Position numbers and translations under genes: made by a program. 63,177 bases of DNA from an uncultured virus (IMG/VR IMGVR_UViG_3300037467_002795). Its lineage: Duplodnaviria; Heunggongvirae; Uroviricota; Caudoviricetes. Positions 1 through 63,177 of the stretch are shown piece by piece. The notes below the pieces were generated by a model. It was not told the origin of the DNA, made no database searches, and was given only the letters and a program-made list of their open reading frames with translations. The stretch is taken from the IMG/VR virus record IMGVR_UViG_3300037467_002795, one strand, 5' to 3'. The number at the start of each line of letters is the position of its first letter. Positions within the stretch are counted from its first letter, which is position 1.

Positions 1-49
1 CAAAACCTTAATCCATCTACTGTGTCATAGGTGTAACAAAAAGCACTAC

Positions 50-478
50 ATGAAGAAAGGAAACTTCGACAGAGGGAAATCGAAATGCTGCGCCGGTTGC
101 CTTCAGGAATCCGATAGGTCCGGATGCAATTCTGCGACATGGAAAGGCCACGAAGGTATCCCCGGGCAATTTTACACTAGCATCATGCTTAGCGCAGAGG
201 CAAGAAATATCGAATTCAATGTGAGCATCGAATACTTATGGGATTTGTATAAAAGCCAAAACGGCCTATGTGCGATAACTAAAATCCCCATTTATTTCAA
301 TAAGAGAATTAGAGAGCCACGAACCGTCTCCTTGGACAGGATAGACAGCGGCAAAGGGTACATAGAATGGAACGTGCAGTGGGTCCACAAAGTTATTAAC
401 TTGATGAAACTAGATTTTCCTCAAGATTATTTTATTGAATGGTGTCACAAGATAACAGAAGCCAATTCGGGCAAATAA
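50..478 (+). CDS. HNH-like (His-Me finger) homing endonuclease
   Basis: CAIT..SLDRIDSGKGYIEWNVQWVHKVINLMK motif; AT-rich relative to flanks; paralog of 492..1121 and 17856..18959. Confidence 0.8.
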   Translation: MKKGNFDRGKSKCCAGCLQESDRSGCNSATWKGHEGIPGQFYTSIMLSAEARNIEFNVSIEYLWDLYKSQNGLCAITKIPIYFNKRIREPRTVSLDRIDSGKGYIEWNVQWVHKVINLMKLDFPQDYFIEWCHKITEANSGK

Positions 479-491
479 TTCAGGAGGCATT

Positions 492-1121
492 ATGGATTCC
501 GCGAATAACGAATGTCACCGACTTGCTCCGTACAAAATCGGCGAAAGAATCGGAGACCTGGAGGTGCTGGGTGTCACCCCAAAAGAACGAGGCGAAAGAC
601 TCAAGATTCACCTGTTGTGCCATAAATGCAACAAAAAATATTACATAACAAAATCAATGCTTAAAAGAAACAGACAGGGCTGTTGCAAATCGTGCTATAA
701 CTCCTGTGGAAACACGTCGCCCAGATGGAAAGGGTGTGGAGAAATATCGGCCATAAAGCTCATTAATATAAAAAGAAACGCGAGGCTCAGAGGATTCGAA
801 TTTACACTAAACGACGAAGAGATATGGATGTTGTTCGAAAAACAAAATCGTCGGTGTGCCATCTCTGGCGAACCAATCCACTTTGGAAAAGTGCGATACG
901 AAGAGACGACTGCATCCCTTGACCGTATCGATTCATCCAAGGGATACGTGGAGGGAAATGTTCAGTGGATACATAAAGATGTTAACCTTATGAAACTTGA
1001 CTATTCTACAGATGAGTTTTTATACTGGTGCCGCCTGGTGACCGAAGCCAACCCGCGACCAACACCCAAACAAGAAGTGAAAACCGACCCGCCTAAGCCC
1101 GAACCGACAACTGTTGCCTAA
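492..1121 (+). CDS. HNH-like homing endonuclease with N-terminal Cys-rich DNA-binding region
   Basis: CAISG..ASLDRIDSSKGYVEGNVQWIHKDVNLMK; CxxC pairs; AT-rich. Confidence 0.8.
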   Translation: MDSANNECHRLAPYKIGERIGDLEVLGVTPKERGERLKIHLLCHKCNKKYYITKSMLKRNRQGCCKSCYNSCGNTSPRWKGCGEISAIKLINIKRNARLRGFEFTLNDEEIWMLFEKQNRRCAISGEPIHFGKVRYEETTASLDRIDSSKGYVEGNVQWIHKDVNLMKLDYSTDEFLYWCRLVTEANPRPTPKQEVKTDPPKPEPTTVA

Positions 1122-1196
1122 TGGCAACCACCAACAAAAAAAAAGAGGAGGGATGGTCCCTCCTCTCCCGACCAACCATCAAGGTAGGTCGTCTGG

Positions 1197-1550
1197 TCAA
1201 ACCCCGGGTTGTGCTTCGTATAATTCAACCGCCCGCCCGTCCGGGTCCCGAATAATCGCGCAGGGGCCCCACGAAGTCTCTTGGTGGGAACTAATAATTG
1301 GAGTTCCCATACCATCCAACTTGTTCACCACAGTTTCCAGCCCGAGAACCCCAAACCCGAGGCGAGTGTCGTCGGGTGTCCGACCCGACGACGACGGGTA
1401 GAGTTCGAACACGAGGTCACCCATCTCGGCCGCATAATGCAGTGGTCCTGAACCGTGCCGTTCGGCCTTGAACTGGAAACCGAGTATTTCATAAAAAAGT
1501 TTCGCTCTTTCGAGATATTCGCTTCGCAGAACTAGCAATCGCAGCTTCAT
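1197..1550 (-). CDS. Glyoxalase/bleomycin-resistance (VOC) family protein
   Basis: LERAKLFYEILG...ELYP...WG..AIIRDPDGRAVEL pattern typical of the VOC fold. Confidence 0.85.
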   Translation of the reverse strand: MKLRLLVLRSEYLERAKLFYEILGFQFKAERHGSGPLHYAAEMGDLVFELYPSSSGRTPDDTRLGFGVLGLETVVNKLDGMGTPIISSHQETSWGPCAIIRDPDGRAVELYEAQPGV

Positions 1551-2335
1551 TGCGTGCTCACCCAGTCGTCCTCGACCTCAAACATCTCGGTCTCGCCCCC
1601 GTCGCTCTTTTCCGGCAGAGGATTGCCGTCTTCCCCGACCGGATTCTCCTCCACGTCACACAAGTTCCCCTGCCGGTCCACCAACGCCAGGTCCTTGTCC
1701 CGAATCATTTTATGACGAAGCAGGAACTGATTCTCAACAAGATTCCGCTCGTCCGCGTCCGGGTCGTACCCGAAGTACAAGTTCGCGAACTCCTCGGCCG
1801 CCTTCAGGGTGTCCGGGTCCCCGCCGCGGGCCTTGTAGTCCTCGACGTCCTTGAAATAAGCCTTGCCCGTGTCGGCCACCTTGACACACCGGCTGGCCAG
1901 GAAGTTGAACCGGTCCTGATTGGCGAGCCCTTCGGCGGTCAGCGACTTGAGCCGCGTAAAATCGTTCAGGAGGCGGACCCGCTCGACCCGGGCCACCCGC
2001 ATGTCGATGGCGGCTCTGCGAGCATCCGACAACTTCACGCCCTTCTTGCGGACCCGCCCGTTCGCGTCGGGCAGTGTGGCCTCGCCGTCCTCGAGCCGGC
2101 GGTCAATCTCCTCCAGCTGCTTTTGCTTACTATCGTCCCACAGGCCCCGCTTCCGGACCGCGTCCCACAGGGTGGTCTCGAGGAGGATGTCCGGGTCCTT
2201 GGCGTACCGGCCCCAAGCCTTGGCGTACTCGAGGTCCGCTTCCTGCCGGGTCTTCTGGTCCGGGCGGACGGCCACCAGCTGGAGCTTGACCCCGTCCTTC
2301 TCGACCTCGAACTCTCGCTTGTTTTGTGTCGACAC
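1547..2335 (-). CDS. Putative tail assembly chaperone
   Basis: 262 aa ORF downstream of the tail tube gene; call rests on synteny only. Confidence 0.4.
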   Translation of the reverse strand: MSTQNKREFEVEKDGVKLQLVAVRPDQKTRQEADLEYAKAWGRYAKDPDILLETTLWDAVRKRGLWDDSKQKQLEEIDRRLEDGEATLPDANGRVRKKGVKLSDARRAAIDMRVARVERVRLLNDFTRLKSLTAEGLANQDRFNFLASRCVKVADTGKAYFKDVEDYKARGGDPDTLKAAEEFANLYFGYDPDADERNLVENQFLLRHKMIRDKDLALVDRQGNLCDVEENPVGEDGNPLPEKSDGGETEMFEVEDDWVSTQ

Positions 2336-2393
2336 TTTTTCAAAACCCTTATTACAGACTTTGGCTTTCTACACTGATGCGAAGCATCAGATA

Positions 2394-3494
2394 TTACCCG
2401 CCCTTCAAACGCGCCCGCGTCATCGCCGCCAATTGCCCCTGGATGGTCCGCTGACTATCGGGCATGTCGGATTCTTTGACAGAGCCGGCCCGCCATAGAC
2501 AGGCCATCCGCTCGTTCTTCAATGCGGCGGCCTCCGCGGTCATCATTCCCGAAATCTCCTCGCGGTCCTCCTCCGTCAGATGTCCGGTCTCCTCGCCCGG
2601 CCTGGCCCCCACAATGAACACCTCGCCGCTATTGGCAATCTGCTCGTTCTCCAGGGCCGCGTCGGTCCGGGTCAACGTGACCGTCTTCTCCCGCTCTTGT
2701 TTTTTGACCAGCAACCAGCCGTCGAACGCATCATCATCACACACGACATCGTCCGGGGGGCGTTCCGGGTCCTCGTAGCACTGGTCGTACAGGCGGGTCC
2801 AGCTCACGAGGGCCCGCTGGTCGTCACTGAGCTCGGCCGCCGGCCGCCCGAATACGCTCCCCTCGTGGCGACAGGCCCAGATGGTCCGCCAAGGGTCGGT
2901 CCGGGCCGCCTCCCGCAGTTCGGCCTCGGACGGCCTCTGTTGCTGAAACATCCGCACGGCCTGGTCCAGAAGTGGCCCGCAGTCCCGCCAAAAATCCTCG
3001 CGGGGCCAGACGGGTTCCCCCCGGGTCCTCAACAGGCACCGGCCGACCAGATAACGCTGGCGGGCGATGGTCGCGGCCCAGGTCGCGGTCCGGTCGTCGA
3101 AGCGGTGCCGGCGGACCAACAGTTCGCCAATCAGCGTGCGGGTTCGGGCGAGCATCTCGCGGGCGGCGTCCCGCTCCCGTTTCCGGCGGCCGGACTTGTA
3201 GAGGCGAATTTTGAGCTTGTCCAGGTTCCCGCGGGCGGTTTCGAGTTCTTCCTCGTCGGAAGCCGACCAGTGACCTGCGTTGACGAGTAGCCCGAGGACT
3301 TCGTCTTCGCTCAGAAGTCCGTCCAGTTCCGCCTCGCGGAGCGCCTCGTCATAAACCTCGGCGGCCCCGTAGCGGTCGAGCGGGGTCGGGCTGGTCACCC
3401 AGAACGTTTCGCGGCCGGCGTCTGTCGTGAGCACCAGCCGGTCTCGCCCAGCAAGAATCCGGTACACGAGCCGTTCGCGGTCGCGGTCTGTCAT
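2394..3494 (-). CDS. Hypothetical tail-module protein (possible chaperone)
   Basis: 366 aa ORF with high GC3, directly after the tail tube gene. Confidence 0.45.
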   Translation of the reverse strand: MTDRDRERLVYRILAGRDRLVLTTDAGRETFWVTSPTPLDRYGAAEVYDEALREAELDGLLSEDEVLGLLVNAGHWSASDEEELETARGNLDKLKIRLYKSGRRKRERDAAREMLARTRTLIGELLVRRHRFDDRTATWAATIARQRYLVGRCLLRTRGEPVWPREDFWRDCGPLLDQAVRMFQQQRPSEAELREAARTDPWRTIWACRHEGSVFGRPAAELSDDQRALVSWTRLYDQCYEDPERPPDDVVCDDDAFDGWLLVKKQEREKTVTLTRTDAALENEQIANSGEVFIVGARPGEETGHLTEEDREEISGMMTAEAAALKNERMACLWRAGSVKESDMPDSQRTIQGQLAAMTRARLKGG

Positions 3495-3506
3495 GTAAGG
3501 GTATTA

Positions 3507-3588
3507 CCGGCAGGAGAGGGGCAGTTGTCGCAAAGTGAGGTGGGGAGACATGTTGTTATTTAAGAGATGTCTCACTTCCCTGCCGGAA
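3507..3588. repeat. Convergent pair of motif A (CCGGCAGGAGAGGGG ... CTCACTTCCCTGCCGGAA)
   Basis: Seen directly in the gap between the tail tube gene and the next gene. Confidence 0.85.
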
Positions 3589-3701
3589 CTTCGCCTTCGT
3601 CGAAGGGACCACCCGGACAGCTTTGCTGGCCGCAACACGCACGAAGGGCAGGAGCCAAGCCCCCACCCTCCGTTTGTTAATCACGAGTGGCATAGCCAAT
3701 C

Positions 3702-4742
3702 TCAGGCCCGAAGCGCTACGGTCGGGTCGGCGGGGTGACTTACAGTTAGAGTATTCCACCCTTGATAAGAATATGTAATAGTCGCGTTCCCGCCGCCCCG
3801 GCCCGCGTTCCCGCCACTCATGTTGACCGAGGTCAGGCGATTTTGGGTGCCCATGTCGACCTTTGTCCCCTCCTGGGTGGCCACATAAATGTGCTCGTCC
3901 TGGGTGTTCTGGTAGTTCGCGTAGACCCCGGCCTGGGTGGCGGCGACGTGGTCCCCGTCCTTGGCCATGATTTCGATGGCGGTCGTGGTTTCGACCGGGA
4001 AATCCACGTAGCGGAAGTAGGGCCCGAACCGCCCGAGTTCCAGCATGTCGTTCCGGCCGAACGAACTCGAAATCCGGACGCTCTGGATGCCCACGGTGAA
4101 CGACCCGGACCCCGTGTCGTCGTTGGTCCCCGAGCTCGAAATCCCGTAAATGGACTTCGGCCACAGGCACCCCGACATAATCATATTCTGCCGGCGGTTG
4201 ACCCCTTCCGGGGCGGCCGGGGATGGGCTCGACACGCCCATCCCGGCGGTGAACCCCGTGAAGCTGAACGAGCCGGTCGCCCAGACCTTGTCGTTGCCGA
4301 CGAGCGTGACGCTCTCGCGGCTGGCCCCCTGGACCTGGAAGTCGTAGCCCAGCTGCGACACGTACATGCCGCTGCAAATCACCTGCGAGAGCTGGTTCCC
4401 GCTGGCGGTCGCGTTCGTGTCGGCGAACACGCCAATCGCGATGTTGGCCCGCTGGTTCGACCGGCCGACCAGAGTTCCCGCGGTCGCGCCCTGGGTGCAA
4501 CTGTGCCAGATGAGCGGGTAGCCGTCCAGGCACTTCTCGAGGGTCACACTGATATCGGGTACGCCGTCAACATTCTGGTATACGGCTAGCTGACCGAGTT
4601 CGAAGAATTGTTCAGGATTAAAAGAGGTATTAATCCCGACACTCTGAACACCTCTTAAAGTCGTGTAAGAGGTCGGCGACAGGTCGTAGGAAGCAACCCC
4701 CACAGACTCAGCCGCATAATAGACTCTGTGATTCAAAGACAT
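3702..4742 (-). CDS. Putative major tail (tube) protein
   Basis: 346 aa, Gly/Ser/Thr-rich beta-type sequence with an internal repeat (GVQSVGINTSF..ELGQ / GIQSVRISSSF..ELGR); follows the neck genes. Confidence 0.65.
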   Translation of the reverse strand: MSLNHRVYYAAESVGVASYDLSPTSYTTLRGVQSVGINTSFNPEQFFELGQLAVYQNVDGVPDISVTLEKCLDGYPLIWHSCTQGATAGTLVGRSNQRANIAIGVFADTNATASGNQLSQVICSGMYVSQLGYDFQVQGASRESVTLVGNDKVWATGSFSFTGFTAGMGVSSPSPAAPEGVNRRQNMIMSGCLWPKSIYGISSSGTNDDTGSGSFTVGIQSVRISSSFGRNDMLELGRFGPYFRYVDFPVETTTAIEIMAKDGDHVAATQAGVYANYQNTQDEHIYVATQEGTKVDMGTQNRLTSVNMSGGNAGRGGGNATITYSYQGWNTLTVSHPADPTVALRA

Positions 4743-4802
4743 ATACTAATACCGCCTGTTTGTCTGGGGTAGTCTCTTCACCACTCCCATACACCAAGGC
4801 GG

Positions 4803-5741
4803 TCAAGCACCATCAACTTCCAGCGTCAACCTCACGGTCGACCACCACACTTTTCGGCCAATATTCTCATTGTCGTGCGACGTGACTTCGGGCACGCGGA
4901 TTTGCAGCCAGGGGTAGGTCTGGCACAACTGAGGATAGGTCAAAGCGGAGGGGGTCGGCCGCCCGTACGGGTCGAGCGGGAGCGGGGCCGCATTGCGGTC
5001 GAACGACGGAATCCGCTTGTCCCGCTGTTTGACCAGCATCGCGCTCAGCCGCTTGCGGTCCCACGGGGTCTCGGCGAGCACGTGGACCAAAAAATTCTCA
5101 CTGTAAATCTGGGCCTCGTTCCCGAGCTCGTACGGGTAGCCGGTCCCGTTCAGCACAGGTTCGACCACCAGACACGGCAACTGAATGCGGTTCTGGGCCG
5201 GGACCGCCCAGGCCCCCGACGAGTTCGGCCCCCACTGCGGGTCGTCGGTCCGGAGGGAGCCCGCCAACAGGGACTGAAACCACGGCTCGTCCGACCGGCG
5301 GACGCTCACGAACCGCGGGCTGTACGCGGCCTGGATGACGGTCCCGGTCGGCACGGCATTTTGGAAAAAGACCTGCCCCAGCGGGTAGTTCACGTAGTGG
5401 GCGTACGTGCCGGTTGTGGACGAGGTCGGGTAAAACGTGCCGGACACCCACAGGCCACTGCACTGAATGGGCTGAGTCGTGCGGAGGATGCCGCTCTCCC
5501 AGCACCAGTCGCCGCGGTGGGCTTGCCAGACGGTTCCGGCAGGAAAGCGAGGGTCGGCGGCCGGCTGGAGACGCGACCGGTCGCCCCCGTACGCCCCGGG
5601 CTGGCCGACGCCCACGTTCTCGTAGGCCCCGACTTCCAGAAGTGCCCAGTTGAGCCACGCCGTTAAATTGCCCTCCAGTTGTTCGGTGGGCAAATAGGAC
5701 CCGTACTCGCCGATGCCGCCCTTGAACCCGTAATCGCTCAT
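4803..5741 (-). CDS. Putative tail completion/terminator protein
   Basis: Start MSDYGFKGG overlaps the upstream stop; synteny. Confidence 0.45.
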   Translation of the reverse strand: MSDYGFKGGIGEYGSYLPTEQLEGNLTAWLNWALLEVGAYENVGVGQPGAYGGDRSRLQPAADPRFPAGTVWQAHRGDWCWESGILRTTQPIQCSGLWVSGTFYPTSSTTGTYAHYVNYPLGQVFFQNAVPTGTVIQAAYSPRFVSVRRSDEPWFQSLLAGSLRTDDPQWGPNSSGAWAVPAQNRIQLPCLVVEPVLNGTGYPYELGNEAQIYSENFLVHVLAETPWDRKRLSAMLVKQRDKRIPSFDRNAAPLPLDPYGRPTPSALTYPQLCQTYPWLQIRVPEVTSHDNENIGRKVWWSTVRLTLEVDGA

Positions 5742-6400
5742 AACAACTTGCGGGCCTCCCGCTCGAGGAACTGGAGCAGGCGGGGGGCGGCCAGTTCGGC
5801 GGCCCGGGTCAGCCAGTTCGACCGGGCGGTTCCGGCGTACGCGGGCGGGACCCGGAACGGGGCGAGTTTTCCGCCGGCCTTGCGTTTGGCCATAATCAGT
5901 CGGCCGGTCCGGCTGTACGAGGGGTCGGCCCCGCTGAACAGCCCGTACTCGGTCAGCACGACGGTGTCCCCGGCGAACAACAACCACTTGAGCCACTCGA
6001 CGGGCGACGACTGGCCCTTGGCGTTCGTCGACAGGTAATACGCCCCTTCGGCCCCCAGAGCGTCCCCGAAGTCCTCGCGGATGGCCCCGGCCCACACCCC
6101 ACCTAGATACTCTCCTGCCGGAGGAATCACTTCGACGCGGGCGGCGGCCTGAATGGCTCGGACAATTGAGGCGACAGCCTCCTTCCCGTCGACCACGCCG
6201 AACTCTTCCCGGAGCTGGCCGGCGACGAGCGAGCTGTACTCGGGGGTGGCGTGCAGGGCTTCGGCAACGGTCTCGCGGACTTCCGGCAGGAGAGTGTCAG
6301 CCAGGGCCCTCAATTTGGGCACGGCCTGCCGCTGGAGCTCAACCAGAATCTGACCGGGGAGGCGGGCGAGGTCGGCGTCGACCGTGACGGTGATGGCCAT
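5738..6400 (-). CDS. Putative neck/tail-completion protein
   Basis: Start MAITVTV coupled to the upstream stop; synteny. Confidence 0.45.
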   Translation of the reverse strand: MAITVTVDADLARLPGQILVELQRQAVPKLRALADTLLPEVRETVAEALHATPEYSSLVAGQLREEFGVVDGKEAVASIVRAIQAAARVEVIPPAGEYLGGVWAGAIREDFGDALGAEGAYYLSTNAKGQSSPVEWLKWLLFAGDTVVLTEYGLFSGADPSYSRTGRLIMAKRKAGGKLAPFRVPPAYAGTARSNWLTRAAELAAPRLLQFLEREARKLL

Positions 6401-6891
6401 CAGGGGGCCCGCTTCCACTGTAAAACGACGAACACACCCTGGACGATGTTCGACACGTCCACGGGGTCGTCGTCCCGGACGTACATCCACCGGGCGACCG
6501 CGTCGAGCTCGGGCTGTAACTGCATCCGTTCGGCGGCCCGTAACTTGGGCAGGTCCGTCAAGTACCCCTTGGTCTGGATGGTGCCGTCGGGAATCTGGAT
6601 GTTGGGCGGCGGCTTCTTCCAGAAGTCCTTGGGGTGGACGGCCACGCCCATCTTGAGCGTCTCACTGACCTCTTTCGCCCGGAACCCGCTCCCCCCGCAC
6701 AGTGGACAGGTCGTCACGTCCCCGGGCGGGGCCGGGCCGCCGGTCAGCCAGACGTTCCCTGCACACCCGCACGTCTCCTGGGTCGGCGGGTAAAACAACT
6801 TGCAGTTCTTGCCTAGCTCGGTAATCAGGTCCTCCAGGGCCTGCTGGGTGACCGATTTGATGGCCGGGGTGAGAGTGAAGAGCGTACCCAT
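6400..6891 (-). CDS. Putative head-closure protein with CxxC motif
   Basis: CPLCGGSG motif; position after the adaptor gene. Confidence 0.45.
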   Translation of the reverse strand: MGTLFTLTPAIKSVTQQALEDLITELGKNCKLFYPPTQETCGCAGNVWLTGGPAPPGDVTTCPLCGGSGFRAKEVSETLKMGVAVHPKDFWKKPPPNIQIPDGTIQTKGYLTDLPKLRAAERMQLQPELDAVARWMYVRDDDPVDVSNIVQGVFVVLQWKRAP

Positions 6892-6909
6892 GACTCACGA
6901 GGCTCGTCG

Positions 6910-7143
6910 TCAAGAGGTCGCCGGGCCACCGGGCCGTTCCCACCCGTCCGTCCCGCCGGCCTTGAATCGCCCGTCGAGGGTCGTGCCGAGCCCAGGGTCG
7001 GTCATCCCATCCACCGCGGGCGGAATCTTGTCCACCTCGGTGGTCAGGATGGCGTTCGAGGTCGTAAACCCTTCTGGCGACAGAATGGTCGCCCGGACCT
7101 GGTCAATCGTTTTCTTGGAGTCGTCGTGGTAGTAGATTGGCAT
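6910..7143 (-). CDS. Hypothetical protein
   Basis: MPIYYHDD... fills the operon gap. Confidence 0.55.
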   Translation of the reverse strand: MPIYYHDDSKKTIDQVRATILSPEGFTTSNAILTTEVDKIPPAVDGMTDPGLGTTLDGRFKAGGTDGWERPGGPATS

Positions 7144-7157
7144 TTGTCCCACCCGCG

Positions 7158-7682
7158 TTAGCGGGTGCCCCACCTATAAATCCCGGCCGTCCCGAACGGC
7201 ATGTCGGTCCCGTACCCGCTGAACAGCCGGAACGGGCTGACCACCGCGGCCCCGGTCTGGACCCCCCGCTGGCTGACCAAGTACTGTTCCCGCATGTCCT
7301 GGTAGACCGCGTTCCACCCCTTCAGCATCAAATCGAGTTTGGCGGTGAAGGCGGCCCGCAGGTCGACCTCGCTCGCCCCGTCGCGGACCCGGATGGCCTG
7401 GTCGGCGGCGGCGGTCGCACTCCCCCGGTCGATAATCCCGGCCGTCTTGACCGTGACCAGGTCCACGAAATTGTCGTCGGGCTGGGCCAGTAGCGTGGGG
7501 TCCGGGTCAATCGTCTGGCCGACCACATCGACCGTGAAGGCGGTCGGAAAATCCACGTCGAAAATGACGAGCCGGGCCCCCACGCACAGGGCCTGGGTCA
7601 GGTCGTCGTTGCTGTACTTGGTGGACGCGCGGTCGCTCACGTACCACCGCAGCATCGGAATCATCACGTCGGTCCATGCCAC
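7158..7682 (-). CDS. Putative head-tail adaptor
   Basis: LRWYVSD..KYSNDDL pattern; immediately after the capsid gene. Confidence 0.55.
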   Translation of the reverse strand: MAWTDVMIPMLRWYVSDRASTKYSNDDLTQALCVGARLVIFDVDFPTAFTVDVVGQTIDPDPTLLAQPDDNFVDLVTVKTAGIIDRGSATAAADQAIRVRDGASEVDLRAAFTAKLDLMLKGWNAVYQDMREQYLVSQRGVQTGAAVVSPFRLFSGYGTDMPFGTAGIYRWGTR

Positions 7683-7787
7683 GGTCAGCGGGCCTCCCCC
7701 GGCGTCCCCAGCAACACAATCAGTACGAACATGGTGGCTCTCCTGCCGGACTCATACACCACACTCGCTCTGCTCGTGTGGGCGGCA

Positions 7788-7823
7788 CAAAACGAAGGGG
7801 CCGGGCGTTTCGTGCCCGGCCCC
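7788..7823 (-). terminator. Intrinsic terminator after the major capsid gene
   Basis: GGGGCCGGGC/GCCCGGCCCC stem followed by TTCGTTTT on the minus strand. Confidence 0.75.
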
Positions 7824-7850
7824 ACGAGGCGACATTCTAATTTATGTCTG

Positions 7851-8885
7851 TTAGATGGCCCCGACGAGCACTCTCCGCCCGTCACAACACAACCAGCCGT
7901 TTTCTCCGTACAGATAATACGACTGTCGCCGCTGCCGCTTGAACCCCTCGTCTTCCTCAACCGTCGGCTCCTGCCGGACCGGGTTCATGAACACCCCGTC
8001 GTGGGAGAGGTCGAGCCCGACAACCAGTTCGAGCTTGGTCTGGGACGAGTTATCGCCCGTGTAGGTGTAGGTCGGAAGGCTTCCACCCAGGGTGTTCAGG
8101 TAATACTGCTGGAACTCCTGTCCGAGCCCGAGTTCGTCCAGGGACCGAATCTCGGTCCCGAAAACCTTCATCCGGTCGAGGTCCTCGGCGTCGTAGATGT
8201 CCCGCCGGGTCCACGGGTCGAGGGTCTCGACGCCCCACGACCGAATGTCGCCCATCGCCTCGGGGCTGGTGTACAGCCGGTCGAGCCGCCCGCGGTTGAC
8301 GCTCGTGCTGTTCCCCCCGGCCTGCCGCCGCATGATAATCTTCATGAGCTCGACCTGCCGCTTGGTGAAATACCCGGGCTTGGCGGCGTCGTCGTACACG
8401 GTCAGGAACCGGTTGTAGCCGGCGGCCAGGAGCACCCGCCAGGCATCGCTGTTCTTCTTGCGGGTGACCCCGCCCTCGAGCACCTCGAGGGCTCGCCCGA
8501 CGATATTCCAACGGGCGTCGCGAGCGTACTTGGTGGCGAAGTCGATGCTCGAGCCGTACTCGTAGGTCGGGACCACAATGTAGTCGCCGTCCACGTGCCG
8601 CTCGGGAATCCGCCCCTGGGCCGGGACCGTGTAGGCGACGTGGTCGACTTCGGTCCCAGGAGTGAGGAAATCCAGCGGATATTCGGCCGAGACGCCGGGT
8701 TGGAGCTTTTCCTCTTCGAAAACGTCGGACGAGATGTCGCCCTTGAGCACGCCCTGCCTCAGGACAGGTGTGAGGGCCCTGGCCAGTTCGTACCGGCCTT
8801 GGGCGGCGACGGCCCGGTCGTCGCTCCCCGCCCGCTTTAAAAGGGCAGTCATCAGCGGGCCGGGTTCGCTCGAAAAACGAGCCAT
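7851..8885 (-). CDS. Major capsid protein (HK97-like fold)
   Basis: 344 aa, very high GC3, AGGAG RBS, followed by a terminator; position after the scaffold and decoration genes. Confidence 0.75.
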   Translation of the reverse strand: MARFSSEPGPLMTALLKRAGSDDRAVAAQGRYELARALTPVLRQGVLKGDISSDVFEEEKLQPGVSAEYPLDFLTPGTEVDHVAYTVPAQGRIPERHVDGDYIVVPTYEYGSSIDFATKYARDARWNIVGRALEVLEGGVTRKKNSDAWRVLLAAGYNRFLTVYDDAAKPGYFTKRQVELMKIIMRRQAGGNSTSVNRGRLDRLYTSPEAMGDIRSWGVETLDPWTRRDIYDAEDLDRMKVFGTEIRSLDELGLGQEFQQYYLNTLGGSLPTYTYTGDNSSQTKLELVVGLDLSHDGVFMNPVRQEPTVEEDEGFKRQRRQSYYLYGENGWLCCDGRRVLVGAI

Positions 8886-8943
8886 GTTACCAAAACTCCT
8901 CTTATATGAAGTCAGTTTAATTCGTTAGTGTGGACCGCAGGCC

Positions 8944-9411
8944 TCACGGCACCTTGATAGTCACAATGGCGAACCCGTCGGTCCCCTTGCCGGTCTGGAA
9001 GTACCCGATGGCCGGGATGCTGTTGACCTGCGAGTTCTGAATCTGGCCGTTGCTGCCGAGGTACGCGGTGTCGCCGGCCGTCGGGGTCCCGCTCACCTGA
9101 TTGGTCCGGACCCACCCGTCCTTGAGAATCGCCACGTTCTCGCCAACGAGCTGTTCGGTCCGCTGGAAGTTCCGGTGCTGGCGGGTCGGGTCGATGTTGA
9201 CCACGTAATCCATCAGGATGCCCAGCACGCGGGTGCCCGAGGCCGGGGTGCCCGAGCCCGGGGCGGCCACGGGGGCCGTGTCGTTGATGCCGGGGCTGAC
9301 CCCGCGGCCCCCCGACTGCGACGGGAGGACCATCACGACCCCCTGCTCCGCCGCAACATTGCAGATGTGTCGGATGTCGGTGATGTAAACGGCGCGGTCG
9401 CCCTTGAGCAC
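8944..9411 (-). CDS. Putative capsid decoration/cement protein
   Basis: 155 aa; GWVRTNQVSGTPTAGDTAYLG pattern; lies between scaffold and capsid. Confidence 0.6.
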   Translation of the reverse strand: MLKGDRAVYITDIRHICNVAAEQGVVMVLPSQSGGRGVSPGINDTAPVAAPGSGTPASGTRVLGILMDYVVNIDPTRQHRNFQRTEQLVGENVAILKDGWVRTNQVSGTPTAGDTAYLGSNGQIQNSQVNSIPAIGYFQTGKGTDGFAIVTIKVP

Positions 9412-9425
9412 GGTCAGTCTCCCTA

Positions 9426-11024
9426 TTATTTGGTCTTAACTTTGTTCTTGCGGGCGGAAGCCCGGGTGGCCTTAAGGCCACGCTTGCCGTCACCCGGGGC
9501 GTCCTGGTCGTCGCCGTCCGGGTTGTCGCCCGGGTCCTTGTGGCCGAAGAAGCTCAGCATTTCCGAGGCGAGGGCCTGGGCCGCGTCGTCGGCGGTCGCG
9601 GTCGAAGTGGCCGTCAGGTCGACCTGGGTTTCGGCCGGCTTTTGGGTCGCGGCGGAAGCGACAGCAGCAGCCGCCGCGGCGGCCTTCTCGGCTTCGGTGG
9701 GCTGGGCCGGGGTCACCGCCGGAGTCGCGGCCTTCTTGAGTTCCGCGATGGTCGCCAGGTGGGCGGCGAAGGCCTCGTCCGGCAGGGAAGCGAGGGTGGT
9801 GACGGTGGCCAGGGCCTTCTCGTCGCTGTCGAACCCGTAGGCGGTCCGGACCTGGGCGACCCGGTCGGCCTGCTTGCGGGCGGCGTCCGCCTTGGCGGTC
9901 TCTTCCTTCACCTTGTCCAGCTGGGCGACCAGTTCGGCCTTGGCGGCTTCGGCGGTCGCGAGGGCCGTCTTGGCGGCGGTCAGTTCCGCGTCCTTGGCGA
10001 CTAGGCCGGCCTTGGCGGTTTCGAGGTCGGCCGCGATTGCGGTCTTGGCCGCGGTCAGGTCGGCGACCTGTTTCTCGAAGTTCGCCTGGCGGGCCTCGTC
10101 CAGCTTCTTGTTGGCCTCGGCGAGCTCGGCCTTAAGTTTATCAAGCTCGTTCACTGATACTTCCTTTTGGTCGGCTTTATTATTGCCGCTGGCAGTCTCA
10201 TACCCCGGCGCGGAAAAAACTTTCGAAATTTTCTTGGCGGTCGCCCCGGAGGTCGGGGGCAGGATGACGGACTGGGGGTTCGCCGGCACCCGGACGAGCC
10301 CAACCCCGCTAAAGGTCAGGTTCTTGAACACGCGGAGGACCCGCCGGTCCCGGTACTTGCCGGTCCCGCCGTAGGCCCGCAAATGTTTGGTCAGGAAGGC
10401 GGTCGCGTCGTTGCGTTCGACGAGTTCGGCGTCGGCCGTCGCGAGGGCGTGTGAGTCGCCCCCCTGGGGGGCGAGCAAGTAGTCAAAGCCCTTGAACCGG
10501 CACTCCATCGAGACGAACCAGGCGTTCTCGGGAGTCGGGTTGTCCAACTCCGCTATCGCCCGGTTCATCCACTCCTGGCGGTCGGGGTAACCCGGCCAAT
10601 GCCGGTAGAGGACCGCGGACCCGCCGACGTGGAAGGAGTTGGGGGCACTGTCGCCTGTGAAGACCGAGCCGTCCTCGGCGAGTACCCGAGCGGCAGTCAT
10701 GTGACCGATGACGACAGCCGCCTTGTGTTCCTCGTTGAAGGGCTTGTCGACGGGGGACTGGCGGGCCCCCCAGGTCTCGGCGGTCGTGAAAAAGTCGTCG
10801 TTCAAGTTCGGCCCGGTCGAGGCCAGCACGAAGTCAATCGGGTACAGGTCCGGCAGGGAAAGGTTGGTGCCCGAACCCGCGGTGGCCCTCAGTCGGTCGA
10901 GCGTGTCCTGGTTGACTTCCCTGCCGGAAAAGACCGCCCGGCTGGCGGTGCAGACGGACGCACTGCGAAGAAGGGATTCGAGGCCGGCGTCGATTTCGTC
11001 ACGGAAGATTATCACGGAGTCCAC
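9426..11024 (-). CDS. Prohead protease / scaffold fusion
   Basis: N-terminal NLNDD..KPFNEEH..IGH..VSMEC..FSGVGLV..PAN protease-like motifs plus an Ala/Lys-rich coiled-coil C-terminus. Confidence 0.75.
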   Translation of the reverse strand: MDSVIIFRDEIDAGLESLLRSASVCTASRAVFSGREVNQDTLDRLRATAGSGTNLSLPDLYPIDFVLASTGPNLNDDFFTTAETWGARQSPVDKPFNEEHKAAVVIGHMTAARVLAEDGSVFTGDSAPNSFHVGGSAVLYRHWPGYPDRQEWMNRAIAELDNPTPENAWFVSMECRFKGFDYLLAPQGGDSHALATADAELVERNDATAFLTKHLRAYGGTGKYRDRRVLRVFKNLTFSGVGLVRVPANPQSVILPPTSGATAKKISKVFSAPGYETASGNNKADQKEVSVNELDKLKAELAEANKKLDEARQANFEKQVADLTAAKTAIAADLETAKAGLVAKDAELTAAKTALATAEAAKAELVAQLDKVKEETAKADAARKQADRVAQVRTAYGFDSDEKALATVTTLASLPDEAFAAHLATIAELKKAATPAVTPAQPTEAEKAAAAAAAVASAATQKPAETQVDLTATSTATADDAAQALASEMLSFFGHKDPGDNPDGDDQDAPGDGKRGLKATRASARKNKVKTK

Positions 11025-11031
11025 GGCACCC

Positions 11032-11376
11032 TCAATCGGTCCACTCGGGCAACTCGACCGTCTGCCCCTTCAGCTCGTGCGAGCAATCGGCAAGGAATTG
11101 GATTCGGCCGTCCGCCACGAACGAATGGCACCGCGGCGTGTTGGTGACATTGTCCGGCGAGGTGAGGGCTTCGCCCTGAAGGTCGTGGTCGACAAACGTC
11201 GGGTGCGGGTGAGCCAAGATGGACGGCATGAACGTCGGCCGGTCGTCGCTCCCGTTCCAATCCCAGAAGAACTTGTCGGCGGCCCCGTCTTCCCGGACCG
11301 CAACGCCGTGGGCAGTCTTGCACCCCGGACACCTGAACATTCGGAGGCCGGGACACGGGCGGCGGAGCTTGGCCAT
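11032..11376 (-). CDS. Small Cys/His protein (DUF6527-like)
   Basis: CPGC..H, WDWNGS..PTFMPSI, RCHSF..GRIQFLADCSH. Confidence 0.6.
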   Translation of the reverse strand: MAKLRRPCPGLRMFRCPGCKTAHGVAVREDGAADKFFWDWNGSDDRPTFMPSILAHPHPTFVDHDLQGEALTSPDNVTNTPRCHSFVADGRIQFLADCSHELKGQTVELPEWTD

Positions 11377-11377
11377 A

Positions 11378-11710
11378 TCAATCCCGCTTGAAGAACGACA
11401 GGAGTTCGTCGGCCAGCCCGTCGTCACCGAACGCTTCAGTCTTCGTCACGAACCCGGCGTGGGCGGACGGCTTGGCCCCGGCGGAGGCGAGGGCCCGGCC
11501 CGCGGTCGTATCGGCCGCGACCGTCCGGTGGACCTGCCGGTAGTCCTCGTCGTCGTTCTCATCGATTTGACAAATTTCGAGACTATAGTCGTCCCGGCTG
11601 CCATAGGGTAGGTAAATATTGACACTATTGACGTTCTCAAGGGCCTTGCCGTCCACCGAGCACGCCAGCGTCTTGTCGACCGTGTCAAATTCAATTGCAA
11701 TTTTGGCCAT
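11378..11710 (-). CDS. Hypothetical protein
   Basis: Tightly packed operon ORF with a GAGGAG RBS. Confidence 0.6.
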   Translation of the reverse strand: MAKIAIEFDTVDKTLACSVDGKALENVNSVNIYLPYGSRDDYSLEICQIDENDDEDYRQVHRTVAADTTAGRALASAGAKPSAHAGFVTKTEAFGDDGLADELLSFFKRD

Positions 11711-11712
11711 GT

Positions 11713-13917
11713 CTACTCCTCGTCCTCACATACACCGTCGTCGTCATCAAACGTGACAAGTGCGTACGCCATCGCCCGCAACTGGCGGGTCTGGTCGGCG
11801 GCCGGAGGCTTCCCGTATTCGGCCACGTGTCGGGCGACCGCGGTCTGAACCAGTTGGTCGACGGCCGGGAATACGCGGGGGCCGGCGGCGAGAGCGGCCC
11901 GAACACTCTCGGGGCTGGCCGGGGAATTGACCGCGTGGGCACACAGGACGCCGAGCTTGACCCGCTCGAAGGCCTCTGCGTCCGCGTCCGTCAGTTCGCG
12001 GGCGGTCTTAAGTCCCTTGGCTGCCAACAGAGACGGCCGGAGGACCTCGTCGACCGTCTTGAGGGTCGCGTCGGCCCACAACGAAGCCCGAGCCAGGGCG
12101 GCTGAGGCCTGCTTGGGGGCCGGGCGTTTTGTTTTGCGTTTGGCCTGGTCTTTGGAACCGGCCGGTCGCCCGTTCGGCTTGGGGTTTTTCTTGTCGCCTG
12201 ACGGCGCACCTCCGGCAGGAGAGGGAGCAGTAGGACGCTTGGCCGGGGGAACCTCGCCGGGCTTGGGCGGGGGCAGGTCGAGCCCGACCTGGGACGGGGT
12301 CACCTCGCCCTGGCCCAATAGGGTCTGGTGAAGCTTGGCCTTCTGCTGAGAGTCCTGGTGGTACGGGCCGGCCTTCGGCGGCAAAGCCCCCTGCTCCCGC
12401 TTCCGCCCTTCCTGCCGGATGCGGGCCTGTTCGATATCGGGGTCGGCCCCGAACCGCTGCTGGACGTAGGTCGCGCTGATGACATCGCGGTCGATGAGGT
12501 CCCTCAACAGGGCCTTCTCGGCGGCATCGTCGGACAGGTCGGGCACGGCGAACGACAAGCTGAACGGCTGGCGGAACCCGAACGTCTGGCGGAGAATTTC
12601 GAGCTCGCTCAGCCAGAATTGCGAGAGCACCATCCGGGCGTACTGGAGCCGCTCGACGAGCACCCGCAGGGACACAAAATTGTTCGTCATCCCGGCGTCG
12701 GTCATCGCCCCGGTCAGGGTCGGCGGGACCCCCAGGCCGATGAACAAGTTCTGCATGGTCTGGGCGTACTTGTCCTTACCCAAGAACCGGTAGATTTCCG
12801 TGCCGGTCTCGACCAGTTCGAGGTCGGGGCCCCAGACCAGGTCCATGCACCCGCCGCCGGTCGAGTGCAGGAGGATGTCCGCCAGCATTTGGCAGGCTTC
12901 CTGGTTCGGGATAATCTCCTTGTCGAGGTTCCCGAGCTTCCACACGCGGACGTGCGAGATGGCCCCGTCGAGGGCACTGCGGTCCGCCATCCGCAGCTTC
13001 TCGAACATCTGGAGGTCGTCCAAAACCGCGTTCAAAAGCGGCGTGGCCCAGACCTCGTCGTCGTCCTTCTTGTACTGCAAAATAACGGTTTTGTTGGGTT
13101 CGAGCGGGACCCACTTGTCGTTGACCATCCGCTGCCGGAGGGCGGCCGGGATGCGGCTAACTAGCTGCTTGTCGGCGACACTCCGCGGGGTCGTGATGCG
13201 TTTGAGGAGGGAGTCCGGCGGACGGACCGCGTACGTGACGACGTCGTCGCCAATGAACTGGGCCAGTTCCCCGCCGATGGCCTCGACGGTGACCGGGTTC
13301 AGGACCTTGTAGCCGACCGGAATCTCGCCCGGGGGTAATTTCGTCCTATCGGAACCATTATCGGCCCCCACCGCCGCAACAGCCCGTAAGGAGGCTATGT
13401 CGTTATTGGCCAGTTTGGCAGTTCGACGCCTGATGGGGGCGACGGCTTCACGGAAAAGTCGACGGACAATCCGGTCGCTCACACCGGCGATATCGGCTTT
13501 TTTGGCCCACTCTCGCCCCCACGCCTGCACCTTGGCGGCCGGGTGAACGACCTGGATTCCCTTGTTCACGAAATCCGTCATCATGTCGACGGTATTGCGA
13601 ACAATGGAAAATCGCTTGTAGGCCATCTGGCAGGCGGACTGTATCCCGTGAACTTCGGTCGGGAGCCGCTCGCCCGGCCGGAAAAAGTCGTAATCCTCGC
13701 GGTTGAACCCGTCGCGGACCGAGATGCCCGGCTTGTCGATGTTCCGGAACGTGCCGATAGCGGTCGCCCGTTCGGCACCCTGGGCACTCCGACTGGCAAC
13801 AGCCCCGTACCCGACCGCGGCGGCGTTCAGGGCGGCCTGCTTGCCCTTCACGTCGCTGGACTTAAAGGTCTGGTAAAGCGGGCGTTCGGGACTGTTTTCG
13901 GGGCGAGTTCTGCGCAT
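11713..13917 (-). CDS. Portal protein
   Basis: About 735 aa directly after the terminase; VRNTVDMMTDF, LGVPPTL motifs; start could be 13962. Confidence 0.75.
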   Translation of the reverse strand: MRRTRPENSPERPLYQTFKSSDVKGKQAALNAAAVGYGAVASRSAQGAERATAIGTFRNIDKPGISVRDGFNREDYDFFRPGERLPTEVHGIQSACQMAYKRFSIVRNTVDMMTDFVNKGIQVVHPAAKVQAWGREWAKKADIAGVSDRIVRRLFREAVAPIRRRTAKLANNDIASLRAVAAVGADNGSDRTKLPPGEIPVGYKVLNPVTVEAIGGELAQFIGDDVVTYAVRPPDSLLKRITTPRSVADKQLVSRIPAALRQRMVNDKWVPLEPNKTVILQYKKDDDEVWATPLLNAVLDDLQMFEKLRMADRSALDGAISHVRVWKLGNLDKEIIPNQEACQMLADILLHSTGGGCMDLVWGPDLELVETGTEIYRFLGKDKYAQTMQNLFIGLGVPPTLTGAMTDAGMTNNFVSLRVLVERLQYARMVLSQFWLSELEILRQTFGFRQPFSLSFAVPDLSDDAAEKALLRDLIDRDVISATYVQQRFGADPDIEQARIRQEGRKREQGALPPKAGPYHQDSQQKAKLHQTLLGQGEVTPSQVGLDLPPPKPGEVPPAKRPTAPSPAGGAPSGDKKNPKPNGRPAGSKDQAKRKTKRPAPKQASAALARASLWADATLKTVDEVLRPSLLAAKGLKTARELTDADAEAFERVKLGVLCAHAVNSPASPESVRAALAAGPRVFPAVDQLVQTAVARHVAEYGKPPAADQTRQLRAMAYALVTFDDDDGVCEDEE

Positions 13918-13962
13918 TCCAACTACGTTGTGTTTACAGTTCCACTGTGGGTTGACGCCCAC

Positions 13963-16900
13963 TCATACACCACCGCGGATGACGACCGCCCCACCGTACC
14001 CCCGCGACCCCAGCTTGTTGGTGAACCAAGGTGGGGCCTGGTAGAGAGGTCCGCCCTCGCCCCGCGAGGCGGGGTTGGCCGAGGCGATTTCCGAAATGAA
14101 CCCGCCGACCCCGCCCTTGTAGGTGAAGACGGGCAGGGCCCGGGCGAGCTGGCGGGCCCCCATGTTGGCCATCAGGAGCGCGCTATAGCGGTCTTTGCGC
14201 ATCCGCCCGGCTTTTGACCCGGGCACCTTGCGGTCGGGCGTGTCCCAGCGGCGGAGTCCGGTCGACGACTCAGACACCTCGATGGTGGCCAGTTCGTCTT
14301 TCAATTTCTCGATTTCCAACATGGCCTGTTCGAGCGTGTCGTAGGTCTGGTAGACCTTCTCCCCCCGCTCGTCCTTGCCCACGCGGCCGGCGGCCTCGTC
14401 GGCGATTTCGGTCAGGCCCAGCGTCAGCGAGTTGAACATGGGGAACAGGAGCACCCGGTCTTCCAGGTCCTTCTTCATCCCGTCGTTGGCCTCGACCACC
14501 CAGGCGTTGTCGCGGAACACGACCATCTCGAGCAAATGGTCCCCGGCCAGGTTGTCGGTCGGCTTCTTGTCCTTCGGGTCGACCACTTCGTAGACGGGCA
14601 GTTCGCCGGGTTCGAGCTTGTCCGGGTCCCCGAAGGCTTCCCGGAGCGTAATCCCGCCGCCGCCCGCGTCGACCAGCACCCGAGCGGGCGGAAAAACCTT
14701 GAACAGGTCGCGAATTTTCCGCACGCAATAGCGGAAAAAGTCGTGGTCGCCGACCATCTTCTTGCGGAGCTTGTTCGTGTGGTCGGCCTTGCGAGTAGTC
14801 CAGCAGTACACGACGCGGCGGTGTTCGGGCCAGATTTCCACGATGACGACCGCGAACCGGTCGTTTTCCGAGGCGGGGTCAATTCCGTACACGTACTTAC
14901 AGTTGCCACTGGCCTGCAAGGCGGCCGTGAACTTGACCGGCCCGCACGACGGGAACGAAACGGGGTCGGGGTCGTCCGGTTTGCCGACCACGCACCGCTC
15001 AACTAGTGAACGTTTGAAAAATCCGTCTGAATCAGACAAGAACGTGGCGGAATATTCCATCAAAAATTGGCCGGTGTTCGTAATCCGCTTCGCACGGGCG
15101 ATGGTGGCCTCGTCCATGTACCCGTGCGGAATCAGCGAATACGGCAAACGGATGATGCTGTACTGCCGCCAGTCGAATCCATCGGGGGGAGGGCCGTTAA
15201 ACACCTTCTCGAGGGCCTTCGGGTCGCCCCGACTCTCGATGAACGTCTTGTATTCCCGCCAGTACCGGGCGAAATGGTTAAAGCTGTAATAAGCGGTTCC
15301 GGTTAACACCGACTGGTTGCCACGAACTCGCTTCCGCTCCTCGGCGTCCATCTCGTCGGACCACATCCCGAGCCGCTTCAGAAGGCGGATACGGGCGTAG
15401 TCGACGACATTCCCGACCGGGTCGGCGGTGACCGAAGCAAAGCCCTGGACGACGACGGCGTAGACTTCTTCATTTAAGGACGCCACCTCGTCAGTTAGGA
15501 CATAATTTGCACGCAGTCCTCTAATCTTTGTATTGTGTGAAACTACGCCGTTGGCCACATAGGCATGGGTTTCTAGAACATGGCAATCGTAAGTGACCGC
15601 TTCGCCGAACTCAATTTTTGAAACCGGGTCAAAATAAATCGACGGTGAAACCAATTTCTCCAACTGCTCTCGCCGCGAGTGCCCGTGAGGAAGCCGACGG
15701 ACAATATCGGCCGCGTACGAACGACTTGCCTTCCTTTTGACGACTTCGCACTTAAGTAACCCGGCATCGCGAGACACTTCAGCGAGCACCGGCTCGAGAC
15801 CCGGAATCATATCCCGAGTGCTGTAACCTCGCTTCTTGAGACCAAGACCCGCAGCTAATTTTTCTCTCTTCCTGGACAGTCGGAATCCGACTCGTTCAGC
15901 GAACATGGCGACATCCGGACCAGTAATTAAGAGCTCATAAGAAGTCGCCCACTTGTCCGACCGCTTGCGGCTGGTGATTCGAGAGAGGATTCCGAAGTGG
16001 AGCAGTAGATACTGAACCTGTTTTACCAAGACCGGACTGGTCGTTGACAGCCCGACAGATGCCGACGTACCCTCTTTATTCGTGTGGACAGATAGCGTTC
16101 CATCGGTATCAAAAATTCCACTAAGACAAGCCGCCACGACAGACTTGCGAGATGCCAACAAGACCGGGGGAAGAACCTTATCACCTGAATAGGCGGTACG
16201 AAGCCCCCACTTTCTTAACCACTCGGCACGGTCTTGCTTTCCGCAATGTGTGTAATGGTGCGGGTCGTTTTCGAAGTGGTGCTTGAACAGGAATCCAGTC
16301 CCCCTCCGTACTCCTTCAATTAGCTCGTTGTCTAGTGTAGCGTACCCTATCGTATAAGGATTAGTCCAACAACCGTCCCCAATCAAAAGCCCGAGGGCGT
16401 ACCCCTCTTCTTCGGTTCGTCCCGAATCGCCATTATGCCAGCGTTCGGACCGGTCAACAACCAGCCGGTCTTCTTGGCTAATTTCATCGAGCCGCTTCCA
16501 CGTTATACCCGTGTCTCGATAAACCTGAACCTTATGATTGGGAGTCCCTTCAATCACGATGCCTAGATTACTGATGACTCGAACAGTTTGTGACCGACCA
16601 TTACAGTAAGACTCGTCCGATGGGCGAAATTCTTGGCCGTCCCAGACCGTACAAGGGTTTTCGACCCCGTATTGCAAATCACTCGAGTGCGGCACTAGTT
16701 GCGACATGGAGGCGACACGGTCACCGAGCGTGACCATCGTGTCCCCGACCAGACACCCGTCGCCCGTTGGCAATCCGGTTACGACCGAGTCCCCGACTAC
16801 GAACTCGACCCGGTCGATGTCCCGTCGCGGGCCGTTCTTCCGCCCGCTCCCGGCTCGCCCGGAATTCACGAGCGAGCGAAAAACAGGCGAGTTGTGCCAG

Positions 16901-17409
16901 ATTCGTTCCATGTACTCGAACACGGCCTTTGCCTGCCGGAACGCGGCGGCCGTGATGACGATTTTGGCCCCTGGGGTGAAGGTGGCCCGGAGCAAAGCGT
17001 AGACCGCCAGAAGAAACGTTTTTCCGCTCCCGCGGCTGGCCACAATCATGGGGAATTGTCGCCACCATAGTTCCCGAAGGGCCAATTGTTGGAAGGGTAG
17101 AATCCGGAGCGGCCCGGCCCCGTCCGGACGAACGAACAAACTCCGGCAGGTGAAGGCGAAGAACTCCGGGTCTTGCAACAACTTCAAGATGTGGATGTGC
17201 GGGTTGTCGAAATCGAACCGGGTCTTGGGAACGAGAGGCTGGTCAGCGGACGAGGGGATTTTGAGCAGGGCGAGGGCCTGTTCGACCCCCATCGCCCCGT
17301 CCTGGATTAACGACCACTCTTCGGGGCTGAGAGCCCAGGCGTTCTCGGCGGCCTGGAAAATAAGTTCAGCGTCCGCCGTGAAGACCGGTTTATTCCGACT
17401 GACTGCCAT
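13963..17409 (-). CDS. terL: Terminase large subunit containing an intein
   Basis: PFQ motif, Walker A ASRGSGKT, Walker B VLTDE, RNase H-like GIDPA and KDRYSAL. Confidence 0.92.
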   Translation of the reverse strand: MAVSRNKPVFTADAELIFQAAENAWALSPEEWSLIQDGAMGVEQALALLKIPSSADQPLVPKTRFDFDNPHIHILKLLQDPEFFAFTCRSLFVRPDGAGPLRILPFQQLALRELWWRQFPMIVASRGSGKTFLLAVYALLRATFTPGAKIVITAAAFRQAKAVFEYMERIWHNSPVFRSLVNSGRAGSGRKNGPRRDIDRVEFVVGDSVVTGLPTGDGCLVGDTMVTLGDRVASMSQLVPHSSDLQYGVENPCTVWDGQEFRPSDESYCNGRSQTVRVISNLGIVIEGTPNHKVQVYRDTGITWKRLDEISQEDRLVVDRSERWHNGDSGRTEEEGYALGLLIGDGCWTNPYTIGYATLDNELIEGVRRGTGFLFKHHFENDPHHYTHCGKQDRAEWLRKWGLRTAYSGDKVLPPVLLASRKSVVAACLSGIFDTDGTLSVHTNKEGTSASVGLSTTSPVLVKQVQYLLLHFGILSRITSRKRSDKWATSYELLITGPDVAMFAERVGFRLSRKREKLAAGLGLKKRGYSTRDMIPGLEPVLAEVSRDAGLLKCEVVKRKASRSYAADIVRRLPHGHSRREQLEKLVSPSIYFDPVSKIEFGEAVTYDCHVLETHAYVANGVVSHNTKIRGLRANYVLTDEVASLNEEVYAVVVQGFASVTADPVGNVVDYARIRLLKRLGMWSDEMDAEERKRVRGNQSVLTGTAYYSFNHFARYWREYKTFIESRGDPKALEKVFNGPPPDGFDWRQYSIIRLPYSLIPHGYMDEATIARAKRITNTGQFLMEYSATFLSDSDGFFKRSLVERCVVGKPDDPDPVSFPSCGPVKFTAALQASGNCKYVYGIDPASENDRFAVVIVEIWPEHRRVVYCWTTRKADHTNKLRKKMVGDHDFFRYCVRKIRDLFKVFPPARVLVDAGGGGITLREAFGDPDKLEPGELPVYEVVDPKDKKPTDNLAGDHLLEMVVFRDNAWVVEANDGMKKDLEDRVLLFPMFNSLTLGLTEIADEAAGRVGKDERGEKVYQTYDTLEQAMLEIEKLKDELATIEVSESSTGLRRWDTPDRKVPGSKAGRMRKDRYSALLMANMGARQLARALPVFTYKGGVGGFISEIASANPASRGEGGPLYQAPPWFTNKLGSRGYGGAVVIRGGV
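15532..16755 (-). mobile_element. Intein with LAGLIDADG homing endonuclease (408 aa)
   Basis: Starts CLVGDTMV, ends ANGVVSHN followed by +1 Thr; LGLLIGDG and LSGIFDTDG motifs; lower GC than the exteins. Confidence 0.92.
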
Positions 17410-17881
17410 ATAAATCGACGATTCGCTTGAACAAAGAAAGGGCGGCTGTGCGACCCTGTTGGCCGACGAACTCGACCCGCAGTCGGGGGTGGGCCAGCCG
17501 CATCTCGTGGTAGGTCTTGATGAGCAGGTCCGGCCGGACTCTCAGGGACCGCCACTTGGAGGGCGGGATACCCGAGCCCCGCGGGTACTCGACCAGGTGC
17601 TTCCACTCGAATTCCAGGAACAAATAGGGATGTTCGAACTCATCGAGCCGCTCGAGTTCGCGATGGAACCGGGGCTGGAATAAATTCTGACAAAATTCTG
17701 ACGATGAGAATTTCCTCTCCAAACAAAACACTTTCTCAAAACCCTTGACCGTATAATCTCCGGTCGAAAGGGTTTGCACTTCTGTCCCAAGGCATCGCGC
17801 CCGAGCCTGAAAAATCCAGCCTTCCTGTTCGCGGGTGTCGCGAATGACCGTAAATTTAACTTCTTCTTTTTTGGGCGGCAT
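17390..17881 (-). CDS. ERCC4-domain nuclease (resolvase-like)
   Basis: DTREQ, GDY, ERK and LE motifs. Confidence 0.8.
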   Translation of the reverse strand: MPPKKEEVKFTVIRDTREQEGWIFQARARCLGTEVQTLSTGDYTVKGFEKVFCLERKFSSSEFCQNLFQPRFHRELERLDEFEHPYLFLEFEWKHLVEYPRGSGIPPSKWRSLRVRPDLLIKTYHEMRLAHPRLRVEFVGQQGRTAALSLFKRIVDLYGSQSE

Positions 17882-18959
17882 TTTCCGCAATGACCCCGCA
17901 CAAGTGAACGAATTCCGATTCAGGAAGCTCTTGCTTCATGAAATTAATATCCTTGAAAATCCACTGTATATTACCTTCGACATAACCCAGTTTTGAATCG
18001 ATGCGGTCTAGCGATGCGGTTCGCCTTCGCAGGTCACGGTGAGTTTCTGGCAAAACAAGCTTAATACCAGACAATGCACATCTACCCATTTGCTTCACAA
18101 ACAAATCCCAGACCTGCTCAATGGACACCTCGAAAAGTTTGGAAGTGTTTGCGACTTCCGACCAAACTGAACCTGTAATCCCGCCAAAACCTGTCCTTCG
18201 ACTAAGGTCAGTTGTGAACGCATAAGGTTGAGGTGGCTTCTCTCCGCTGACCGCTCGGAGCGGAAATGCAATTAGCCCGCATAGGCCCAAGAAGTAAGGA
18301 AGGGAGTAGCTCTGCTTCATGTAGTTGATGCGACGGTCAACCCACTGGCAATTGCCAACCGAATACGGCAAGGAAGAATCAATGCGGTCCAAGGATGCCG
18401 TCGACTCCCGCAAGCGTTTACCGAAATAGATATCGAGACCACTTATGGCGCACTTACCGTCCTGCGACTCGAATAATTCAGATGCTTCAGCATGGCTGAT
18501 GCCAAATTCAATCCCTCTCGTGGCGACTGAGTTTTTGACAGGCGTCCAGTAAGCAGACGAGATTTTACCGATGTAAAAAAGCTTCTTACAACCACAAGAA
18601 GTCGCCCTGCCACTTTTCAAGTTATCGCACGATTTAACAGTATAATTACCACAGTCACACCGACATCGCCACATTGCCGTCGGCTCATCCTGCACACCAA
18701 GACATTCTTCGGCAACCAATTTGCCCGAACGGAATCCCTTTATATTTTTAAATTTCCGAACAGCATGACAGTCACGAATTTTATATCCGTGTCTCACAAG
18801 ATTGTTTTTGACTGTCGAATAGGAACACCCGGCCATTCTGCCAATATCTTCGAGTGAAAATTTACGATTATAGTAGGCATCCACTATCACCGGCATGACC
18901 AGGCTAACTCTGACCCCTGGCTTTCTGCCCTTGTATTTTCTTTTCTCTCGATTGGTCAT
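17856..18959 (-). mobile_element. Free-standing HNH-like endonuclease with two nuclease repeats
   Basis: Two CAxSG..ASLDRIDS..GN.QW..IN.MK units; WRCRCDCG and SCGC motifs; AT-rich. Confidence 0.85.
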
Positions 18960-18967
18960 CGCATTCG

Positions 18968-19123
18968 TCACTTGTCTTCCAACCCTTTGATGGCGTAGTC
19001 GCCGGTCTTCAGGGTCCCCACCTCGGTCCCCTGGCACCTCGCACGGGCCAGAAAGGTCCACCCATTTTGTTCGCGGCTGTCGCGGATGACTGTGAATTTG
19101 ATTTGGTCGGGCTTGGTGGTCAT
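18968..19123 (-). pseudogene. Orphaned original 5' end (51 aa) of the ERCC4 nuclease
   Basis: MTTKPDQIKFTVIRDSREQNGWTFLARARCQGTEVGTLKTGDYAIKGLEDK* aligns with the N-terminus of 17390..17881. Confidence 0.88.
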
Positions 19124-19429
19124 TTAACTACTGGTAGACTTAGTCACAGAAATAATGATTTCCGGCTTGAGCCATTCGGCCAGGGCCCGGTCGAGCTGGT
19201 CGGCGGCGAGGCCGTACACGTTCCAGTCCGTGTCACTGACGAATCGACAAATGTCCGGGCGGGAAAAGCCCCACTTCAGACGGGCCTCGAGCGTCCGCTT
19301 GATTTCCCGATAACTCGGGCCGACCACGGCCGCGACCCACTCTTCGCCCTCGTCGGCGAAGCCAAGTTTGTCCAGGAGGTGAACGGCGTCTTCGGGACTA
19401 TCGACACTAACCCGGATTGGGGCTCTCAT
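19124..19429 (-). CDS. Hypothetical protein
   Basis: Operon ORF whose stop abuts the ATG of the ERCC4 stub. Confidence 0.6.
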   Translation of the reverse strand: MRAPIRVSVDSPEDAVHLLDKLGFADEGEEWVAAVVGPSYREIKRTLEARLKWGFSRPDICRFVSDTDWNVYGLAADQLDRALAEWLKPEIIISVTKSTSS

Positions 19430-19895
19430 AGTTTTCTCGCGTTTGGTGCATTACCAGAACAGGCTGAATCGCACCCAAATTAAATCGCCCATTCGGCCCA
19501 CGCATCTTAATAAGGGCGTACCCGCCACGAACCCACAAGCAACGATTTTCATATTCTACAAGTTTATCGTTCGGCCCGGCCCCGAGCGGAACCGGCGGTC
19601 CTCCGGTCCCATCGTACATCATGGCGAAAGCCGTCAACACTCGCATGGCCACCTCGTTCGGGTCGTCTTCGGGGCCGAAGGGGTAAATGGCCGGTAGGCG
19701 GTCATCCAGATACCGAGTCGGGTACGGGTGATGACGGGCGTCGAACTGGAAGGCCTCAAAAAAGCAGTCGTACCCCGCCGGCTTGTAATCGTTGGAACAA
19801 CAATCACTGTGAATGCGACACTGGCACCGCCAGCCTTCTTCCGGCAGAAGAGGGGCATCATGAAATAGCTCAATTGGCTTCATTTTCAGGTCCAC
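19407..19895 (-). CDS. Hypothetical protein
   Basis: Operon ORF. Confidence 0.5.
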   Translation of the reverse strand: MDLKMKPIELFHDAPLLPEEGWRCQCRIHSDCCSNDYKPAGYDCFFEAFQFDARHHPYPTRYLDDRLPAIYPFGPEDDPNEVAMRVLTAFAMMYDGTGGPPVPLGAGPNDKLVEYENRCLWVRGGYALIKMRGPNGRFNLGAIQPVLVMHQTRENYESPNPG

Positions 19896-19912
19896 CCAAC
19901 TCTTTCACGACT

Positions 19913-20779
19913 TCAGTCACTGGAATCTTCTCTAGATATTACCTCTGCATCGCCGAGCCCAACCGTGTCCGGGGTCAAAATAGGCCTATCATAACTTTGG
20001 TCTCCATACTGATGATGTGCCGAAAGGCGGTTGAGTTCGCCCGCCGTGGCCCGTCGCATGAGCTCGATATAACGGTCCCCTTCCTGCCGGACATTTTCTT
20101 CTTGGAGCGACCTCAAGAGACCGAGAAAGTCCATTTTTCCGCTTTCAATCCGGTCGACCCGTTGTTGACGAGTGGCTTTCAGAGCCTCCATCAACTTTTG
20201 GTGCTTCTCTTCGAGTTTCACATATTCGGCGGTCAAGTCCGCTTGCAGCCCATTGGCCTTATCGAGCAGTTCGTCTATCAACTGAAGCTTACGAATGTCG
20301 TCATCGCTATCGGGCAGATTGAACTTTTGGAGCTTCAATAGCTGTTCGCGTGTGACCTCGAGCCGCTCGATTTCTCGCCCGACCCGCCGCTGTTTGACCG
20401 CGTTCCGGTGCTTGAGCAGGTCCAATTTGATGACCTTGAAGACCTGGTTTTCTTCGGTCGGGAGGACCTTGTCCTCGCTAAACTGGTCCATGAGCGCGAC
20501 GTACTGTTCTTCGAAATACAACAGCTCGTCCTTTTCGAACTCGGCGACCAGCTGTTTCCAGGCCGCACTCTGCTTGAGCCCGAGCCGGATGCTCGACTGG
20601 GTTTCGGGTTCGGGCGGCCGAGGGGTCGCCGGCTTGGCGCTCATCGCCTTGAGGACGACGTTGACGGACCGGTTGAGCTTGCCCGCGATGTCCTGCGGGG
20701 TCATCCGGCCGGCGTTCGCCTCGATGAAGGCGACCTCGGCGTTGCTTAAGCGTCCGCTTTTGGTGGGTTGCTTGGGCAC
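19913..20779 (-). CDS. HTH plus coiled-coil protein of unknown function
   Basis: N-terminal MTPQDIAGKLNRSVNVV HTH-like segment and a long heptad region. Confidence 0.6.
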   Translation of the reverse strand: MPKQPTKSGRLSNAEVAFIEANAGRMTPQDIAGKLNRSVNVVLKAMSAKPATPRPPEPETQSSIRLGLKQSAAWKQLVAEFEKDELLYFEEQYVALMDQFSEDKVLPTEENQVFKVIKLDLLKHRNAVKQRRVGREIERLEVTREQLLKLQKFNLPDSDDDIRKLQLIDELLDKANGLQADLTAEYVKLEEKHQKLMEALKATRQQRVDRIESGKMDFLGLLRSLQEENVRQEGDRYIELMRRATAGELNRLSAHHQYGDQSYDRPILTPDTVGLGDAEVISREDSSD

Positions 20780-21357
20780 GCGATGACTCTCACAGCGGCT
20801 TCGACCTTTTTCCGGCGACTGGTCGGCAGCCGCTCACCGGCCAACATTCGCAAATAATCCGAGCGAAGCGTGGGGTCGAGTTCCCGGTCGATTCTGCTAC
20901 GCAGTTCGTCGAACGAGGCCAGTTCGGCGGCCCTATCATCGGCCTTGAGCCCGCTCTCGCGGTCGTCGGCAATCCCGTCCAGTGAAAGCGGCCGGGTCAG
21001 GTTGGCCTTGGTCGCGTTCCGCTTCTTCCAGGCCAGGTACTTGCGGCAGACCTTGCGGTCCGCGTGCTCGCTTTCGCGACCCTGGTGGCACAAGTTACAC
21101 GGCGGGTCGGTCCGCCTATAATTGTCACGCTTGAAGTTAATGAGCCGGCGAACGGCGTGTGTGTACAGATACTTTTCGAGCGGCCGGGATGGGTCGTACT
21201 TGCCCTTGGCAAGCAGTTCTAAGCAGAACACTCGTGTTTCCTGCCGGACGTCCTCGGCCTCCAGGTATCCAAACACGAACTTGTCGGACGCCTGGTTAAC
21301 AACCTTCTCGATGGCCTCGAGGACACTTGCCTCGGTGTGGCCGGGCGGAATTTCCAT
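20746..21357 (-). CDS. Sigma-70-like factor (putative late sigma) with Cys insert
   Basis: AEDVRQE..YDPSRPLEKYLYTHAVRRLINFKR region-2-like; PLSLD; lies at the head of the structural operon. Confidence 0.65.
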   Translation of the reverse strand: MEIPPGHTEASVLEAIEKVVNQASDKFVFGYLEAEDVRQETRVFCLELLAKGKYDPSRPLEKYLYTHAVRRLINFKRDNYRRTDPPCNLCHQGRESEHADRKVCRKYLAWKKRNATKANLTRPLSLDGIADDRESGLKADDRAAELASFDELRSRIDRELDPTLRSDYLRMLAGERLPTSRRKKVEAAVRVIACPSNPPKADA

Positions 21358-21533
21358 CACTCGCTTTGCTCGTGTTTCACGGTTCTGTCCTTTCCGCTGG
21401 CCCAGTCGATGCCGTACAGGCGTCGGCCGTGTGCCCTCAAAATCTGTTCGGAGTCTGACGACTCCGGGTCCGGCAGGGAAAGTTCTGCCTGGGCCCGCTC
21501 TTCGTCTTCGTCCACTGTATATTTGGGATTCAT
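21357..21533 (-). CDS. Small acidic hypothetical protein
   Basis: GAGGAGG RBS before MNPKYTVDED. Confidence 0.55.
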   Translation of the reverse strand: MNPKYTVDEDEERAQAELSLPDPESSDSEQILRAHGRRLYGIDWASGKDRTVKHEQSE

Positions 21534-22277
21534 AATTCCTCCTCTTTGTAATACACACATAAAACGCACGGCTTTTAGTGTTGCCGCACAACGAGTTGCG
21601 GACGGAGCCTTAATAGGGGGGTTTGCTTGGTTCACTTCGTTCACGGGCAAGGCTGGGGATTTTTTTGGACTCATTGTGGCGAGGGGGCCGGTGGCTGTGA
21701 AATCTAGTGGTGGTAGAAAAGGGGCGGCGTCGTTCCTACACTGATAAGAATGTCAACGGTGGATTTTGCTGCTCCCTGTTGTTTCTCGATGCCCTCGCCC
21801 GCCCCACCCCTCCCGCCTGGTCCCCCTCCCCCTCAAACAACTCCCCCGGTGGGCCTCCCCCCTACATCCGGTTGAGCCGACCGGGCGTTCCGGACGGCCG
21901 GAGGGTACATCCCGTGCGGGAGGGTAGGCGTATGGGAAGCTCGATTCTACTGGTCACGCTCGCCGGGCTCATCCTGGCTCACGGTGCGGTGCAAGCCTGC
22001 CGGGGCAAGCGGTTCTCCCCCTCGCGATGCCGGTGGGAGTAACGGCCGGTCTGTCGGGACGTGCGACGGGGCATTGCCCCTACATGGGTCCGTCGGACCC
22101 TACATAGATGCGGGCGGGAGCTGGTATCCCGCCGTCCGCCGGTGAGCGTTCTCTGCATTGGCAGAGGACTGCCCGGGGGGTTGCTCCCGCGAGCTGCGGG
22201 CCGCACATTGCGGCCCGGGTTTTTGCGGGTAGCGGACGGCGGGCCGTTTCGACGGCCCGCCCGATGGAGATTCTCAC

Positions 22278-22715
22278 ATGGCGAACTACGCGATTGCGGA
22301 CATGGCGTTCACGGGGCCGGAAGTGTCGGTGACGCTGCGGCACAAGGGGTCCGACGGGAAGGTGCGAAGCCACCAGCTCCCGGCCGGGGTGATTCCGGCG
22401 GAAGACACGTTGGCCGCGTTCGCCGATGCCGCGGCCGAACACGGGACGGCCCGTAGCACGCGGACGGTCCAGCTCGACACCGATAACCAGGTCAACCGCC
22501 GGGGCAAGTTGGCGAAGGGGGAAGAGCTCCGGCAACGCATCCTGGCATTGGGCAAGAACTACGTTCCCCCGGCCCCAGCCGTTCCGCCGGCCCCGGTGGT
22601 GAACGAGACTCCGGCCCCGGTGGTTCCCCCGACCGCGGACAGCCCGCCGGAGAACGAGACGGGCGAAAGCCGGGCACGCAACCGGGCCCGCAAGGCGAGC
22701 AACGCGACGACGTGA
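22278..22715 (+). CDS. Hypothetical protein
   Basis: GGAG RBS; first clear gene of the plus-strand array. Confidence 0.65.
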   Translation: MANYAIADMAFTGPEVSVTLRHKGSDGKVRSHQLPAGVIPAEDTLAAFADAAAEHGTARSTRTVQLDTDNQVNRRGKLAKGEELRQRILALGKNYVPPAPAVPPAPVVNETPAPVVPPTADSPPENETGESRARNRARKASNATT

Positions 22716-22816
22716 GACCGGCCGTCCCTACTGCCCCCGGACCGAACGGGGGCTATGGGGAATGCCGGTTGGCAACGTGCCAGCGGTCCGAACCAGGTTT
22801 CCACGGGGTAACGGCC

Positions 22817-23056
22817 ATGTCCGGTTACTTGTTCGTCGTCACGTGCCGCAATGTGGCTCTCGGCATCTTCGCCACGATGGACGATGCCAAGCGGTCGATT
22901 TCGCTGACACACCAGGACTCGACCGGCCCGACGATGACGCGAACCGGCCCGAGCGGGTGTTTCGCATCCGTGCAACAGACGAACGGGAACGAGACGTTTG
23001 ACTACAGTATCGTGGCGGTGAAGCCGTCGGACAAAGCGGGTAAGCTATTTTCCTGA
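22817..23056 (+). CDS. Hypothetical protein
   Basis: Small ORF in the array. Confidence 0.5.
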   Translation: MSGYLFVVTCRNVALGIFATMDDAKRSISLTHQDSTGPTMTRTGPSGCFASVQQTNGNETFDYSIVAVKPSDKAGKLFS

Positions 23057-23080
23057 ACACGGCCCGAACCGGAGAACGCG

Positions 23081-23929
23081 ATGCAACGCCAGTGGACGGA
23101 ACACGAGCTAGCACGTGCCGAACGCGAGCGGATGGAGATAACCGGCCGCAAGGCACCGGTGAAGCGTCAGCACACGTCCCGTTCGGCCCGGCCGCGAGCC
23201 GTCGACAAGCCCATTTACACGGTCCCGGATGAAGAGTCGGGCGGGGATTTCGTTCACCGCCCGAAGCGTCTGGGGCCGGACCGGGTCGGAACCGGTCGCC
23301 TGGTTACGATTCGCCCGGAATATCGGACGTCCGCAAAACGCCGTTCGTTTTTCCAGACGGTAGAGAAAATCGGGCTCGATTACGCGGTTATCGAATCAGC
23401 CGGGCATGACGACTACCACAACGGGGAAACCGGCGAGCAACGGGAATGGGCCGTTCTCGTTCCGGCCGTGATTCTTGTTCAGGGAGCAATCGAGAAAATC
23501 GAACGTCTCGCCCGACATCCGGCGGTTGCGTCCGTGACTCATGTGATGTCCGTGCGGGTCGGGATGCGGGCAAGCGGGTCGGGGGAGCTGTCCGCCCGCC
23601 ACAAGCGGGAATTTCGGCCGATGCCGCGGGCCGAACGGGAATCCCTTCCGCTACGGGCGGAGAACGACCGGGCATTAGCCCGGCAAGAAACCCGAGACGT
23701 GAAGCGGGCGAGTGAGGAAGCGGCCCGGTCACCCCAGACCGGCGGGCGGGCGAAAACGGCCGGACAACTAGCCTATCAGCAATGGGCGGAAGACGGCCCG
23801 GCCGACGACATCGAATCCCGGGAACGGGACACGATGGAACTCGTGTCTCTCCAGAAACTCGGGTACGACAACCTCACCCCGGAGCAATGGGCGAGAGCGG
23901 CCCAGTTACTCGCCCGGTTGGGGCTGTAA
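23081..23929 (+). CDS. Hypothetical protein
   Basis: GGAG RBS; followed by a terminator. Confidence 0.65.
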   Translation: MQRQWTEHELARAERERMEITGRKAPVKRQHTSRSARPRAVDKPIYTVPDEESGGDFVHRPKRLGPDRVGTGRLVTIRPEYRTSAKRRSFFQTVEKIGLDYAVIESAGHDDYHNGETGEQREWAVLVPAVILVQGAIEKIERLARHPAVASVTHVMSVRVGMRASGSGELSARHKREFRPMPRAERESLPLRAENDRALARQETRDVKRASEEAARSPQTGGRAKTAGQLAYQQWAEDGPADDIESRERDTMELVSLQKLGYDNLTPEQWARAAQLLARLGL

Positions 23930-23955
23930 CTCAAAGGACAACACGAACAGCGACA

Positions 23956-23983
23956 GCCCCCGGGAAACCCCGGGGGCTTTTTT
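23956..23983 (+). terminator. Intrinsic terminator
   Basis: GCCCCCGGG/CCCGGGGGC stem plus T6. Confidence 0.85.
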
Positions 23984-24302
23984 CGTTTGGTAAAGCGGAC
24001 AAACATATCCAGATATCCGAAACGGAGCTACCATGTCGCAACTGTACGTGGCGGTCGGGGCGTGCGTGACGGCCGTGTGCCTGTGGTGGGTGTGGTCGGC
24101 GGGCCCGCGGAGCTATTAGACCGCGAGCTGTCGGGAACTATTGCTGACCTGTCGGTCAGTGGTGAAATCCAAGCGAACCGCGGGAGGGAGGGGGGAGGCC
24201 GCGATTTTGTCGCGAAAATCCCTATGGTGTTTTTACAGCGTATCCACTAGTGTAGTTTTCGAAGCGTATCCGAGTTCGAGACGCAGTCTCGTGGGGGATG
24301 CC

Positions 24303-24653
24303 ATGTCCACTGTCGCGATGAGCAAGTACCGGGAGATGACCGGTGTCCTGAAGGAGCTGGTCCGGGACGCGGTCGGCACGTCCGACCCGATTTCGCTCCT
24401 GGAGGTGGTGGCCGCTCTCGACCGTCGGTTCACCGACGCGACCAAGACGCACGGGTACGTGTGGTTCGAGTTGGCCTACCAGGGTCAGTCATTCTTGGTC
24501 GACGGCGTCAGCCGGAGCTGGGACGTTCGCATCGGGGAATACGCTTACTTGGAAGAACACCCGCGATTCCGGTCGGTCGTCGAACGGTCCAGTCGACTCA
24601 CCTCGGTTGAACTGGTGCTGCTGTTCAAGAAGGTGGTCCGGGTGCTGGGGTAG
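24303..24653 (+). CDS. Hypothetical protein
   Basis: High GC3 ORF. Confidence 0.55.
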   Translation: MSTVAMSKYREMTGVLKELVRDAVGTSDPISLLEVVAALDRRFTDATKTHGYVWFELAYQGQSFLVDGVSRSWDVRIGEYAYLEEHPRFRSVVERSSRLTSVELVLLFKKVVRVLG

Positions 24654-24683
24654 GTCGGAAGTTGTCGGTGGTCGCGAGGTCAT

Positions 24684-24725
24684 TTCCGGCAGGAGAGGAA
24701 GGGTGTGTTCTCTTCCCTGCCGGAA
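24684..24725. repeat. Compact inverted pair of motif A
   Basis: TTCCGGCAGGAGAGGAA...TTCTCTTCCCTGCCGGAA. Confidence 0.85.
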
Positions 24726-24746
24726 GTCCCACCAGAGGGTAAATCC

Positions 24747-25055
24747 GTGAATCAGCACGCAGCACTACAAGAGGCCCTGATTGCTCTGGACATGGTGTTG
24801 ACGGGCGTGTCGCGGGCCGGGGCCGAACAGATGATGCGGTCGAACGCCCGGGACACCCGGCGGTTGGTCGTCGGCGGGGCTTACTACCTGTCCGACGGCG
24901 GGTACAGCCGAATCGTGTTCTTCGACGGCTCCCGCACGGTCAGGTTGACGTGGAACAGCACGGACGCCGTGAAGGCGAGGTGGGCGGAATGCCCCGCGGA
25001 GGTTCAACAGGTACAGGCCGAAGTTTTGAAGGTGTTCGATAGCGGCGAATGGTAA
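24747..25055 (+). CDS. Hypothetical protein
   Basis: GTG start after GAGG. Confidence 0.55.
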   Translation: MNQHAALQEALIALDMVLTGVSRAGAEQMMRSNARDTRRLVVGGAYYLSDGGYSRIVFFDGSRTVRLTWNSTDAVKARWAECPAEVQQVQAEVLKVFDSGEW

Positions 25056-25083
25056 ATCTGGTCACCAAAACGGGAGGCCTCTT

Positions 25084-25284
25084 GTGTCTGTTGACGAAGC
25101 GTTCAAGGCAGGTCTGGCGTCGGTCAGGGAATCGGGCGTGAGGGTCGACACGAAGGACATTGCCGTCCTGGCCACATGGAGCGTGTTCGAGAAACGAGCC
25201 CGGAAGGTCGAATTCGACCCGCGGTTCGAGGCGGACGGGCCGCGGTACGCCCGGCTGCTCATCCTGCAAGCTCTGATGGCGTGA
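25084..25284 (+). CDS. Hypothetical protein
   Basis: GGAGG RBS. Confidence 0.55.
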   Translation: MSVDEAFKAGLASVRESGVRVDTKDIAVLATWSVFEKRARKVEFDPRFEADGPRYARLLILQALMA

Positions 25285-25612
25285 CTGTTTTTCCAACTGA
25301 CATTCTCGGAGCGACTCACATGGTGTCCATTTGGTTGCTCGGAACGGTCATCCCGGTCAGTCTCGGTCGACACTCGTACATGGAAGCGGTCGAATACCTC
25401 CGGCGGTTCCGGGACACGGAACAGGTCCAGTTCTTCGGTGACGAATACCACCCGTTGTTTACCGGGAACCTGGCCGAGTCGTTCGAGTGGCTGAGCACCC
25501 AGACCGCTCGGCTCATCGAGCGCGGGCTTCGACCGGTTGGGATGGTGTAGCTGGAATTCCGGCAGGGAAGTGAGGCAGTGTCGTTTTACCAAGTATTACC
25601 TGGAGTCTCACC

Positions 25613-25816
25613 GTGAACGAGTACCGCAAGCTGGTGACCAAGTGGGACCTGATGCAGGTTTTGTTCGGGAAAGGAACCGCTTACATCGTGGTCGGCGACA
25701 TCCAAGGCATCTTGGCGACCATTGAGAGGGAGAGCGGCGACGGGAGGCATTTCCTGCTGACGGTCAACACCGAGTGCGGTGGTCTTCAGGAGGTGTACTG
25801 GAAATCGGCCGACTGA
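25613..25816 (+). CDS. Hypothetical protein
   Basis: GGAG RBS. Confidence 0.55.
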   Translation: MNEYRKLVTKWDLMQVLFGKGTAYIVVGDIQGILATIERESGDGRHFLLTVNTECGGLQEVYWKSAD

Positions 25817-25849
25817 GCAGTTTTACTAAATATAACCAAGGAGCCCACC

Positions 25850-26284
25850 ATGCACACCCAGACCAGAACCCACATCCGGTGGATGATTCAGCGGGACATG
25901 CCGGACATCCTCAGTACCGAATCCTACCTGGCCGAGCCGTGGTCGGAGAACGCCATCCTCGGCCGGCTCCGCCACCGCCACTGCATCGGGCTCGTCGTCG
26001 AGGCGGGCGACCGGGTGGTGGGGCACGCGATTTACGAGCTCCACAAGCGGAAGTTAGTTCTGACCCGGATGGCGGTCCACCCCATCCACCGTCGGTGCGG
26101 GGTCGGCCGAGCCCTGATGACCAAACTCCTGAACAAGCTCGGCACCCACCGCCGCCCATTCCTGGTGGTGAAGGTCGATGAGCGAGACCTGCTCACGACC
26201 TGCCAGTTCCTCAAACAGTTCAACCCCGCCAGGGTCGGCCTGGCTGACGGTCGGGTCCGGTTCGTGTTCCGGGCGGATGTCTAG
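25850..26284 (+). CDS. GNAT acetyltransferase, RimI-like
   Basis: HIRWMIQRDMP..PWSE..CIGLV..VVG..IYELHK..AVHP..RRCGVG acetyl-CoA-binding motif. Confidence 0.8.
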   Translation: MHTQTRTHIRWMIQRDMPDILSTESYLAEPWSENAILGRLRHRHCIGLVVEAGDRVVGHAIYELHKRKLVLTRMAVHPIHRRCGVGRALMTKLLNKLGTHRRPFLVVKVDERDLLTTCQFLKQFNPARVGLADGRVRFVFRADV

Positions 26285-26355
26285 CCCGGTTGTTATACGC
26301 ACCACCGGTTCCAAGTTGCCGAGAAGCCGAAATCTAACACGCGAGGTACGAGCAC

Positions 26356-26598
26356 ATGAACATCACCACCCGAAACCGGGTCCGGGCCGAGGCCATGACC
26401 GCGGTCGCCCGCGACCTGGGCCGGTTCGCCTGTCCCTACCCGCCAGGGTCGTTCGAAGAGACCACCTGGCTACAAGCCTACGCCGAATACGAACAGGTCA
26501 TCGACCGGGAGCGGCTGGACTGGGCGTGGAGTGAGGAAGAGAACAGCTCAAAAGACGAGGAAGTCGCGTTGTCGAGAGTCGTCGGCAGATGGAGGTAA
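26356..26598 (+). CDS. Hypothetical protein
   Basis: GAGG RBS. Confidence 0.5.
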   Translation: MNITTRNRVRAEAMTAVARDLGRFACPYPPGSFEETTWLQAYAEYEQVIDRERLDWAWSEEENSSKDEEVALSRVVGRWR

Positions 26599-26600
26599 TT

Positions 26601-26825
26601 ATGAACCGAACACCACAAAAAGGCGATACGGTCCGTCTCCTCACGAAACCGTCCGGGTATACCACGTCGAGCTACCCGCTCACGGTCGGCAAGGAATATT
26701 TGGTCGTCGACCTGATGGGGTCCTGCGTCGTCACCACCTGCGATGACCCGGATTGGTTTCCGCTCCCGTCGTACTGGCGGGGATGGGTCGAAGTGGTCAA
26801 CTATGACTCTCCTGCCGGAAAGTAA
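26601..26825 (+). CDS. Hypothetical protein
   Basis: GGAGG RBS; the C-terminus SPAGK is encoded by motif A. Confidence 0.55.
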   Translation: MNRTPQKGDTVRLLTKPSGYTTSSYPLTVGKEYLVVDLMGSCVVTTCDDPDWFPLPSYWRGWVEVVNYDSPAGK

Positions 26826-26837
26826 ACAAGGAGTTTT

Positions 26838-27101
26838 ATGTACACCCTGGACCTGACGCCCGACGAACTCGCCGCCTTCCAGTGGGTCGGCCACCGCTAC
26901 AATGCCGGCCCCGTCATGAAATTGCTTGAGCAGTGCGAAGTGGTCCCGGCCGAGACCCGCCCGCCGGCCATTCGCTACAGTGTGCCCGAACATGTGGCCT
27001 GGCGAATCTGCGAACTACGCGACGAAGAGCACGGGTCCTGGCCCTGTTTTGATGCCTACCTGCGGCAGAAGCTGAATCGGTTTTGCGACGGGGTGGTCTG
27101 A
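26838..27101 (+). CDS. Hypothetical protein
   Basis: AAGGAG RBS. Confidence 0.6.
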   Translation: MYTLDLTPDELAAFQWVGHRYNAGPVMKLLEQCEVVPAETRPPAIRYSVPEHVAWRICELRDEEHGSWPCFDAYLRQKLNRFCDGVV

Positions 27102-27369
27102 GCCCCACCCCGGCTGTCGCCCATAATAGCATCCCGGAGAACCCATGTTCGGCGTCGTCTACACGAACCACCAGGGAGTGAGGAAATACTTCATGGGGTT
27201 CGACCTCGAATCCGCCTACGCCCACGCCCGGTTTTGTGAGGCGGTGGGCATGAAAGATGTGGTCGTGACCGTCCTTTGAAGGCTTTTTCCGGCAGGAGAG
27301 GGGAACAGTCCCGACCCTCCCCCGCCCCACCCACTAACCCACCTGCGCGAGCGTGAGCTGGAGGCGAAC

Positions 27370-27621
27370 ATGGACGAGACTCAAGCACCCGACCCCGTGA
27401 GAGTCAGCGACCTACTCAAACAGGCCCGGCGTATTGCCGCCGACGCCCCGAACCGCACCTGGGCCGAAGCCTGCTGGGCCTACGGGGTGCTCGACCGACA
27501 CAAGGGCAAGAGCGGCGAACGGTACGTACTGGGAGCCAACCGGGCCAGCTACGAACAAGGCCGGAGCGACCTGGAGGCCGCTCTGGCTAACGAGGCCAAA
27601 ACCCCTTCAGTGTCTAGTTAA
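27370..27621 (+). CDS. Hypothetical protein
   Basis: GGAGG RBS. Confidence 0.55.
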   Translation: MDETQAPDPVRVSDLLKQARRIAADAPNRTWAEACWAYGVLDRHKGKSGERYVLGANRASYEQGRSDLEAALANEAKTPSVSS

Positions 27622-27825
27622 ACAGACACTTTTGTTGATTTCAATGGTCCCGAGTTGATTCCCCCCTAGGTCAAAAACCCGCATCGACTGGTTTTTAACT
27701 ATACATAAATATACATTAGCCACCGTTAGCAAGCACAACAACACCAGAAACGTTCGCCCGATGAAGTCCAAAAATGGGTTTTTATAAGTCCTTGCCCCAC
27801 AAGGACATAATGGAGGTTTGTCAAA

Positions 27826-28083
27826 ATGCCGGAAGTCCGGACCATCAAAACCGTACGACTCAGCCGGGTCATCTCCAAGGACCCCGATGAGTTCGCCGAC
27901 CTCGTCAACACCCACGGGAAGCTCGAAGAGGGCCCCAACAACGCCTTCACCTTCTCCCCGAACGGCCGCACCGACTGGGTCGAAATGACCGCGACCAGTG
28001 TCGATAGCTACAGCGGGCATGTCGCCGTAAGTACCGACCGTGACAATGTTTTCGTGTTTCGCGTGGCGGGCACGGAGGGGTGA
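27826..28083 (+). CDS. Hypothetical protein
   Basis: GGAGG RBS. Confidence 0.55.
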   Translation: MPEVRTIKTVRLSRVISKDPDEFADLVNTHGKLEEGPNNAFTFSPNGRTDWVEMTATSVDSYSGHVAVSTDRDNVFVFRVAGTEG

Positions 28084-28576
28084 AAAGTCGGGGGGGGAGG
28101 GGGGTGTTTGGGGCGGGGAGCGGCAATTGACTAATAGTTGTTAGAAAGAATGGACTTGGCGCGACATCAGGATATGCAAGAGCCCTAAGAGAGTCTGGAG
28201 AGTGAGTGTGGTGCTCTAGGTACTTCTACTGGTTGTAGTAGGGGTATGGAGCTAAAGAGTATCTAAAATAACTGGCGATAGCCAAAGGAGTTAGGGAGAA
28301 AAGGGGATGGAGCTCAACCGAGGTCCAAATGAGTGTGAAAGGGGCTATTGGGAGTTCTGAGGGTGTCCTGGAAGGGATTGGTTGAATCACAATCAAGGGG
28401 AATATCTGTGACTTCCCTGCCGGATAGATTCGTCGGGAATTCCGGGAGGATGCCGGAGATTCGGCAGAGTTTGATTGTTTAAATAGTGTCCGGCGAGACA
28501 CAGGTCTTTTCCGGCAGGAGAGTTGGGGCCTGTGGAATCTGTCAATAGGGGGGATTGGAAGTTAGGGGCAATAACA

Positions 28577-28801
28577 ATGAAAGACAAATTCATTCTCTGC
28601 TCAGGAACGGTGCAACCCTACGTCTTCCGAGAACAACCGTGGTTTATGCGACACTTTGGCTGTGCAGTCTACGACAGAGATAAACCCGTTCTGTCCGAAG
28701 GGAGGCGGGCAAGAGCGCAACCCATCATTGACCGGATGAATGCGGGAGAACTCACGCCCGAGCAAGGAATGGAATTACTCAACGAACACGCTTTTTGGTA
28801 G
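28577..28801 (+). CDS. Hypothetical protein
   Basis: Small ORF downstream of motif B. Confidence 0.5.
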   Translation: MKDKFILCSGTVQPYVFREQPWFMRHFGCAVYDRDKPVLSEGRRARAQPIIDRMNAGELTPEQGMELLNEHAFW

Positions 28802-28830
28802 CCACGAGCCAACAAGGGGGATTGGAAGCC

Positions 28831-29160
28831 ATGACCACAAACAAAACATGCATCAAGTGCAAAGTGGCCAACTCACCCCATGCGGTCTGCGACGAGTGCG
28901 TTAAGAAATACGCCGCAATCAAACTCAGCCCCCAAGGGGTAGCCGCCGTTCAGGCCGCGATGAAGGCCAACCCCGATGTTTCTTCATGGTACTTGTTCCA
29001 CGATGGGCGAGTCATTCTAGAGCAAGAGTATCAACAACAAATGACAAGCAGGACTGCCCAGCTGGTGGCAATCAGCCGAGACGGGTTTCCGATTCTGGTC
29101 AACCGACGATTCATGAACATTATGCACCTCCCAGCCGCAACCACGGAAGACACGACATGA
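28831..29160 (+). CDS. Hypothetical CxxC protein
   Basis: CIKC..CDEC; start preceded by a motif B variant. Confidence 0.5.
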   Translation: MTTNKTCIKCKVANSPHAVCDECVKKYAAIKLSPQGVAAVQAAMKANPDVSSWYLFHDGRVILEQEYQQQMTSRTAQLVAISRDGFPILVNRRFMNIMHLPAATTEDTT

Positions 29161-29813
29161 CGATTTACCAGACAATTACGGCTCTTACGAAGGCCCGGGA
29201 AACCGGCAAGAGCATCGTGGTAATCGAGCCGGTCATCTTGGACCAGTGGCGAACGCCCGATGTGATGAAGTTAGCGTATCGGGTGTTCGTTGAGGACGAC
29301 ATCGGTAGCCTCCCCATCCTGGCCGACGCCCTTCAAGACGCCGGGTGTGAAAACCTCGAAATTCTGATGTCGTGCCAGACGGGGGAGATGACCCCGGATG
29401 CGGTGGCGGTAGTCGAGGCCGTTCTCACCACGCCCGAAGTGGACCGGTTCTTTCAGGATTTTATACGGGCGGCTCTGTGGTCTTCAAACGATGAGGACGG
29501 GATTCCACTCGACGAAAGTCACGACGTCGAGGACATCGAACCGTCTACACGGGTGCTGATGAAGGCCGAATGTGTAGAGTTCTACACAAAGAACCGGCAC
29601 GATATCGAAACCGCCTGCCTCAAGGTCCACGACGACAACGGGCCGGAAGGACAAGCCGGGTACGACTTCTGGATGACCCGACATGGGCATGGCGTCGGAT
29701 TCTGGGAAACAAACGATTGGGAAGAAAAGGCCGGGGAACGGCTCACCGTGTCAGCGGGAAAATATGAAGAATGGTATCTGTACGTCGAGGATGGGGCCAT
29801 CTACGGGAACTAG
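29157..29813 (+). CDS. Chimeric protein: Gemmata-type LPILADALQDAGC domain plus a phage domain
   Basis: LPILADALQDAGCENLEIL motif; C-terminal AGYDFWMTRHGHGVGFW motif. Confidence 0.65.
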   Translation: MTIYQTITALTKARETGKSIVVIEPVILDQWRTPDVMKLAYRVFVEDDIGSLPILADALQDAGCENLEILMSCQTGEMTPDAVAVVEAVLTTPEVDRFFQDFIRAALWSSNDEDGIPLDESHDVEDIEPSTRVLMKAECVEFYTKNRHDIETACLKVHDDNGPEGQAGYDFWMTRHGHGVGFWETNDWEEKAGERLTVSAGKYEEWYLYVEDGAIYGN

Positions 29814-29890
29814 GCAACGCGGAGCCCAGCCCCTTTCGGCCCCGAGCTCCCCTGTGCCTCTCCCGCCGATAATAGAAAGGATTGGAAGTA

Positions 29891-30106
29891 ATGTTCGAAA
29901 GAAACTTTACCATATTTGACCCGTTTACCTTCGAGCACGCCAGGGCACTGGATGGCAAACATGCCCGTGTCAAGGTCATGGATAGCGGACTGACGGCAAC
30001 CTACGAAGGAGTCGTTAGGTTCGTATCCGCAGAAGAAACGCAAGTGGGAAATGAAGTGCTCATGAACGACTGCATAGTATCAGTACGAGGAGGAGTTCAA
30101 GCCTAA
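29891..30106 (+). CDS. Hypothetical protein
   Basis: Start follows a motif B variant. Confidence 0.5.
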   Translation: MFERNFTIFDPFTFEHARALDGKHARVKVMDSGLTATYEGVVRFVSAEETQVGNEVLMNDCIVSVRGGVQA

Positions 30107-30165
30107 AAAACCGAAGATGCCCAATAGAGGGGATTGGAATTTTTTAACCGCCAGCGGAACAAAAC

Positions 30166-30894
30166 ATGATTGAAAAAGGCTCAGTCCTCCGCCTACACGA
30201 AAAAGGGCTTTATACGGTCGGGGACTTCCGAATTACCATCAGTGAAGAGTCAGGAAATTACGTGGCCCAGCTGATGATGACGGGAGACGATGGGGTCGAA
30301 TACTGGTATCCGGTAGAAATGGTCATGGAGCTCATTCGCAACAGTAAACTCTACCCACATGGGCAAGAAGACATAATGGGCTGGCTTCACAAGAAGCTGG
30401 CAGAGAAGCGACAAGGAACGGGCCTTAATAGAGGGGATTGGAAGTTTAGACTACGCCTGAAGGAGCATCCCGTGACCATTATTGACCGCGATTTGAAGAA
30501 CGCGAACTTCGACACCGTAACGGCCGCCTGTGACTGTTGTGGGACCAAGTGCCCCGAGACCACGCGGTGCGGGACGGGCCACTGGGAAAAGGAAATGGCT
30601 CGGCTGAATGCGCTGGACAAGGGGTGGTCGGAGAAGCCCTGGGGCTCAATGCGGGTGCTCGTCTGCCCTACCTGCCAGCAGCACGACACGAACCGCCAGC
30701 TGGCGATGTTCAAGTGGCGGGACATCCGGACCGGCCGCCGGGTGGTGATGACCGAGGCCCAGCTCGAGGCCCTGGTGTCGCACCTGATGACTGTGAACGG
30801 GGAGGAAAACGAACTGGCGAACCGTCTGGCATCCGAGCCAAACCCAAACCGGGTGGGGACACTGGATAGCTTGGTGGTCTTCATCCGTTATTAG
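30166..30894 (+). CDS. Hypothetical protein, probably two genes joined across motif B
   Basis: Internal motif B at 30425 read as LNRGDWK; internal AAGGAG plus GTG near 30472. Confidence 0.5.
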   Translation: MIEKGSVLRLHEKGLYTVGDFRITISEESGNYVAQLMMTGDDGVEYWYPVEMVMELIRNSKLYPHGQEDIMGWLHKKLAEKRQGTGLNRGDWKFRLRLKEHPVTIIDRDLKNANFDTVTAACDCCGTKCPETTRCGTGHWEKEMARLNALDKGWSEKPWGSMRVLVCPTCQQHDTNRQLAMFKWRDIRTGRRVVMTEAQLEALVSHLMTVNGEENELANRLASEPNPNRVGTLDSLVVFIRY

Positions 30895-30934
30895 AGCAAA
30901 GTGCCTACCCGACCGTTCCTACTACCTAACGGGC

Positions 30935-30963
30935 TTGACTCACGCTGTCGTTTACACTATTTT
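30935..30963 (+). promoter_or_regulatory. Sigma70-like promoter, copy 1
   Basis: TTGACT-N17-TATTTT; the spacer is conserved in the other two copies. Confidence 0.6.
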
Positions 30964-31067
30964 AAAGCATTGCTCCGGCAGGAAGGGGGGCAGTGGGCGG
31001 GAAGACTTCCAATCCCCCCATCAAAGCTTCCTAGGGATATTTCCAACTCCGCCAGGGGACGCAGTCC

Positions 31068-31292
31068 ATGGACCCCGCACTCTGCTACGACGAATTCTTC
31101 GACGCCCTCAAGGCAGGTCGCCTATCGGAGGCCTGTGACAGGGCGGACGACCTCGAACAGTGGTTTCGTAAAGGCGGCTTTGTTCCGCCAAAGCTCGAAG
31201 CCCGAAAGATGTCGGCTCCGCTTTTAGCGGAAATGTTCTTTCAGACCAGTTTGGTCCTGATGTGGGCTCGGTCGGACATCGAGGACGACTAG
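31068..31292 (+). CDS. Hypothetical protein, family P4
   Basis: MDPALCYDEFFDALKAGRLS; near-identical to 33098..33322. Confidence 0.75.
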   Translation: MDPALCYDEFFDALKAGRLSEACDRADDLEQWFRKGGFVPPKLEARKMSAPLLAEMFFQTSLVLMWARSDIEDD

Positions 31293-31340
31293 CTGGCTTC
31301 GCCAGCGAATAGTTATTCCAAAAATAGGAGCGCAACACCT

Positions 31341-31628
31341 GTGACTATTCAGGAAAGGGTTCAGCGAGGGATTGAACTGCTTGATGCGAAAGTTCCCGGC
31401 TGGGCCAGCAGGATTAACCTGGACAACCTTCAGTTAAGCGACTGTGTCGAGTGCGTTCTGGGCCAACTCTTCGGCCGGTTTTCGAAAGGGGCGGACGAGC
31501 TCGGCCTGGACTACTGCTCAAGCAAAATCAGAGACCACGGATTCGACGCCCAACCGAGTGACGCAACAGGTGACTTCCAAAGACTCCAAAAAGAGTGGGT
31601 GCGACGAATCCAGGAACGCAAGGCTTAA
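31341..31628 (+). CDS. Hypothetical protein, family P3
   Basis: IQERVQRGIELLD..PGW..CVLGQLFG..EWVRRI. Confidence 0.75.
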   Translation: MTIQERVQRGIELLDAKVPGWASRINLDNLQLSDCVECVLGQLFGRFSKGADELGLDYCSSKIRDHGFDAQPSDATGDFQRLQKEWVRRIQERKA

Positions 31629-31726
31629 TAGAGGGGATTGCTTGGGTGAGCTTCGCTCACGGTGGCCCATTCTGTTCGTCCCTTATGTACCGAAAAACAG
31701 AAAAAGCGACCGCCACCATCAGGTAA

Positions 31727-31805
31727 TTCCGGCAGGAGAGGGAGACACTGCCACTTTCCTGCCGGACAAAGTGCCGTCGGTTGTCCAAGCAAACTCCCCC
31801 ATTAA
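31727..31805. repeat. Motif A inverted pair plus a reverse motif B variant
   Basis: TTCCGGCAGGAGAGGG..CTTTCCTGCCGGA..CCAAGCAAACTCCCCCATTAA. Confidence 0.8.
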
Positions 31806-31880
31806 GACCGAGCGAAGCGAGTCAAGTTTCTAACCACCTACTCGTGCCCACCAGGGCACTTTCAGCTCTGACAGGGAACC

Positions 31881-32117
31881 ATGACAAGGGACCAAAGACA
31901 CCAGATGGTCGAGGAACTTGCCGGCAAACTAGGACTGCAAATAAAACGAACGGCCAATAATGACTGGGCAGTTAGCGGCCCCGAAGGGCATCGAGGGATG
32001 CTGTCGTACAACCAGAAATCGGGAGTCTGGAAAGCAATTGGAGGCAGCCTAAGTAAAGCTCACTACGGGGAAGTTGGTGGCCTCTTGAATTTATTTGCCT
32101 GCACAAAAGCTAAGTGA
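31881..32117 (+). CDS. Hypothetical protein
   Basis: Small ORF with RBS. Confidence 0.5.
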   Translation: MTRDQRHQMVEELAGKLGLQIKRTANNDWAVSGPEGHRGMLSYNQKSGVWKAIGGSLSKAHYGEVGGLLNLFACTKAK

Positions 32118-32259
32118 TGTGGGGAGAAGCAAGATGCGGAAAAAAGTAGAAACTGTGCCCGTCGACTTCGTCCGCACCATAGGCAAGGACGGGAACCGGC
32201 TTTTTGACTACATCGAGACGCAGATTTGAGAACAGGACCCAGACGAGCCAAAAGGATAC

Positions 32260-32607
32260 GTGCGGTTCGTCCAGTGCCGACCCTTGAAAGATGTGCGGTA
32301 CTTGCTCCGCAAGGCCCTCGACGCCGCGGGTATTTCTTACGAATACGTCAGCAATTACCCGGAGGCTGACAAGGGCCAGCCGTGGCCGGGCGCCCGGGAC
32401 GGTGAGACCTTCGTCAACCTGGAGCCGGGTGAGAACGAGGGTTATTCGCTGTACGTGAACGTGCGAGTCCCGAGCCCGAACCGCGACGGGACTTACACGC
32501 TTTTTCAGCCAATTCGAGTCAAGCTACTGAGCACAGTCGATGAAGCCCTAAAGGCTCATGGCTTCGTGTCTTACTTGTTTCAATGGTTAACCCGACGGCG
32601 GTCTTGA
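32260..32607 (+). CDS. Hypothetical protein
   Basis: AAGGA RBS, GTG start. Confidence 0.55.
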   Translation: MRFVQCRPLKDVRYLLRKALDAAGISYEYVSNYPEADKGQPWPGARDGETFVNLEPGENEGYSLYVNVRVPSPNRDGTYTLFQPIRVKLLSTVDEALKAHGFVSYLFQWLTRRRS

Positions 32608-32632
32608 CAATCGCTGTTATTTACACTATTTT
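32604..32632 (+). promoter_or_regulatory. Sigma70-like promoter, copy 2
   Basis: TTGACA-N17-TATTTT. Confidence 0.65.
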
Positions 32633-32689
32633 ACGAAAACCGCACGGGACGCAGTCCCGACGCAGGGCAAAGCCCCGACAGGAGCAAGC

Positions 32690-32908
32690 GTGCTAGCATC
32701 TGAACGGAACCCAATTGTCGTGGACATTGAATTTAAGATAGATATGTTAAAAATTGGAACAACAAAGACCAAACTGGAGCTTTCACTATCTGACACTGGA
32801 GAATCAGCCGAACAAGAAGCCATCGAAGCGGCAACCGCACGCATTCAGCGACTGTTCGCCGGGACGAGGGCAATGATGCCACAATCGGAAAATCCCAATG
32901 AGGCATGA
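32690..32908 (+). CDS. Hypothetical protein
   Basis: AGGAG RBS. Confidence 0.5.
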   Translation: MLASERNPIVVDIEFKIDMLKIGTTKTKLELSLSDTGESAEQEAIEAATARIQRLFAGTRAMMPQSENPNEA

Positions 32909-32963
32909 ACACCAAGCTCGGTAGGCTCGACCGAGTTTTTTCGGAACTGCGGCCCGGTCGGGC

Positions 32964-32992
32964 TTGAGACACGCTGTCGTTTACTCTATTTT
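32964..32992 (+). promoter_or_regulatory. Sigma70-like promoter, copy 3
   Basis: TTGAGA-N17-TATTTT. Confidence 0.55.
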
Positions 32993-33097
32993 ATAGCATT
33001 GTTCCGGCAGGAAAGGGGGCAGTGGGCGAGCGAACTTCCAATCCTCCCCATTAAGGCTTCCTAAGGATTTTTCCAACTCCGCCCGGGAGCGAAGCTC

Positions 33098-33322
33098 ATG
33101 GACCCAACAGTCTGCTACGACGAGTTCCTCGACGCCCTCAAGGCGGGTCGTCTGTCGGTAGCCTGCGACCGGGCGGACGACCTCGAAGGGTGGTTTCGCA
33201 AGGGCGGCTTTGTCCCGCCGAAGCTCCAGACACGAAAAATGTCAGGCTCAGTATTAACGGGAATGTTCTTTAAGACCAGTTTGGTCCTGATGTGGGCTCG
33301 GTCGGACATCGAGGACGATTAA
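33098..33322 (+). CDS. Hypothetical protein, family P4
   Basis: Paralog of 31068..31292. Confidence 0.75.
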   Translation: MDPTVCYDEFLDALKAGRLSVACDRADDLEGWFRKGGFVPPKLQTRKMSGSVLTGMFFKTSLVLMWARSDIEDD

Positions 33323-33367
33323 CGGTTCCGACAGGCTTGCAAAGCAAGGGTTAATAAGGGGGATAGG

Positions 33368-33613
33368 ATGGACGCCATGCAAGAGCGAGTCCAGCGAGGA
33401 ATCGAGCTGCTCAACGCGAAAGTTCCCGGCTGGGTTGAGCGGATAAACATCGACGAACTCAATATGGCAATCTGCGCAAGGTGTGTTCTTGGGCAGCTTT
33501 TCGAACACTTTGACCGAGGAAGAAAAGAACTCGGCATTAAAGGCTTCGAATACACTCACGGTTTCGATGTCGAACGCTTCGCGACAGAATATCCCAGCCT
33601 GCGAAAGGAATAG
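33368..33613 (+). CDS. Hypothetical protein, family P3 (premature TAG at a conserved Trp)
   Basis: KE*VRRIKELKAQ* where the paralogs read KEWVRRI. Confidence 0.7.
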   Translation: MDAMQERVQRGIELLNAKVPGWVERINIDELNMAICARCVLGQLFEHFDRGRKELGIKGFEYTHGFDVERFATEYPSLRKE

Positions 33614-33657
33614 GTCCGGAGAATTAAGGAACTCAAGGCTCAATAGAGGGGGATTGC

Positions 33658-33975
33658 ATGGACAGGTGTGAAACGCCGACGATAAGTATTCAAGAACGAG
33701 TTCAAAAAGGAATCGACCTCCTCAACGGGGTCGACCTGCTGTGGTTCGAAAAGGTAGACCCCAAAACCCTTGCCATGTCCAGTTGCACACGATGTGTCCT
33801 GGGCCAAATTTTCGGGCAATTTCACACGGGCTTAGAGCAAATAAACCTCGAAGAACCCGCTGCAAATTACGGCTTCGACCGCTTCAACCGGGGGATGGAA
33901 ATCGGAAGCTTTCGAGAATTCGTCGACCTCAAAAAAGAATGGGTCCGACGCATTACCGAATTACGGGCATCTTAA
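33658..33975 (+). CDS. Hypothetical protein, family P3
   Basis: IQERVQKGIDLLN..CVLGQIFG..EWVRRI. Confidence 0.75.
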   Translation: MDRCETPTISIQERVQKGIDLLNGVDLLWFEKVDPKTLAMSSCTRCVLGQIFGQFHTGLEQINLEEPAANYGFDRFNRGMEIGSFREFVDLKKEWVRRITELRAS

Positions 33976-33998
33976 CAATTTCCGCGAGGTTCGCAGTC

Positions 33999-34517
33999 AT
34001 GCGAATGAATAGGCAAGAATACCTCGACCTCCTAATCAAAACCAGTCGAGACGGCAAATTCCCGAGCCGCTGCGAGGACGAGCGAGGCCCGGACTGCCGC
34101 TACCGAACACCCGATGGCGAGCGGCAATGTGCCGTCGGACTACTTATTCCGCCCGAGAAATACGTCGCGGGGATGGAATGCGGCTGTGCCCACGAATTGT
34201 TCCGCAAATTCCCATCGCTGGAAACCGTCGTCCCCGAAGGATTAACCGTCGATGACCTGCGAGAAGTTCAAATGGTCCACGACCGCCATTGTCTGTGGGA
34301 CCACGAGAAGTTTGTCTTGCAGCTCATGGAACTGGAGTGCTTTCAGGGCCTGTGTCCTTCGGACGGTGAGCAAAACTCACAAGAGCGGTGCGACCAGTGC
34401 TTGGGAGTCGGAATGATGCAAACCCACACTTGGGTCGAACATGGAAAGGTTCGTTACGAAAAGTGCCCAAAATGCAAAGGTAACGGGTTCGTCTCGACGA
34501 CCCAAGACAAGAAGTAG
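33999..34517 (+). CDS. Hypothetical protein, family P1, with C-terminal DnaJ-like Zn finger
   Basis: YLDLLIKTSRDGKFPS..CRYR..CAVGLLIP..HD; CDQCLGVG and CPKCKGNG. Confidence 0.7.
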   Translation: MRMNRQEYLDLLIKTSRDGKFPSRCEDERGPDCRYRTPDGERQCAVGLLIPPEKYVAGMECGCAHELFRKFPSLETVVPEGLTVDDLREVQMVHDRHCLWDHEKFVLQLMELECFQGLCPSDGEQNSQERCDQCLGVGMMQTHTWVEHGKVRYEKCPKCKGNGFVSTTQDKK

Positions 34518-34551
34518 GCACTATTTCCGGCAGGAGAGAGGAGCATTGACC

Positions 34552-35238
34552 ATGTGCAGTAGCTGGCAGGCGGGCCTGGTTGTCGCCCAAACCACTCCCA
34601 AGGAACGGGCAGACACCAACAACGGCCTGCGATGGGCCACTTACCGAGTCCGCCGAATCGACGCGGCCGAGCACCAACTATTGAGGGTGGCCGGGACCGT
34701 CGGTCAGTTCGCCCCCTTTCAGCCTTTCGTGCTGGAGGTCCAACGCACCAAGACTGAGGGGAGCCAGGTCGACGAAGGAAACTGGGAATTCTGGGCCTCG
34801 GGTGACAGCCCAGAAGCGGTCATTAACGAGATGTTGGGGGACACAAGCTTCCTCGAAGCCCAGTCCCTACATCCACTGCATGCGGAGCTGGTCGCCGCGA
34901 CCCGCGAACTGCGAGAGGCCCAGGACCAAGAATATAGTGCCGAACGCCGCATGAAGGCCGCCCACCAGGTAGTCCAGGACTTTAAGGACGAGAAGAACCG
35001 GGCGTATGCGGCGAAAATCGCCGGCATCACGGACGAGGACAAGGTCCGGGAGATTGGCAAACGCATGCTGGCCTCGGCACTGCCTCGATTGGAAGAACTC
35101 AGACGAGAGGCGACCGAGGCCGATGCCGCATTCCGGGTCGCAACGAAGAAGGCGGAACAGCTACGGGCACGCGACAAACAACTTTCCCACCGGACCTCCG
35201 GTCAGGTCAGCGAAGCTGACTGCCGGAACGAGGATTGA
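34552..35238 (+). CDS. Hypothetical coiled-coil protein
   Basis: RBS supplied by the motif A tail (GAGGAG). Confidence 0.6.
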   Translation: MCSSWQAGLVVAQTTPKERADTNNGLRWATYRVRRIDAAEHQLLRVAGTVGQFAPFQPFVLEVQRTKTEGSQVDEGNWEFWASGDSPEAVINEMLGDTSFLEAQSLHPLHAELVAATRELREAQDQEYSAERRMKAAHQVVQDFKDEKNRAYAAKIAGITDEDKVREIGKRMLASALPRLEELRREATEADAAFRVATKKAEQLRARDKQLSHRTSGQVSEADCRNED

Positions 35239-35621
35239 CCATGCAAAACCTGCGAATCTTCTCGGCCTTCGTCTCGCCCGACGCCGTTTACGAGCACCCG
35301 CCGGACTTGCCGACGAACCCGAAGGAACTGCCAGAAGGCCCGATTGAAGGATGGGAGTGTTACGCGAGCGTATTCGGAGAATTCCGGTGTGTGAGGCTCA
35401 AGGCGGAAATCAAGTTCGAACAGACGCGGGACTCGGGCCGAGTGCCGTTCATCAGGGCCGCAGGCAGCCAGTTCTACTTCAAAGAAAAAGGCCCGGCCGG
35501 ACACCCGTGCTGGTATCAGAGTGGGTTCACGCTGCGGTTCGTCCGCGAACAGCAAGACGCACATGATGTCGCGACACAGCCACCAAAACAGCTCCGAAAA
35601 CTGCTCGAGGACGACACATGA
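35235..35621 (+). CDS. Hypothetical protein
   Basis: Coupled ORF. Confidence 0.55.
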   Translation: MTMQNLRIFSAFVSPDAVYEHPPDLPTNPKELPEGPIEGWECYASVFGEFRCVRLKAEIKFEQTRDSGRVPFIRAAGSQFYFKEKGPAGHPCWYQSGFTLRFVREQQDAHDVATQPPKQLRKLLEDDT

Positions 35622-35716
35622 CAATCGGCTTACCAGCCACCATCCTGTTCATAATTGTGCTGTTCGCGGTTTTTGACCGCTCGCATCACTAATGACTACT
35701 TCCGAAGGAAGTAATT

Positions 35717-36073
35717 ATGTTATTTCACTCACGAATTTACATCCCGGCCGCCATCGAACTCCCTGGTGGTCCTCTCAGGCTCACCTACAGCAAACACGCC
35801 CTGCACAAGGCGGCAGACAACTACAACGGTGACATTACCTCTCTCCTGCCGGAAATCCTGGACCCCGCCGACGCCGAGCTGATTGAGGTCGAGACGGACG
35901 CGAACCTGCGTCTCATCAAGGTGGTTTACCGTCTCGAAGTTCGGAACGAACTTTTCGACATCGTGTTGGCCATCCAGACCGACCGAAACCTGGTCCGCAC
36001 CGTGTGGACTAACGACGTGAGAGACGAGCACCGGAGCCTCCGCAAGGCTCGATACGTAGGAGCACCGGTCTAA
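35717..36073 (+). CDS. Hypothetical protein (possible RelE/DUF4258-like fold)
   Basis: YSKHA..KVVYR..VRTVWTN pattern; fold call is weak. Confidence 0.5.
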   Translation: MLFHSRIYIPAAIELPGGPLRLTYSKHALHKAADNYNGDITSLLPEILDPADAELIEVETDANLRLIKVVYRLEVRNELFDIVLAIQTDRNLVRTVWTNDVRDEHRSLRKARYVGAPV

Positions 36074-36076
36074 AAA

Positions 36077-36289
36077 ATGAATGACGACCAAAAACTATTC
36101 CGAGTCGAAAAAGTGCTCGTGCCCGAATGGGGCAAGTCGACCACCGAATTCACTCGTTATTTCGTGGCCACAAGTCGCCACAGTGTCGAAGTCATTGTCC
36201 GCGAACGATTCGGACGTGGGGGATGGTCGCAGTGGGACCGATGCGAAACACGGTTCGAAATCGAAGAAGTTCCGGTCGAGATTCTGTGA
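36077..36289 (+). CDS. Hypothetical protein
   Basis: Followed by a terminator. Confidence 0.55.
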   Translation: MNDDQKLFRVEKVLVPEWGKSTTEFTRYFVATSRHSVEVIVRERFGRGGWSQWDRCETRFEIEEVPVEIL

Positions 36290-36292
36290 CTG

Positions 36293-36325
36293 TGCCCCGG
36301 GATAATCCCGGGGCATTTTTTATTT
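36293..36325 (+). terminator. Intrinsic terminator
   Basis: TGCCCCGGGA/TCCCGGGGCA stem plus T-tract. Confidence 0.85.
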
Positions 36326-36412
36326 CCCCAAGGTTGTCGCCTCTAGCGACATGACTGAAGGTCCGGCAGGGAAGAGTTCTGCCGAAGCCCACCTCACCCT
36401 TGGGGAAACAAG

Positions 36413-37102
36413 ATGCCCAAGACCATGAATGCCGCCCCGCGACTGCTCAGGCCGGCCGCCCACACGAACATTTCGATTCCGTTCGAGTTACCCGTTGTTC
36501 AGCTGGTCCCCATCAAAAACTTGAAAGAGGCCGACTACAACCCAAAAGACCGAAGCGACCCGAAAAGCACCCAGAAGGTGCTTCAGCTGGCCTCCGCCAT
36601 TCAGGCGACTCGCACGTGTGGTATTATCTGGATTCGGCCGGACCTGACAATTATCGAGGGCCATCGAACGGTCGCGGCCCTCAAGGTGCTCGACGCAAGT
36701 CACGCACCATGCGTGACATACGAAGGTGACCCGCACCAACTGTACGCCCTAATCAATGCGAATCAGAAGCCGCTATCTTCTCGGCACAAACTGGTCAACT
36801 ACCTGGCCCAGATGACCAGCGTGACCCCGTACATGCAGGTCGCATTCGCCCGGATGGAACGAATCGTCGGCCGAGTCGCGATGGAACAGGTGTGCCAGAA
36901 AGGAGGCAGCCTCGCGACCTTCAAACAGGCCATCGCCATCGCCGAATATTGCGGCGAAGAGGATGACCGGTTCGTCAAGAAAGCTCTTCTGTGGCTGGTC
37001 AACCTCCGGATGACTCGCTTGGCCCGCCAGTTCATGGACGCCCGCAAACCCGCCACCCGTCTTCTCGCCGCCATCGCCGGAAACACGAAATTGTGCTGTT
37101 GA
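36413..37102 (+). CDS. ParB/Srx N-terminal domain protein
   Basis: LKEADYNPK..LASAI..IIEGHRTVAALK (variant of the GHRR motif). Confidence 0.65.
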   Translation: MPKTMNAAPRLLRPAAHTNISIPFELPVVQLVPIKNLKEADYNPKDRSDPKSTQKVLQLASAIQATRTCGIIWIRPDLTIIEGHRTVAALKVLDASHAPCVTYEGDPHQLYALINANQKPLSSRHKLVNYLAQMTSVTPYMQVAFARMERIVGRVAMEQVCQKGGSLATFKQAIAIAEYCGEEDDRFVKKALLWLVNLRMTRLARQFMDARKPATRLLAAIAGNTKLCC

Positions 37103-37111
37103 GGAGCCACC

Positions 37112-37381
37112 GTGACCGCTCTTACTGAGGCACGAAACATCGCCCAGGCCGTCTTCCATCACCTGCCGTTCGACGAGGTACTTGTCAAAATCGACGGCCG
37201 GGAGCTGCTTTTCACCGCCCCGTCCCCGCAGTTACCGGACGCCGTCCTGGACGAACTTTGTGAGTCCAAGGGACACGTCTGGGAAACAGTTTACTGGTCC
37301 GAGGCCGAGCCACCGGCCCGTTACTGCCCTCGCTGCACCCGTGTCGAAGACGAACACTATTTTTTACGCTGTCAGACTTGA
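37112..37381 (+). CDS. Hypothetical protein
   Basis: GAGGAG RBS; CPRC. Confidence 0.55.
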   Translation: MTALTEARNIAQAVFHHLPFDEVLVKIDGRELLFTAPSPQLPDAVLDELCESKGHVWETVYWSEAEPPARYCPRCTRVEDEHYFLRCQT

Positions 37382-37441
37382 ACCCACCGCCGAGCCTGCT
37401 ACAGTAAACGGGCCGGCGGACTTCTTAAGAACGGAGTTCTG

Positions 37442-37663
37442 ATGTTCCCGCTCGAATTGTTCGCCTCGCAAATCCAAGCCGGAGACGTGTGGTCCAATCG
37501 CGTCGTCCAGCAAGTCTTGCATAGTGGGCCAAAGGTTCGAATTACGGTCGAACCAGAACAGCCGGGACCGTACGGGGGTGAAATCGTCGTGCGAGACGCG
37601 GCGGACAGACTTGTTGTTCATGTGCGTTCCGCACTTGTCCGTTCCGGACGCTGCCGCAGTTGA
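37442..37663 (+). CDS. Hypothetical protein
   Basis: GGAG RBS. Confidence 0.5.
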   Translation: MFPLELFASQIQAGDVWSNRVVQQVLHSGPKVRITVEPEQPGPYGGEIVVRDAADRLVVHVRSALVRSGRCRS

Positions 37664-37682
37664 ATTCATCACGGAGTCAGCC

Positions 37683-38237
37683 ATGACTTTTGAAGAATGG
37701 TGGTCGAAACGACCAGGAGAGGGGTTCTTCACCTACACCCAAGTTTTGTTTGCGGAAAAGATTGCTCGAGAGGCATTCGAAGCGAGCCAAGACGAAATTC
37801 TCAGACAGGAAGAGCGAGCGAACAAGGCCGAGGCCCTGAACGCCCCACTCCTCGAGCGTATCGAGCAGTTGAGAGCCGCGAGAGCCCAAGCAGAAGGTGA
37901 ACTCAAAACCCTCGTGACGCTGACGAATGCCCACAGACGGGTTCACCCCAAGTGCCAGCACTGCGGCTGGGAACAGCAGTTTCCGGTGACCCAATACGAG
38001 GCGGCCCGGGATGCCATTAATGAGCATGCGGCCGTCTGTGAAAAGCACCCGCAGCGGGCAGTCGAAAGAGAACTCAAGGCTCTCAAGCAGGAACTCGAGG
38101 CGATTCTGGACCGTGTTCCGGAGGCGGTCCGAGTTCGGGAGGGAGGAGGTCAGGAGAACTTGGCGGCGAGCCTAGCCATGACGGTTTTCAAACTTCGCGA
38201 CGAACTCAGGAACCTGAAGGGAGTTCGGCCACATTGA
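37683..38237 (+). CDS. Hypothetical coiled-coil/Zn-finger protein
   Basis: MTFEEWW start; CQHC..H..C. Confidence 0.6.
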   Translation: MTFEEWWSKRPGEGFFTYTQVLFAEKIAREAFEASQDEILRQEERANKAEALNAPLLERIEQLRAARAQAEGELKTLVTLTNAHRRVHPKCQHCGWEQQFPVTQYEAARDAINEHAAVCEKHPQRAVERELKALKQELEAILDRVPEAVRVREGGGQENLAASLAMTVFKLRDELRNLKGVRPH

Positions 38238-38251
38238 TGAAAAAGGCCATG

Positions 38252-38379
38252 TTCCGGCAGGAAAGGTTAATAGGGGTGATTGGATGGATAACCACAACAC
38301 TCCCCTCTCCTGCCGGAAATTAGTTAGTCGCTTCAACGAGGAACGAGCAGGGGTTTACCCAAGCAATCCCCCTCATTAA
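38252..38379. repeat. Composite element A-B-A'-B'
   Basis: TTCCGGCAGGAAAGG TTAATAGGGGTGATTGG ... CCCCTCTCCTGCCGGAA ... GCAATCCCCCTCATTAA. Confidence 0.85.
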
Positions 38380-38457
38380 GTCCGAGCAACGCGAGTAAAG
38401 TAAGCGACCACCTGACCAAACTTCAAGGACCATTCCAACTCCGCCAGGGGCGAAGCC

Positions 38458-38856
38458 ATGCTGAGCAAACAACAATACCTAGACCTTCTCGTCCAAACCA
38501 GTCGCAAGGGCATGTTTCCGTCGCAAGATGGCTCGGGCTGCCTGTATCGAGGACCAAACGGGCGAAAGTGTGCAGTCGGGCTTTTGGTCCCGGATGAGTG
38601 CTTCGATAGAAGCATGAATAGTCTTTGTGCTTCTACTCTTTTTCAAAGACGTCCGGAATTACAAAGCATTATCCCGGATGGCATGAAGATTGAAGACATG
38701 ACCCGAATTCAACGCATTCACGACACACAACCTTTTGAGACCGACTGGAATCACGATGGGTTCGTAAGTCGACTCTTGGCACTGGAGTGTTTCCAGGGTC
38801 TCAAACCTTCGGTTGCTGCCGCCCAGGACAGCATCCCAGACCCGGCCATTAACTGA
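38458..38856 (+). CDS. Hypothetical protein, family P1
   Basis: YLDLLVQTSRKGMFPS..CLYRGPNGRKCAVGLLVPDE..IHD. Confidence 0.75.
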   Translation: MLSKQQYLDLLVQTSRKGMFPSQDGSGCLYRGPNGRKCAVGLLVPDECFDRSMNSLCASTLFQRRPELQSIIPDGMKIEDMTRIQRIHDTQPFETDWNHDGFVSRLLALECFQGLKPSVAAAQDSIPDPAIN

Positions 38857-38964
38857 CTACCCATCAACTTCGAAACTTTGGCGGGTTCACCGAACAGATG
38901 CTGTCGTTATTGACGGGGGAACTGACGGACATGACTGCTGTGTAGAAGAGTTTTACTGTTTCTA

Positions 38965-39070
38965 GCAGTCGACTCTGTCGACGGGAGTGAAACTCCGGCA
39001 GGAAAGTGAGCAGGGGTGGCCACAAAGCGAACCATGCAATCCCCCCTGTTAACACCTTCCCCTGCCGGAC
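38965..39070. repeat. Composite element: two hairpins + A + B' + A'
   Basis: GTCGAC-TCT-GTCGAC, GGAGT-GAA-ACTCC, GGCAGGAAAGTGAG ... GCAATCCCCCCTGTTAA ... CCTGCCGGA. Confidence 0.85.
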
Positions 39071-39127
39071 AGCCACTTGCTCAAACCATCCCAAAGACAC
39101 TTATGACTCCACCAGGGAGCGAAGCTC

Positions 39128-39619
39128 ATGTTTAGAACCGAAATCTCCCGCATCATTACCGACCTCCGATACGCCCTCTGTCCCCCGTCGCGGCCCGAGC
39201 AAGACGGCCGTCACAAGGGCATCATTTTCAACCTGACGTTGGACCTGAGCGATTACAGGGAAGATGGGACATCGAGCCTGCGGCAATTCGTCCAGATACT
39301 ATTTTGCGGGAACACGAGCGTCTTTTACCGCAAATCAGACTGGCCATTTACGAACCGTAATAATGAAATGGATTCATGGGTGAACACCTGCAATCATGAT
39401 AGCTGTTGGCGGAGCGACGGGCTCCGGGTCCTAAACCAGATGTATTTCGAAATGGCCGAAGCGGTGAACAGCGAAAAGGCCCCAATTTCACTGCACGACC
39501 ATTCAGGCCTCGGAGTCATCGGTTCCCAACTCTGGGACCTAGTCTGGGTTCAACATGAGCGGGACCCAGACGACCAGCACAGATACAAGCGACGGCTTGT
39601 GAAACTGGAGGCGAGATGA
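39128..39619 (+). CDS. Hypothetical protein
   Basis: Start preceded by a GAGC-GAA-GCTC hairpin. Confidence 0.65.
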   Translation: MFRTEISRIITDLRYALCPPSRPEQDGRHKGIIFNLTLDLSDYREDGTSSLRQFVQILFCGNTSVFYRKSDWPFTNRNNEMDSWVNTCNHDSCWRSDGLRVLNQMYFEMAEAVNSEKAPISLHDHSGLGVIGSQLWDLVWVQHERDPDDQHRYKRRLVKLEAR

Positions 39620-39831
39620 GCACGACTCAAACTTGCCCATCCTGCGGAAGTGAGATGGAGAAAAAGAACAGGAGGCGAATGAGCGACGAGCAAAAGTGGT
39701 GTGGCGAATGGTGGAATTGCCTGTGCCGCAATGGGAAACAGTGCAACTCGACCGTTCTGATTCCAAGTCAAGAACTCGAGTCATTTTTGACAAAACAGGC
39801 TCTGGTTTCCGACAGGGGGCGAAGCCCATGA
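39616..39831 (+). CDS. Small Cys-rich protein
   Basis: CPSC; coupled to both neighbours. Confidence 0.5.
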   Translation: MSTTQTCPSCGSEMEKKNRRRMSDEQKWCGEWWNCLCRNGKQCNSTVLIPSQELESFLTKQALVSDRGRSP

Positions 39832-40268
39832 ATTGGCAACATTCATTCATCGCCAGAATCGACCTCCCCGAAGTGCTAAAAATAGACCCAGAGTGGGACG
39901 AACAGACTTACCTTGCCGTACTCAAGCACCGCGTGGCCCGTGTTGCCCGGTGTCCGATTGGACACGGAATAGTCGGGGTGGTGGTGTACGGGGCGACTCG
40001 ACGCCTCCAGGAAGTCGACCGACTCCTGGTGGACCCCCAGTATCGGCGGTGCGGGGTGGGAACCGCCATGTTGCGCGACCTGGCGGCCCTCGGGCTTCGC
40101 AAGCACCGTCCGTGGATTGCCGGGTGGGTCGGCGAAGCCGATTTAGCCTCCCAGATTTGGCTCCGGGACCTCGGGGCCCAGGCTGTTTGTACGGAGGGAG
40201 ACCAGTATCGCTTCGTGCTCCAGTCGCGAGTTCTGGCGAACTCGCCTGTCGCACGGTCAATTTCTTGA
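39828..40268 (+). CDS. GNAT acetyltransferase, RimI-like paralog
   Basis: DLPEVLKID..VDPQYRRCGVGTAML. Confidence 0.75.
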   Translation: MNWQHSFIARIDLPEVLKIDPEWDEQTYLAVLKHRVARVARCPIGHGIVGVVVYGATRRLQEVDRLLVDPQYRRCGVGTAMLRDLAALGLRKHRPWIAGWVGEADLASQIWLRDLGAQAVCTEGDQYRFVLQSRVLANSPVARSIS

Positions 40269-40279
40269 AGGGGGCAACC

Positions 40280-40615
40280 ATGCATAAAGAACGACTGTTA
40301 AGGCTGGCCGACCTCCTCGACATAGTCCCGGCGGACCAGTTCAACTTATCGCACTGGAAGTGCGGAACCACAGCGTGCGCGGTCGGGTGGGCATGTACCA
40401 TCCCCGAATTTCAGGCCGAAGGACTACATCTTACTGATAACGACCCGGTCTTCGGGGATTTCGCCAGTTGGCCAGCGGTAAGGATGTTTTTTGAGCTTGA
40501 CAAGCAGGATGCCAACCATTTGTTTTTCGTCTGGGATTATCCAAACCGGAACAGAACCACACCCGCTGAAGTGGCAACTCGAATTCGGGAATTGGTCCTC
40601 GATTCAAGCAAGTGA
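40280..40615 (+). CDS. Hypothetical protein, family P2
   Basis: MHKERLLRLADLLD..FNLSHWKCGTTACAVGWA..EVATRIR. Confidence 0.75.
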   Translation: MHKERLLRLADLLDIVPADQFNLSHWKCGTTACAVGWACTIPEFQAEGLHLTDNDPVFGDFASWPAVRMFFELDKQDANHLFFVWDYPNRNRTTPAEVATRIRELVLDSSK

Positions 40616-40638
40616 CTCGACTTCCATTAGGAACAAAC

Positions 40639-41001
40639 ATGTACAAAGAACGATTGCTGAAACTGGCCGATTTCCTGGGCCAAGTTCCGGTCGAACAATT
40701 CGACCTGGCCCGGTGGCGATGTGACTCAAGTGCGTGCGCCGTAGGTTGGGCCTGCACAATGCCGGCCTTTATAGCCGAAGGCCTGAAAATCGCACACGAC
40801 GGCCTTGGGTGGTTTCCCGCCTTTAAAGGTCGAGGCGGCTGGGAAGCTGTGGACTTTTTTTTCGAGCTTAATCCTTATGACTCGGAATATTTGTTCGACG
40901 AAGGTTGTTACGATGGTGAAACGAAAGCGTCTCCCGCCGAAGTCGCCGACCGTATCCGAAAGTTCATAGAAAGTGGCGGCAAACGAGACGCTTGTAACTG
41001 A
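40639..41001 (+). CDS. Hypothetical protein, family P2
   Basis: MYKERLLKLADFL..CDSSACAVGWA..EVADRIR. Confidence 0.75.
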   Translation: MYKERLLKLADFLGQVPVEQFDLARWRCDSSACAVGWACTMPAFIAEGLKIAHDGLGWFPAFKGRGGWEAVDFFFELNPYDSEYLFDEGCYDGETKASPAEVADRIRKFIESGGKRDACN

Positions 41002-41021
41002 ACAGTCTCTTCGTGAATTAT

Positions 41022-41135
41022 TTCCGGCAGTTGACTTCGTCAACGGGAGTTTTGCTCCCACAGTTGGCGAAGCCGACAAGACCGGAGGTCCGGCAGGCGG
41101 CTTTGCCGCCGTCAGCGAAACTGACCAGGGAAGTC
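41022..41135. repeat. Tandem array of six short hairpins embedded in motif A fragments
   Basis: GTTGAC/GTCAAC, GGGAG/CTCCC, GTTGGC/GCCGAC, GACC/GGTC, GGCGGC/GCCGCC, GTCAG/CTGAC. Confidence 0.85.
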
Positions 41136-41183
41136 AGGATTCTTCAGGGACGATTTCGATTGTGCCAACCGGAGTGAAACGAC

Positions 41184-41552
41184 GTGAGATTTGACAGACT
41201 CACCCTCCTCGCCTCCTTCCTCGAATCCGACTGTGTGCCAGAGGCACACTTCCATCTGGAGAACTGGGAGTGCGGCACCACCGCGTGTGCGTGCGGCTGG
41301 GCCGCACGAATTCCCCAATTCAAGGAATCAGGATTCAAACTAAGCTCATTAGGTAATCCGCTCTTTGAAGAGTTTTCTCGCTGGGACGCCGTAATGAGGT
41401 TCTTTGAACTGACCAGGAGCCAGGCCGAGTACCTGTTTTTGGCCAGGTGTTACATAGGTGGCTACCAAACCACCAAGTGGGAAGTTGCCGAGCGTATTCG
41501 GGATTTCGTGGCGGCGAACCGCCTGACACCATCACTTACTATTGAGTGCTGA
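41184..41552 (+). CDS. Hypothetical protein, family P2
   Basis: DRLTLLASFLE..WECGTTACACGWA..EVAERIR. Confidence 0.75.
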   Translation: MRFDRLTLLASFLESDCVPEAHFHLENWECGTTACACGWAARIPQFKESGFKLSSLGNPLFEEFSRWDAVMRFFELTRSQAEYLFLARCYIGGYQTTKWEVAERIRDFVAANRLTPSLTIEC

Positions 41553-41582
41553 CGCACTCAAGCTATTCTAAAAAGACTTCTC

Positions 41583-41706
41583 GCAGTTGTCTCCGACGAC
41601 GGGAGCGAAGCTCCCACAGTCGGCTTTGCCGACAGGAACGTAGTTCCGGCAGGAGAGGGAGTATGGGGCGAACATCCAATCCCCCCTATTAAGCCTTTCT
41701 GCCGGA
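41583..41706. repeat. Composite element: four hairpins + A + B' + A'
   Basis: GGGAGC-GAA-GCTCCC, GTCGGC-TTT-GCCGAC, GGAAC-GTA-GTTCC, GGCAGGAGAGGG ... CCAATCCCCCCTATTAA ... TTCTGCCGGA. Confidence 0.9.
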
Positions 41707-41764
41707 GATTTTACTCCCGTCGGTTACGCCGACTCTCTGACTGACCCCCTAAATAAGGAGCATT

Positions 41765-42166
41765 ATGAGTTGCGAAATCAACAGTCCGAAGGACTGGTTT
41801 GAGGCCCTGGTCCAAGCCAGCCGCGACGGCCAGTTTCCCTCCAGAGACCCCGACAGAGGCTGTCGGTATCGGTGTGAGGACGGCCGCAGATGTGCGATTG
41901 GCTTTCTGATTCCGGACGAACAATATAGCCCCGAGCTTGAGGGAACGGGTTGCCGGGCCCTCATGAAGCTCAATCCCGGTCTTCTTCCGCCCTGGCTCAA
42001 CCCCGAAACGGGGACCATGGTTCAGTCTATTCACGACCGAATGGCCTACAAAATTGGCCACGGGGGACTGGGAGGGTGGGACCACTCACAGTTTGTCCGC
42101 GACCTACTCGATGTGCCGCTCTTTGCGGGAATGCCGCTGCCGGAGGACTGGTCGGGACCGAACTAA
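41765..42166 (+). CDS. Hypothetical protein, family P1
   Basis: LVQASRDGQFPS..CRYR..GRRCAIGFLIPDE..IHD. Confidence 0.75.
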   Translation: MSCEINSPKDWFEALVQASRDGQFPSRDPDRGCRYRCEDGRRCAIGFLIPDEQYSPELEGTGCRALMKLNPGLLPPWLNPETGTMVQSIHDRMAYKIGHGGLGGWDHSQFVRDLLDVPLFAGMPLPEDWSGPN

Positions 42167-42420
42167 CAGACGGAGCTGTCGAACTCGGGTCATTCCAGCA
42201 CCCAGACCAGGCTTGTTATTTACTAGGCGCCGAGGACCACGGATTGAACCCGACCGCTTTGGCGGCTTGTCATGAAGTAGTCGTGCTTCCGGGTCTGCGA
42301 ATATGCTTGAATGTCGCAACGGCTGGCTCGATTGTGTTGTGGGACCGGCTCAATAAGGGGAATTGGAAGTATGGGCCTGCCCACGCGACCAAAATGAAAG
42401 CGGTTCGACATCAGCTTTGA
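42148..42420 (+). pseudogene. C-terminal fragment of a SpoU/TrmH RNA methyltransferase
   Basis: LVGTEL..F.HP..YLLGAEDHGL..CLNVATAGSIVLWDR SPOUT motifs; no N-terminal half and no start codon of its own. Confidence 0.7.
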
Positions 42421-42446
42421 CCAGGGGTGGATGGACTGCGTTAAAT

Positions 42447-42537
42447 TTCCGGCAGGAAAGGGACATGGCAATATCCATCCAATCCCCCTTATTAACCTTC
42501 TCTGCCGGAACTACGTTCTCGCCAGCTCCGTTGACTG
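42447..42537. repeat. Composite element A + B' + A' + reverse hairpins
   Basis: TTCCGGCAGGAAAGGG..CCAATCCCCCTTATTAA..TCTGCCGGAAC-TAC-GTTCT. Confidence 0.85.
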
Positions 42538-42565
42538 CTCGATTGACTACTTATTGGAGAAGTTT

Positions 42566-43513
42566 ATGTCCTACACGATGACCGCTGCCGACCTGTTCGC
42601 CGGACTAGGCGGAAATACCGAAGGAGCGGCCCAGGCTGGGGTTCACGTAGTGGTCGCAGCTAATCACCTGCCCCATGTTGTTGAGACCCACGCGAGGAAT
42701 CATCCCGAGACCTCGCACTATACACAAGACCTTCAGCAGGCCAACTTCGGCACCTGGCCCGACTTCGACCTCCTTCTCGCCAGTCCCTGCTGTCAAGGTT
42801 TCAGCAACGCGAGGGGCAAGGATAAGCCCCAGCACGACGTAAGTCGGTCCACTGCGTGGGCAGTTGTCTCGGCGACCGAGGCGAAAAAGCCCAAATTCTT
42901 GATGGTGGAGAACGTGCTGGGCTTCCGGCGGTGGACACTGTTCCCGCAATGGAAATCGTGCCTGGAAAACTTGGGGTACGTCCTACACGAGAACGTCCTG
43001 GACGCGGCCGACTTCGGTGTCCCCCAGGAGCGGGAGAGGTTGTTCGTGACCGGTGTCCACCGGTCCGTATCCGACTGCCCGGCGGTGGTCTCCCGGCCGG
43101 GGCTCGACCGGATACCAGCCTCGGCCATTATCGACTGGAATTTTGACTGCTGGAGCCTCGTCGACAAGCCAGGACGAGCCGAAGCCACCCTTCAGCGAAT
43201 CGCTAACGGTCGCCGACAGTTCGGACCTCGATTTGTTGCCCCTTTCTACGGGAGCGGGTCTGGGACGACCGGCCGGAGCCTGGACCGTCCTCTCGGAACA
43301 ATTACCCGGAAGGACAGATGGATGCTGGTTGACAACGACCGGTGCCGGATGCTCCAGCTCCACGAGAACCGCCGCGGGATGGGGTTCCGGGACGGCTACA
43401 TCTTACCTGACGACCCGAAAACGGCCCTGGCCATGCTCGGGAACGCGACCTGTCCGCCAGTTGTTCGTCGGGTAGTCCAAACTTTCCAGAAGTACGTGGG
43501 GAGTACCGCATGA
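42566..43513 (+). CDS. DNA (cytosine-5) methyltransferase
   Basis: DLFAGLGG (motif I), SPCCQGFS (IV), VENV (VI), PQERERLF (VIII), LGNA (X). Confidence 0.92.
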   Translation: MSYTMTAADLFAGLGGNTEGAAQAGVHVVVAANHLPHVVETHARNHPETSHYTQDLQQANFGTWPDFDLLLASPCCQGFSNARGKDKPQHDVSRSTAWAVVSATEAKKPKFLMVENVLGFRRWTLFPQWKSCLENLGYVLHENVLDAADFGVPQERERLFVTGVHRSVSDCPAVVSRPGLDRIPASAIIDWNFDCWSLVDKPGRAEATLQRIANGRRQFGPRFVAPFYGSGSGTTGRSLDRPLGTITRKDRWMLVDNDRCRMLQLHENRRGMGFRDGYILPDDPKTALAMLGNATCPPVVRRVVQTFQKYVGSTA

Positions 43514-43524
43514 CGGGCACATAG

Positions 43525-43614
43525 TCCGGCAGTCAGCCCTACTGACAGGACCGAAGGTCCAGCAGTCGGCTGAGCCAACCGGAGTGCAACTCCGGCAGGG
43601 AAGTGAGGTAGTCC
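43525..43614 (+). repeat. Composite element: four hairpins + A
   Basis: GGACC-GAA-GGTCC, GTCGGC-TGA-GCCAAC, GGAGT-GCA-ACTCC, GGCAGGGAAGTGAGGTAGTCC. Confidence 0.88.
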
Positions 43615-43722
43615 ATTGGCTTGCCCGTGAGCGAAGCGAACCTGATGGCCTCGCGAAGCGAGCAACAACGAGGCAACGTAATCAGCTCCGTGTTACAAAT
43701 TGACGATTCATAATACCCAGTT

Positions 43723-44169
43723 TTGGGAAACCCAGCTGTGACCGCAAAACCAATTTCCTCGACTCGCGACTGCCTCTGGCCCAAAACAGGACAGCTTGTT
43801 CGAAACGAACGACAGAGGCGTTGGGGACAGGTGGTCTGGGACGCCAGAAAGTGCCAATTCGAGTCTGGGCAACCAGAGCGTGTTTTGGTGTGGGATACCG
43901 AGCGGCGGGGCACAATGGACTGGCCGTTTGCGGACCTGTCGCTGGTCGTGGATAAAGGGAAAATCGTTTGGGAAGACCCCGGCCTGGCCACCCGCCTGGA
44001 CCAAGAGTGGCGAGAGGCAGAACGCCGAACGAACTGGGGACACGCTGACGAGCTCGGCGATTCACCGGGTAACGCCGACCAACCTGATTCGACCGAGGAA
44101 GTTCCAGTAACTGACCCTATTCCGGCAGTCGGCCTTGCCGACGGGACCGCAGGTCCGGCAGGGAAGTGA
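43723..44169 (+). CDS. Hypothetical protein whose C-terminus and stop lie in a repeat element
   Basis: Ends PAVGLADGTAGPAGK*; start uncertain. Confidence 0.5.
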   Translation: MGNPAVTAKPISSTRDCLWPKTGQLVRNERQRRWGQVVWDARKCQFESGQPERVLVWDTERRGTMDWPFADLSLVVDKGKIVWEDPGLATRLDQEWREAERRTNWGHADELGDSPGNADQPDSTEEVPVTDPIPAVGLADGTAGPAGK

Positions 44170-44223
44170 GGTAGTCCGTCGGATTGCAGCGGCGACAGCC
44201 ACCCATGCAATCCCCCCTATTAA
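44120..44223 (+). repeat. Composite element: two hairpins + A + B'
   Basis: GTCGGC-CTT-GCCGAC, GGACC-GCA-GGTCC, GGCAGGGAAGTGAGGTAGTCC ... GCAATCCCCCCTATTAA. Confidence 0.9.
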
Positions 44224-44239
44224 GCCGCGAGGAGCCATC

Positions 44240-44557
44240 ATGAAAAAGATTGTGGTTTACGACTATTACGGCCAGGCCGTTTACGTGGACGGCAAGTTAG
44301 CCGGATATTACGGACACAACAACGACTTTGATGTCGCAGAACTTTGTGGCCAGCTCGGTATTTCCTTCGAGGAACGCTCGGTACGGTGGGAAGACTGGCC
44401 GGGCCAAAAAGAAAATACGCGAGCGGTATACGACCCGCCCGTAAAGCTGGAGACCGTCGAGCAACATTTCGCGGAACTGAACCGTCAACGAAAAGTTGAC
44501 CGTCTGGAACAACTCAAAATGGAAGTGGCCAAACTGGAACAGGAACTGAGTCACTAA
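44240..44557 (+). CDS. Hypothetical protein
   Basis: GAGGAG RBS. Confidence 0.65.
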   Translation: MKKIVVYDYYGQAVYVDGKLAGYYGHNNDFDVAELCGQLGISFEERSVRWEDWPGQKENTRAVYDPPVKLETVEQHFAELNRQRKVDRLEQLKMEVAKLEQELSH

Positions 44558-44750
44558 AAAGGAGCAATTATGAGTTTCCCCCTCGCACCAGAGGATTTGG
44601 TCGACATGATTTACGAACGAGTCCGCGGCATGAACACCGCGGAACTGGTCGCGTTTTGGCGAAAGAATTTTGACGATGTCGATGTGCGGGAGTCTCAGAC
44701 TGGGACTGGGTGTGTCGCGGTGTTTGAAATCGCCGTCTGAGGAGGTGCCC

Positions 44751-44975
44751 GTGACCACCTTACTCCGAGACTACAAGGAAATCGACGCCCACCACGAAGT
44801 TTATTGTCGCCAGCGGGCCCAAATTGAGCTCCTGAACATCCTGCTCGAAGCGGAGCGGAACACGCCGGGTCACCGGATGAACCGCACGAACCGGCTCTGG
44901 CGACTCCGGGAAATTATCGAGCGGTATCCCGAGTTCGAATATTTAGCCGAAGGAGTTTTAGGTGACAAAACGTGA
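44751..44975 (+). CDS. Hypothetical protein
   Basis: GAGGAGGT RBS, GTG start. Confidence 0.55.
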   Translation: MTTLLRDYKEIDAHHEVYCRQRAQIELLNILLEAERNTPGHRMNRTNRLWRLREIIERYPEFEYLAEGVLGDKT

Positions 44976-45342
44976 ATATTTTGACCTACTGGTGCAGACA
45001 TCGGCGGCCGGCAAGTTTCCAGCGGGAGACCTTGCGGGATGCTACTACCGAGTCCCGGAAGATGTGACTAGTTGTGGCGACCGCTGTGCCGTTGGAGTGC
45101 TGATTCCAGACGAGGTTTACCGCAAGTCATTCGAAGAAGCCGGGCCGGTTAATTCCCTTTTTAAGACCTATCCTGACCTGGAGCAGTTTATCCCCGAAGG
45201 TCTAACCACTGAAGACCTGCGGCGGATTCAAGTTCGCCACGACCGACACAGTTCGCGGCCGTGGAATCACGACAGATTTGTGCAGGAACTGCTCGCGTTG
45301 GACTGTTTTCGAGAGTTCGACTCGGTGCGCAATGACCCGTAG
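44962..45342 (+). CDS. Hypothetical protein, family P1
   Basis: YFDLLVQTSAAGKFP..CYYR..CAVGVLIPDE..RHD. Confidence 0.75.
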   Translation: MTKREYFDLLVQTSAAGKFPAGDLAGCYYRVPEDVTSCGDRCAVGVLIPDEVYRKSFEEAGPVNSLFKTYPDLEQFIPEGLTTEDLRRIQVRHDRHSSRPWNHDRFVQELLALDCFREFDSVRNDP

Positions 45343-45607
45343 ACCCGAAGGTATGTTGCTTGAGGTGTTTTACTACTCCTCAGGAGTAGCTCTTCCTCTG
45401 GCAAAAGGTGATTGAGGTAGTCGGCAATGCGAGATGTTGACGCCTACTCCCTCTTCGACTGCCGGAGTAATACCGAGGTGAAAGGCCAATTTTCGATGCG
45501 GGCTCGCGTGAAAAATGCAGTGGTTTTTCTTAAGTCGTTGCGTAGCAAAGACAAGAAAAAGTGTCGATTTTTCCGACACATCAAAAATACTTGGGAGACC
45601 GTGCAAA

Positions 45608-46027
45608 ATGCACGATAAACTGACTCGCCAGGCCTATTTCGACCTGCTCGTCAAGACCAGTGCTGAGGGAGGCTTCCCGTCATGGGGCCTTGTTGACCCC
45701 GACTGCGGCGATGGGTGCCTTTATAGGGGTCCCGATGGTCGCCAGTGTGCAGTGGGACTCCTGGTACCCGACGAGCTTTACGCTGACTACATGGAAGATG
45801 TCAGGGCGGACCAACTATTCGAAGAGAATCCGGCTTTGCGACAGGTGATTCCCGAAGGGCTGACGGCTGGTGACCTGAGCGGAATCCAGAATGTCCACGA
45901 CGCTCTCGCGGGTCGGGTGTCGCACTATGGCGGGATATGGCCGCACGAGGAATTCGTGGCGAAGTTGTCAGGACTCGACTGTTTTCGTGGTTTGACTGTC
46001 TCTGCCAGTAGTTTTTGTATCAGTTAA
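45608..46027 (+). CDS. Hypothetical protein, family P1
   Basis: YFDLLVKTSAEGGFPS..CLYRGPDGRQCAVGLLVPDE..VHD. Confidence 0.75.
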   Translation: MHDKLTRQAYFDLLVKTSAEGGFPSWGLVDPDCGDGCLYRGPDGRQCAVGLLVPDELYADYMEDVRADQLFEENPALRQVIPEGLTAGDLSGIQNVHDALAGRVSHYGGIWPHEEFVAKLSGLDCFRGLTVSASSFCIS

Positions 46028-46033
46028 GGAGTA

Positions 46034-46234
46034 TTGATGACACTTGAAGAACGCCGGACTCGGCTAAATACCCTGTCCAAAGACCAGCTCATAAAGCTCC
46101 TGGAAAACATTCACGACCAACTTTACTTGTCAACCGAAAGCGGAGCGTCCTGCCTGGATTTTGATAGTCCGTGGAACGGAAGCGACATTTGCGAGGCTGT
46201 TACCTCGGTTTTTGACCAGATTCTTCCTCGTTAA
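46034..46234 (+). CDS. Hypothetical protein
   Basis: AAGGAG RBS. Confidence 0.55.
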   Translation: MMTLEERRTRLNTLSKDQLIKLLENIHDQLYLSTESGASCLDFDSPWNGSDICEAVTSVFDQILPR

Positions 46235-46248
46235 CCTGTGGAGCACCC

Positions 46249-46596
46249 ATGAACACGAACGGAACCATCAAGACCCGCCGCGTCAACGCTATGAAGAAGG
46301 CCGACGAGTACAAGTTCATGCAATGGCTTGATACCAAACGGGACTACTTGAGGAACCAGCGGCTGACGGCCCAGCAGATTGCCGAAGAAGCCACGAAGGC
46401 CGTCGGGGCGATGGTCACCCGCAATAACGTAGTCAGTGCGTGTCGGGCCCTGGAATTTTCACTGCCCAAGTCGAGCATCAACCGTGTCAGCAAGGCACGG
46501 CGACGAATTCAGGAGTTGGAAGCGAAGGTCGGAGAACTGGAAGCCCGACTCTCGCACCTCGAAGCACAGCTGGGCGTGACGGCTAAGGTCGCGTGA
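46249..46596 (+). CDS. HTH-like plus coiled-coil protein
   Basis: LTAQQIAEE..VTRNNV; C-terminal heptads. Confidence 0.6.
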   Translation: MNTNGTIKTRRVNAMKKADEYKFMQWLDTKRDYLRNQRLTAQQIAEEATKAVGAMVTRNNVVSACRALEFSLPKSSINRVSKARRRIQELEAKVGELEARLSHLEAQLGVTAKVA

Positions 46597-46614
46597 GTGC
46601 CGAAGGCACCTTTT

Positions 46615-46640
46615 GGCCCCGGTGAACTCCGGGGTCTTTT
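46615..46640 (+). terminator. Possible intrinsic terminator
   Basis: GGCCCCGG/CCGGGGTC stem plus TTTT. Confidence 0.55.
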
Positions 46641-46660
46641 CCATAAATGGAGATATTTAC

Positions 46661-48478
46661 ATGGCTATGACAGCCTCGTATTCGCCCGAAGATAACAAAT
46701 GTCGCTTGTACGCCGACGGCCGACTTCCTCGTGAAACCTATGAGAGGGTCCGGGCCGCCGGTTTCATCTGGGCCGCCAAGCAACAGTTGTTTGTGGCTCC
46801 AGCCTGGACACCCGAGCGAGAGGACTTGCTGCTGGAGCTGTGCGGGGAAATCGGGGACGAAGACACTTCGCTCGTTGAGCGAGCCGAAGAGCGAGCCGAG
46901 CGATTCGAAATTTACAGTGAGAAGCGAGAAAACGAGGCCGAGCGGGCTCACGCGGCCGTCGAGCAGCTTGCGGACGGGATTCCGCTCGGGCAGCCGATTT
47001 TGGTCGGTCACCACCCGCAGCGACGAGCGCAGCGAGACAAAGAAAAAATCGAGGCCGGGCTCCGCAAGGCCGTCAACCTGTGGCGGGCATCGCAGTACTG
47101 GGAAGAACGAGCCCGCGGAGCATTGCAGCACGCCAAGTACAAGGAATTGCCGGCCGTTCGGTATCGGCGAATCAAGGGGCTGGAGGCCGACAAGCGGAAG
47201 CAGGAGCGAGTCCTGGCGGACTCTGAAAAATCGACGAAGTCGTGGTTGGCGGAAGGTCTGGAACTGACGCCTGAGCGGGCGTTAGCTATCGCCAACTATG
47301 ACCATATCTCGCGGTGCTTTCCGCTCGCCGAATATCCGAGGGAGTCGCCTGCCTCTCTGTACGAGGGCCAAATGTCCCTTTGGTCAGCTCTCGAAGACCA
47401 AATTATTACGCCCGACCAGGCCCGGGACATTGCCGTGAAGGCTCACGCGGCGACGGCTGTGAGGGCTCGGCGGTGGCTGGAGCACATCGAAAACCGGCTG
47501 CGGTACGAACGGGCGATGTTGGGAGAACAAGGTGGGATTGTGGCGAACAAGAGCAGGCCCGAGGTCGGGGGCGGGTGCAAGTGCTGGGCTTCTCCCCGCG
47601 GCGGCTGGTCCTTCGTCAAGAAAGTGAACAAGGTGTCGGTGACGGTCGAGGACAACTGGGGAAACGGCGGCAAAAACTTTACGCGGACTATCCCCTTTGA
47701 CAAGCTCACGGCCCTGATGAGCAAAGAAGAGGTCGAGACGAAGAGGGCCACGGGGGAATTGGTGGTAACGGAGGACGGGCGAGGTTACTTCGTGTCGTCT
47801 GCGACGACAGTCGGCAAAGCTGACGAGGACGAGGCCTCGCCAGTTGGCGGGAACGGAATTCCGGCAGGAGAAGGGTTAATAGGGGGGATTGGAAGTTTGC
47901 CACACTTCCCTACTCCTCTGCCGGAAAAGAACAAGTTCGAGGTCGCCGCAGAGGCCCTGCGAAACGGGGTCCAAACCGTCTCCGCCCCAAACCTGTTCCC
48001 GACCCCGCCCGACATCGCCCGGCAACTCGTGGGACTGGCGGACATCAGCGACGGGATGAGCGTGCTCGAACCCTCGGCCGGCACCGGAAACCTGGCCGAC
48101 GCCGTCATGCAGCACAGTAAGCCGGGGTCGCTCTGCCTGGTCGAGCTGAACAGCCAGCTGTGTGCTTTGCTGGCGAGCAAGGGCTACTCGGTGGTCCAGG
48201 GCGATTTTTTGGAGCAAAACGGCGATATCGGTCAATTCGACCGAGTCGTGATGAACCCGCCTTTTGACCACGGTCTGGACATCAAGCACGTCAGGCATGC
48301 CCTGACGAAGCTGAAGCCGGGCGGTCGACTGGTCTCGGTTATGGCGAACGGACCCCGACAGCGTGAGGCTTTCGAACCCGTCGCCACGACCTGGGTCGAC
48401 CTGCCGCCGGACTCGTTCAAACAGCAGGGGACGAGCGTGAACACGGCCATCGTCGTGCTGGACGCTTCGGCGGCTTGA
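46661..48478 (+). CDS. DUF3560-like domain fused to an amino (N6-adenine-type) DNA methyltransferase
   Basis: IPLGQPILVGHH N-terminal motif; FPTP, LEPSAGTG (motif I), MNPPF (motif IV). Confidence 0.85.
   Translation: MAMTASYSPEDNKCRLYADGRLPRETYERVRAAGFIWAAKQQLFVAPAWTPEREDLLLELCGEIGDEDTSLVERAEERAERFEIYSEKRENEAERAHAAVEQLADGIPLGQPILVGHHPQRRAQRDKEKIEAGLRKAVNLWRASQYWEERARGALQHAKYKELPAVRYRRIKGLEADKRKQERVLADSEKSTKSWLAEGLELTPERALAIANYDHISRCFPLAEYPRESPASLYEGQMSLWSALEDQIITPDQARDIAVKAHAATAVRARRWLEHIENRLRYERAMLGEQGGIVANKSRPEVGGGCKCWASPRGGWSFVKKVNKVSVTVEDNWGNGGKNFTRTIPFDKLTALMSKEEVETKRATGELVVTEDGRGYFVSSATTVGKADEDEASPVGGNGIPAGEGLIGGIGSLPHFPTPLPEKNKFEVAAEALRNGVQTVSAPNLFPTPPDIARQLVGLADISDGMSVLEPSAGTGNLADAVMQHSKPGSLCLVELNSQLCALLASKGYSVVQGDFLEQNGDIGQFDRVVMNPPFDHGLDIKHVRHALTKLKPGGRLVSVMANGPRQREAFEPVATTWVDLPPDSFKQQGTSVNTAIVVLDASAA
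47840..47926 (+). repeat. Composite element inserted in frame within a CDS
   Basis: GGAAC-GGA-ATTCC GGCAGGAGAAGGG TTAATAGGGGGGATTGGAAG ... CTCTGCCGGAA; the reading frame stays open. Confidence 0.85.
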
Positions 48479-48538
48479 CTTCGTCAAGTGGAGCAGGTCG
48501 GCTCCGCCGACGTAAGCTCCACTCACCAGGAAAAGAGG

Positions 48539-48703
48539 ATGGCCATGCTAGACAAGCTGCTGAACTGGTTAAGGCGACTCCTTGGGCTGGAGCTAATTTA
48601 TTGTCGGTCGTGTGGGTCTCGGCCGTCGTCTTGGAATCACCCAGAAGACGACTGTCCAGAAGATTGCTGGTCTGCGTACTACGGACTCCGAGACTCATTC
48701 TAA
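48539..48703 (+). CDS. Small hypothetical protein
   Basis: CRSC..C. Confidence 0.4.
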   Translation: MAMLDKLLNWLRRLLGLELIYCRSCGSRPSSWNHPEDDCPEDCWSAYYGLRDSF

Positions 48704-48712
48704 TGAAGGCTG

Positions 48713-48778
48713 TTCCGGCAGGGAAGTGGGCATGGGTCGTCCAAGCAATCCCCCCTATTGACCCTCTTCTGCCGGACC
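48713..48778. repeat. Composite element A + B' + A'
   Basis: TTCCGGCAGGGAAGTGGG..GCAATCCCCCCTATTGA..TTCTGCCGGACC. Confidence 0.88.
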
Positions 48779-48874
48779 TTCGCTCTTGCCAATATCCCCC
48801 TTTGCACCATCTCAAGTAACGACTCGCTGGCGAAAGCCTCGCGTAGCGAGTGACTAATTTAATGAGGAGTTTCC

Positions 48875-49639
48875 ATGCACCTGACTTTTGGTCGCGGCAA
48901 CTCGAAATTAGACCCCTCAATATACACGTTCAGCTTGCCGGCTGGCCACACTTGTCCCGGGGCCTCACTTTGTTTGACAAAGTCGAACCGGGCAACCGGT
49001 ACGATTCAGGACGGGGACAAAAGTGACCCACGCAGTTTTCGGTGTTATGCGGCGACGATGGAAGCGAGGTACAGGAGTGTTCGGGAAAGTCGCTGGAGTA
49101 ACCTTCGGTTACTCAGGAAGGCAAAAACAGAATCGAGAATGAGCCGACTTATTCTCACTTCCCTGCCGGAAAAGGCGGCTCTCGTTAGAGTCCACGATAG
49201 CGGCGATTTTTTCTCCGAGGTATACTTAAAAGCATGGCTGGCGGTCGCCCGAGCCCGTCCTCAGACTCGGTTTTATTGGTACTCAAAGAGCATCGAGTTC
49301 TGGGTTCGGCACCTGGAGGAACTCGGGACCGGGCACGAGCCAGGCCGGGTGGCGAACGTGGTGCCCACGGCGAGTTTGGGTGGTCGGTGTGACGAGCTTG
49401 CTCGTCAGCACGGGTTGAGAACTGCTCAGGTGGTTTTCAGCGAAGACGAAGCCGAGAATCTTAGACTCATAATCGACCATAATGACAGCCTCGCCATGCG
49501 ACACGGACCCGACTTCGCCCTCCTGCTGCACGCCACGCAGCCGGCCGGGACGTCCGCGGCGGCGGCACACCGGGAGCTGAAGGCGAAAGGTTGGACGGGA
49601 TACGCCAAGGAGCGAAGAGTGCCACTGGCCTTGGCCTAG
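48875..49639 (+). CDS. GP88-like phage protein (radical-SAM-related Cys cluster)
   Basis: GNSKL..FSLPAGHTCPGA..C..CYA..RVHDSGDF..YSKS. Confidence 0.7.
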   Translation: MHLTFGRGNSKLDPSIYTFSLPAGHTCPGASLCLTKSNRATGTIQDGDKSDPRSFRCYAATMEARYRSVRESRWSNLRLLRKAKTESRMSRLILTSLPEKAALVRVHDSGDFFSEVYLKAWLAVARARPQTRFYWYSKSIEFWVRHLEELGTGHEPGRVANVVPTASLGGRCDELARQHGLRTAQVVFSEDEAENLRLIIDHNDSLAMRHGPDFALLLHATQPAGTSAAAAHRELKAKGWTGYAKERRVPLALA

Positions 49640-49752
49640 TGGACTCCGCCCATGTCGGCGAAGCCGACTTTCCGAAAAGTCGCCGGGCTCCTCTTGCGGG
49701 GAGCCCACTTCATTTAATAGTGTAGTTAACAGCCACGACGAAAGACCTAGTC

Positions 49753-50106
49753 ATGCTGTCGCAATGTCCAGTCTGCACCCGCCAAGTCGCCCACGGCGAG
49801 AAAATCGCGAGAACCACGGCCGGAATCTGGTGCCACACGGCCTGCGCGACGGGAGATGGCCCGACCATCGCGGGTCCCATCATTACTAATCACCTGCACT
49901 ATTATGTGAGCGTCGGCGACCCAGAAAACAGTTGCAAACGAGGGGTCTTACTCGGGCCGTTCCCCGACTACGACGAGGCGAATCGCAATGTGAATAAAGG
50001 CCGGGAACTTGCCCAGAAGGCGGACCCGTGGGCGGCTTTTTGCATGTTCGGAGTTTGCAGTTCGAACCACTTGCTAAAGACAGTTTTTGACCACACACAA
50101 GATTAG
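49753..50106 (+). CDS. Hypothetical protein with N-terminal Zn finger
   Basis: CPVC..H..C. Confidence 0.55.
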   Translation: MLSQCPVCTRQVAHGEKIARTTAGIWCHTACATGDGPTIAGPIITNHLHYYVSVGDPENSCKRGVLLGPFPDYDEANRNVNKGRELAQKADPWAAFCMFGVCSSNHLLKTVFDHTQD

Positions 50107-50126
50107 GAAATATCGCTTGCGACAGC

Positions 50127-50768
50127 GTGAGCGACCAAAGGGAGCGAACAATCGAAAGGAGCGGAGCGAACTTGAGATTCAACCATAACTTGCTCGTGTT
50201 CGACATCGAAACCACGGACCCTCGCGAGGACGGTCCGCCGGCCATTATTGAGATTGGGGCCGTCATGCTCGGCGGCGATTTGGAGCAGCTCGGCAGGTTT
50301 CAATCTTTTGTGTTCCCGGGGCGACCCGTTTCGGACCGCATCCTGGAACTTACGGCGATAAACAAAGAAGACCTGGAGCGAGCCGACGGATGGTTGGTTG
50401 TTGCACAACGGTTCGAAAACTGGGTGAGTTCCTATCGGAATCCTCAAAAGGTCCGATTGACCACTTGGGGCATGTACGACGTGGGCTGTCTTCGACAACA
50501 CTATGAAGGATACGAGCGGCCTTATCCTTTTGCCGGAAGCAGTCTGGATGTTAAGACTGCGGCGACCATGTGGTGTGCGTTGAGCGGCCAACGAACTGAC
50601 CCCTTGGGCCTGGCAAAGGCCGCCGAATATTTGGGGCTCAAATGGACGGGGGTTCAGCACCGTGCTTTGGCGGACGCCGAAATGACCGCGGCGGTGTTCA
50701 GGAAAGTTATGGAGGATGTCGGCGGAGGCGTTTGGCTTAACAAACAGTATGTAAAGGTTAGCTTTTAG
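50127..50768 (+). CDS. DEDDh 3'-5' exonuclease
   Basis: VFDIETT, IIEIGAV, WGMYD, HRALADA. Confidence 0.9.
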   Translation: MSDQRERTIERSGANLRFNHNLLVFDIETTDPREDGPPAIIEIGAVMLGGDLEQLGRFQSFVFPGRPVSDRILELTAINKEDLERADGWLVVAQRFENWVSSYRNPQKVRLTTWGMYDVGCLRQHYEGYERPYPFAGSSLDVKTAATMWCALSGQRTDPLGLAKAAEYLGLKWTGVQHRALADAEMTAAVFRKVMEDVGGGVWLNKQYVKVSF

Positions 50769-50781
50769 AAGGGAGTTCAAA

Positions 50782-51093
50782 GTGCGATTTTACGAATTGG
50801 CAGTACGGCTTCGTCGAGATAAAGACCCGTCTTCGGGTCACTATTTACATAGTCGCTTTGTGTGCCAGGACCACTGCGGCCGGTTTTATGTGGGGTTCGA
50901 GCCCATGCCGATTGCTTCGCATAAGGTGGGCATGGCGACGGGTTCGTGTTATGCCCAGATGACCGATGTTGAGTGTGTCGAAGTTCGTGTTGCCGAACGC
51001 GATAGCGTTAAATTCGACTCAAAGGAGGACCCGTGGAACTCGACAAACCCATCACCATCCAAGACGTTTTGTCTTTGGTTCATGGCCTGCTGA
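50782..51093 (+). CDS. Hypothetical protein
   Basis: GGGAG RBS. Confidence 0.4.
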   Translation: MRFYELAVRLRRDKDPSSGHYLHSRFVCQDHCGRFYVGFEPMPIASHKVGMATGSCYAQMTDVECVEVRVAERDSVKFDSKEDPWNSTNPSPSKTFCLWFMAC

Positions 51094-51290
51094 ATTTTCC
51101 CTACCCCCGGATTTGCCGCCATGCGGTCGCAAGCAACCTTCTGTCAGAACTCGAAGCGAGAGGCTGGAAGTGTCCGCCTGAATTGGAGGAGGCGGTCGTC
51201 CGATGTCAGGATGATGACGCAATCGCCATAATCGACAGGCTTGTTGGCGAAGCCGACGGGACCGGAGGTCCGGCAGGAGAGGTTAAGTAG
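51033..51290 (+). CDS. Hypothetical protein ending in a repeat element
   Basis: AGGAGG RBS; C-terminus VGEADGTGGPAGEVK* is encoded by the hairpins plus motif A. Confidence 0.55.
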   Translation: MELDKPITIQDVLSLVHGLLNFPYPRICRHAVASNLLSELEARGWKCPPELEEAVVRCQDDDAIAIIDRLVGEADGTGGPAGEVK

Positions 51291-51315
51291 GAACGCCCTC
51301 CCTTCCCTGCCGGAA
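51243..51315. repeat. Composite element: two hairpins + A + A'
   Basis: GTTGGC-GAA-GCCGAC, GGACC-GGA-GGTCC, GGCAGGAGAGG ... CCTTCCCTGCCGGAA. Confidence 0.88.
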
Positions 51316-51365
51316 CTTTGTTATTGATAGTTCAGCTGGCCACCAGAGTATTTCGAGGAACAATC

Positions 51366-51611
51366 ATGGCCCACTGGCGTGAAAAACTGGACATCAAGCA
51401 ATTTTTACAGGGCGATTCTCTTCCTCCTGACGAGCCCGTTCCTGTGGAATTGGTCACGCAAGTTCGGGAGGAAATCAAGAAGAGTAGGCTACTGCCCGTC
51501 GCCTCATTGCTAGAAGAGCTCGACTATGTGGCTACGGTCGAGGATTTTGATAACTGGCTCGAGGAACTTTACAACGAGGCGGATGCAAAGCGTGTGTGGT
51601 TGGGTCTGTAA
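51366..51611 (+). CDS. Small acidic hypothetical protein
   Basis: GAGGA RBS; FDNWLEELYNEADAKRVWL. Confidence 0.6.
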   Translation: MAHWREKLDIKQFLQGDSLPPDEPVPVELVTQVREEIKKSRLLPVASLLEELDYVATVEDFDNWLEELYNEADAKRVWLGL

Positions 51612-51631
51612 ATCGAAACAAGGAGCCAATA

Positions 51632-52630
51632 ATGAGTCCAAAAGATGTGGCGATTACGCTATCAAGTTTAATTAATTCTCTTAAGTCTGTCTTTCTGTGG
51701 GGTCCGCCGGGCGTAGGTAAAAGCAGCGTCGTTAAGCAAGTCGCCAACGAGCTCGGCCATCGGCTTATCGACGTGCGGGCAAGCCTGTTGGACCCCGTGG
51801 ACCTTCGCGGGCTTCCGAGCGTGGCCGGCGGAATCACTCGGTGGAATCCTCCGGAATTCCTGCCCCAGGATAACGAGCCCACCATCCTGTTTCTGGACGA
51901 ACTCCCGCAGGCCCCGCCCCTGGTCCAGTCGTCTTTACTTCAGCTGATTCTCGACCGCCGCCTGGGTGAGTATTCGGCCCCGTCCAAGACCTACATCATG
52001 GCGGCAGGAAACCGGGCAGAAGACCGGACGGGTTCGCATAGGCTATCATCGGCCCTCTTGAATCGCTTCATTCATATTGACTTTGAGATGTCGAACGAGG
52101 ACTGGCAGGAGTGGGCTGCCGCGAATGGTGTGGCCCCGGAAATCCGGGCTTTTTTGCGGCTGAGGTCACACCTGCTGTTTGATTTTAAACCCGAGAGTAA
52201 CCCCCGGAGCTTCCCGACCCCCCGGACCTGGGCGTATGTCAGTGAAATTTTGCATGTGACCCCGGCTCACCTCCAGCAGTCCGTCGTGGCCGGATGTGTC
52301 GGGGACGGGCCGGCGGCCGAGTTCATGGGGTTCCTGAAGCTGTACCAGCAACTGCCGGACATTGACCAGGTGCTCACGAATCCCAAGACAACTCCGGTTC
52401 CGAAGGAGCCATCGGTGCTGTACGCCCTGGTGTCCGCTCTCGCGGACACGTTGAAAAAGAAGAAGAGCCTGGCTAATGCTTATGTGCAATTTGCGACCAG
52501 GTTGCCTGATGAATTCAGTATGCTCGCTCTTCGCGAGGCCCTTTCGGTGGACAAGATGCTGATTACGAACCCCCTGGTTTCACAGTGGGTGAATACGGCA
52601 CGGGCCAAAGGTATGTTTGCCGGTGCCTAA
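51632..52630 (+). CDS. MoxR-type AAA+ ATPase
   Basis: GPPGVGKS, ILFLDE, AAGN, ALLNRF, PTPRTW. Confidence 0.9.
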   Translation: MSPKDVAITLSSLINSLKSVFLWGPPGVGKSSVVKQVANELGHRLIDVRASLLDPVDLRGLPSVAGGITRWNPPEFLPQDNEPTILFLDELPQAPPLVQSSLLQLILDRRLGEYSAPSKTYIMAAGNRAEDRTGSHRLSSALLNRFIHIDFEMSNEDWQEWAAANGVAPEIRAFLRLRSHLLFDFKPESNPRSFPTPRTWAYVSEILHVTPAHLQQSVVAGCVGDGPAAEFMGFLKLYQQLPDIDQVLTNPKTTPVPKEPSVLYALVSALADTLKKKKSLANAYVQFATRLPDEFSMLALREALSVDKMLITNPLVSQWVNTARAKGMFAGA

Positions 52631-52719
52631 CGGCACCGTGGAAAGACTCAATATAAGAATAGTTTCTGTGAGGAACAAACCTCGCCCGCTTCTCGAACCC
52701 TTACCTCTAGGTAACAAAA

Positions 52720-53604
52720 ATGGTTATTGGCAAGATTAACCCGACCGGCCTTATCACGTTCTGGTCACTTTCGGAATACTCGAATCGCGAGAAACTGATG
52801 GGGGCATGGTCCCCCCTCGGACTCGGCAAGTTGGTGCCGGAACCGCGACCTGCGGTCACCTGCTTGAAGGATGCCATGATTGAGGTCGTCGGGTCCTCGA
52901 AGAACCTAGTGCGACCTCTGGCCTCGCGGACCGGCTTCGTGGTGGTCAACGAGACGCGGGGGACCGAGGAGAACCAGTACCAACCGCGGTTTTCGGCTCG
53001 GGTCACCGAGGGTATCAACAAGCCTTTGTTCTCGATTGATACCGAGGAGACCCGCAAGGTCGAGGAGAGTTTCTACAAGCATCTGGGCCGGCTCCGCAAC
53101 ACGCAAGTCACGGCCGCCCTGGTTGCCGCCGTATCGCAACTGGGTGGAACTCGCCTGCGGCCTTCGGGCGGCATCTACTGGTTGGCCGGAGACAGGCTGG
53201 AGGCCTGGGAGCAGCTGGCCGCAGGAGCGACCGACGCAGCAGAAGATGGCCAAAACACAATCTATCTTTTGAAACACGATTTGGACGCCTCGGCGGTTAC
53301 CGCCGTAAAGGATGCCATCGTGGCCGAAATCGAGTACGAGACGAACCGACTAGTGACCGAACTCCGCGAGGGAGACCTGGGCCGTCGGGCGGTCGAGTCT
53401 CGGAAGCGTGAAGCCGCGGCTTTGCGGGACAAAGTGAGTGAGTACGAAAGCATCCTGAACGTGGGCCTTGAACACCTCCGCAAACACCTGGACGCGGTCG
53501 ACCAGACGGCCGCTCTGTCGGCCCTGTTGTTGGCGGCGGACTTGGAATCGGCCGACCAGGAAGACGCGAGCGGGAAGGAGGTGCGAGATGCCGTCACGGT
53601 GTGA
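52720..53604 (+). CDS. Hypothetical protein of the AAA/VWA module
   Basis: LRPSGGIYW motif; lies between the AAA and VWA genes. Confidence 0.65.
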   Translation: MVIGKINPTGLITFWSLSEYSNREKLMGAWSPLGLGKLVPEPRPAVTCLKDAMIEVVGSSKNLVRPLASRTGFVVVNETRGTEENQYQPRFSARVTEGINKPLFSIDTEETRKVEESFYKHLGRLRNTQVTAALVAAVSQLGGTRLRPSGGIYWLAGDRLEAWEQLAAGATDAAEDGQNTIYLLKHDLDASAVTAVKDAIVAEIEYETNRLVTELREGDLGRRAVESRKREAAALRDKVSEYESILNVGLEHLRKHLDAVDQTAALSALLLAADLESADQEDASGKEVRDAVTV

Positions 53605-54880
53605 TTCGGGTTCGGAGAACCCGTTCGGAGCCCTCGAAGAACTTGCGGCACGCCAACAAGCCGCCGACAAGGCGAAGTTGGCCATCACGGCGGCCCGAGC
53701 CCGCTTGCTGCTCGGGCGAGACGCCAAAAGCGTGTTCTTCGCGACCCTGGCCTTGCGGCTGAAGGTGGAGGAGGACTGGACCTGCGAGACGGCGTGGGTC
53801 GACGGCAAGACTTTGGGCTACAACCCCAGCTTCATTAGTGGTCTGACGCTGGACGAGGTGGTCGGGGTACTCGTCCACGAGACGTTACACGTCGGATTGG
53901 CCCACCATGTGCGGCGAGGGGACAGGGACCCGACCAAATTCAACGAAGCAGCAGACCTGGCCGCCAATTCCATCATGAAAGGAGCGAGCTTTAAACTGCC
54001 GAAAGGAGCGTTGTTTCCCGGCGAGGGTAAGTACAAAGATTTTGCGTCCGACTTGTCTGCCGAGGAGTATTATGTAATGTTGCCGCCGGACCCACCACCG
54101 AGCGAGAGCAATGACGGTCAGGGTGACGGAGGCGGAAACGGCGAAGGTCAGGATGAAAACGTGAGCGACAGCGTGCGACCGGGTCGGGACCCGGGGCGCA
54201 CAGGGGAGGTCCGAGACCCCGGCCAGGGCAGTCCCGCAGAGAAGGCGGACGCCAAAGCCGATTGGGAAGTGGCGGTCGCCCAGGCCGAGCAGGCAGCCAA
54301 GCAGAGAGGCCCCCTTCCTGCCGGACTAGCCCGAATGGTGGACCAGGTGTTGAGGACGCCCGCCGACTGGCGGGCTATTCTGCGAGAGTTCGTTTCCCAA
54401 CAAGCCCGCAACGATTTCAGTTGGAGCAAACCGAACAGGCGGTTTATCGCCCAGGGGCTGTACCTGCCCGGTTTGCACAGCGAGGAGCTCGGTGAAGTGG
54501 TCATCATGGTGGACTGCTCGGGGTCTGTCGGCCCGAACGAGCTGGCCATGTTCGGTTCGGAAATCGACGGGATTCTGTCCAGCTACGAATGTGAAGCGAC
54601 CATCCTCTATCACGACGTGGAAGTGGTTGGGGTCGAGCACTGGCGGTCGTCGGACGGCCCGCTAAAGCTGGAGCCTGTCGGGGGCGGGGGCACGTCGCAC
54701 CGCCCGGCGTTCGACTGGGTGAGCGGAGCTCACCAGGGAAGTGGAGCAGCATGTGTGGTTGCCCTGACCGACCTCTACACGGAGTTTCCTCGTCAAGCAC
54801 CAGATGTTCCGGTCTTATGGGCGGTGGTCGGAAACAAGGGGGCCGAGGCTCCTTTTGGTCGGATTATTCATTTGGACTAA
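53588..54880 (+). CDS. HExxH metallopeptidase-like + VWA domain protein (DUF2201-like)
   Basis: HETLH, N.A.D, MIDAS DCSGS, GGGT, LTD. Confidence 0.88.
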   Translation: MPSRCDSGSENPFGALEELAARQQAADKAKLAITAARARLLLGRDAKSVFFATLALRLKVEEDWTCETAWVDGKTLGYNPSFISGLTLDEVVGVLVHETLHVGLAHHVRRGDRDPTKFNEAADLAANSIMKGASFKLPKGALFPGEGKYKDFASDLSAEEYYVMLPPDPPPSESNDGQGDGGGNGEGQDENVSDSVRPGRDPGRTGEVRDPGQGSPAEKADAKADWEVAVAQAEQAAKQRGPLPAGLARMVDQVLRTPADWRAILREFVSQQARNDFSWSKPNRRFIAQGLYLPGLHSEELGEVVIMVDCSGSVGPNELAMFGSEIDGILSSYECEATILYHDVEVVGVEHWRSSDGPLKLEPVGGGGTSHRPAFDWVSGAHQGSGAACVVALTDLYTEFPRQAPDVPVLWAVVGNKGAEAPFGRIIHLD

Positions 54881-54901
54881 GGCATTAATAGGGAGGATTG
54901 C

Positions 54902-55339
54902 ATGGATATGTACACCGGTCTTCGGGCGTCGGTCGTCGTCAAGCCCGAATGGCGAGCGGCCATCGGCCTTTTGCACGAAACGGAAGCAGATGACCGTTGG
55001 CGGCGAGTATTTGATTCCTTCCCGGCAATTCCGGGTCTGAACAAGTGGGTCGAAGTTTGGCGGCGGGATTATATCCCATTCGGCGACCTGGCTTATATGC
55101 CAGAGGACTTTAGCGAGGCTGAAGACAGAGAATCCTACTCGACATACGAATTCGCCAGCGGCAAATGGACCTTTTGTTGTTCGCTGAAGAACTACGAAAA
55201 TGAAATTAAAATTTTCGTCGAAAACGTTCTTGCCCACATCGTGGAACGGGTCGAATATTGCGAGTCTCTCTATGAAGACTATCCGCCGGGTGACTGGCGG
55301 AAGTGGACCACAAGATGGCTTAAGGAGGGGAACGTATGA
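54902..55339 (+). CDS. Hypothetical protein
   Basis: MYTGLR..CSLKNYENEI; the start lies in motif B. Confidence 0.65.
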   Translation: MDMYTGLRASVVVKPEWRAAIGLLHETEADDRWRRVFDSFPAIPGLNKWVEVWRRDYIPFGDLAYMPEDFSEAEDRESYSTYEFASGKWTFCCSLKNYENEIKIFVENVLAHIVERVEYCESLYEDYPPGDWRKWTTRWLKEGNV

Positions 55340-55650
55340 AGTGGAAGTTGTTGTTCAAGGCCCCGGGCGGCCACCGGTATTTCGAAGCCGAAGACGGTCG
55401 CGTTGCCGTCGCGGATGATTCGGGAGCGACCCCGGACAAAACCGAAGACGGAGTGCTGTACCTGGACAAGAGTCGACCTATCAAGATGGGGAAATTCGGG
55501 TCAATCCCGGTCCTCACGGAAGAAGGTGAACAAACGTCTGTTCTGGAAGTGGCGGAAGGTGCCATTTTGGTTGCAAACCGGTTCAAAATGTTGATTAATG
55601 CCGGCCAGCAGCACTTCGACGTTGCCCCGGTGATGGAGATGCCGTCCTGA
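55336..55650 (+). CDS. Hypothetical protein
   Basis: AAGGAGG RBS. Confidence 0.6.
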   Translation: MKWKLLFKAPGGHRYFEAEDGRVAVADDSGATPDKTEDGVLYLDKSRPIKMGKFGSIPVLTEEGEQTSVLEVAEGAILVANRFKMLINAGQQHFDVAPVMEMPS

Positions 55651-55692
55651 GTCACTCTTGTGCTTGCTTTTTGTGTCTAACTGGAGAAAAGC

Positions 55693-55956
55693 ATGGCTAA
55701 CGGAAATTCGAGTGGCGGGATGGGACTGGGTGGGTTCTTGATGGGTGGCCTGACGATTTTGTTCGTCGGGCTGAAGCTGGGCGGTGTCATTGATTGGGAC
55801 TGGCTATGGGTGCTCGCACCTCTCTGGCTACCCATCGTGGCAGTAATCGGGATTTTCCTTGCCAGCGTAGTTTTGGTCGCCATCGGGGCGAGCATTTATT
55901 ATCTGTGCGGGGCTCTGGCGGGCTATTTATCCGACCGCAAACGGACTATTCGCTAA
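55693..55956 (+). CDS. Small membrane protein
   Basis: LTILFVGLKLGGVIDWDWLWVLAPLW motif, common in phage membrane proteins. Confidence 0.75.
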   Translation: MANGNSSGGMGLGGFLMGGLTILFVGLKLGGVIDWDWLWVLAPLWLPIVAVIGIFLASVVLVAIGASIYYLCGALAGYLSDRKRTIR

Positions 55957-55963
55957 AGTAGAT

Positions 55964-56087
55964 AGTCGGTTTCACCGACAGAAGCGTAATTCCGGCAGGG
56001 AAGGGACACAGGGGTGATTGGCGGGTGGAGTTTCAGCGAGCGAAGCGGACCATGCAATCCCCCCTATTGGCCCCTACCCTGCCGGAA
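55964..56087. repeat. Composite element: hairpin + A + B' + A'
   Basis: GTCGGT-TTC-ACCGAC .. TTCCGGCAGGGAAGGG .. GCAATCCCCCCTATTGG .. CCCTGCCGGAA. Confidence 0.88.
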
Positions 56088-56128
56088 TTTTACCTATTCG
56101 CTTCTTTAGTCCCTTAAAAATAAAACAA

Positions 56129-56332
56129 ATGCCAACCCGCGAGATGGTTCTGTTTGTGTTCGTTCCCCTGAGTGGGGGTCTAATTTCACTCTGGTTTGGC
56201 TACAGATTTAGCCATATCGCACCACCCGTGCGTCTGCTAATTTCATTTTGCGCCGCGGGCATCTACGGCTGGCTAATGGCTCATCTTTATAACAAGCTGG
56301 AGGCTTGGAATGGCCGCCGAAAAGCTTCTTGA
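56129..56332 (+). CDS. Small membrane protein
   Basis: Two hydrophobic segments. Confidence 0.5.
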   Translation: MPTREMVLFVFVPLSGGLISLWFGYRFSHIAPPVRLLISFCAAGIYGWLMAHLYNKLEAWNGRRKAS

Positions 56333-56870
56333 CCAACGCGACTACGAAATCAGCTGGGCTACCCCGCCACTGCACCGCCCCGCTCGAGTCGTCATTAAAG
56401 GGGAGTCTTATGGGCTCCAGGCCGCACTACACCTTTTAAACCAAAATCCAGCCCTCTGGCCACTCCGCGTTTGCTGGTCGCCCGCGACAGCGATGGAGGT
56501 TGAAAAAGCCGGTGCCGGGGTGCGAAAATTGGAGGATGGGACCGTCGCGGTACTGGCCGAAGACGGTCGAACCTTGCTGATGGGTAAACCGGCCCCGCTC
56601 ACTCGACAGGAGGCCGGACGGCTCTGGAAGCTGGCGGACGACCTCGTTTCAATACTACAGGTTGCCGGGGTTCATGTGGACCAAGGACCGGATGAGGTGG
56701 TCTACTCGGCTGGCGACGAGTTGGAAACCGTGGCGGTCGTGGGAGCCACTGGCGACCTGACGTACAGTCAGGTCTGGTGGGCACACCACCACCAGTACCA
56801 GGCCAGCCTCATCGCGGCTCATGCTGTACTATGGCCTCTTTATGTTGTGGCTAGTCGCGTCTATAGCTAA
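56310..56870 (+). CDS. Hypothetical protein
   Basis: GGAGG RBS. Confidence 0.55.
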   Translation: MAAEKLLDQRDYEISWATPPLHRPARVVIKGESYGLQAALHLLNQNPALWPLRVCWSPATAMEVEKAGAGVRKLEDGTVAVLAEDGRTLLMGKPAPLTRQEAGRLWKLADDLVSILQVAGVHVDQGPDEVVYSAGDELETVAVVGATGDLTYSQVWWAHHHQYQASLIAAHAVLWPLYVVASRVYS

Positions 56871-56883
56871 AAGGAGTAAGCCA

Positions 56884-57267
56884 ATGTCTGAGATTAACCC
56901 CTGCACGCTTTGGGCGTTTCTTGAGAAGTTTTACCAAAGCGATGAAAAAGACCTGACATCTTTACTTGTTGCCTGTGATTATCTGGGAGAACATGGCGAT
57001 TCTCGGGGTGAGAACCTTCGTCGTCGCATCAAGCGGCAGGCTGCTCTGAAGGCAAAAGTAGCCGTTAAGTATGGGGACGGATACTCACAACGAACAAGCT
57101 GTGGGCTACACAATTATGTACGTGACATGTTTCCCGAATGCAAAACCTCATACAGCCTCTTAATGAGAGAAAAGGTCGACAGAACAATGAGGCGACTGTG
57201 GGGCCTTTTACCGAGTCGCCAGGAACAGTCGCACGACACCGGAGAAGTGTCCTGGAGCTCGAAATAA
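56884..57267 (+). CDS. Degenerate TIGR02996-like protein
   Basis: AFLEKF..DLTSLLVACDYLGEHGDSRGENLR. Confidence 0.5.
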   Translation: MSEINPCTLWAFLEKFYQSDEKDLTSLLVACDYLGEHGDSRGENLRRRIKRQAALKAKVAVKYGDGYSQRTSCGLHNYVRDMFPECKTSYSLLMREKVDRTMRRLWGLLPSRQEQSHDTGEVSWSSK

Positions 57268-57371
57268 TCACGCACGACCTTGTGCGAGCCCAGTATTACG
57301 CTAAAATATGCTCTATTGAACCGAATGAGGCAAGAACGCAGGCCCTGGCGGGGCCGACTTCAGGAGGCCCC

Positions 57372-58103
57372 ATGAATCAAGAAAACGCCTTGCTCCGAGC
57401 TATTTGCGAGAATATCGACGACGACACGCCTCGGCTTGTTTTCGCCGACTACCTCGAAGAACGTGGCGAAGAAGCCTGGGCCCAGTTCATCCGAAGCCAC
57501 ATTGCCGCCACAAGAGCTGGCGTAGCCGAGTTCGGAGACGAATCGAACGACCGCTCGTTGAAACTCGAGTTTGTGCCACCCAAAACCGTGGTGGTCAAGG
57601 TTGTTCCTCCGGACGGCCCCGATAAGACTGGTTCAGACTCGAGCGTGCCGCTTTTTCTTCAGTGGGCTAAGCGACTTGGGCTTCCTGACTGCCTCGAATA
57701 TTGCAAGCTGAGTCGATGGGACCGCGGATTTCCTGCTGTTTATAGTGTCGAATCCGCAGTTGGCTTCTCCCGGTCTGTTAAGACATCACTATTTTCTCGA
57801 GTGCCCATCCGACATTTTAAGGTCGAGTCCAGACAACCACAAGAAATGTCGGCATATGCCGGCTCGCATTCTTGGTTTGAGTGGCGCAAGCAAATAAAAG
57901 GCAACCGCGGGAGATATTTTCTTCCAGCAAGTATTTTTGAGATACTCGACAATCCAGCCCAAAACATAAGCTTAGTGCATTTTTTCTCCAGAAAAGAAGC
58001 GGACGAAGCCGCGTGGACTGCGTATGCGAGGCGAGGGCGGGTTTTGAATTTGGGTCATACTGGGGAGAACCGGGTTGCCGGGTGCTCAGTCACGGAGCGT
58101 TAA
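57372..58103 (+). CDS. TIGR02996-domain protein
   Basis: ALLRAICENIDDDTPRLVFADYLEERGEEAWAQFIR; WDRGFP. Confidence 0.85.
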   Translation: MNQENALLRAICENIDDDTPRLVFADYLEERGEEAWAQFIRSHIAATRAGVAEFGDESNDRSLKLEFVPPKTVVVKVVPPDGPDKTGSDSSVPLFLQWAKRLGLPDCLEYCKLSRWDRGFPAVYSVESAVGFSRSVKTSLFSRVPIRHFKVESRQPQEMSAYAGSHSWFEWRKQIKGNRGRYFLPASIFEILDNPAQNISLVHFFSRKEADEAAWTAYARRGRVLNLGHTGENRVAGCSVTER

Positions 58104-58347
58104 TAGAGGGGATTGGATGGACTCCGTCCATCGGAGGCGGCTGTGAACCCTGACGAAATCCGAGCCGAATATGCCCGTATCGAAGCCGAGGAAGAGGCCG
58201 CCGAACGCGAAACTCAAACTTGTCTCTCTCTGGCTTCGAATGCAGAAATTGCGGGAGTAGTGTTCACACTCGCGGGCGGAACCTTGTGCGGACGAGTGCT
58301 CTGACTACCGCCAGGCTTTTGACTAACATGCCTTCCGGAGAAGAAGC

Positions 58348-58554
58348 GTGGAAAGGATGAAATGGATACGGGACGCCGACAGCAGCGACCAGCGAAGTTC
58401 GTGCGGCCGGTTCCTCATCCGCCGAACCTGCACGAATCCCAAATGGTGGGGTTACTGGAGTTTGACCGACACCACAACCGGAGAAGAATTTCCTTGTAGG
58501 ACAGAGTCTTCAGCTAAGACCGCGGCCCGCAATAGGCGAAATGCAACTGGCTGA
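58348..58554 (+). CDS. Hypothetical protein
   Basis: Small ORF. Confidence 0.45.
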   Translation: MERMKWIRDADSSDQRSSCGRFLIRRTCTNPKWWGYWSLTDTTTGEEFPCRTESSAKTAARNRRNATG

Positions 58555-58585
58555 TGTTCTGAGTCCTTTAAATCGTCAAAGTCTA

Positions 58586-58739
58586 TTCCGGCAGGAGAGG
58601 GACAGGGTGGTGTCGGAAGAAGGCTCGGCCCACCCAAGCAATCCCCCCTATTAAGAGTGAGTGAAGCGAATTTACCCCTCTCTAACCCTTACTTCCCTGC
58701 CGGACCTTCGGTCCCGTCGGCGGACGCCGACTGCCGGAA
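58586..58739. repeat. Composite element A + B' + A' + reverse hairpins
   Basis: TTCCGGCAGGAGAGGG..GCAATCCCCCCTATTAA..CTTCCCTGCCGGACC-TTC-GGTCC GTCGGC-GGAC-GCCGAC TGCCGGAA. Confidence 0.9.
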
Positions 58740-58772
58740 ATAAACTCTGGCGACAGCACGAGCGGAGCGAGT

Positions 58773-59558
58773 ATGTCTGAGGAATCTTTCTTACAGGCCA
58801 TCTACCGCAATCCCCGAGACGACATGCCGAGACTGGTCTACGCGGATTGGCTGGACGAGAACAGCAACAGTGACCGGGCCGAATTCATCCGTCTCCAATT
58901 CGAGATTGCAGCCCAACGAGCGGGCCTCGTCGCTGCTTCAGAAGAGAATGACCGGCGACAGGATTGGTTAGAGCAGCGAGAAAGGGAACTTTTAGAGAAG
59001 AACTGGCAACAATGGCTGCGACCTCTTCATAGTTGGATACTCTATCGAAATTGCGATACAAACATACTCACTTATGAAAACATAACAGGGAACCGTGCCG
59101 TTGTACGTTTTCGCAAGGGCTTCCCCGGCGAAGTGAATTTAAACACAGACACTTTTCTCGGTATTCCCTGCCTAGCCCATGCTAGGTCCGGCGAGAACTG
59201 CATTAACTGTGGCGGAACAGGCGCCACAAAGGGGGCCGCCCTCACTCTCCTACCGGAACTGCCCACTGTTACCAAAATAAGCTTAGCTGACAAGCGGCCA
59301 TCCGAGTGGTCCGAAGACGCAGGCTCCTCATCGTTCGACGGACGAACTTTTTACTCGTGGTTTGGCCCTGAATCTATCCTTGGGCTGGACCAAGAACATA
59401 CCAGGATTCCTGAACCTTTATTTCAGCTGATGATGCGAGCGGGGCACAAACAGGGGAATTTTGGTCACACCCTGCGGTTTGAGACGGCGGCAGATGCCCA
59501 AGAGGCTTTGTCCGAGGCCTGCCTGGGCTACGCCCAGAGTTTAAAGGAGAAGTTATGA
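58773..59558 (+). CDS. TIGR02996-domain protein
   Basis: SFLQAIYRNPRDDMPRLVYADWLDEN..RAEFIRLQ; FRKGFP. Confidence 0.88.
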   Translation: MSEESFLQAIYRNPRDDMPRLVYADWLDENSNSDRAEFIRLQFEIAAQRAGLVAASEENDRRQDWLEQRERELLEKNWQQWLRPLHSWILYRNCDTNILTYENITGNRAVVRFRKGFPGEVNLNTDTFLGIPCLAHARSGENCINCGGTGATKGAALTLLPELPTVTKISLADKRPSEWSEDAGSSSFDGRTFYSWFGPESILGLDQEHTRIPEPLFQLMMRAGHKQGNFGHTLRFETAADAQEALSEACLGYAQSLKEKL

Positions 59559-60676
59559 ACGACGAGACAGCCTTGTTAAAAGCCATCACGGAACATCCCA
59601 ACGAAGACACCCCGCGACTCGTTTATGCTGACTATCTTTAAGAACAGGGTAAACCCGACAGGGCCGAGTTTATTCGAGTTCAGTGTGAGTTAGCGAAGCT
59701 TGCACCGCCGAGGGTTATCCGGGTCGGGTCTTGTTACAGCTTTCAGTTCGAAGCCGAGCTGGAGCTAGGAACTCGTGTCGACCAAGCAGACCTATCTTGG
59801 CGAATCGGCGAGGTGTTCGACCTCAAACAAATCACATCGCGAATTTCGGCTACCTGGCACCATGATATGATTCTGACCAGCATTTCACCTCGGTCTGGTG
59901 GAGGGGCCGAGCTTCTTTTTCGCCAGGGAAAGGTGTGGGGGCACCGCTTGCGGTACGAGTATCTTCTTAATCGTCAACATCACCTGTTGTCCTACAAGGA
60001 AGACGGACCGGCTCCCTGGGTCGCCTGGGCATTCGTCCCGCATAAAGCCGAGGACGGCGAGCCATCTGGGCCAGGTGGCAGGGGAGGGTCGACTATGTAC
60101 CCGGCTCATAAGGACCAATTTCCCTACATCGAGGTGTCGCCGCGGATTCGCCAGACGTTTCGAAGGGGCTTCGTGGACGAGGTCGAGTTGCCCATCGGGG
60201 CCTTCGTGGGATATTGCCCGGCGTGTGAAGACGGGTGGGTTACCAGTGTGACTCGGCACGGTCCTGGGAACGACGAGGAGCAGTCGACCAGTCAAAGCAG
60301 GTGCGAGGTGTGCTACGGGGCTGGTCAGCGAGAAGGTTACGCCGGAGCTCTGTTCCGGGAGCACCCAACGATTCGCAAAATACTTTTTAAGAGCAGGATT
60401 CCTGGACTTCTTTTGGCATCAGGACGCCCGGCTCCGCCTCCAAGGTGGCGGGCTCGGTCGAGTGATTCCGGTCTTGATTTTACCGACAGTGTTCCGTTCG
60501 ACTTGTTTAAGCTGCTTGAAAAAGGCGAGTATTTTGAAGCGTTTTGGGGGCCCGGGCCTATAAAATCTGTTCGCCGAACCTACTCATCAATCGAAGATGC
60601 GGTCGCGGACCTGTCTAACGTCGCAATTGTTTACGGAAAGAAAGAAGCCATTAAAGAAGGAGTTCTGCCGTGCTAG
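59555..60676 (+). pseudogene. TIGR02996-domain gene with an in-frame TAA at 59639
   Basis: MNDETALLKAITEHPNEDTPRLVYADYL*EQGKPDRAEFIRVQ continues in frame into the 59813..60676 ORF (FRRGFVDEV). Confidence 0.8.
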
Positions 60677-61317
60677 AAGGGGGCGAGGCCTTCAGGCGAG
60701 CGATTCTTGAAAACCCGGCCGATAACACCCCGAGGCTTGTTTATGCCGACTGGCTCGACGAGTTCGGGACAGAGACGGACCAGGCAAGGGCCGCGTTCGT
60801 CCGGGCACAGGTGGAAGCCGCAAATGGGGCCGAACTGGAGAATCTGCAACTCTGGAACCTACTTCACCACTCCGAGCAGTGGTTTCCCGATGTGTGCAAG
60901 TCGCTCGGCCTCGGCGTGTCTCATTGGGGCGTGATGCACGATGGCACGGTGCATTTTGAGCACAAGAGCACCGTCAACGAGTTCTTTGTTCGCCGGGGCT
61001 TTGTGGATGAAATTCGCGTGCCACTGGTGTGGATGCTCGGGGCAATTTGTGGCCGATGTGGTGGTCGGGGCTGCTTCTGGTGTGATTGCGGCCAAGTCGG
61101 CGGCTGTCGGTCAGTCCTCGAAGCGGAACCCGTCAGGAAAATCGTGGTCGGGAACCTCAGAATCGAAATCGAGCCGCCGGGTCCCGATTACGGCTGGCAG
61201 GCATATTTCTACAGGGGAGACGAAGAATCCTATACCGACTTTGTCGGTGGCGGCCTGAGTCGAGATGGAATGCTTAATAAGCTTTTTGAATATGTCTCGT
61301 CAGCTTTTACCCTATGA
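60670..61317 (+). CDS. TIGR02996-domain protein
   Basis: AFRRAILENPADNTPRLVYADWLDE..RAAFVRAQ; VRRGFVDEI. Confidence 0.88.
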   Translation: MLEGGEAFRRAILENPADNTPRLVYADWLDEFGTETDQARAAFVRAQVEAANGAELENLQLWNLLHHSEQWFPDVCKSLGLGVSHWGVMHDGTVHFEHKSTVNEFFVRRGFVDEIRVPLVWMLGAICGRCGGRGCFWCDCGQVGGCRSVLEAEPVRKIVVGNLRIEIEPPGPDYGWQAYFYRGDEESYTDFVGGGLSRDGMLNKLFEYVSSAFTL

Positions 61318-61326
61318 GAGACCACC

Positions 61327-61695
61327 ATGAACCACATTCGTGTCTATTACAATTTGCATACTCAAAATTACTCCTTGAAAAATTCCGGCAGGAAAGGGAG
61401 AGTTATGGCTCACCAGGACGAAGTCTTGCTCCACAACTGCACATTCAAAGTCTGGGAAGGAGGCCGCCAGCGGGTCTTGCGAGAAGGACGGAAGATGGTG
61501 CATGCTTTCTGCGTCGGTGCGTTGGCTAATCCGGAGGATTTACCGACGCACCTAGAGCGACCGGAGCGAGTCCGCTATAATCCGTACGAAACGAAGACGT
61601 TCGTTCGGGCCGATTCTGGCGAACCTATTTTTGAGGCTGCTTGGGTGCTCCTAAAGAAGGAGAGAGACAAGCCCGTGGTTTTGGCTTATTCATGA
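61327..61695 (+). CDS. Conserved-looking phage hypothetical protein
   Basis: RVYYNLH..FKV.EGGRQRVLREGRKMVHAF..YNPY. Confidence 0.7.
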   Translation: MNHIRVYYNLHTQNYSLKNSGRKGRVMAHQDEVLLHNCTFKVWEGGRQRVLREGRKMVHAFCVGALANPEDLPTHLERPERVRYNPYETKTFVRADSGEPIFEAAWVLLKKERDKPVVLAYS

Positions 61696-61741
61696 CTTCC
61701 CTTGCGGGAAGTTTTAACAATTCCGATAGGGGGCGAAGCCC

Positions 61742-61864
61742 ATGTGCGACTTACTGGCCGACATCACCATCGAACGCGGCTCTGATTTTTGGCTAGCCGG
61801 GTTCATCGTGATGGCAATTGGCGGTATTAAAATCTTTATCGAGGAACTTACCAAGGACCAGTAA
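61742..61864 (+). CDS. 40 aa membrane peptide
   Basis: Preceded by a GGGC-GAA-GCCC start hairpin; one hydrophobic segment. Confidence 0.5.
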   Translation: MCDLLADITIERGSDFWLAGFIVMAIGGIKIFIEELTKDQ

Positions 61865-61866
61865 TA

Positions 61867-62352
61867 ATGAAACATTACCGAGCAGTTCACCACAGTCTCT
61901 GGCCCGACGGCCTGGACGAAGTGCTGAAGACCGAACGCAGCCAACCCGAACCGTTCACGCGGCGAGAGCTCGAACACCGGTTGGGAGACCAGCGGTCCCC
62001 AACTTACTTGGTACTGGCGGTCGATACTCGCGACCGTATTGCCGGTCACCTGATTTACACCTGCGATGAGAAAGAGCGGTTCGTCGTTGTAGACCGAATT
62101 GCGGCTCGTGGTCGGAATTCTCTCGCTGCCATTTCGCCCGTGCTCTTAGAGCACCTGAAGGATGGCGGCCAGTTCAAGAGGCGTAGGTGGGTGAGGGCCT
62201 GGGTGCCCCTGGTCTCCGACCAGACGGCACTTTGCCGAGCCCTTGCTGATTGCGGGTTTTCCTCGTTCTTGGAAGACCACAACGTGATTCGTTTTGGACT
62301 CCGTTCTTGTGCCGAGCGAAGCGAGACATGGACATTACAAAAGAAGTCGTGA
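61867..62352 (+). CDS. Degenerate GNAT/RimI-like paralog
   Basis: LDEVLKTE..EPFT..IAGHLIY..RRRWVRAWV; lacks the RxxGxG motif. Confidence 0.55.
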   Translation: MKHYRAVHHSLWPDGLDEVLKTERSQPEPFTRRELEHRLGDQRSPTYLVLAVDTRDRIAGHLIYTCDEKERFVVVDRIAARGRNSLAAISPVLLEHLKDGGQFKRRRWVRAWVPLVSDQTALCRALADCGFSSFLEDHNVIRFGLRSCAERSETWTLQKKS

Positions 62353-62630
62353 CGGGTGTTTTTATTTTGTGTTTCGGGATGTTGGTGACCGGTGTGGTTA
62401 ACTCGACTGTCTGGGTCGCTAACAAGATTGCCCGGAGCGGAATTGTGGGGCTGTGCGTAGCCGGCACTGGCTTCGCCGGTCTTGGCACATTTGGCGTCGT
62501 AGGCGTTCGGGCGGGGTCCCTGTCCGACGAAGTGTTTATCCCCCTCACGGTGATGTCGTTCATGGCCTGTGGCTTCTGTCTGGTGGCCGCGCAACTGCGG
62601 TTTCTTTCCGCCCGCAATCTACCTGATTAA
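62328..62630 (+). CDS. Small membrane protein
   Basis: Three hydrophobic segments. Confidence 0.55.
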   Translation: MDITKEVVTGVFILCFGMLVTGVVNSTVWVANKIARSGIVGLCVAGTGFAGLGTFGVVGVRAGSLSDEVFIPLTVMSFMACGFCLVAAQLRFLSARNLPD

Positions 62631-62643
62631 AAGGGAACCAACT

Positions 62644-63015
62644 ATGACCATCAACAAGTTCTTCACGACCACAAAAGAACTGCTGTGGCCACCTCTCGGC
62701 GACGGTTTTTACAAAGCGCTCCATCTCCTGCAAGAAGAATCTGGTAAGTGGACTATCCTGAAACACGACGACACCATCCAGTACGCGACAAACGACCTGG
62801 TCATCACGGCCGGTTTCAACCGTGTACTCGGACGGCGCATCACCGTCAACGGGTATCCCGTTTTCAACTGGCGAGAAGAGAGTAAGCTACTGAAGGTCGC
62901 CGAAAAACTTTTGCTGCTAAAGTTGGCTGACAAAGCAACCAAGGAAGCTCGTGCGGTGTCGGAGGGACACAAGCGAGCTCTCAAGACCCTCTTGGGACAT
63001 CCTCAAAATGCCTGA
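62644..63015 (+). CDS. Hypothetical protein
   Basis: AAGGGA RBS. Confidence 0.6.
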   Translation: MTINKFFTTTKELLWPPLGDGFYKALHLLQEESGKWTILKHDDTIQYATNDLVITAGFNRVLGRRITVNGYPVFNWREESKLLKVAEKLLLLKLADKATKEARAVSEGHKRALKTLLGHPQNA

Positions 63016-63177
63016 AGCGGCTTTGCCGCCTGGTTGTGTCGCCCCAAGAAGAAGTTCGTTCTCTCAAGTCTTGACTTCCCTCCGGTTCAGTCACACAATT
63101 ATTCCGGCAGGAGAGGGGACAGTAGGGCGGGAAAGGTGAACTCGTGGGCGGGTAGCCGCATCACCCGTGAACGAAGT

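Follow-up and report, generated by a model that had tools for sequence, protein, structure and literature searches.

Uptake sequences have a strict 9-mer core and a weaker extension on one side, occur on both strands and mostly within genes, and form hairpin pairs behind genes. Known Chi sites are 5-8 nt long and oriented. The stretch of DNA that we analysed (63,177 bases, hereafter the window) is part of the genome of an uncultured soil phage of ~150 kb, and it carries a dispersed 9-base word, TCCGGCAGG (motif A), whose network may work like stoperator or KorB operator networks. Motif A nevertheless fails stoperator tests on location and orientation, and unlike classical operators and stoperators, 60 of its 103 copies in a composite of this phage are genic without strand preference.

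We counted 51 exact copies of motif A in the window (30 on the + strand and 21 on the - strand), in agreement with the first-pass annotation, which had reported about 50 dispersed copies on both strands. All 28 forward and 15 reverse positions that it listed are among the exact copies; its list was incomplete by eight (17142+, 41089+, 7970-, 12411-, 16932-, 20083-, 21240-, and 54317-), and the start of its span at 3507 proved to be a one-mismatch copy at 3506, not exact motif A. Its estimate of about one copy by chance was matched by 100 dinucleotide-preserving shuffles of the window (mean 1.10, maximum 4; none reached 51). For harder backgrounds we used the composite, 147,140 bases joined from overlapping public contigs of the same phage, and the enrichment persisted against Markov and codon-preserving models alike. 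The 103 exact copies (54 + and 49 -; about one per 1.4 kb) compare with a mean of 4.2 (maximum 11, 30 runs) in order-3 Markov simulations and of 14.9 (maximum 23) at order 5, a model that picks up motif A from the phage genome itself. The 60 genic copies compare with a mean of 8.0 and a maximum of 15 in 30 synonymous-codon shuffles, which preserve all proteins and per-gene codon use. Against the 103 exact copies, the composite holds 15 near-misses. One-mismatch copies in the window include:

3506..3518, + strand: ACCGGCAGGAGAG
19840..19852, + strand: TCCGGCAGAAGAG
59245..59257, - strand: TCCGGTAGGAGAG

The purine tail described earlier for most copies was confirmed: four purines directly follow the core in 45 of the 51 window copies, and 37 match TCCGGCAGGRRAG, that is, the core and then RRAG. 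A T directly precedes the core in 28. The extended motif reads (A)n(T)-TCCGGCAGG-RRAG-KGR and is asymmetric, with a well-kept right tail (A11 in 89 and G12 in 87 of 103 copies) and far less kept mirror positions on the left. The core includes CCGG.

The core is also kept between relatives. In a relative with 6.9% divergence (G004), 10 of 13 aligned copies retain the exact core, with differences at 4/117 core vs 142/1404 flank positions. In a 99.5%-identical stretch all 34 cores are kept, and the site windows there hold 6 differences vs 2.6 expected. Enrichment, the sharpness of the word, and the conservation in G004 together back the earlier claim of a selected cis-acting signal. Two pattern scans of IMG/VR led to no contigs rich in motif A other than pieces of this phage species; the unrelated phages G002 and G003 hold 3 and 1 copies, and G411, whose genome is TCCGG-rich, holds 11 without the purine tail. 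No enrichment was found in 753 sampled bacterial genomes (of ~200,000 species), where the per-genome maximum was 15, 2, and 1 copies among the 401, 201, and 151 genomes of three phyla; 13 of the 15 copies in the top genome belong to one insertion sequence. Species genomes scanned with a 17-mer yielded single hits only, among the matches listed. These scans of sampled phages and bacteria suggest that motif A is private to this phage, and nothing in them or elsewhere supported the Gemmataceae host assumed in the first-pass annotation.

Motif A is a DNA-level signal. Its genic copies split into 31 sense and 29 antisense and use six of six frames (PAG 23, LPE/LPD 17, xRQ 14, SGR 4, xCR 2). It is not a peptide repeat. 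Copies are spread evenly across all gene modules, and no gene-end bias of the genic copies was found in the composite. Intergenic DNA holds 43 of the 103 copies, though it makes up 16% of bases. Copies within genes of the window include:

5535..5547, + strand: genic, antisense; core altered in relative G004
6110..6122, - strand: sense, within a gene or at its edge
6282..6294, + strand: genic, antisense; divergent pair with 6114
7966..7978, - strand: genic, sense; weak tail
9778..9790, + strand: antisense, in a 532-aa structural gene
10849..10861, + strand: genic, antisense; convergent pair with 10920
10916..10928, - strand: genic, sense
12211..12223, + strand: antisense, portal-like gene; convergent pair with 12411
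12407..12419, - strand: sense, portal-like gene
16928..16940, - strand: sense, terminase gene; not retained in G004
17142..17154, + strand: antisense, terminase gene; not retained in G004
20079..20091, - strand: genic, sense
21236..21248, - strand: sense, sigma-like gene
21469..21481, + strand: genic, antisense
26807..26819, - strand: genic, antisense
35841..35853, - strand: genic, antisense
49158..49170, - strand: antisense, GP88-family gene
54313..54325, - strand: antisense, DUF2201 gene

Between genes, motif A keeps company with promoter-like sites, hairpins, and a second, start-associated motif (motif B), which has an ATG directly 3' in 14 of its 28 copies and is abutted upstream by motif A in 10 of the 28. 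Four of the 43 intergenic copies begin 3-10 nt 3' of a sigma-70-like promoter (threshold 9-of-12 matches) vs 1% of random intergenic positions; promoter-like sites overall were not commoner than in shuffles (10 vs 6.2 and 7 vs 6.3). The 11 unpaired intergenic copies of the right arm are all oriented with transcription, but in the left 70 kb 5 of 6 are oriented against it, so the right-arm co-orientation is no general rule. These contexts are seen at:

3575..3587, - strand: intergenic; directed at the gene start at 3494
7738..7750, - strand: intergenic
25558..25570, + strand: intergenic, sense, unpaired
27288..27300, + strand: intergenic, sense, unpaired
30974..30986, + strand: begins 10 nt 3' of promoter-like TTGACT-17-TATTTT
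33003..33015, + strand: begins 10 nt 3' of promoter-like TTGAGA-17-TATTTT, in a 360-bp duplicate of the 30974 region
34526..34538, + strand: 17 nt 5' of the ATG at 34552; tail enters the ribosome-binding region
41089..41101, + strand: 11 nt 3' of a double hairpin
43591..43603, + strand: 11 nt 3' of a hairpin
44154..44166, + strand: 11 nt 3' of the hairpin GTCGGC-CTT-GCCGAC
61384..61396, + strand: 12 nt 5' of the ATG of an L5 gp82-family gene
63103..63115, + strand: begins 3 nt 3' of promoter-like TTGACT-17-CACAAT

Neighbouring copies at most 450 bp apart are inverted in 28 of 31 pairs (20 convergent, 8 divergent) and direct in 3; 13 convergent pairs are at most 120 bp apart, and paired intergenic copies account for 24 of the 103. 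The two tails of a pair tend to be unlike: GAAG stands opposite AGAG in 13 of 28 pairs vs 7.2 by permutation (P 0.007). This speaks against selection for a perfect hairpin. Pairs and modules in the window are:

24685..24724: tight inverted pair 24685+ / 24716-, 31 nt 3' of a stop codon; forms a stable RNA hairpin, -27.2 kcal/mol, z -5.0
28412..28522: divergent pair 28416- / 28510+; + copy, 25 nt, motif B, small gene
31728..31766: tight inverted pair 31728+ / 31758-; -27.5 kcal/mol, z -7.2
38253..38317: module 38253+ / 38309-, in the order A, 5 nt, motif B, ATG, inverted A
38994..39069: oppositely oriented module 38994+ / 39061-, motif B likewise reversed
41645..41706: module of exact 41645+, reversed motif B, and degenerate inverted TCCGGCAGA at 41699
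42448..42509: module of exact 42448+, reversed motif B, and a degenerate inverted copy at 42501
47860..47925: module within the DUF3560-methyltransferase ORF; exact 47860+, motif B, degenerate inverted copy at 47917
48714..48776: module of exact 48714+, reversed motif B, and a degenerate inverted copy at 48768
51269..51314: tight inverted pair 51269+ / 51306-; z -3.3
55991..56086: long palindromic module 55991+ / 56078- of A, B-like, reversed B, and reversed A; -56.9 kcal/mol, z -5.6
58587..58704: convergent pair 58587+ / 58696- enclosing a reversed motif B

We tentatively read motif A, with somewhat less than even confidence, as a phage-private, double-stranded DNA site of ~13-17 bp for a phage-encoded sequence-specific DNA-binding protein. 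A binding site for a phage protein had been one of the first suggestions, and it stands as the probable best reading by elimination and context. The most plausible reader, though a guess, is encoded within the window:

36413..37102, + strand: orphan ParB/Noc/KorB-like protein of 229 aa, candidate reader
36362..36386, + strand: motif A 42 nt 5' of the ParB-like gene, with an inverted degenerate core CTGCCGAA after 9 nt

The ParB-like assignment of this gene holds up on three counts: 60 of 68 aligned family members match ParB_N, the family profile matches Noc, Spo0J, and ParB, and the protein model (pLDDT 95.3) matches Noc, ParB, and KorB over ~200-224 columns. Because motif A and its inverted degenerate partner precede the gene, the arrangement looks like autoregulation. 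ParB-family sites are palindromic, however, whereas motif A is asymmetric. A lysogenic repressor network is without support, since no integrase or recombinase was found among 190 ORFs scanned with Pfam.

Unlikely, but the likeliest of the alternatives, is a self-tag akin to USS/DUS or Chi, read by a DNA-travelling machine (a translocase, nuclease, recombination, or packaging enzyme of phage or host) that would use the word to distinguish phage from host DNA or would respond to it as a switch. The statistics resemble those of uptake sequences, with a strict 9-mer core and weaker one-sided extension in 103 copies per 147 kb, equal strands (54 and 49), most copies genic in tolerated frames, an intergenic excess (43 of 103 in 16% of bases), and closely spaced inverted copies that form hairpins behind genes; the predominance of convergent over divergent pairs (20 vs 8) is a geometry that would protect a break in between. 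The searches turned up no host genome carrying motif A, however: the 401, 201, and 151 sampled genomes hold 0-15 copies, the 17-mer hits among the matches listed are single, and no other phage in the IMG/VR scans is rich in motif A. Motif A also has no orientation skew, unlike Chi, and its fixed placement beside motif B and gene starts would go unexplained.

T5-like and some Pseudomonas phages have localised single-strand nicks, and it is conceivable, if quite unlikely, that motif A is the target of a nickase or of a DNA-modifying enzyme among the phage methyltransferases or sugar-pathway enzymes. Nine near-invariant positions (103 exact vs 15 near-misses) are typical of enzyme recognition, copies lie on both strands and in genes, CCGG falls within the core, and the phage encodes a C5 methyltransferase, a DUF3560-methyltransferase, HNH endonucleases, a DndB-like protein, and many glycosyltransferases. 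Modification or nicking, however, needs no 25-100 fold enrichment, and opposite-strand nicks 30-100 bp apart would leave the DNA fragile at the 13 close convergent pairs.

We consider an RNA-level element similarly doubtful, in which pairs would act as terminators, stabilising hairpins, or processing sites and would also hide the ribosome-binding site, with the tail as a Shine-Dalgarno sequence. Nine of ten paired regions fold more stably than shuffles (z -2.8 to -7.2), three tight pairs lie shortly 3' of stop codons, AGGAG occurs within the AGAG tail, and 9-17 nt separate motif A from an ATG at 34526, 61384, and 7742. Such an element would cover only the 24 paired intergenic copies, however, and an RNA signal cannot explain the genic ones, given their lack of strand preference (31 vs 29). 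The differing tails weaken the stems, the module at 48710 folds no better than shuffles (z -1.0), no T-run was found 3' of the tight pairs, and no Rfam family matched.

It is very unlikely that motif A was taken over from the host, whether as a member of a repeat family or as the site of a host factor: the bacterial genomes searched show no enrichment and unrelated IMG/VR phages are without it (3 copies in G002, 1 in G003, 11 lacking the tail in G411), although the bacterial scans covered 753 sampled genomes of ~200,000 species or, for the 17-mer, the matches listed.

More improbable still is a promoter at which the phage sigma-like protein (20746-21591) would redirect host RNA polymerase, the purine tail being the transcript start. 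That protein weakly matches ECF-sigma (TIGR02937, E 7e-5, under its cut-off) and Sigma70_r2 in Pfam (E 9e-4), and all 11 unpaired intergenic copies of the right arm are oriented with transcription. Terminator-promoter cassettes known as PeSLs have been described (PMC4122927), and the order hairpin, motif A, ribosome-binding site, gene recalls them. A general promoter is nonetheless rejected by the 29 antisense genic copies and the 19 intergenic copies oriented away from any gene start. With 30-120 bp between them, convergent copies would fire at each other, motif A is one G+C-rich block with no conserved positions at -35/-10 spacing, and no phage RNA polymerase was seen in the domain scans of phage ORFs.

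Scarcely credible are miniature mobile element ends (MITE/REPIN type) or gene-cassette recombination joints; a small mobile-element terminus and a recombination site had been raised at first pass. Intergenic modules are edged by inverted copies, and strain contigs show cassette losses from 29889 to 30166, between two B motifs, and from 41046 to 41629, where hairpin modules lie on both sides (the shorter side spans only 25 letters). These joints lie at motif B and hairpins, however, and not at motif A. Apparent breakpoints at motif A proved to be cross-matches to further copies elsewhere in that genome, in which 9 of 12 checked words recur. Of 20 convergent pairs, 15 have no target-site duplication and the others have one of 4 nt at most, and 58 kb at 99.5% identity contain no indels. 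For the 60 genic copies, which are written through intact genes with no preference of pair lengths for multiples of 3, the mobile-element reading is largely refuted.

If motif A is indeed the site of a phage DNA-binding protein, that protein would dock at about a hundred places. At the many small genes of the right arm its sites would lie just 3' of sigma-70-like promoters or directly 5' of ribosome-binding regions, or as inverted pairs flanking motif B and the ATG. Once bound there, the protein would control initiation and halt RNA polymerase on its way through, in the manner of an operator or roadblock, and genic copies may be further roadblocks, or loading or coating sites along the whole chromosome. 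The ParB/Noc/KorB-like protein (36413-37102) may be the reader, with its own gene perhaps autoregulated.

The 9-base core of motif A, TCCGGCAGG, was found in 51 exact copies in the 63,177-base window (30 on the plus strand, 21 on the minus strand), where dinucleotide-preserving shuffles of the window gave a mean of 1.1 copies and never more than 4. The first-pass annotation had put these figures at about 50 copies (some 30 forward and 20 reverse) against roughly one expected, and the exact count agrees with it; all 28 forward and 15 reverse coordinates that it listed are correct, and eight copies had been missed. The purine tail that it described also holds: when the window copies are aligned on the core, the right side continues as R, R, A (45/51), G (42/51), then K, G, R, and on the left nothing is seen but weak preferences for A at -3 and T at -1. 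The longer string TCCGGCAGGRRAG is matched by 37 of the 51 copies.

The window is phage DNA organized in two arms, with the following features.

About 1.2-21.5 kb, minus strand: left arm, with large terminase (containing a LAGLIDADG intein), portal-like, head-cement-like, HNH endonuclease and weakly sigma-like genes
13963-17409, minus strand: terminase gene, with the intein at 15530-16785 (approximately residues 209-626)
17856-19061, minus strand: 401-aa HNH endonuclease, adjoining the terminase, with a C-terminal part that has further matches to the PHROGs Srd anti-sigma factor and decoy of host sigma-70
20746-21591, minus strand: 281-aa protein heading the structural arm, with weak, sub-threshold ECF sigma matches (TIGR02937, E 7e-5; Sigma70_r2, E 9e-4) but nothing matching by sequence in PDB; a 288-aa protein (19913-20779) is its neighbor
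22-63 kb, plus strand: right arm, with many small genes, two methyltransferases, an exonuclease, an AAA ATPase, a DUF2201 pair, and L5 gp82-family and GP88-family proteins

No tRNA was found in the window, and no Rfam covariance model matched it at the gathering score, leaving motif A without a curated RNA family. Overlapping IMG/VR contigs of the same phage species extend this view. One contig (G001) is identical to window 1-21123 (100% identity) and the end of another (G005) to window 1-5637 (100% identity). A relative, G004, shares 99.5% identity with G005 across 58 kb and 81-94% identity with window 1561-17769, and extends 25 kb further left. Joining these contigs gave a composite of 147,140 bases; contig completeness estimates imply a whole phage of ~150 kb. 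Beyond the window, the composite encodes DnaE, DnaB, primase, SSB, a RecA-like protein, ribonucleotide reductase, ThyX and PhoH, along with numerous enzymes of sugar pathways, a tape measure of 3,067 aa and a fragment of TnpB. Neither an RNA polymerase, an integrase, a recombinase nor a repressor-family match was found among 190 ORFs (Pfam) or 32 (PHROGs), and no sign of lysogeny was found. The phage is present in DNA runs from soil and rhizosphere. Its portal-like protein had no tblastn match in 50,697 phage records and 10 kb of its sequence had no megablast match among phage records; its DnaE is ~30% identical to many proteins there.

Several features of these contigs are of separate interest. 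In the 93%-identical relative G004, 32 nt stand in place of the terminase intein, which is thus found in one phage and missing from the other; G004 also carries 318 extra bases at window 11377/11378, between a DUF6527 gene and the gene that follows it. The TnpB fragment (a Cas12f1-like TNB domain, L012 75-665) lies at the left end of G004, with a motif A copy 44 nt after it. In the part of the composite from G005, L018-L019 hold a sugar and nucleotide block (DegT aminotransferase, several glycosyltransferases including a GT9 heptosyltransferase, PfkB kinase, NTP transferase, 5' nucleotidase and ThyX), which together with a DndB-like protein encoded on G004 hints at chemistry on surface sugars or at DNA hypermodification. 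Beside the tape-measure gene stands a gene pair (L020 8097-9168, minus strand) for an HTH protein (mobile mystery protein A) and a Fic protein, and a single homologue of the Fic protein (47% identity) was found among 151 Planctomycetota genomes.

Across the composite, 103 exact copies of the core were counted, 54 on the plus strand and 49 on the minus strand. Simulations gave 4.2 copies (maximum 11) under an order-3 Markov model and 14.9 (maximum 23) under an order-5 model, which has already learnt the word, and synonymous-codon shuffling within each gene left 8.0 (maximum 15) of the 60 copies observed in genes. The enrichment therefore survives the Markov and codon-preserving backgrounds that the first-pass annotation had proposed as a check. 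A weight-matrix scan of the composite added just 15 sites at 12 bits or more (2 in the shuffle), nearly all one-mismatch variants, so motif A is sharply bounded rather than a decaying family. The matrix is asymmetric and the core is not self-complementary: the tail positions A11 (89/103) and G12 (87/103) compare with T 32/103 and A 50/103 at the mirror positions on the left. Most tails are of the GAAG (35), AGAG (28) or AAAG/AAGG (16) class, and GG occupies the first two tail positions in 1 of the 103.

Gene calls were made with a crude codon-usage caller, so it is approximately that 60 of the 103 copies fall in called genes and 43 between them, in DNA that makes up 16% of the bases. The in-gene copies follow no orientation rule (31 sense, 29 antisense) and use all six frames (PAG 23, LPE/LPD 17, xRQ 14, SGR 4, xCR 2). 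Many of the genes concerned have Pfam or PHROG support, among them the tape measure (4 copies), the terminase, the portal-like gene, ribonucleotide reductase and DnaE (2 each). Copies do not crowd at gene ends (14 and 9 of 60, 11.4 expected), and their density is alike in the replication/metabolism block, the structural block and the right arm. A peptide or codon explanation is excluded by the use of all six frames and by the codon-shuffle result, an RNA signal or general promoter for the in-gene copies by the use of both strands and all six frames, and insertions since no gene is broken and 15 of the 20 convergent pairs lack an abutting direct repeat. Between genes, unpaired copies in the right arm all point with transcription (11 with, 0 against), and those in the left 70 kb number 1 with and 5 against.

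The arrangement of neighboring copies follows a rule of its own. Among neighbors no more than 450 bp apart, 28 of 31 are inverted (20 convergent, that is, with tails inside, and 8 divergent) and 3 are direct; at 120 bp or less, there are 13 convergent pairs, 2 divergent and none direct. Beyond 450 bp the orientation looks random (38 inverted, 33 direct). Many large genes hold exactly one inverted pair each, and the in-gene pair lengths leave remainders of 0, 1 and 2 on division by three in 3, 2 and 2 cases, a further point against insertions. A GAAG copy is paired with an AGAG copy in 13 of the 28 inverted pairs, compared with 7.2 by permutation (P 0.007). This tail mismatch weakens stems beyond the 9-bp core, which favors two bound proteins over a selected hairpin. 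Motif A is real, strongly selected and subject to an unusual pair rule.

Comparison with related sequences shows the core to be largely retained. Against G004, with 6.9% divergence over 14,953 aligned positions, the exact core is kept in 10 of 13 copies, and cores differ at 4 of 117 positions compared with 142 of 1404 in the 120-nt flanks; the three copies lost include both of those with the poorest tails. Where identity is 99.5%, none of the 34 cores has changed and 6 differences fall in site windows (2.6 expected), with nearly all differences of this stretch within one divergent 4.8-kb segment. In strain contigs from other soil runs, a cassette of 276 bp flanked by two B motifs is missing (window 29889-30166, with 23 other letters instead), as is a 33-bp hairpin unit (window 41046-41080); a gene cassette of 582 bp that lies between two hairpin modules (41046-41629) may be missing too, the shorter side of the match there being just 25 letters. 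The joints of these cassettes lie at motif B and at hairpins, not at motif A. Mosaic breakpoints at motif A itself were considered and rejected: 9 of the 12 junction words recur in the same phage genome, so the apparent breakpoints are cross-matches from other A-bearing regions. The three unmatched junction words flank short matches at 35844-35877 and 44223.

In the right arm, motif A takes part in a recurrent grammar with a start-associated motif B (consensus AATAGGGGGGATTGG) and with small hairpins, located in the window as follows.

28544, 28811, 29871, 33353, 38269, 41676 (-), 42479 (-), 44207 (-), 47878, 54887, 58102: examples of motif B
41040-41075, 41602-41634, 43550-43580, 44125-44142, 48496-48512, 49654-49670, 55963-55979, 58705-58735: small G+C hairpins
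33081-33100, 38441-38460, 39110-39130, 39810-39830, 61724-61744: a further start-associated motif, GGG(A/G)GCGAAGC(T/C)C
30930-31288 and 32959-33318: 360-bp direct duplication (86% identity)

Motif B has 28 composite copies at up to 3 mismatches, compared with 2 in the shuffle; 20 of them are in the window, and CTT usually precedes. It combines stop codons (TAA/TAG), a G-run and a start, and judging from its sequence the G-run could serve as a ribosome-binding site. An ATG follows directly in 14 of the 28, and several of these open real genes. Motif A abuts motif B upstream in 10 of the 28, and at seven or eight places, in either orientation relative to the surrounding genes, a full unit is formed from A, ~5 nt, B, ATG, 15-45 nt and an inverted A. 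Units with B reversed are taken as non-coding because their "ORFs" are 6-42 codons long with mostly negative coding scores. Other copies of motif A lie 11 nt after the G+C hairpins, which have 3-nt loops (GTCGGC-NNN-GCCGAC) and stand behind stop codons. Paired changes occur in these hairpins (e.g., GTCGAC/GTCGAC, GTCGGT/ACCGAC), and four of them are fused to TCCGGCAGT, a variant of the motif A core. Four of the 43 intergenic copies begin 3-10 nt past a sigma-70-like promoter matching 9 of 12 positions, compared with 1% of random intergenic positions; these are 30974, 33003, 63103 and one in the G005 part, two of the four lying within the 360-bp duplication. Both duplicates carry the sigma-70-like promoter, motif A, a reversed motif B and a small gene. 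The further start-associated motif stands immediately before the ATG at no fewer than five gene starts, and a small GAA-loop hairpin can be drawn from it.

Our searches of IMG/VR, metagenomes and species genomes found no motif A-rich sequence beyond this phage species. The two pattern scans run on IMG/VR yielded fragments of this phage, singletons, one unrelated TCCGG-rich contig and one 7.7-kb contig with a single hairpin. The 37-kb contig G411, with 11 copies, was rejected as a second motif A phage, as it shares nothing by tblastx, lacks the purine tail and has a TCCGG-rich genome; contig G413 has a single hairpin only. Hairpins of A and inverted A are common by themselves, with at least 119 loci in the metagenome scan and, among the matches listed, up to 4 copies per 10 kb. 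A 17-mer gave at least 120 single matches to unrelated taxa in the species-genome scan. Sampling the phyla of three of these (titles Phycisphaerae, Terriglobales and Actinomycetota), we found no 13- to 16-mer enrichment, with at most 15, 2 and 1 copies per genome in 401, 201 and 151 genomes, and 0-2 matches in each of three unpublished genomes of the sampled set. The planctomycete genome with the most copies (15) was set aside, 13 of them being in identical copies of one insertion sequence. Papers listed for the 9-mer string dealt, to judge by their titles and abstracts, with unrelated subjects, and nothing relevant appeared among those listed for bacteriophages of Planctomycetes or Gemmata.

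By elimination, and with slightly less than even confidence, we favor the reading that motif A acts on the DNA itself, as a docking site read by a sequence-specific protein. The placement of right-arm copies at promoters, ribosome-binding regions and gene starts argues for expression control, and the even spread in genes on both strands, together with the inverted-pair rule, argues for a genome-wide role, which could be that of roadblocks in both directions or of loading or coating sites. The known system closest to it in its working would be the network of stoperators and operators in Cluster A mycobacteriophages (L5 gp71; the TipsytheTRex repressor). According to PMC9283540, that network consists of more than 20 asymmetric, phage-private 13-mers in promoters and short intergenic spaces, locked in orientation to transcription and bound in a temperate phage by a monomeric, two-domain repressor of the gp71 family. 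Motif A is likewise an asymmetric, phage-private 13-mer in tens of copies genome-wide, at promoters and gene junctions, and its unpaired intergenic copies in the right arm follow transcription. It differs in that most copies lie in genes (60 of 103), orientation is unlocked (31/29 in genes, 1 to 5 in the left 70 kb), close copies are inverted and copy number is about three to four times higher. No gp71-like repressor was found (190 ORFs against Pfam, 32 against PHROGs).

Two other phage systems resemble the companions of motif A more than motif A itself. The SAS and ESAS of Cluster K mycobacteriophages, as described in PMC3203893, are a conserved asymmetric motif 3-7 bp upstream of starts, in one orientation in the right arm with its non-structural genes, with imperfect inverted repeats and a function given as unknown. 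Motif B likewise sits a few bases before an ATG with imperfect inverted repeats, whereas motif A runs through the whole genome and both its strands, mostly within genes and not tied to starts, and its inverted copies flank motif B and the ATG instead of lying upstream. The PeSLs of T4-like phages (PMC4122927; see also PMC2839356) are terminator-promoter cassettes; intergenic cassettes of hairpin, motif A and ribosome-binding motif similarly flank small variable genes here, and strain contigs show cassettes lost between repeated intergenic motifs, but the joints are at motif B and the hairpins, not at motif A, and PeSLs are not known from within genes.

A more specific and rather improbable form of the docking reading is that motif A serves as a phage-private loading site for an orphan CTP-switch protein of the ParB/Noc/KorB type (on this family, see PMC8429893), with sliding clamps that would coat the phage's own DNA and not the host's. 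The KorB operators of plasmid RK2 and the Noc-binding sites of Bacillus are many dispersed palindromic sites bound by dimers. The window, too, encodes a ParB-family protein with no ParA partner seen, and many dispersed sites, some in genes or far from promoters, would suit a load-and-slide clamp; motif A is, however, asymmetric and far denser per kb, compared with the palindromic 13-16 bp site of KorB, Noc and parS.

36413-37102: 229-aa ParB-like protein, candidate reader of motif A

This protein, named as ParB-like in the first-pass annotation, is a member of a family with at least 364 representative proteins. ParB_N is matched by 60 of 68 aligned members, although the window's protein taken by itself falls below threshold, and the family profile matches Noc, Spo0J and ParB in PDB. 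The structure model (pLDDT 95.3) has a fold matching the N-terminal and DNA-binding domains of Noc, ParB and KorB over ~200-224 columns, so the earlier assignment stands. The gene sits after a canonical terminator, with motif A at -42 upstream of it and an inverted degenerate core 9 nt further on. Homologues P0002-P0006 show 39-48% identity in the alignment, and one of them is encoded on a 66.7-kb contig; no relative with DNA context was found in IMG/VR. As the sites of ParB relatives are palindromic and motif A is not, the protein is a lead and not a finding; it is the best candidate, but the probability that it reads motif A is low. Under the loading-site reading, ~100 asymmetric sites, often in inverted pairs and spread through genes over a 150-kb chromosome, would allow the phage DNA to be coated with clamps. 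Such coating could mark the chromosome as self and time transcription of the early-gene modules, and perhaps shield or organize the replicating genome.

It is similarly unlikely that motif A is a self-tag, comparable to uptake sequences or Chi, for a machine that translocates along DNA or recombines it. The uptake sequences of Haemophilus (USS) and Neisseria (DUS), and Chi, are words of bacterial chromosomes read by host machinery; uptake sequences have a strict short core with a one-sided extension, occur about once per kb on both strands, lie mostly in genes yet more densely between them, and form inverted pairs behind genes. Motif A shares the core with its one-sided tail, the density, the use of both strands, the preponderance of in-gene copies with a higher density between genes, and the inverted pairs behind genes, and differs in being seen in one phage species, with no genome rich in it among the 401, 201 and 151 sampled. 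We consider a nicking or modification target a poor candidate. RNA hairpins have about the same low standing: 9 of 10 paired regions fold more stably than shuffles (z -2.8 to -7.2), but hairpins cover just the paired intergenic copies. A word derived from the host is less likely still, and a promoter for a sigma-like factor is highly doubtful beside the 60 in-gene copies on both strands. MITEs and REP-REPINs are extragenic insertions with inverted ends and a target-site duplication or a fixed tetranucleotide at the flank. A mobile element, including the MITE or REP-REPIN kind and the small-element terminus once proposed for motif A, is scarcely credible with 60 copies in intact genes and 15 of 20 convergent pairs without an abutting direct repeat.

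To our knowledge, the cultured systems in which genome-wide phage-private sites are understood are few (L5, P1, RK2). The present case is unusually clean and extreme, with ~100 exact copies running through essential genes in all frames, close copies inverted with differing tails, and, at early genes, a fixed arrangement relative to a start-associated motif. Motif A is also a specific signature with which this phage lineage can be found in soil data. If the reader is a repressor, the sites would form a roadblock network independent of orientation. If the loading-site reading is true, a ParB-family system would here use an asymmetric site, at a site density unknown for the family, and if the ParB-like protein is the reader, it would extend CTP-clamp biology to the marking of a whole genome by a virus.

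Follow-up and report, generated by a model that had tools for sequence, protein, structure and literature searches.

What are the mini-hairpins that run into a recurrent GGCAGG word in this viral DNA, and in which form of nucleic acid do they matter? A preliminary description had taken them to be read as DNA, as promoters, priming signals or nicking and recombination sites, rather than as RNA stem-loops. The 63,177 nucleotides of soil phage DNA analysed here (the window) were compared with the genome of a related phage (G002, 100 kb). On the best reading, the hairpins are neither N4-type promoters nor RNA stem-loops, and are likely to matter through the folding of single-stranded DNA. At a probability of roughly 0.55, they belong to a mosaic family of small DNA repeats that is restricted to one phage lineage, most like REP/BIME elements or MITEs. 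The DNA-level features of the earlier interpretation are kept, with its recombination-site option fitting best, while its N4-type promoter option is given up.

A dispersed motif on both strands

The hairpins accompany motif A, an asymmetric word of 16-19 nt (AnTTCCGGCAGGRRAGkGa) that is present in 94 non-redundant copies in ~183 kb of two related phage genomes, or ~1 per 2 kb, on both strands and within genes as well as between them. A logo of these copies has no conservation upstream of position -4. Because all element copies come from two related genomes, such counts are non-independent. GGCAGG is found 91 times where 41.2 (sd 6.1) are expected, and TCCGGCAGGRRAG has 42 copies in the 100 kb of G002, where its reversed control has 0, and 1-6 copies per genome in five bacterial genomes of 3.8-7.1 Mb. 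As a repeat, motif A is absent from relatives at ~50% amino-acid identity. The motif is real and lineage-specific.

Motif orientation is independent of gene direction, with 24 solo copies co-oriented with local genes and 26 opposed, and 40 of 86 copies are genic. At least one solo copy inside a gene (GP88-like, at 49162) does not amount to an insertion when compared with cyanophage homologues. Selection or conversion in situ may therefore act on the word as such, contrary to what would be expected if the motif were purely a transposon.

Hairpins within the motif

Between the CCGG and CAGG of motif A are found modules of 33 nt, single or in tandem arrays of two or three, and bordered by CCGGCAG-like heptamers (CCGGCAG/CCCACAG). 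Each module consists of hpB (GTYGRC-N3-GYCRAC) followed by hpC (GGRNY-GNA-RNYCC); the former is the second, upstream hairpin that had been proposed, and its presence was confirmed. All nine hairpins listed previously were located at the positions given for them, seven as perfect 5-bp stems with 3-nt loops (38984, 41635, 43548, 43581, 44144, 51259 and 58702), one with a stem of 4 bp (41080), and one reading GGAAC-TAC-GTTC (42507). The last and that at 58702 belong to inverted copies, which do read TAC and TTC, respectively, on the + strand.

An alignment was made of 24 modules, hand-picked as recognisable paralogues. In 22 of the 24, the hairpin adjoining GGCAGG has a GNA loop on the motif strand, as had been claimed (GAA 9, GCA 6, GGA 4, GTA 3; in the remaining two the loop is longer), with the G and A constant and the middle base variable. 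The rule is limited to the motif-adjoining hairpin (hpC/hpA), the loops of hpB being mostly T-initial. Of the 56 CCGGCAGG sites of the window, 6 have a perfect triloop hairpin with a stem of 5 bp that ends on the motif CC, as do 5 sites of G002; read on the motif strand, each of these 11 loops is GNA. Only ~1/9 of motif copies have any hairpin.

Loop enrichment was assessed for perfect 5-bp stems with 3-nt loops against 100 dinucleotide shuffles. In window positions 28001-63177, GNA loops number 23 against 2.4 (sd 1.4) in shuffles and TNC loops 19 against 2.3 (sd 1.4), with other loops at 45 against 34.1 (sd 6.3). Positions 1-28000 have no excess (GNA 3 against 2.2, TNC 3 against 2.2). G002 has 34 GNA and 27 TNC loops, where ~8.4 of each are expected (summed over five 20-kb bins), and no excess was found in four more distant relatives (GNA 5 against 4.6, TNC 6 against 4.0).

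Pairing is kept by compensatory changes, which bears out the proposed covariation of the stems. Paired cells make up 90.9% of 264 against 79.7% in shuffles, a percentage inflated by the choice of the 24 modules by hand, and double-sided stem changes number 35 against 12.0; neither value was reached in any of 500 shuffles. Slid-alignment controls gave 17-49% paired. Four pair types occur in stem columns 11-18 and 27-33. Stem mismatches are strand-symmetric (G.T 11, A.C 16), and nearest-neighbour energies of the hairpins revealed no preference for either strand.

Of all 64 triloops, GNA alone is described as yielding a stable DNA mini-hairpin (PMC13037366). The RNA version is given there as far less stable, with a Tm of 39 C, whereas that of the tetraloop form is 76.5 C.

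Elements along the window

Three of the elements are single modules on the + strand. That at 36330..36369 abuts motif A at 36363, with an hpB loop of 5 nt and an hpC (GACT-GAA-GGTC) that includes one T.G, and is located just 3' of a canonical terminator (36292-36316). A second (38962..39001; hpB 38968-38982; hpC 38984-38996, loop GAA) runs into motif A at 38995, and a third (44122..44172; hpB loop CTT; hpC 44144-44156, loop GCA) accompanies motif A at 44155. Tandem arrays of two modules, also on the + strand, occur at 41024..41096 (four mini-hairpins, ending in CCGGCAGG at 41090), at 41581..41652 (loops TCC, GAA, TTT and GTA, running into motif A at 41646) and at 43526..43598 (the hpC at 43548 has a GAA loop and that at 43581 a GCA loop; the array leads into motif A at 43592).

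Motif A is frequently found as convergent pairs with 30-100 nt between them, whose folding gives nested palindromes. As RNA, 8 of 13 tested fold with z of -3.2 to -5.6, and the other 5 fold no better than shuffles. The palindrome at 38995..39068 (+) joins A+ (38995), a C-rich anti-SD-like box B- and an inverted A- (39061-39068), and the fold of 38958-39075 has an MFE of -46.4 (z -3.19). At 41646..41739 (+; MFE -67.1, z -4.80), A+, B- and a degenerate A- are followed by an inverted and different hairpin pair (41699-41738), and the flanking hairpins of the two sides are mutually non-complementary. The same order of boxes is seen at 42449..42541 (+), with an inverted module at the right (hpC 42507). 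A single module (hpB loop GAA; hpC 51259-51271, loop GGA) at 51237..51313 (+) adjoins a short palindrome (A+ 51270, A- 51306; z -3.51), and a partly decayed module at 55959..56085 (+; MFE -65.2, z -5.51) precedes the most complete of the nested palindromes (A+ 55992, B+, B-, A- 56078). On the - strand, 58588..58736 comprises A+ (58588), B- and A- (58696), with an inverted module at the right (58697-58736) whose hpC loop, TTC on the + strand, is GAA on the motif strand.

Gain and loss of modules

Modules differ between close relatives. At 12212..12223 (+), beyond the range of the preliminary description, the window has an 'empty' motif A within a 749-aa ORF (11713-13962, -). Relative to the window at 12220, G002 has an extra 33-nt two-hairpin module that separates CCGG precisely from CAGG, and the adjoining 60 nt at either end are identical in the two genomes. 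This module is antisense and in frame, so that the ORF stays open (749 and 760 aa; 98.4% identity, coding score 193.6). The difference could instead be a deletion between CAGG repeats. In addition, a contig of soil run X10 is without exactly 41047-41079 (33 nt), and the joint 41046-41080 has a depth of 247.8, with 255 at the side. Period-sized indels in tandem arrays can come from simple replication slippage. Six indels of at least 9 nt were found over ~33 kb aligned; two are hairpin modules and one is a 16-nt palindrome.

The hairpin set at window 3595 is unlike that of G002. In G002, one module subfamily follows CCGGCAGG at non-homologous loci (5855 and 95975), with a compensatory A-T to G-C change between them, and a 79-nt array (88.6% identity) is found in unrelated contexts in the two genomes. 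A composite at 47840..47935 (+), made up of half an hpB, an hpC-like hairpin, A+, an SD-like box B+ and a degenerate A-, is an in-frame part of a 621-aa DUF3560-methyltransferase gene, in its inter-domain linker, where it coincides with a gap of 25-31 aa in homologues. Presence or absence concerns 33-nt modules between the related genomes, and a whole element only in comparison with ~50%-identical homologues.

Relation to genes and transcripts

That the hairpins behave as DNA-level features rather than sense-strand RNA stem-loops holds up, since GNA tracks motif orientation and not the transcribed strand. Nearly all genes in the right arm of the window are on the + strand, and yet that strand has an excess of GNA and of TNC loops alike. 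The same is argued by antisense, in-frame modules inside strongly coding ORFs, by whole modules gained or lost between near-identical genomes, and by the strand symmetry of stem mismatches. No module is among the terminator-like sites of the window, the canonical U-tract terminators being at separate positions (e.g. 36292-36316), and no Rfam match at or above the gathering threshold was obtained for the whole window.

A role as intercistronic cassettes, in which the hairpins and the long A+..A- stem-loops would act in mRNA as stabilisers, as RNase III-type processing sites or as translation modulators hiding the SD-like A and B boxes, is unlikely, but has several observations in its favour. 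In addition to the strong folding of 8 of the 13 palindromes, motif A is purine-rich and SD-like, and 17 of its 102 copies have an ATG at +16 to +20; box B+ is a genuine ribosome-binding site of several genes, and B- is its complement. Similar GNA hairpins are immediately 5' of six start codons, and 8 arrays of the right arm run along the genes and 3 against them. An RNA-level role is retained as an alternative because of this 8:3 orientation, the SD-like motif A and the hairpins before the six starts; Correia elements, moreover, are described as processed by RNase III (PMC10969869). Against such cassettes, solo motifs have random orientation and many copies are genic, one module is antisense within a coding ORF, G.U-type pairs (11) are not above A.C (16), inverted copies would place UNC loops in the mRNA, and the ORFs downstream of motif A are mostly short and unconserved. 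GNA triloops are also reported to lack special stability in RNA (PMC13037366), and 5 of the 13 palindromes do not fold better than shuffles.

Possible binding sites in duplex DNA

Motif A and the short palindromes might instead be double-stranded protein-binding sites, in operator, centromere-like or nicking arrays bound by a phage DNA-binding protein or a site-specific HNH nickase, with the pairing reflecting dimer symmetry. This seems improbable. It would suit a compact, highly conserved word that is dense on both strands and in genes, and that is kept in a conserved gene without an indel. The phage genes include several HNH/EndoVII-like nucleases, one ERCC4 nuclease and one ParB-like domain protein, and sequence-specific phage nicks are known, such as the phiKMV-group consensus (PMC3517423). 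However, the stems vary freely as long as they pair, which points to a folded structure rather than half-site recognition, and the G..A loop is asymmetric. The nicks described in PMC3517423 are, in addition, on one strand, whereas motif A is on both.

Possible promoter and priming signals

The final alternative, that a GNA hairpin extruded next to motif A is recognised by a polymerase, which then begins an RNA or a primer close by, as at N4-type single-stranded promoters or primase signals, is highly improbable. The hairpins do resemble N4 promoters in stem length (5-7 bp; here 5-6 bp) and in having a loop of 3 nt with a sheared G:A as its closing pair (PMC4496689; PMC13037366), and the N4-type DNA hairpin is described as extruding at physiological supercoiling (PMC4496689; PMC13037366). 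Mini-hairpins are likewise known at G4-type origins (PMC13037366), the related phage encodes DnaB and a Toprim primase, and one module is located between a canonical terminator and a gene without a sigma-70-like promoter.

N4, however, has a 3500-aa virion polymerase, and its promoters of this kind number three and have GNA on the template strand (PMC4496689). The sites described here run to dozens, some of them within ORFs, in an orientation unrelated to genes, and only about one motif copy in nine has a hairpin. Among the window arrays, 8 of 11 have GNA on the sense strand, such that a template-strand rule would make most arrays fire antisense to genes. No phage-type RNA polymerase was found among the ORFs of the window, G002 and G001, which are incomplete genomes; the 3067-aa ORF is a tape measure protein. 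The PF00940 profile had no match over G001-G004, where control profiles were also silent and the genomes are 27-66% complete by CheckV.

A probable repeat family, proposed to act as single-stranded DNA

On the preferred reading, that of a DNA repeat family, what matters would be the hairpin fold that the motif strand adopts when single-stranded, e.g. in exposed replication or recombination intermediates, where the C-GNA-G triloop would be exceptionally stable. The copying of modules into other motif A sites, or their expansion or loss, may be the work of an enzyme that recognises the structure or the site, or may result from template switching over the short homology that the CCGGCAG repeats on either side provide. 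Consequences for mRNA would be secondary, as for REP and Correia elements. No HUH or other mobilising enzyme was found among the scanned ORFs of the window and its relatives, all incomplete genomes, and the Y1/HUH transposase profile PF01797 (RAYT) had no match in the incomplete G001-G004, with controls matching in 6 of 14 genomes.

As with the REPs and BIMEs described in PMC3733652, these are high-copy, short (20-40 nt) palindromes whose stems vary yet pair, with short loops, head-to-head dimers, clusters, mosaics with conserved linkers, and intragenic copies; REPs are proposed there to be mobile as single-stranded hairpins. REPs are known from bacterial chromosomes, and the word 'phage' does not appear in the main text of that source. 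A REP unit has one stem of 6-13 bp, here replaced by two hairpins of 5-6 bp, and its GTAG or CGTC tag at one end is absent, the units being bounded by the CCGGCAG/CCCACAG heptamers. Unlike REPs, the phage modules are inserted into another motif, of 16-19 nt, always at the same position, and no counterpart of the REP-associated RAYT was found here. With Correia and Rickettsia palindromic elements (as described in PMC10969869) they share a mostly intergenic location, variability between strains and possible in-frame insertion into proteins. TIGR-Tas arrays were considered and rejected, as these are long arrays of ~36-nt units with two non-complementary spacers and an adjoining Nop-domain Tas protein (PMC12045711), whereas here 1-3 dispersed units have self-complementary variable parts, and the scanned ORFs had no Nop-domain match.

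MITEs measure ~100-200 nt, compared with 40-100 nt for the elements here. They are recorded from phage contigs as well, and 99 of them belong to phages that were assigned to a soil Acidobacteriae lineage (PMC11602168). The TTCCGGCAGG .. CCTGCCGGAA pairs resemble their terminal inverted repeats around a short segment. Unlike MITEs, the elements have no parent transposase in view, a TnpB-like fragment being seen in G002 only; inspection of the flanks of whole A+..A- elements gave no consistent target-site duplication, and the added 33-nt hairpin modules have no MITE counterpart. The start-associated sequences (SAS/ESAS) of Cluster K mycobacteriophages are similar in that a conserved RBS-containing motif reportedly precedes some gene starts, with inverted repeats upstream; unlike these, most motif A copies are away from gene starts, and half are antisense.

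Genome context

The encoded genes mark the window as phage DNA, as evidenced by a large terminase with an intein, HNH/EndoVII-like nucleases and an ERCC4 nuclease, together with GP88-like, L5 gp82-like, C5 cytosine methylase and DUF3560-methyltransferase genes, and a MoxR ATPase gene that adjoins the gene for a DUF2201 protein. The large terminase gene (13963-17409, minus strand) is split by the intein, which has a LAGLIDADG domain. The left arm (1-28000) has a G+C content of ~64% and mostly minus-strand genes, and the right arm (28001-63177) is ~55% G+C, and codon scoring places almost all of its genes on the plus strand.

Positions 1-21123 are identical in the viral contig G001, which adds 19.8 kb, and a 100-kb relative, G002, is 92-94% identical to window 1561-15529 and 98.7% identical to the G001 extension. 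Among the products of G002 and that extension are a tape measure protein of 3067 aa, DnaB, a Toprim primase, a split Pol III alpha, ThyX, PhoH, UDG and many glycosyltransferases. The hairpin region of the window has no DNA counterpart in G002, and a blastn search with 38000-45900 against 50,697 phage records returned no match. Searches of the window with Rfam and for tRNA or tmRNA genes each gave 0 matches, and no RNA runs are listed among the sequencing runs that contain this phage. An ORF of 281 aa at 20746-21591 (minus strand) matches sigma-70 region 2 at 19.5 bits (E 8.8e-4), which is below the cut-off of 24.

Motif A and nested palindromes

The GGCAGG into which the hairpins were first described as running forms the core of an asymmetric word that extends beyond it, AnTTCCGGCAGGRRAGkGa (motif A), in a logo of 94 non-redundant copies that shows no conservation further upstream than -4. 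A 13-mer, TCCGGCAGGRRAG, has 42 copies in G002 (19 forward, 23 reverse; reversed control 0). An 18-mer motif scan of species-representative genomes found at least 120 loci, and among the matches listed (80) all are single and in unrelated taxa; five whole soil Acidobacteriota/Terriglobia genomes taken from these matches hold 1-6 copies of the 13-mer each. The lone 16-mer matches in five further viral contigs are chance copies, and the one match to a loop- and stem-neutral array pattern in a metagenome scan is also due to chance. A comparison of motif A conservation between the window and G002 was set aside, as ascertainment makes it uninformative.

Many copies are arranged in convergent pairs, spaced 30-100 nt, that fold into long hairpins, with z-scores of -3.2 or lower in eight of thirteen tested. 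The pairs enclose a Shine-Dalgarno-like box, TAGGGGGGATTGG(ATG), or its complement, and the fullest palindrome (55992-56085) carries both. Two outward-pointing copies, at 28416 (minus) and 28511 (plus), lie where the leftward gene arm gives way to the rightward one.

Double-hairpin modules

All nine of the mini-hairpins reported in the preliminary description were found at their positions. The rule that the loop reads GNA on the motif strand holds for each of the 11 perfect 5-bp triloop hairpins that end on the CC of CCGGCAGG (six in the window, five in G002), the six in the window representing 6 of its 56 CCGGCAGG sites and the remainder being without such a hairpin. Among perfect 5-bp triloop hairpins of the right arm, GNA loops number 23 against 2.4 expected and TNC loops 19 against 2.3, whereas the remaining loop classes are scarcely above chance (45 vs 34.1). 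Both classes are 3-4-fold above expectation in G002; no excess was seen in the left arm, nor in four loci from relatives with ~50% protein identity.

In arrays the period is 33 nt, each unit consisting of one hairpin (hpB, GTYGRC-N3-GYCRAC) followed by a second (hpC, GGRNY-GNA-RNYCC), bounded by CCGGCAG- or CCCACAG-like heptamers. The claimed covariation of the stems was borne out: in 24 aligned modules 90.9% of cells are paired, compared with 79.7% after shuffling (reached in 0 of 500 shuffles) and 17-49% in slid controls, and double-sided changes number 35 against 12.0 (0 of 500), figures that overstate independence because the modules were picked by eye and are paralogous. Inner stem positions show up to four pair types in these modules. 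The hpC loops are GAA (9), GCA (6), GGA (4) and GTA (3), with a longer loop in two modules, and hpB loops are mostly T-first (TTC 5, TCT 3, TCC 2, TTT 2).

Minus-strand genes for small cysteine-rich peptides across the arrays were considered and rejected: their reading frames differ among copies, and codon scoring gives no support to the 223-aa minus-strand ORF at 43539-44210. The ~500 nt between two module arrays (43600-44118) hold a coding-supported ORF on neither strand, and the flanking motif A copies share a 23-nt continuation.

Gain and loss of modules

Motif A at 12212-12223 is empty in the window, and in G002 a 33-nt two-hairpin module lies exactly between its CCGG and CAGG, with identical flanks. 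This site is antisense within a 749-aa ORF with a very strong coding signal, whose G002 orthologue (760 aa, 98.4% identity) differs by a sole indel of 11 extra residues. Exactly one period (41047-41079) of the array at 41024-41096 is missing from a contig found in soil run X10 (depth 247.8; shorter side 255 nt). Other contig joints have mostly 20-26 nt (one 43) on one side, probably repeats, and none was used; two with longer sides (65 and 80) were also excluded from the evidence. At 3595 the window and G002 carry differing hairpin sets beside a common inverted motif, and at unrelated G002 loci one module subfamily follows CCGGCAGG in copies that differ by a compensatory pair. The linker of the DUF3560-methyltransferase gene contains an in-frame element of 96 nt (47840-47935), at a 25-31-aa gap in homologues.

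Some of these differences could have a simpler origin. Changes in tandem arrays are period-sized, as replication slippage yields, and could be products of slippage, while the difference at 12220 could be a deletion between CAGG repeats. In a separate case, a 16-nt insert at G002 90329, relative to window 6910, makes a hairpin with a perfect 7-bp stem and an AAA loop, and the window is without it.

DNA or RNA level

The modules behave as dynamic elements of DNA, as argued by the module indels and the other differences described above; an orientation of solo motif A copies that is independent of local genes (24 co-oriented, 26 anti-oriented); stem mismatches (A.C 16, G.T 11) and folding energies that show no strand preference; and real U-tract terminators that are present in the window but separate from the modules. 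By crude gene calls, 40 of 86 motif A copies are genic. Only GNA triloops form a very stable DNA mini-hairpin, the RNA form being much weaker, according to PMC13037366, and the strict retention of GNA points to hairpins that fold as single-stranded DNA.

The DNA-level proposal of the preliminary description is partly right: it is supported for recombination-type repeat elements and not for promoters. Phage N4 has three promoters in which such a hairpin lies on the template strand and which serve a giant virion polymerase (PMC4496689), features that the elements here do not share. Motif A is also a poor sigma-70 promoter part, given its lack of upstream conservation and sigma-70-like sites that are not enriched (7 vs 4.6), and it is not a general gene-start signal, as an ATG within 12-26 nt opens an ORF of at least 40 codons in only 6 of 102 copies.

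Right-arm arrays lean toward the direction of the genes (8 vs 3), and at six gene starts (31047-31070, 33077-33100, 38437-38460, 39107-39130, 39807-39830 and 61721-61744) a GNA hairpin of 3-5 bp with a GAA or GCA loop stands directly before the start codon, behind a motif-A-like TCCGNCAGG, its 5' arm holding a Shine-Dalgarno-like GGGAG or GGGG and its 3' arm touching the ATG. Box B (TAATAGGGGGGATTGG, often followed by ATG; 28542-28564, 33353-33372, 38267-38289, 54885-54907 and 58100-58122) looks like an extended Shine-Dalgarno sequence, and the genes at 33368 and 54902 are among the real ones that it serves. The complement of box B, similar to an anti-Shine-Dalgarno sequence, lies within palindromes, with inverted copies at, for instance, 41672-41692 and 44203-44226.

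Possible origin and significance

REP, BIME, MITEs and similar small palindromic repeats are a hallmark of bacteria; phage genomes, which purge spare DNA, seldom contain them. We file the window elements with this kind of repeat, as recombination-type rather than promoter elements. This lineage tolerates about one motif A per 2 kb plus hairpin inserts, even in structural and methyltransferase genes. REP/BIME repeats likewise consist of palindromic units, form dimers and clusters and occur within genes, but their tags and their RAYT enzyme have no counterpart here (PMC3733652). With MITEs (RPE, Correia) the elements share inverted ends and insertions that stay in frame (PMC10969869), and counts of MITEs exist for phage contigs (PMC11602168). 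TIGR-Tas arrays, as outlined in PMC12045711, do not fit. A full-text literature search turned up no account of 33-nt modules with two hairpins that are inserted into a motif found throughout a phage genome.

A speculative reading, to which we give a probability of about 0.15, is that the 33-nt unit is an autonomous-looking 'nano-insertion', placed between CCGG and CAGG by a phage HNH/EndoVII-like or ERCC4 nuclease, structure- or sequence-specific, that would act on GNA-stabilised single-stranded hairpins, with motif A as a nicking or landing site spread by short-patch conversion. If so, it would be smaller than any site-specific mobile DNA module seen so far. On any reading, the process that copies the modules, if found, would be a new mechanism for the movement of very short DNA and might also explain the shuffling of gene cassettes in phage accessory arms.

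Several observations weaken a simple transposon picture. Of the enzymes to which the hairpins had been linked, no HUH transposase was found in these incomplete genomes, and no RNA polymerase among the window ORFs or in the relatives' genomes, also incomplete; the sole transposon-type trace is a TnpB-like fragment at the end of G002. The possible slippage, the start-codon hairpins and the 8 vs 3 lean of the arrays count likewise, as does a solo motif A (49162-49169, minus) within a conserved protein block of the GP88-like gene (48875-49639). The length of that protein is unchanged relative to two cyanophage homologues, so this copy is no insertion: the word can be present at a site, or be written there, without one. 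Even as mere slippage-prone repeats, the modules would serve well as a family of markers with which to follow this soil phage lineage, and they offer a clean, countable unit of between-strain change.

The fragment in G002 (L029, 75-665) is a 196-aa contig-end ORF with a TnpB/Cas12f-like TNB domain, and a motif A copy lies 46 nt downstream.

Small-gene families of the right arm

Paralogous small-gene families occur in the right arm (34014-34064, 38470-38520, 41789-41839 and 45629-45679; 39833-41552); for example, one G002 gene is matched by three adjacent right-arm ORFs at 41-47% identity. Between ~44212 and 46867 contig depth is little or nil in X9 and X10, two sequencing runs with phage contigs, against 100-270 in the flanks. 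Judged by contig depth, this ~2.6-kb block of small genes, with repeat elements at its bounds, may be absent from some strains.
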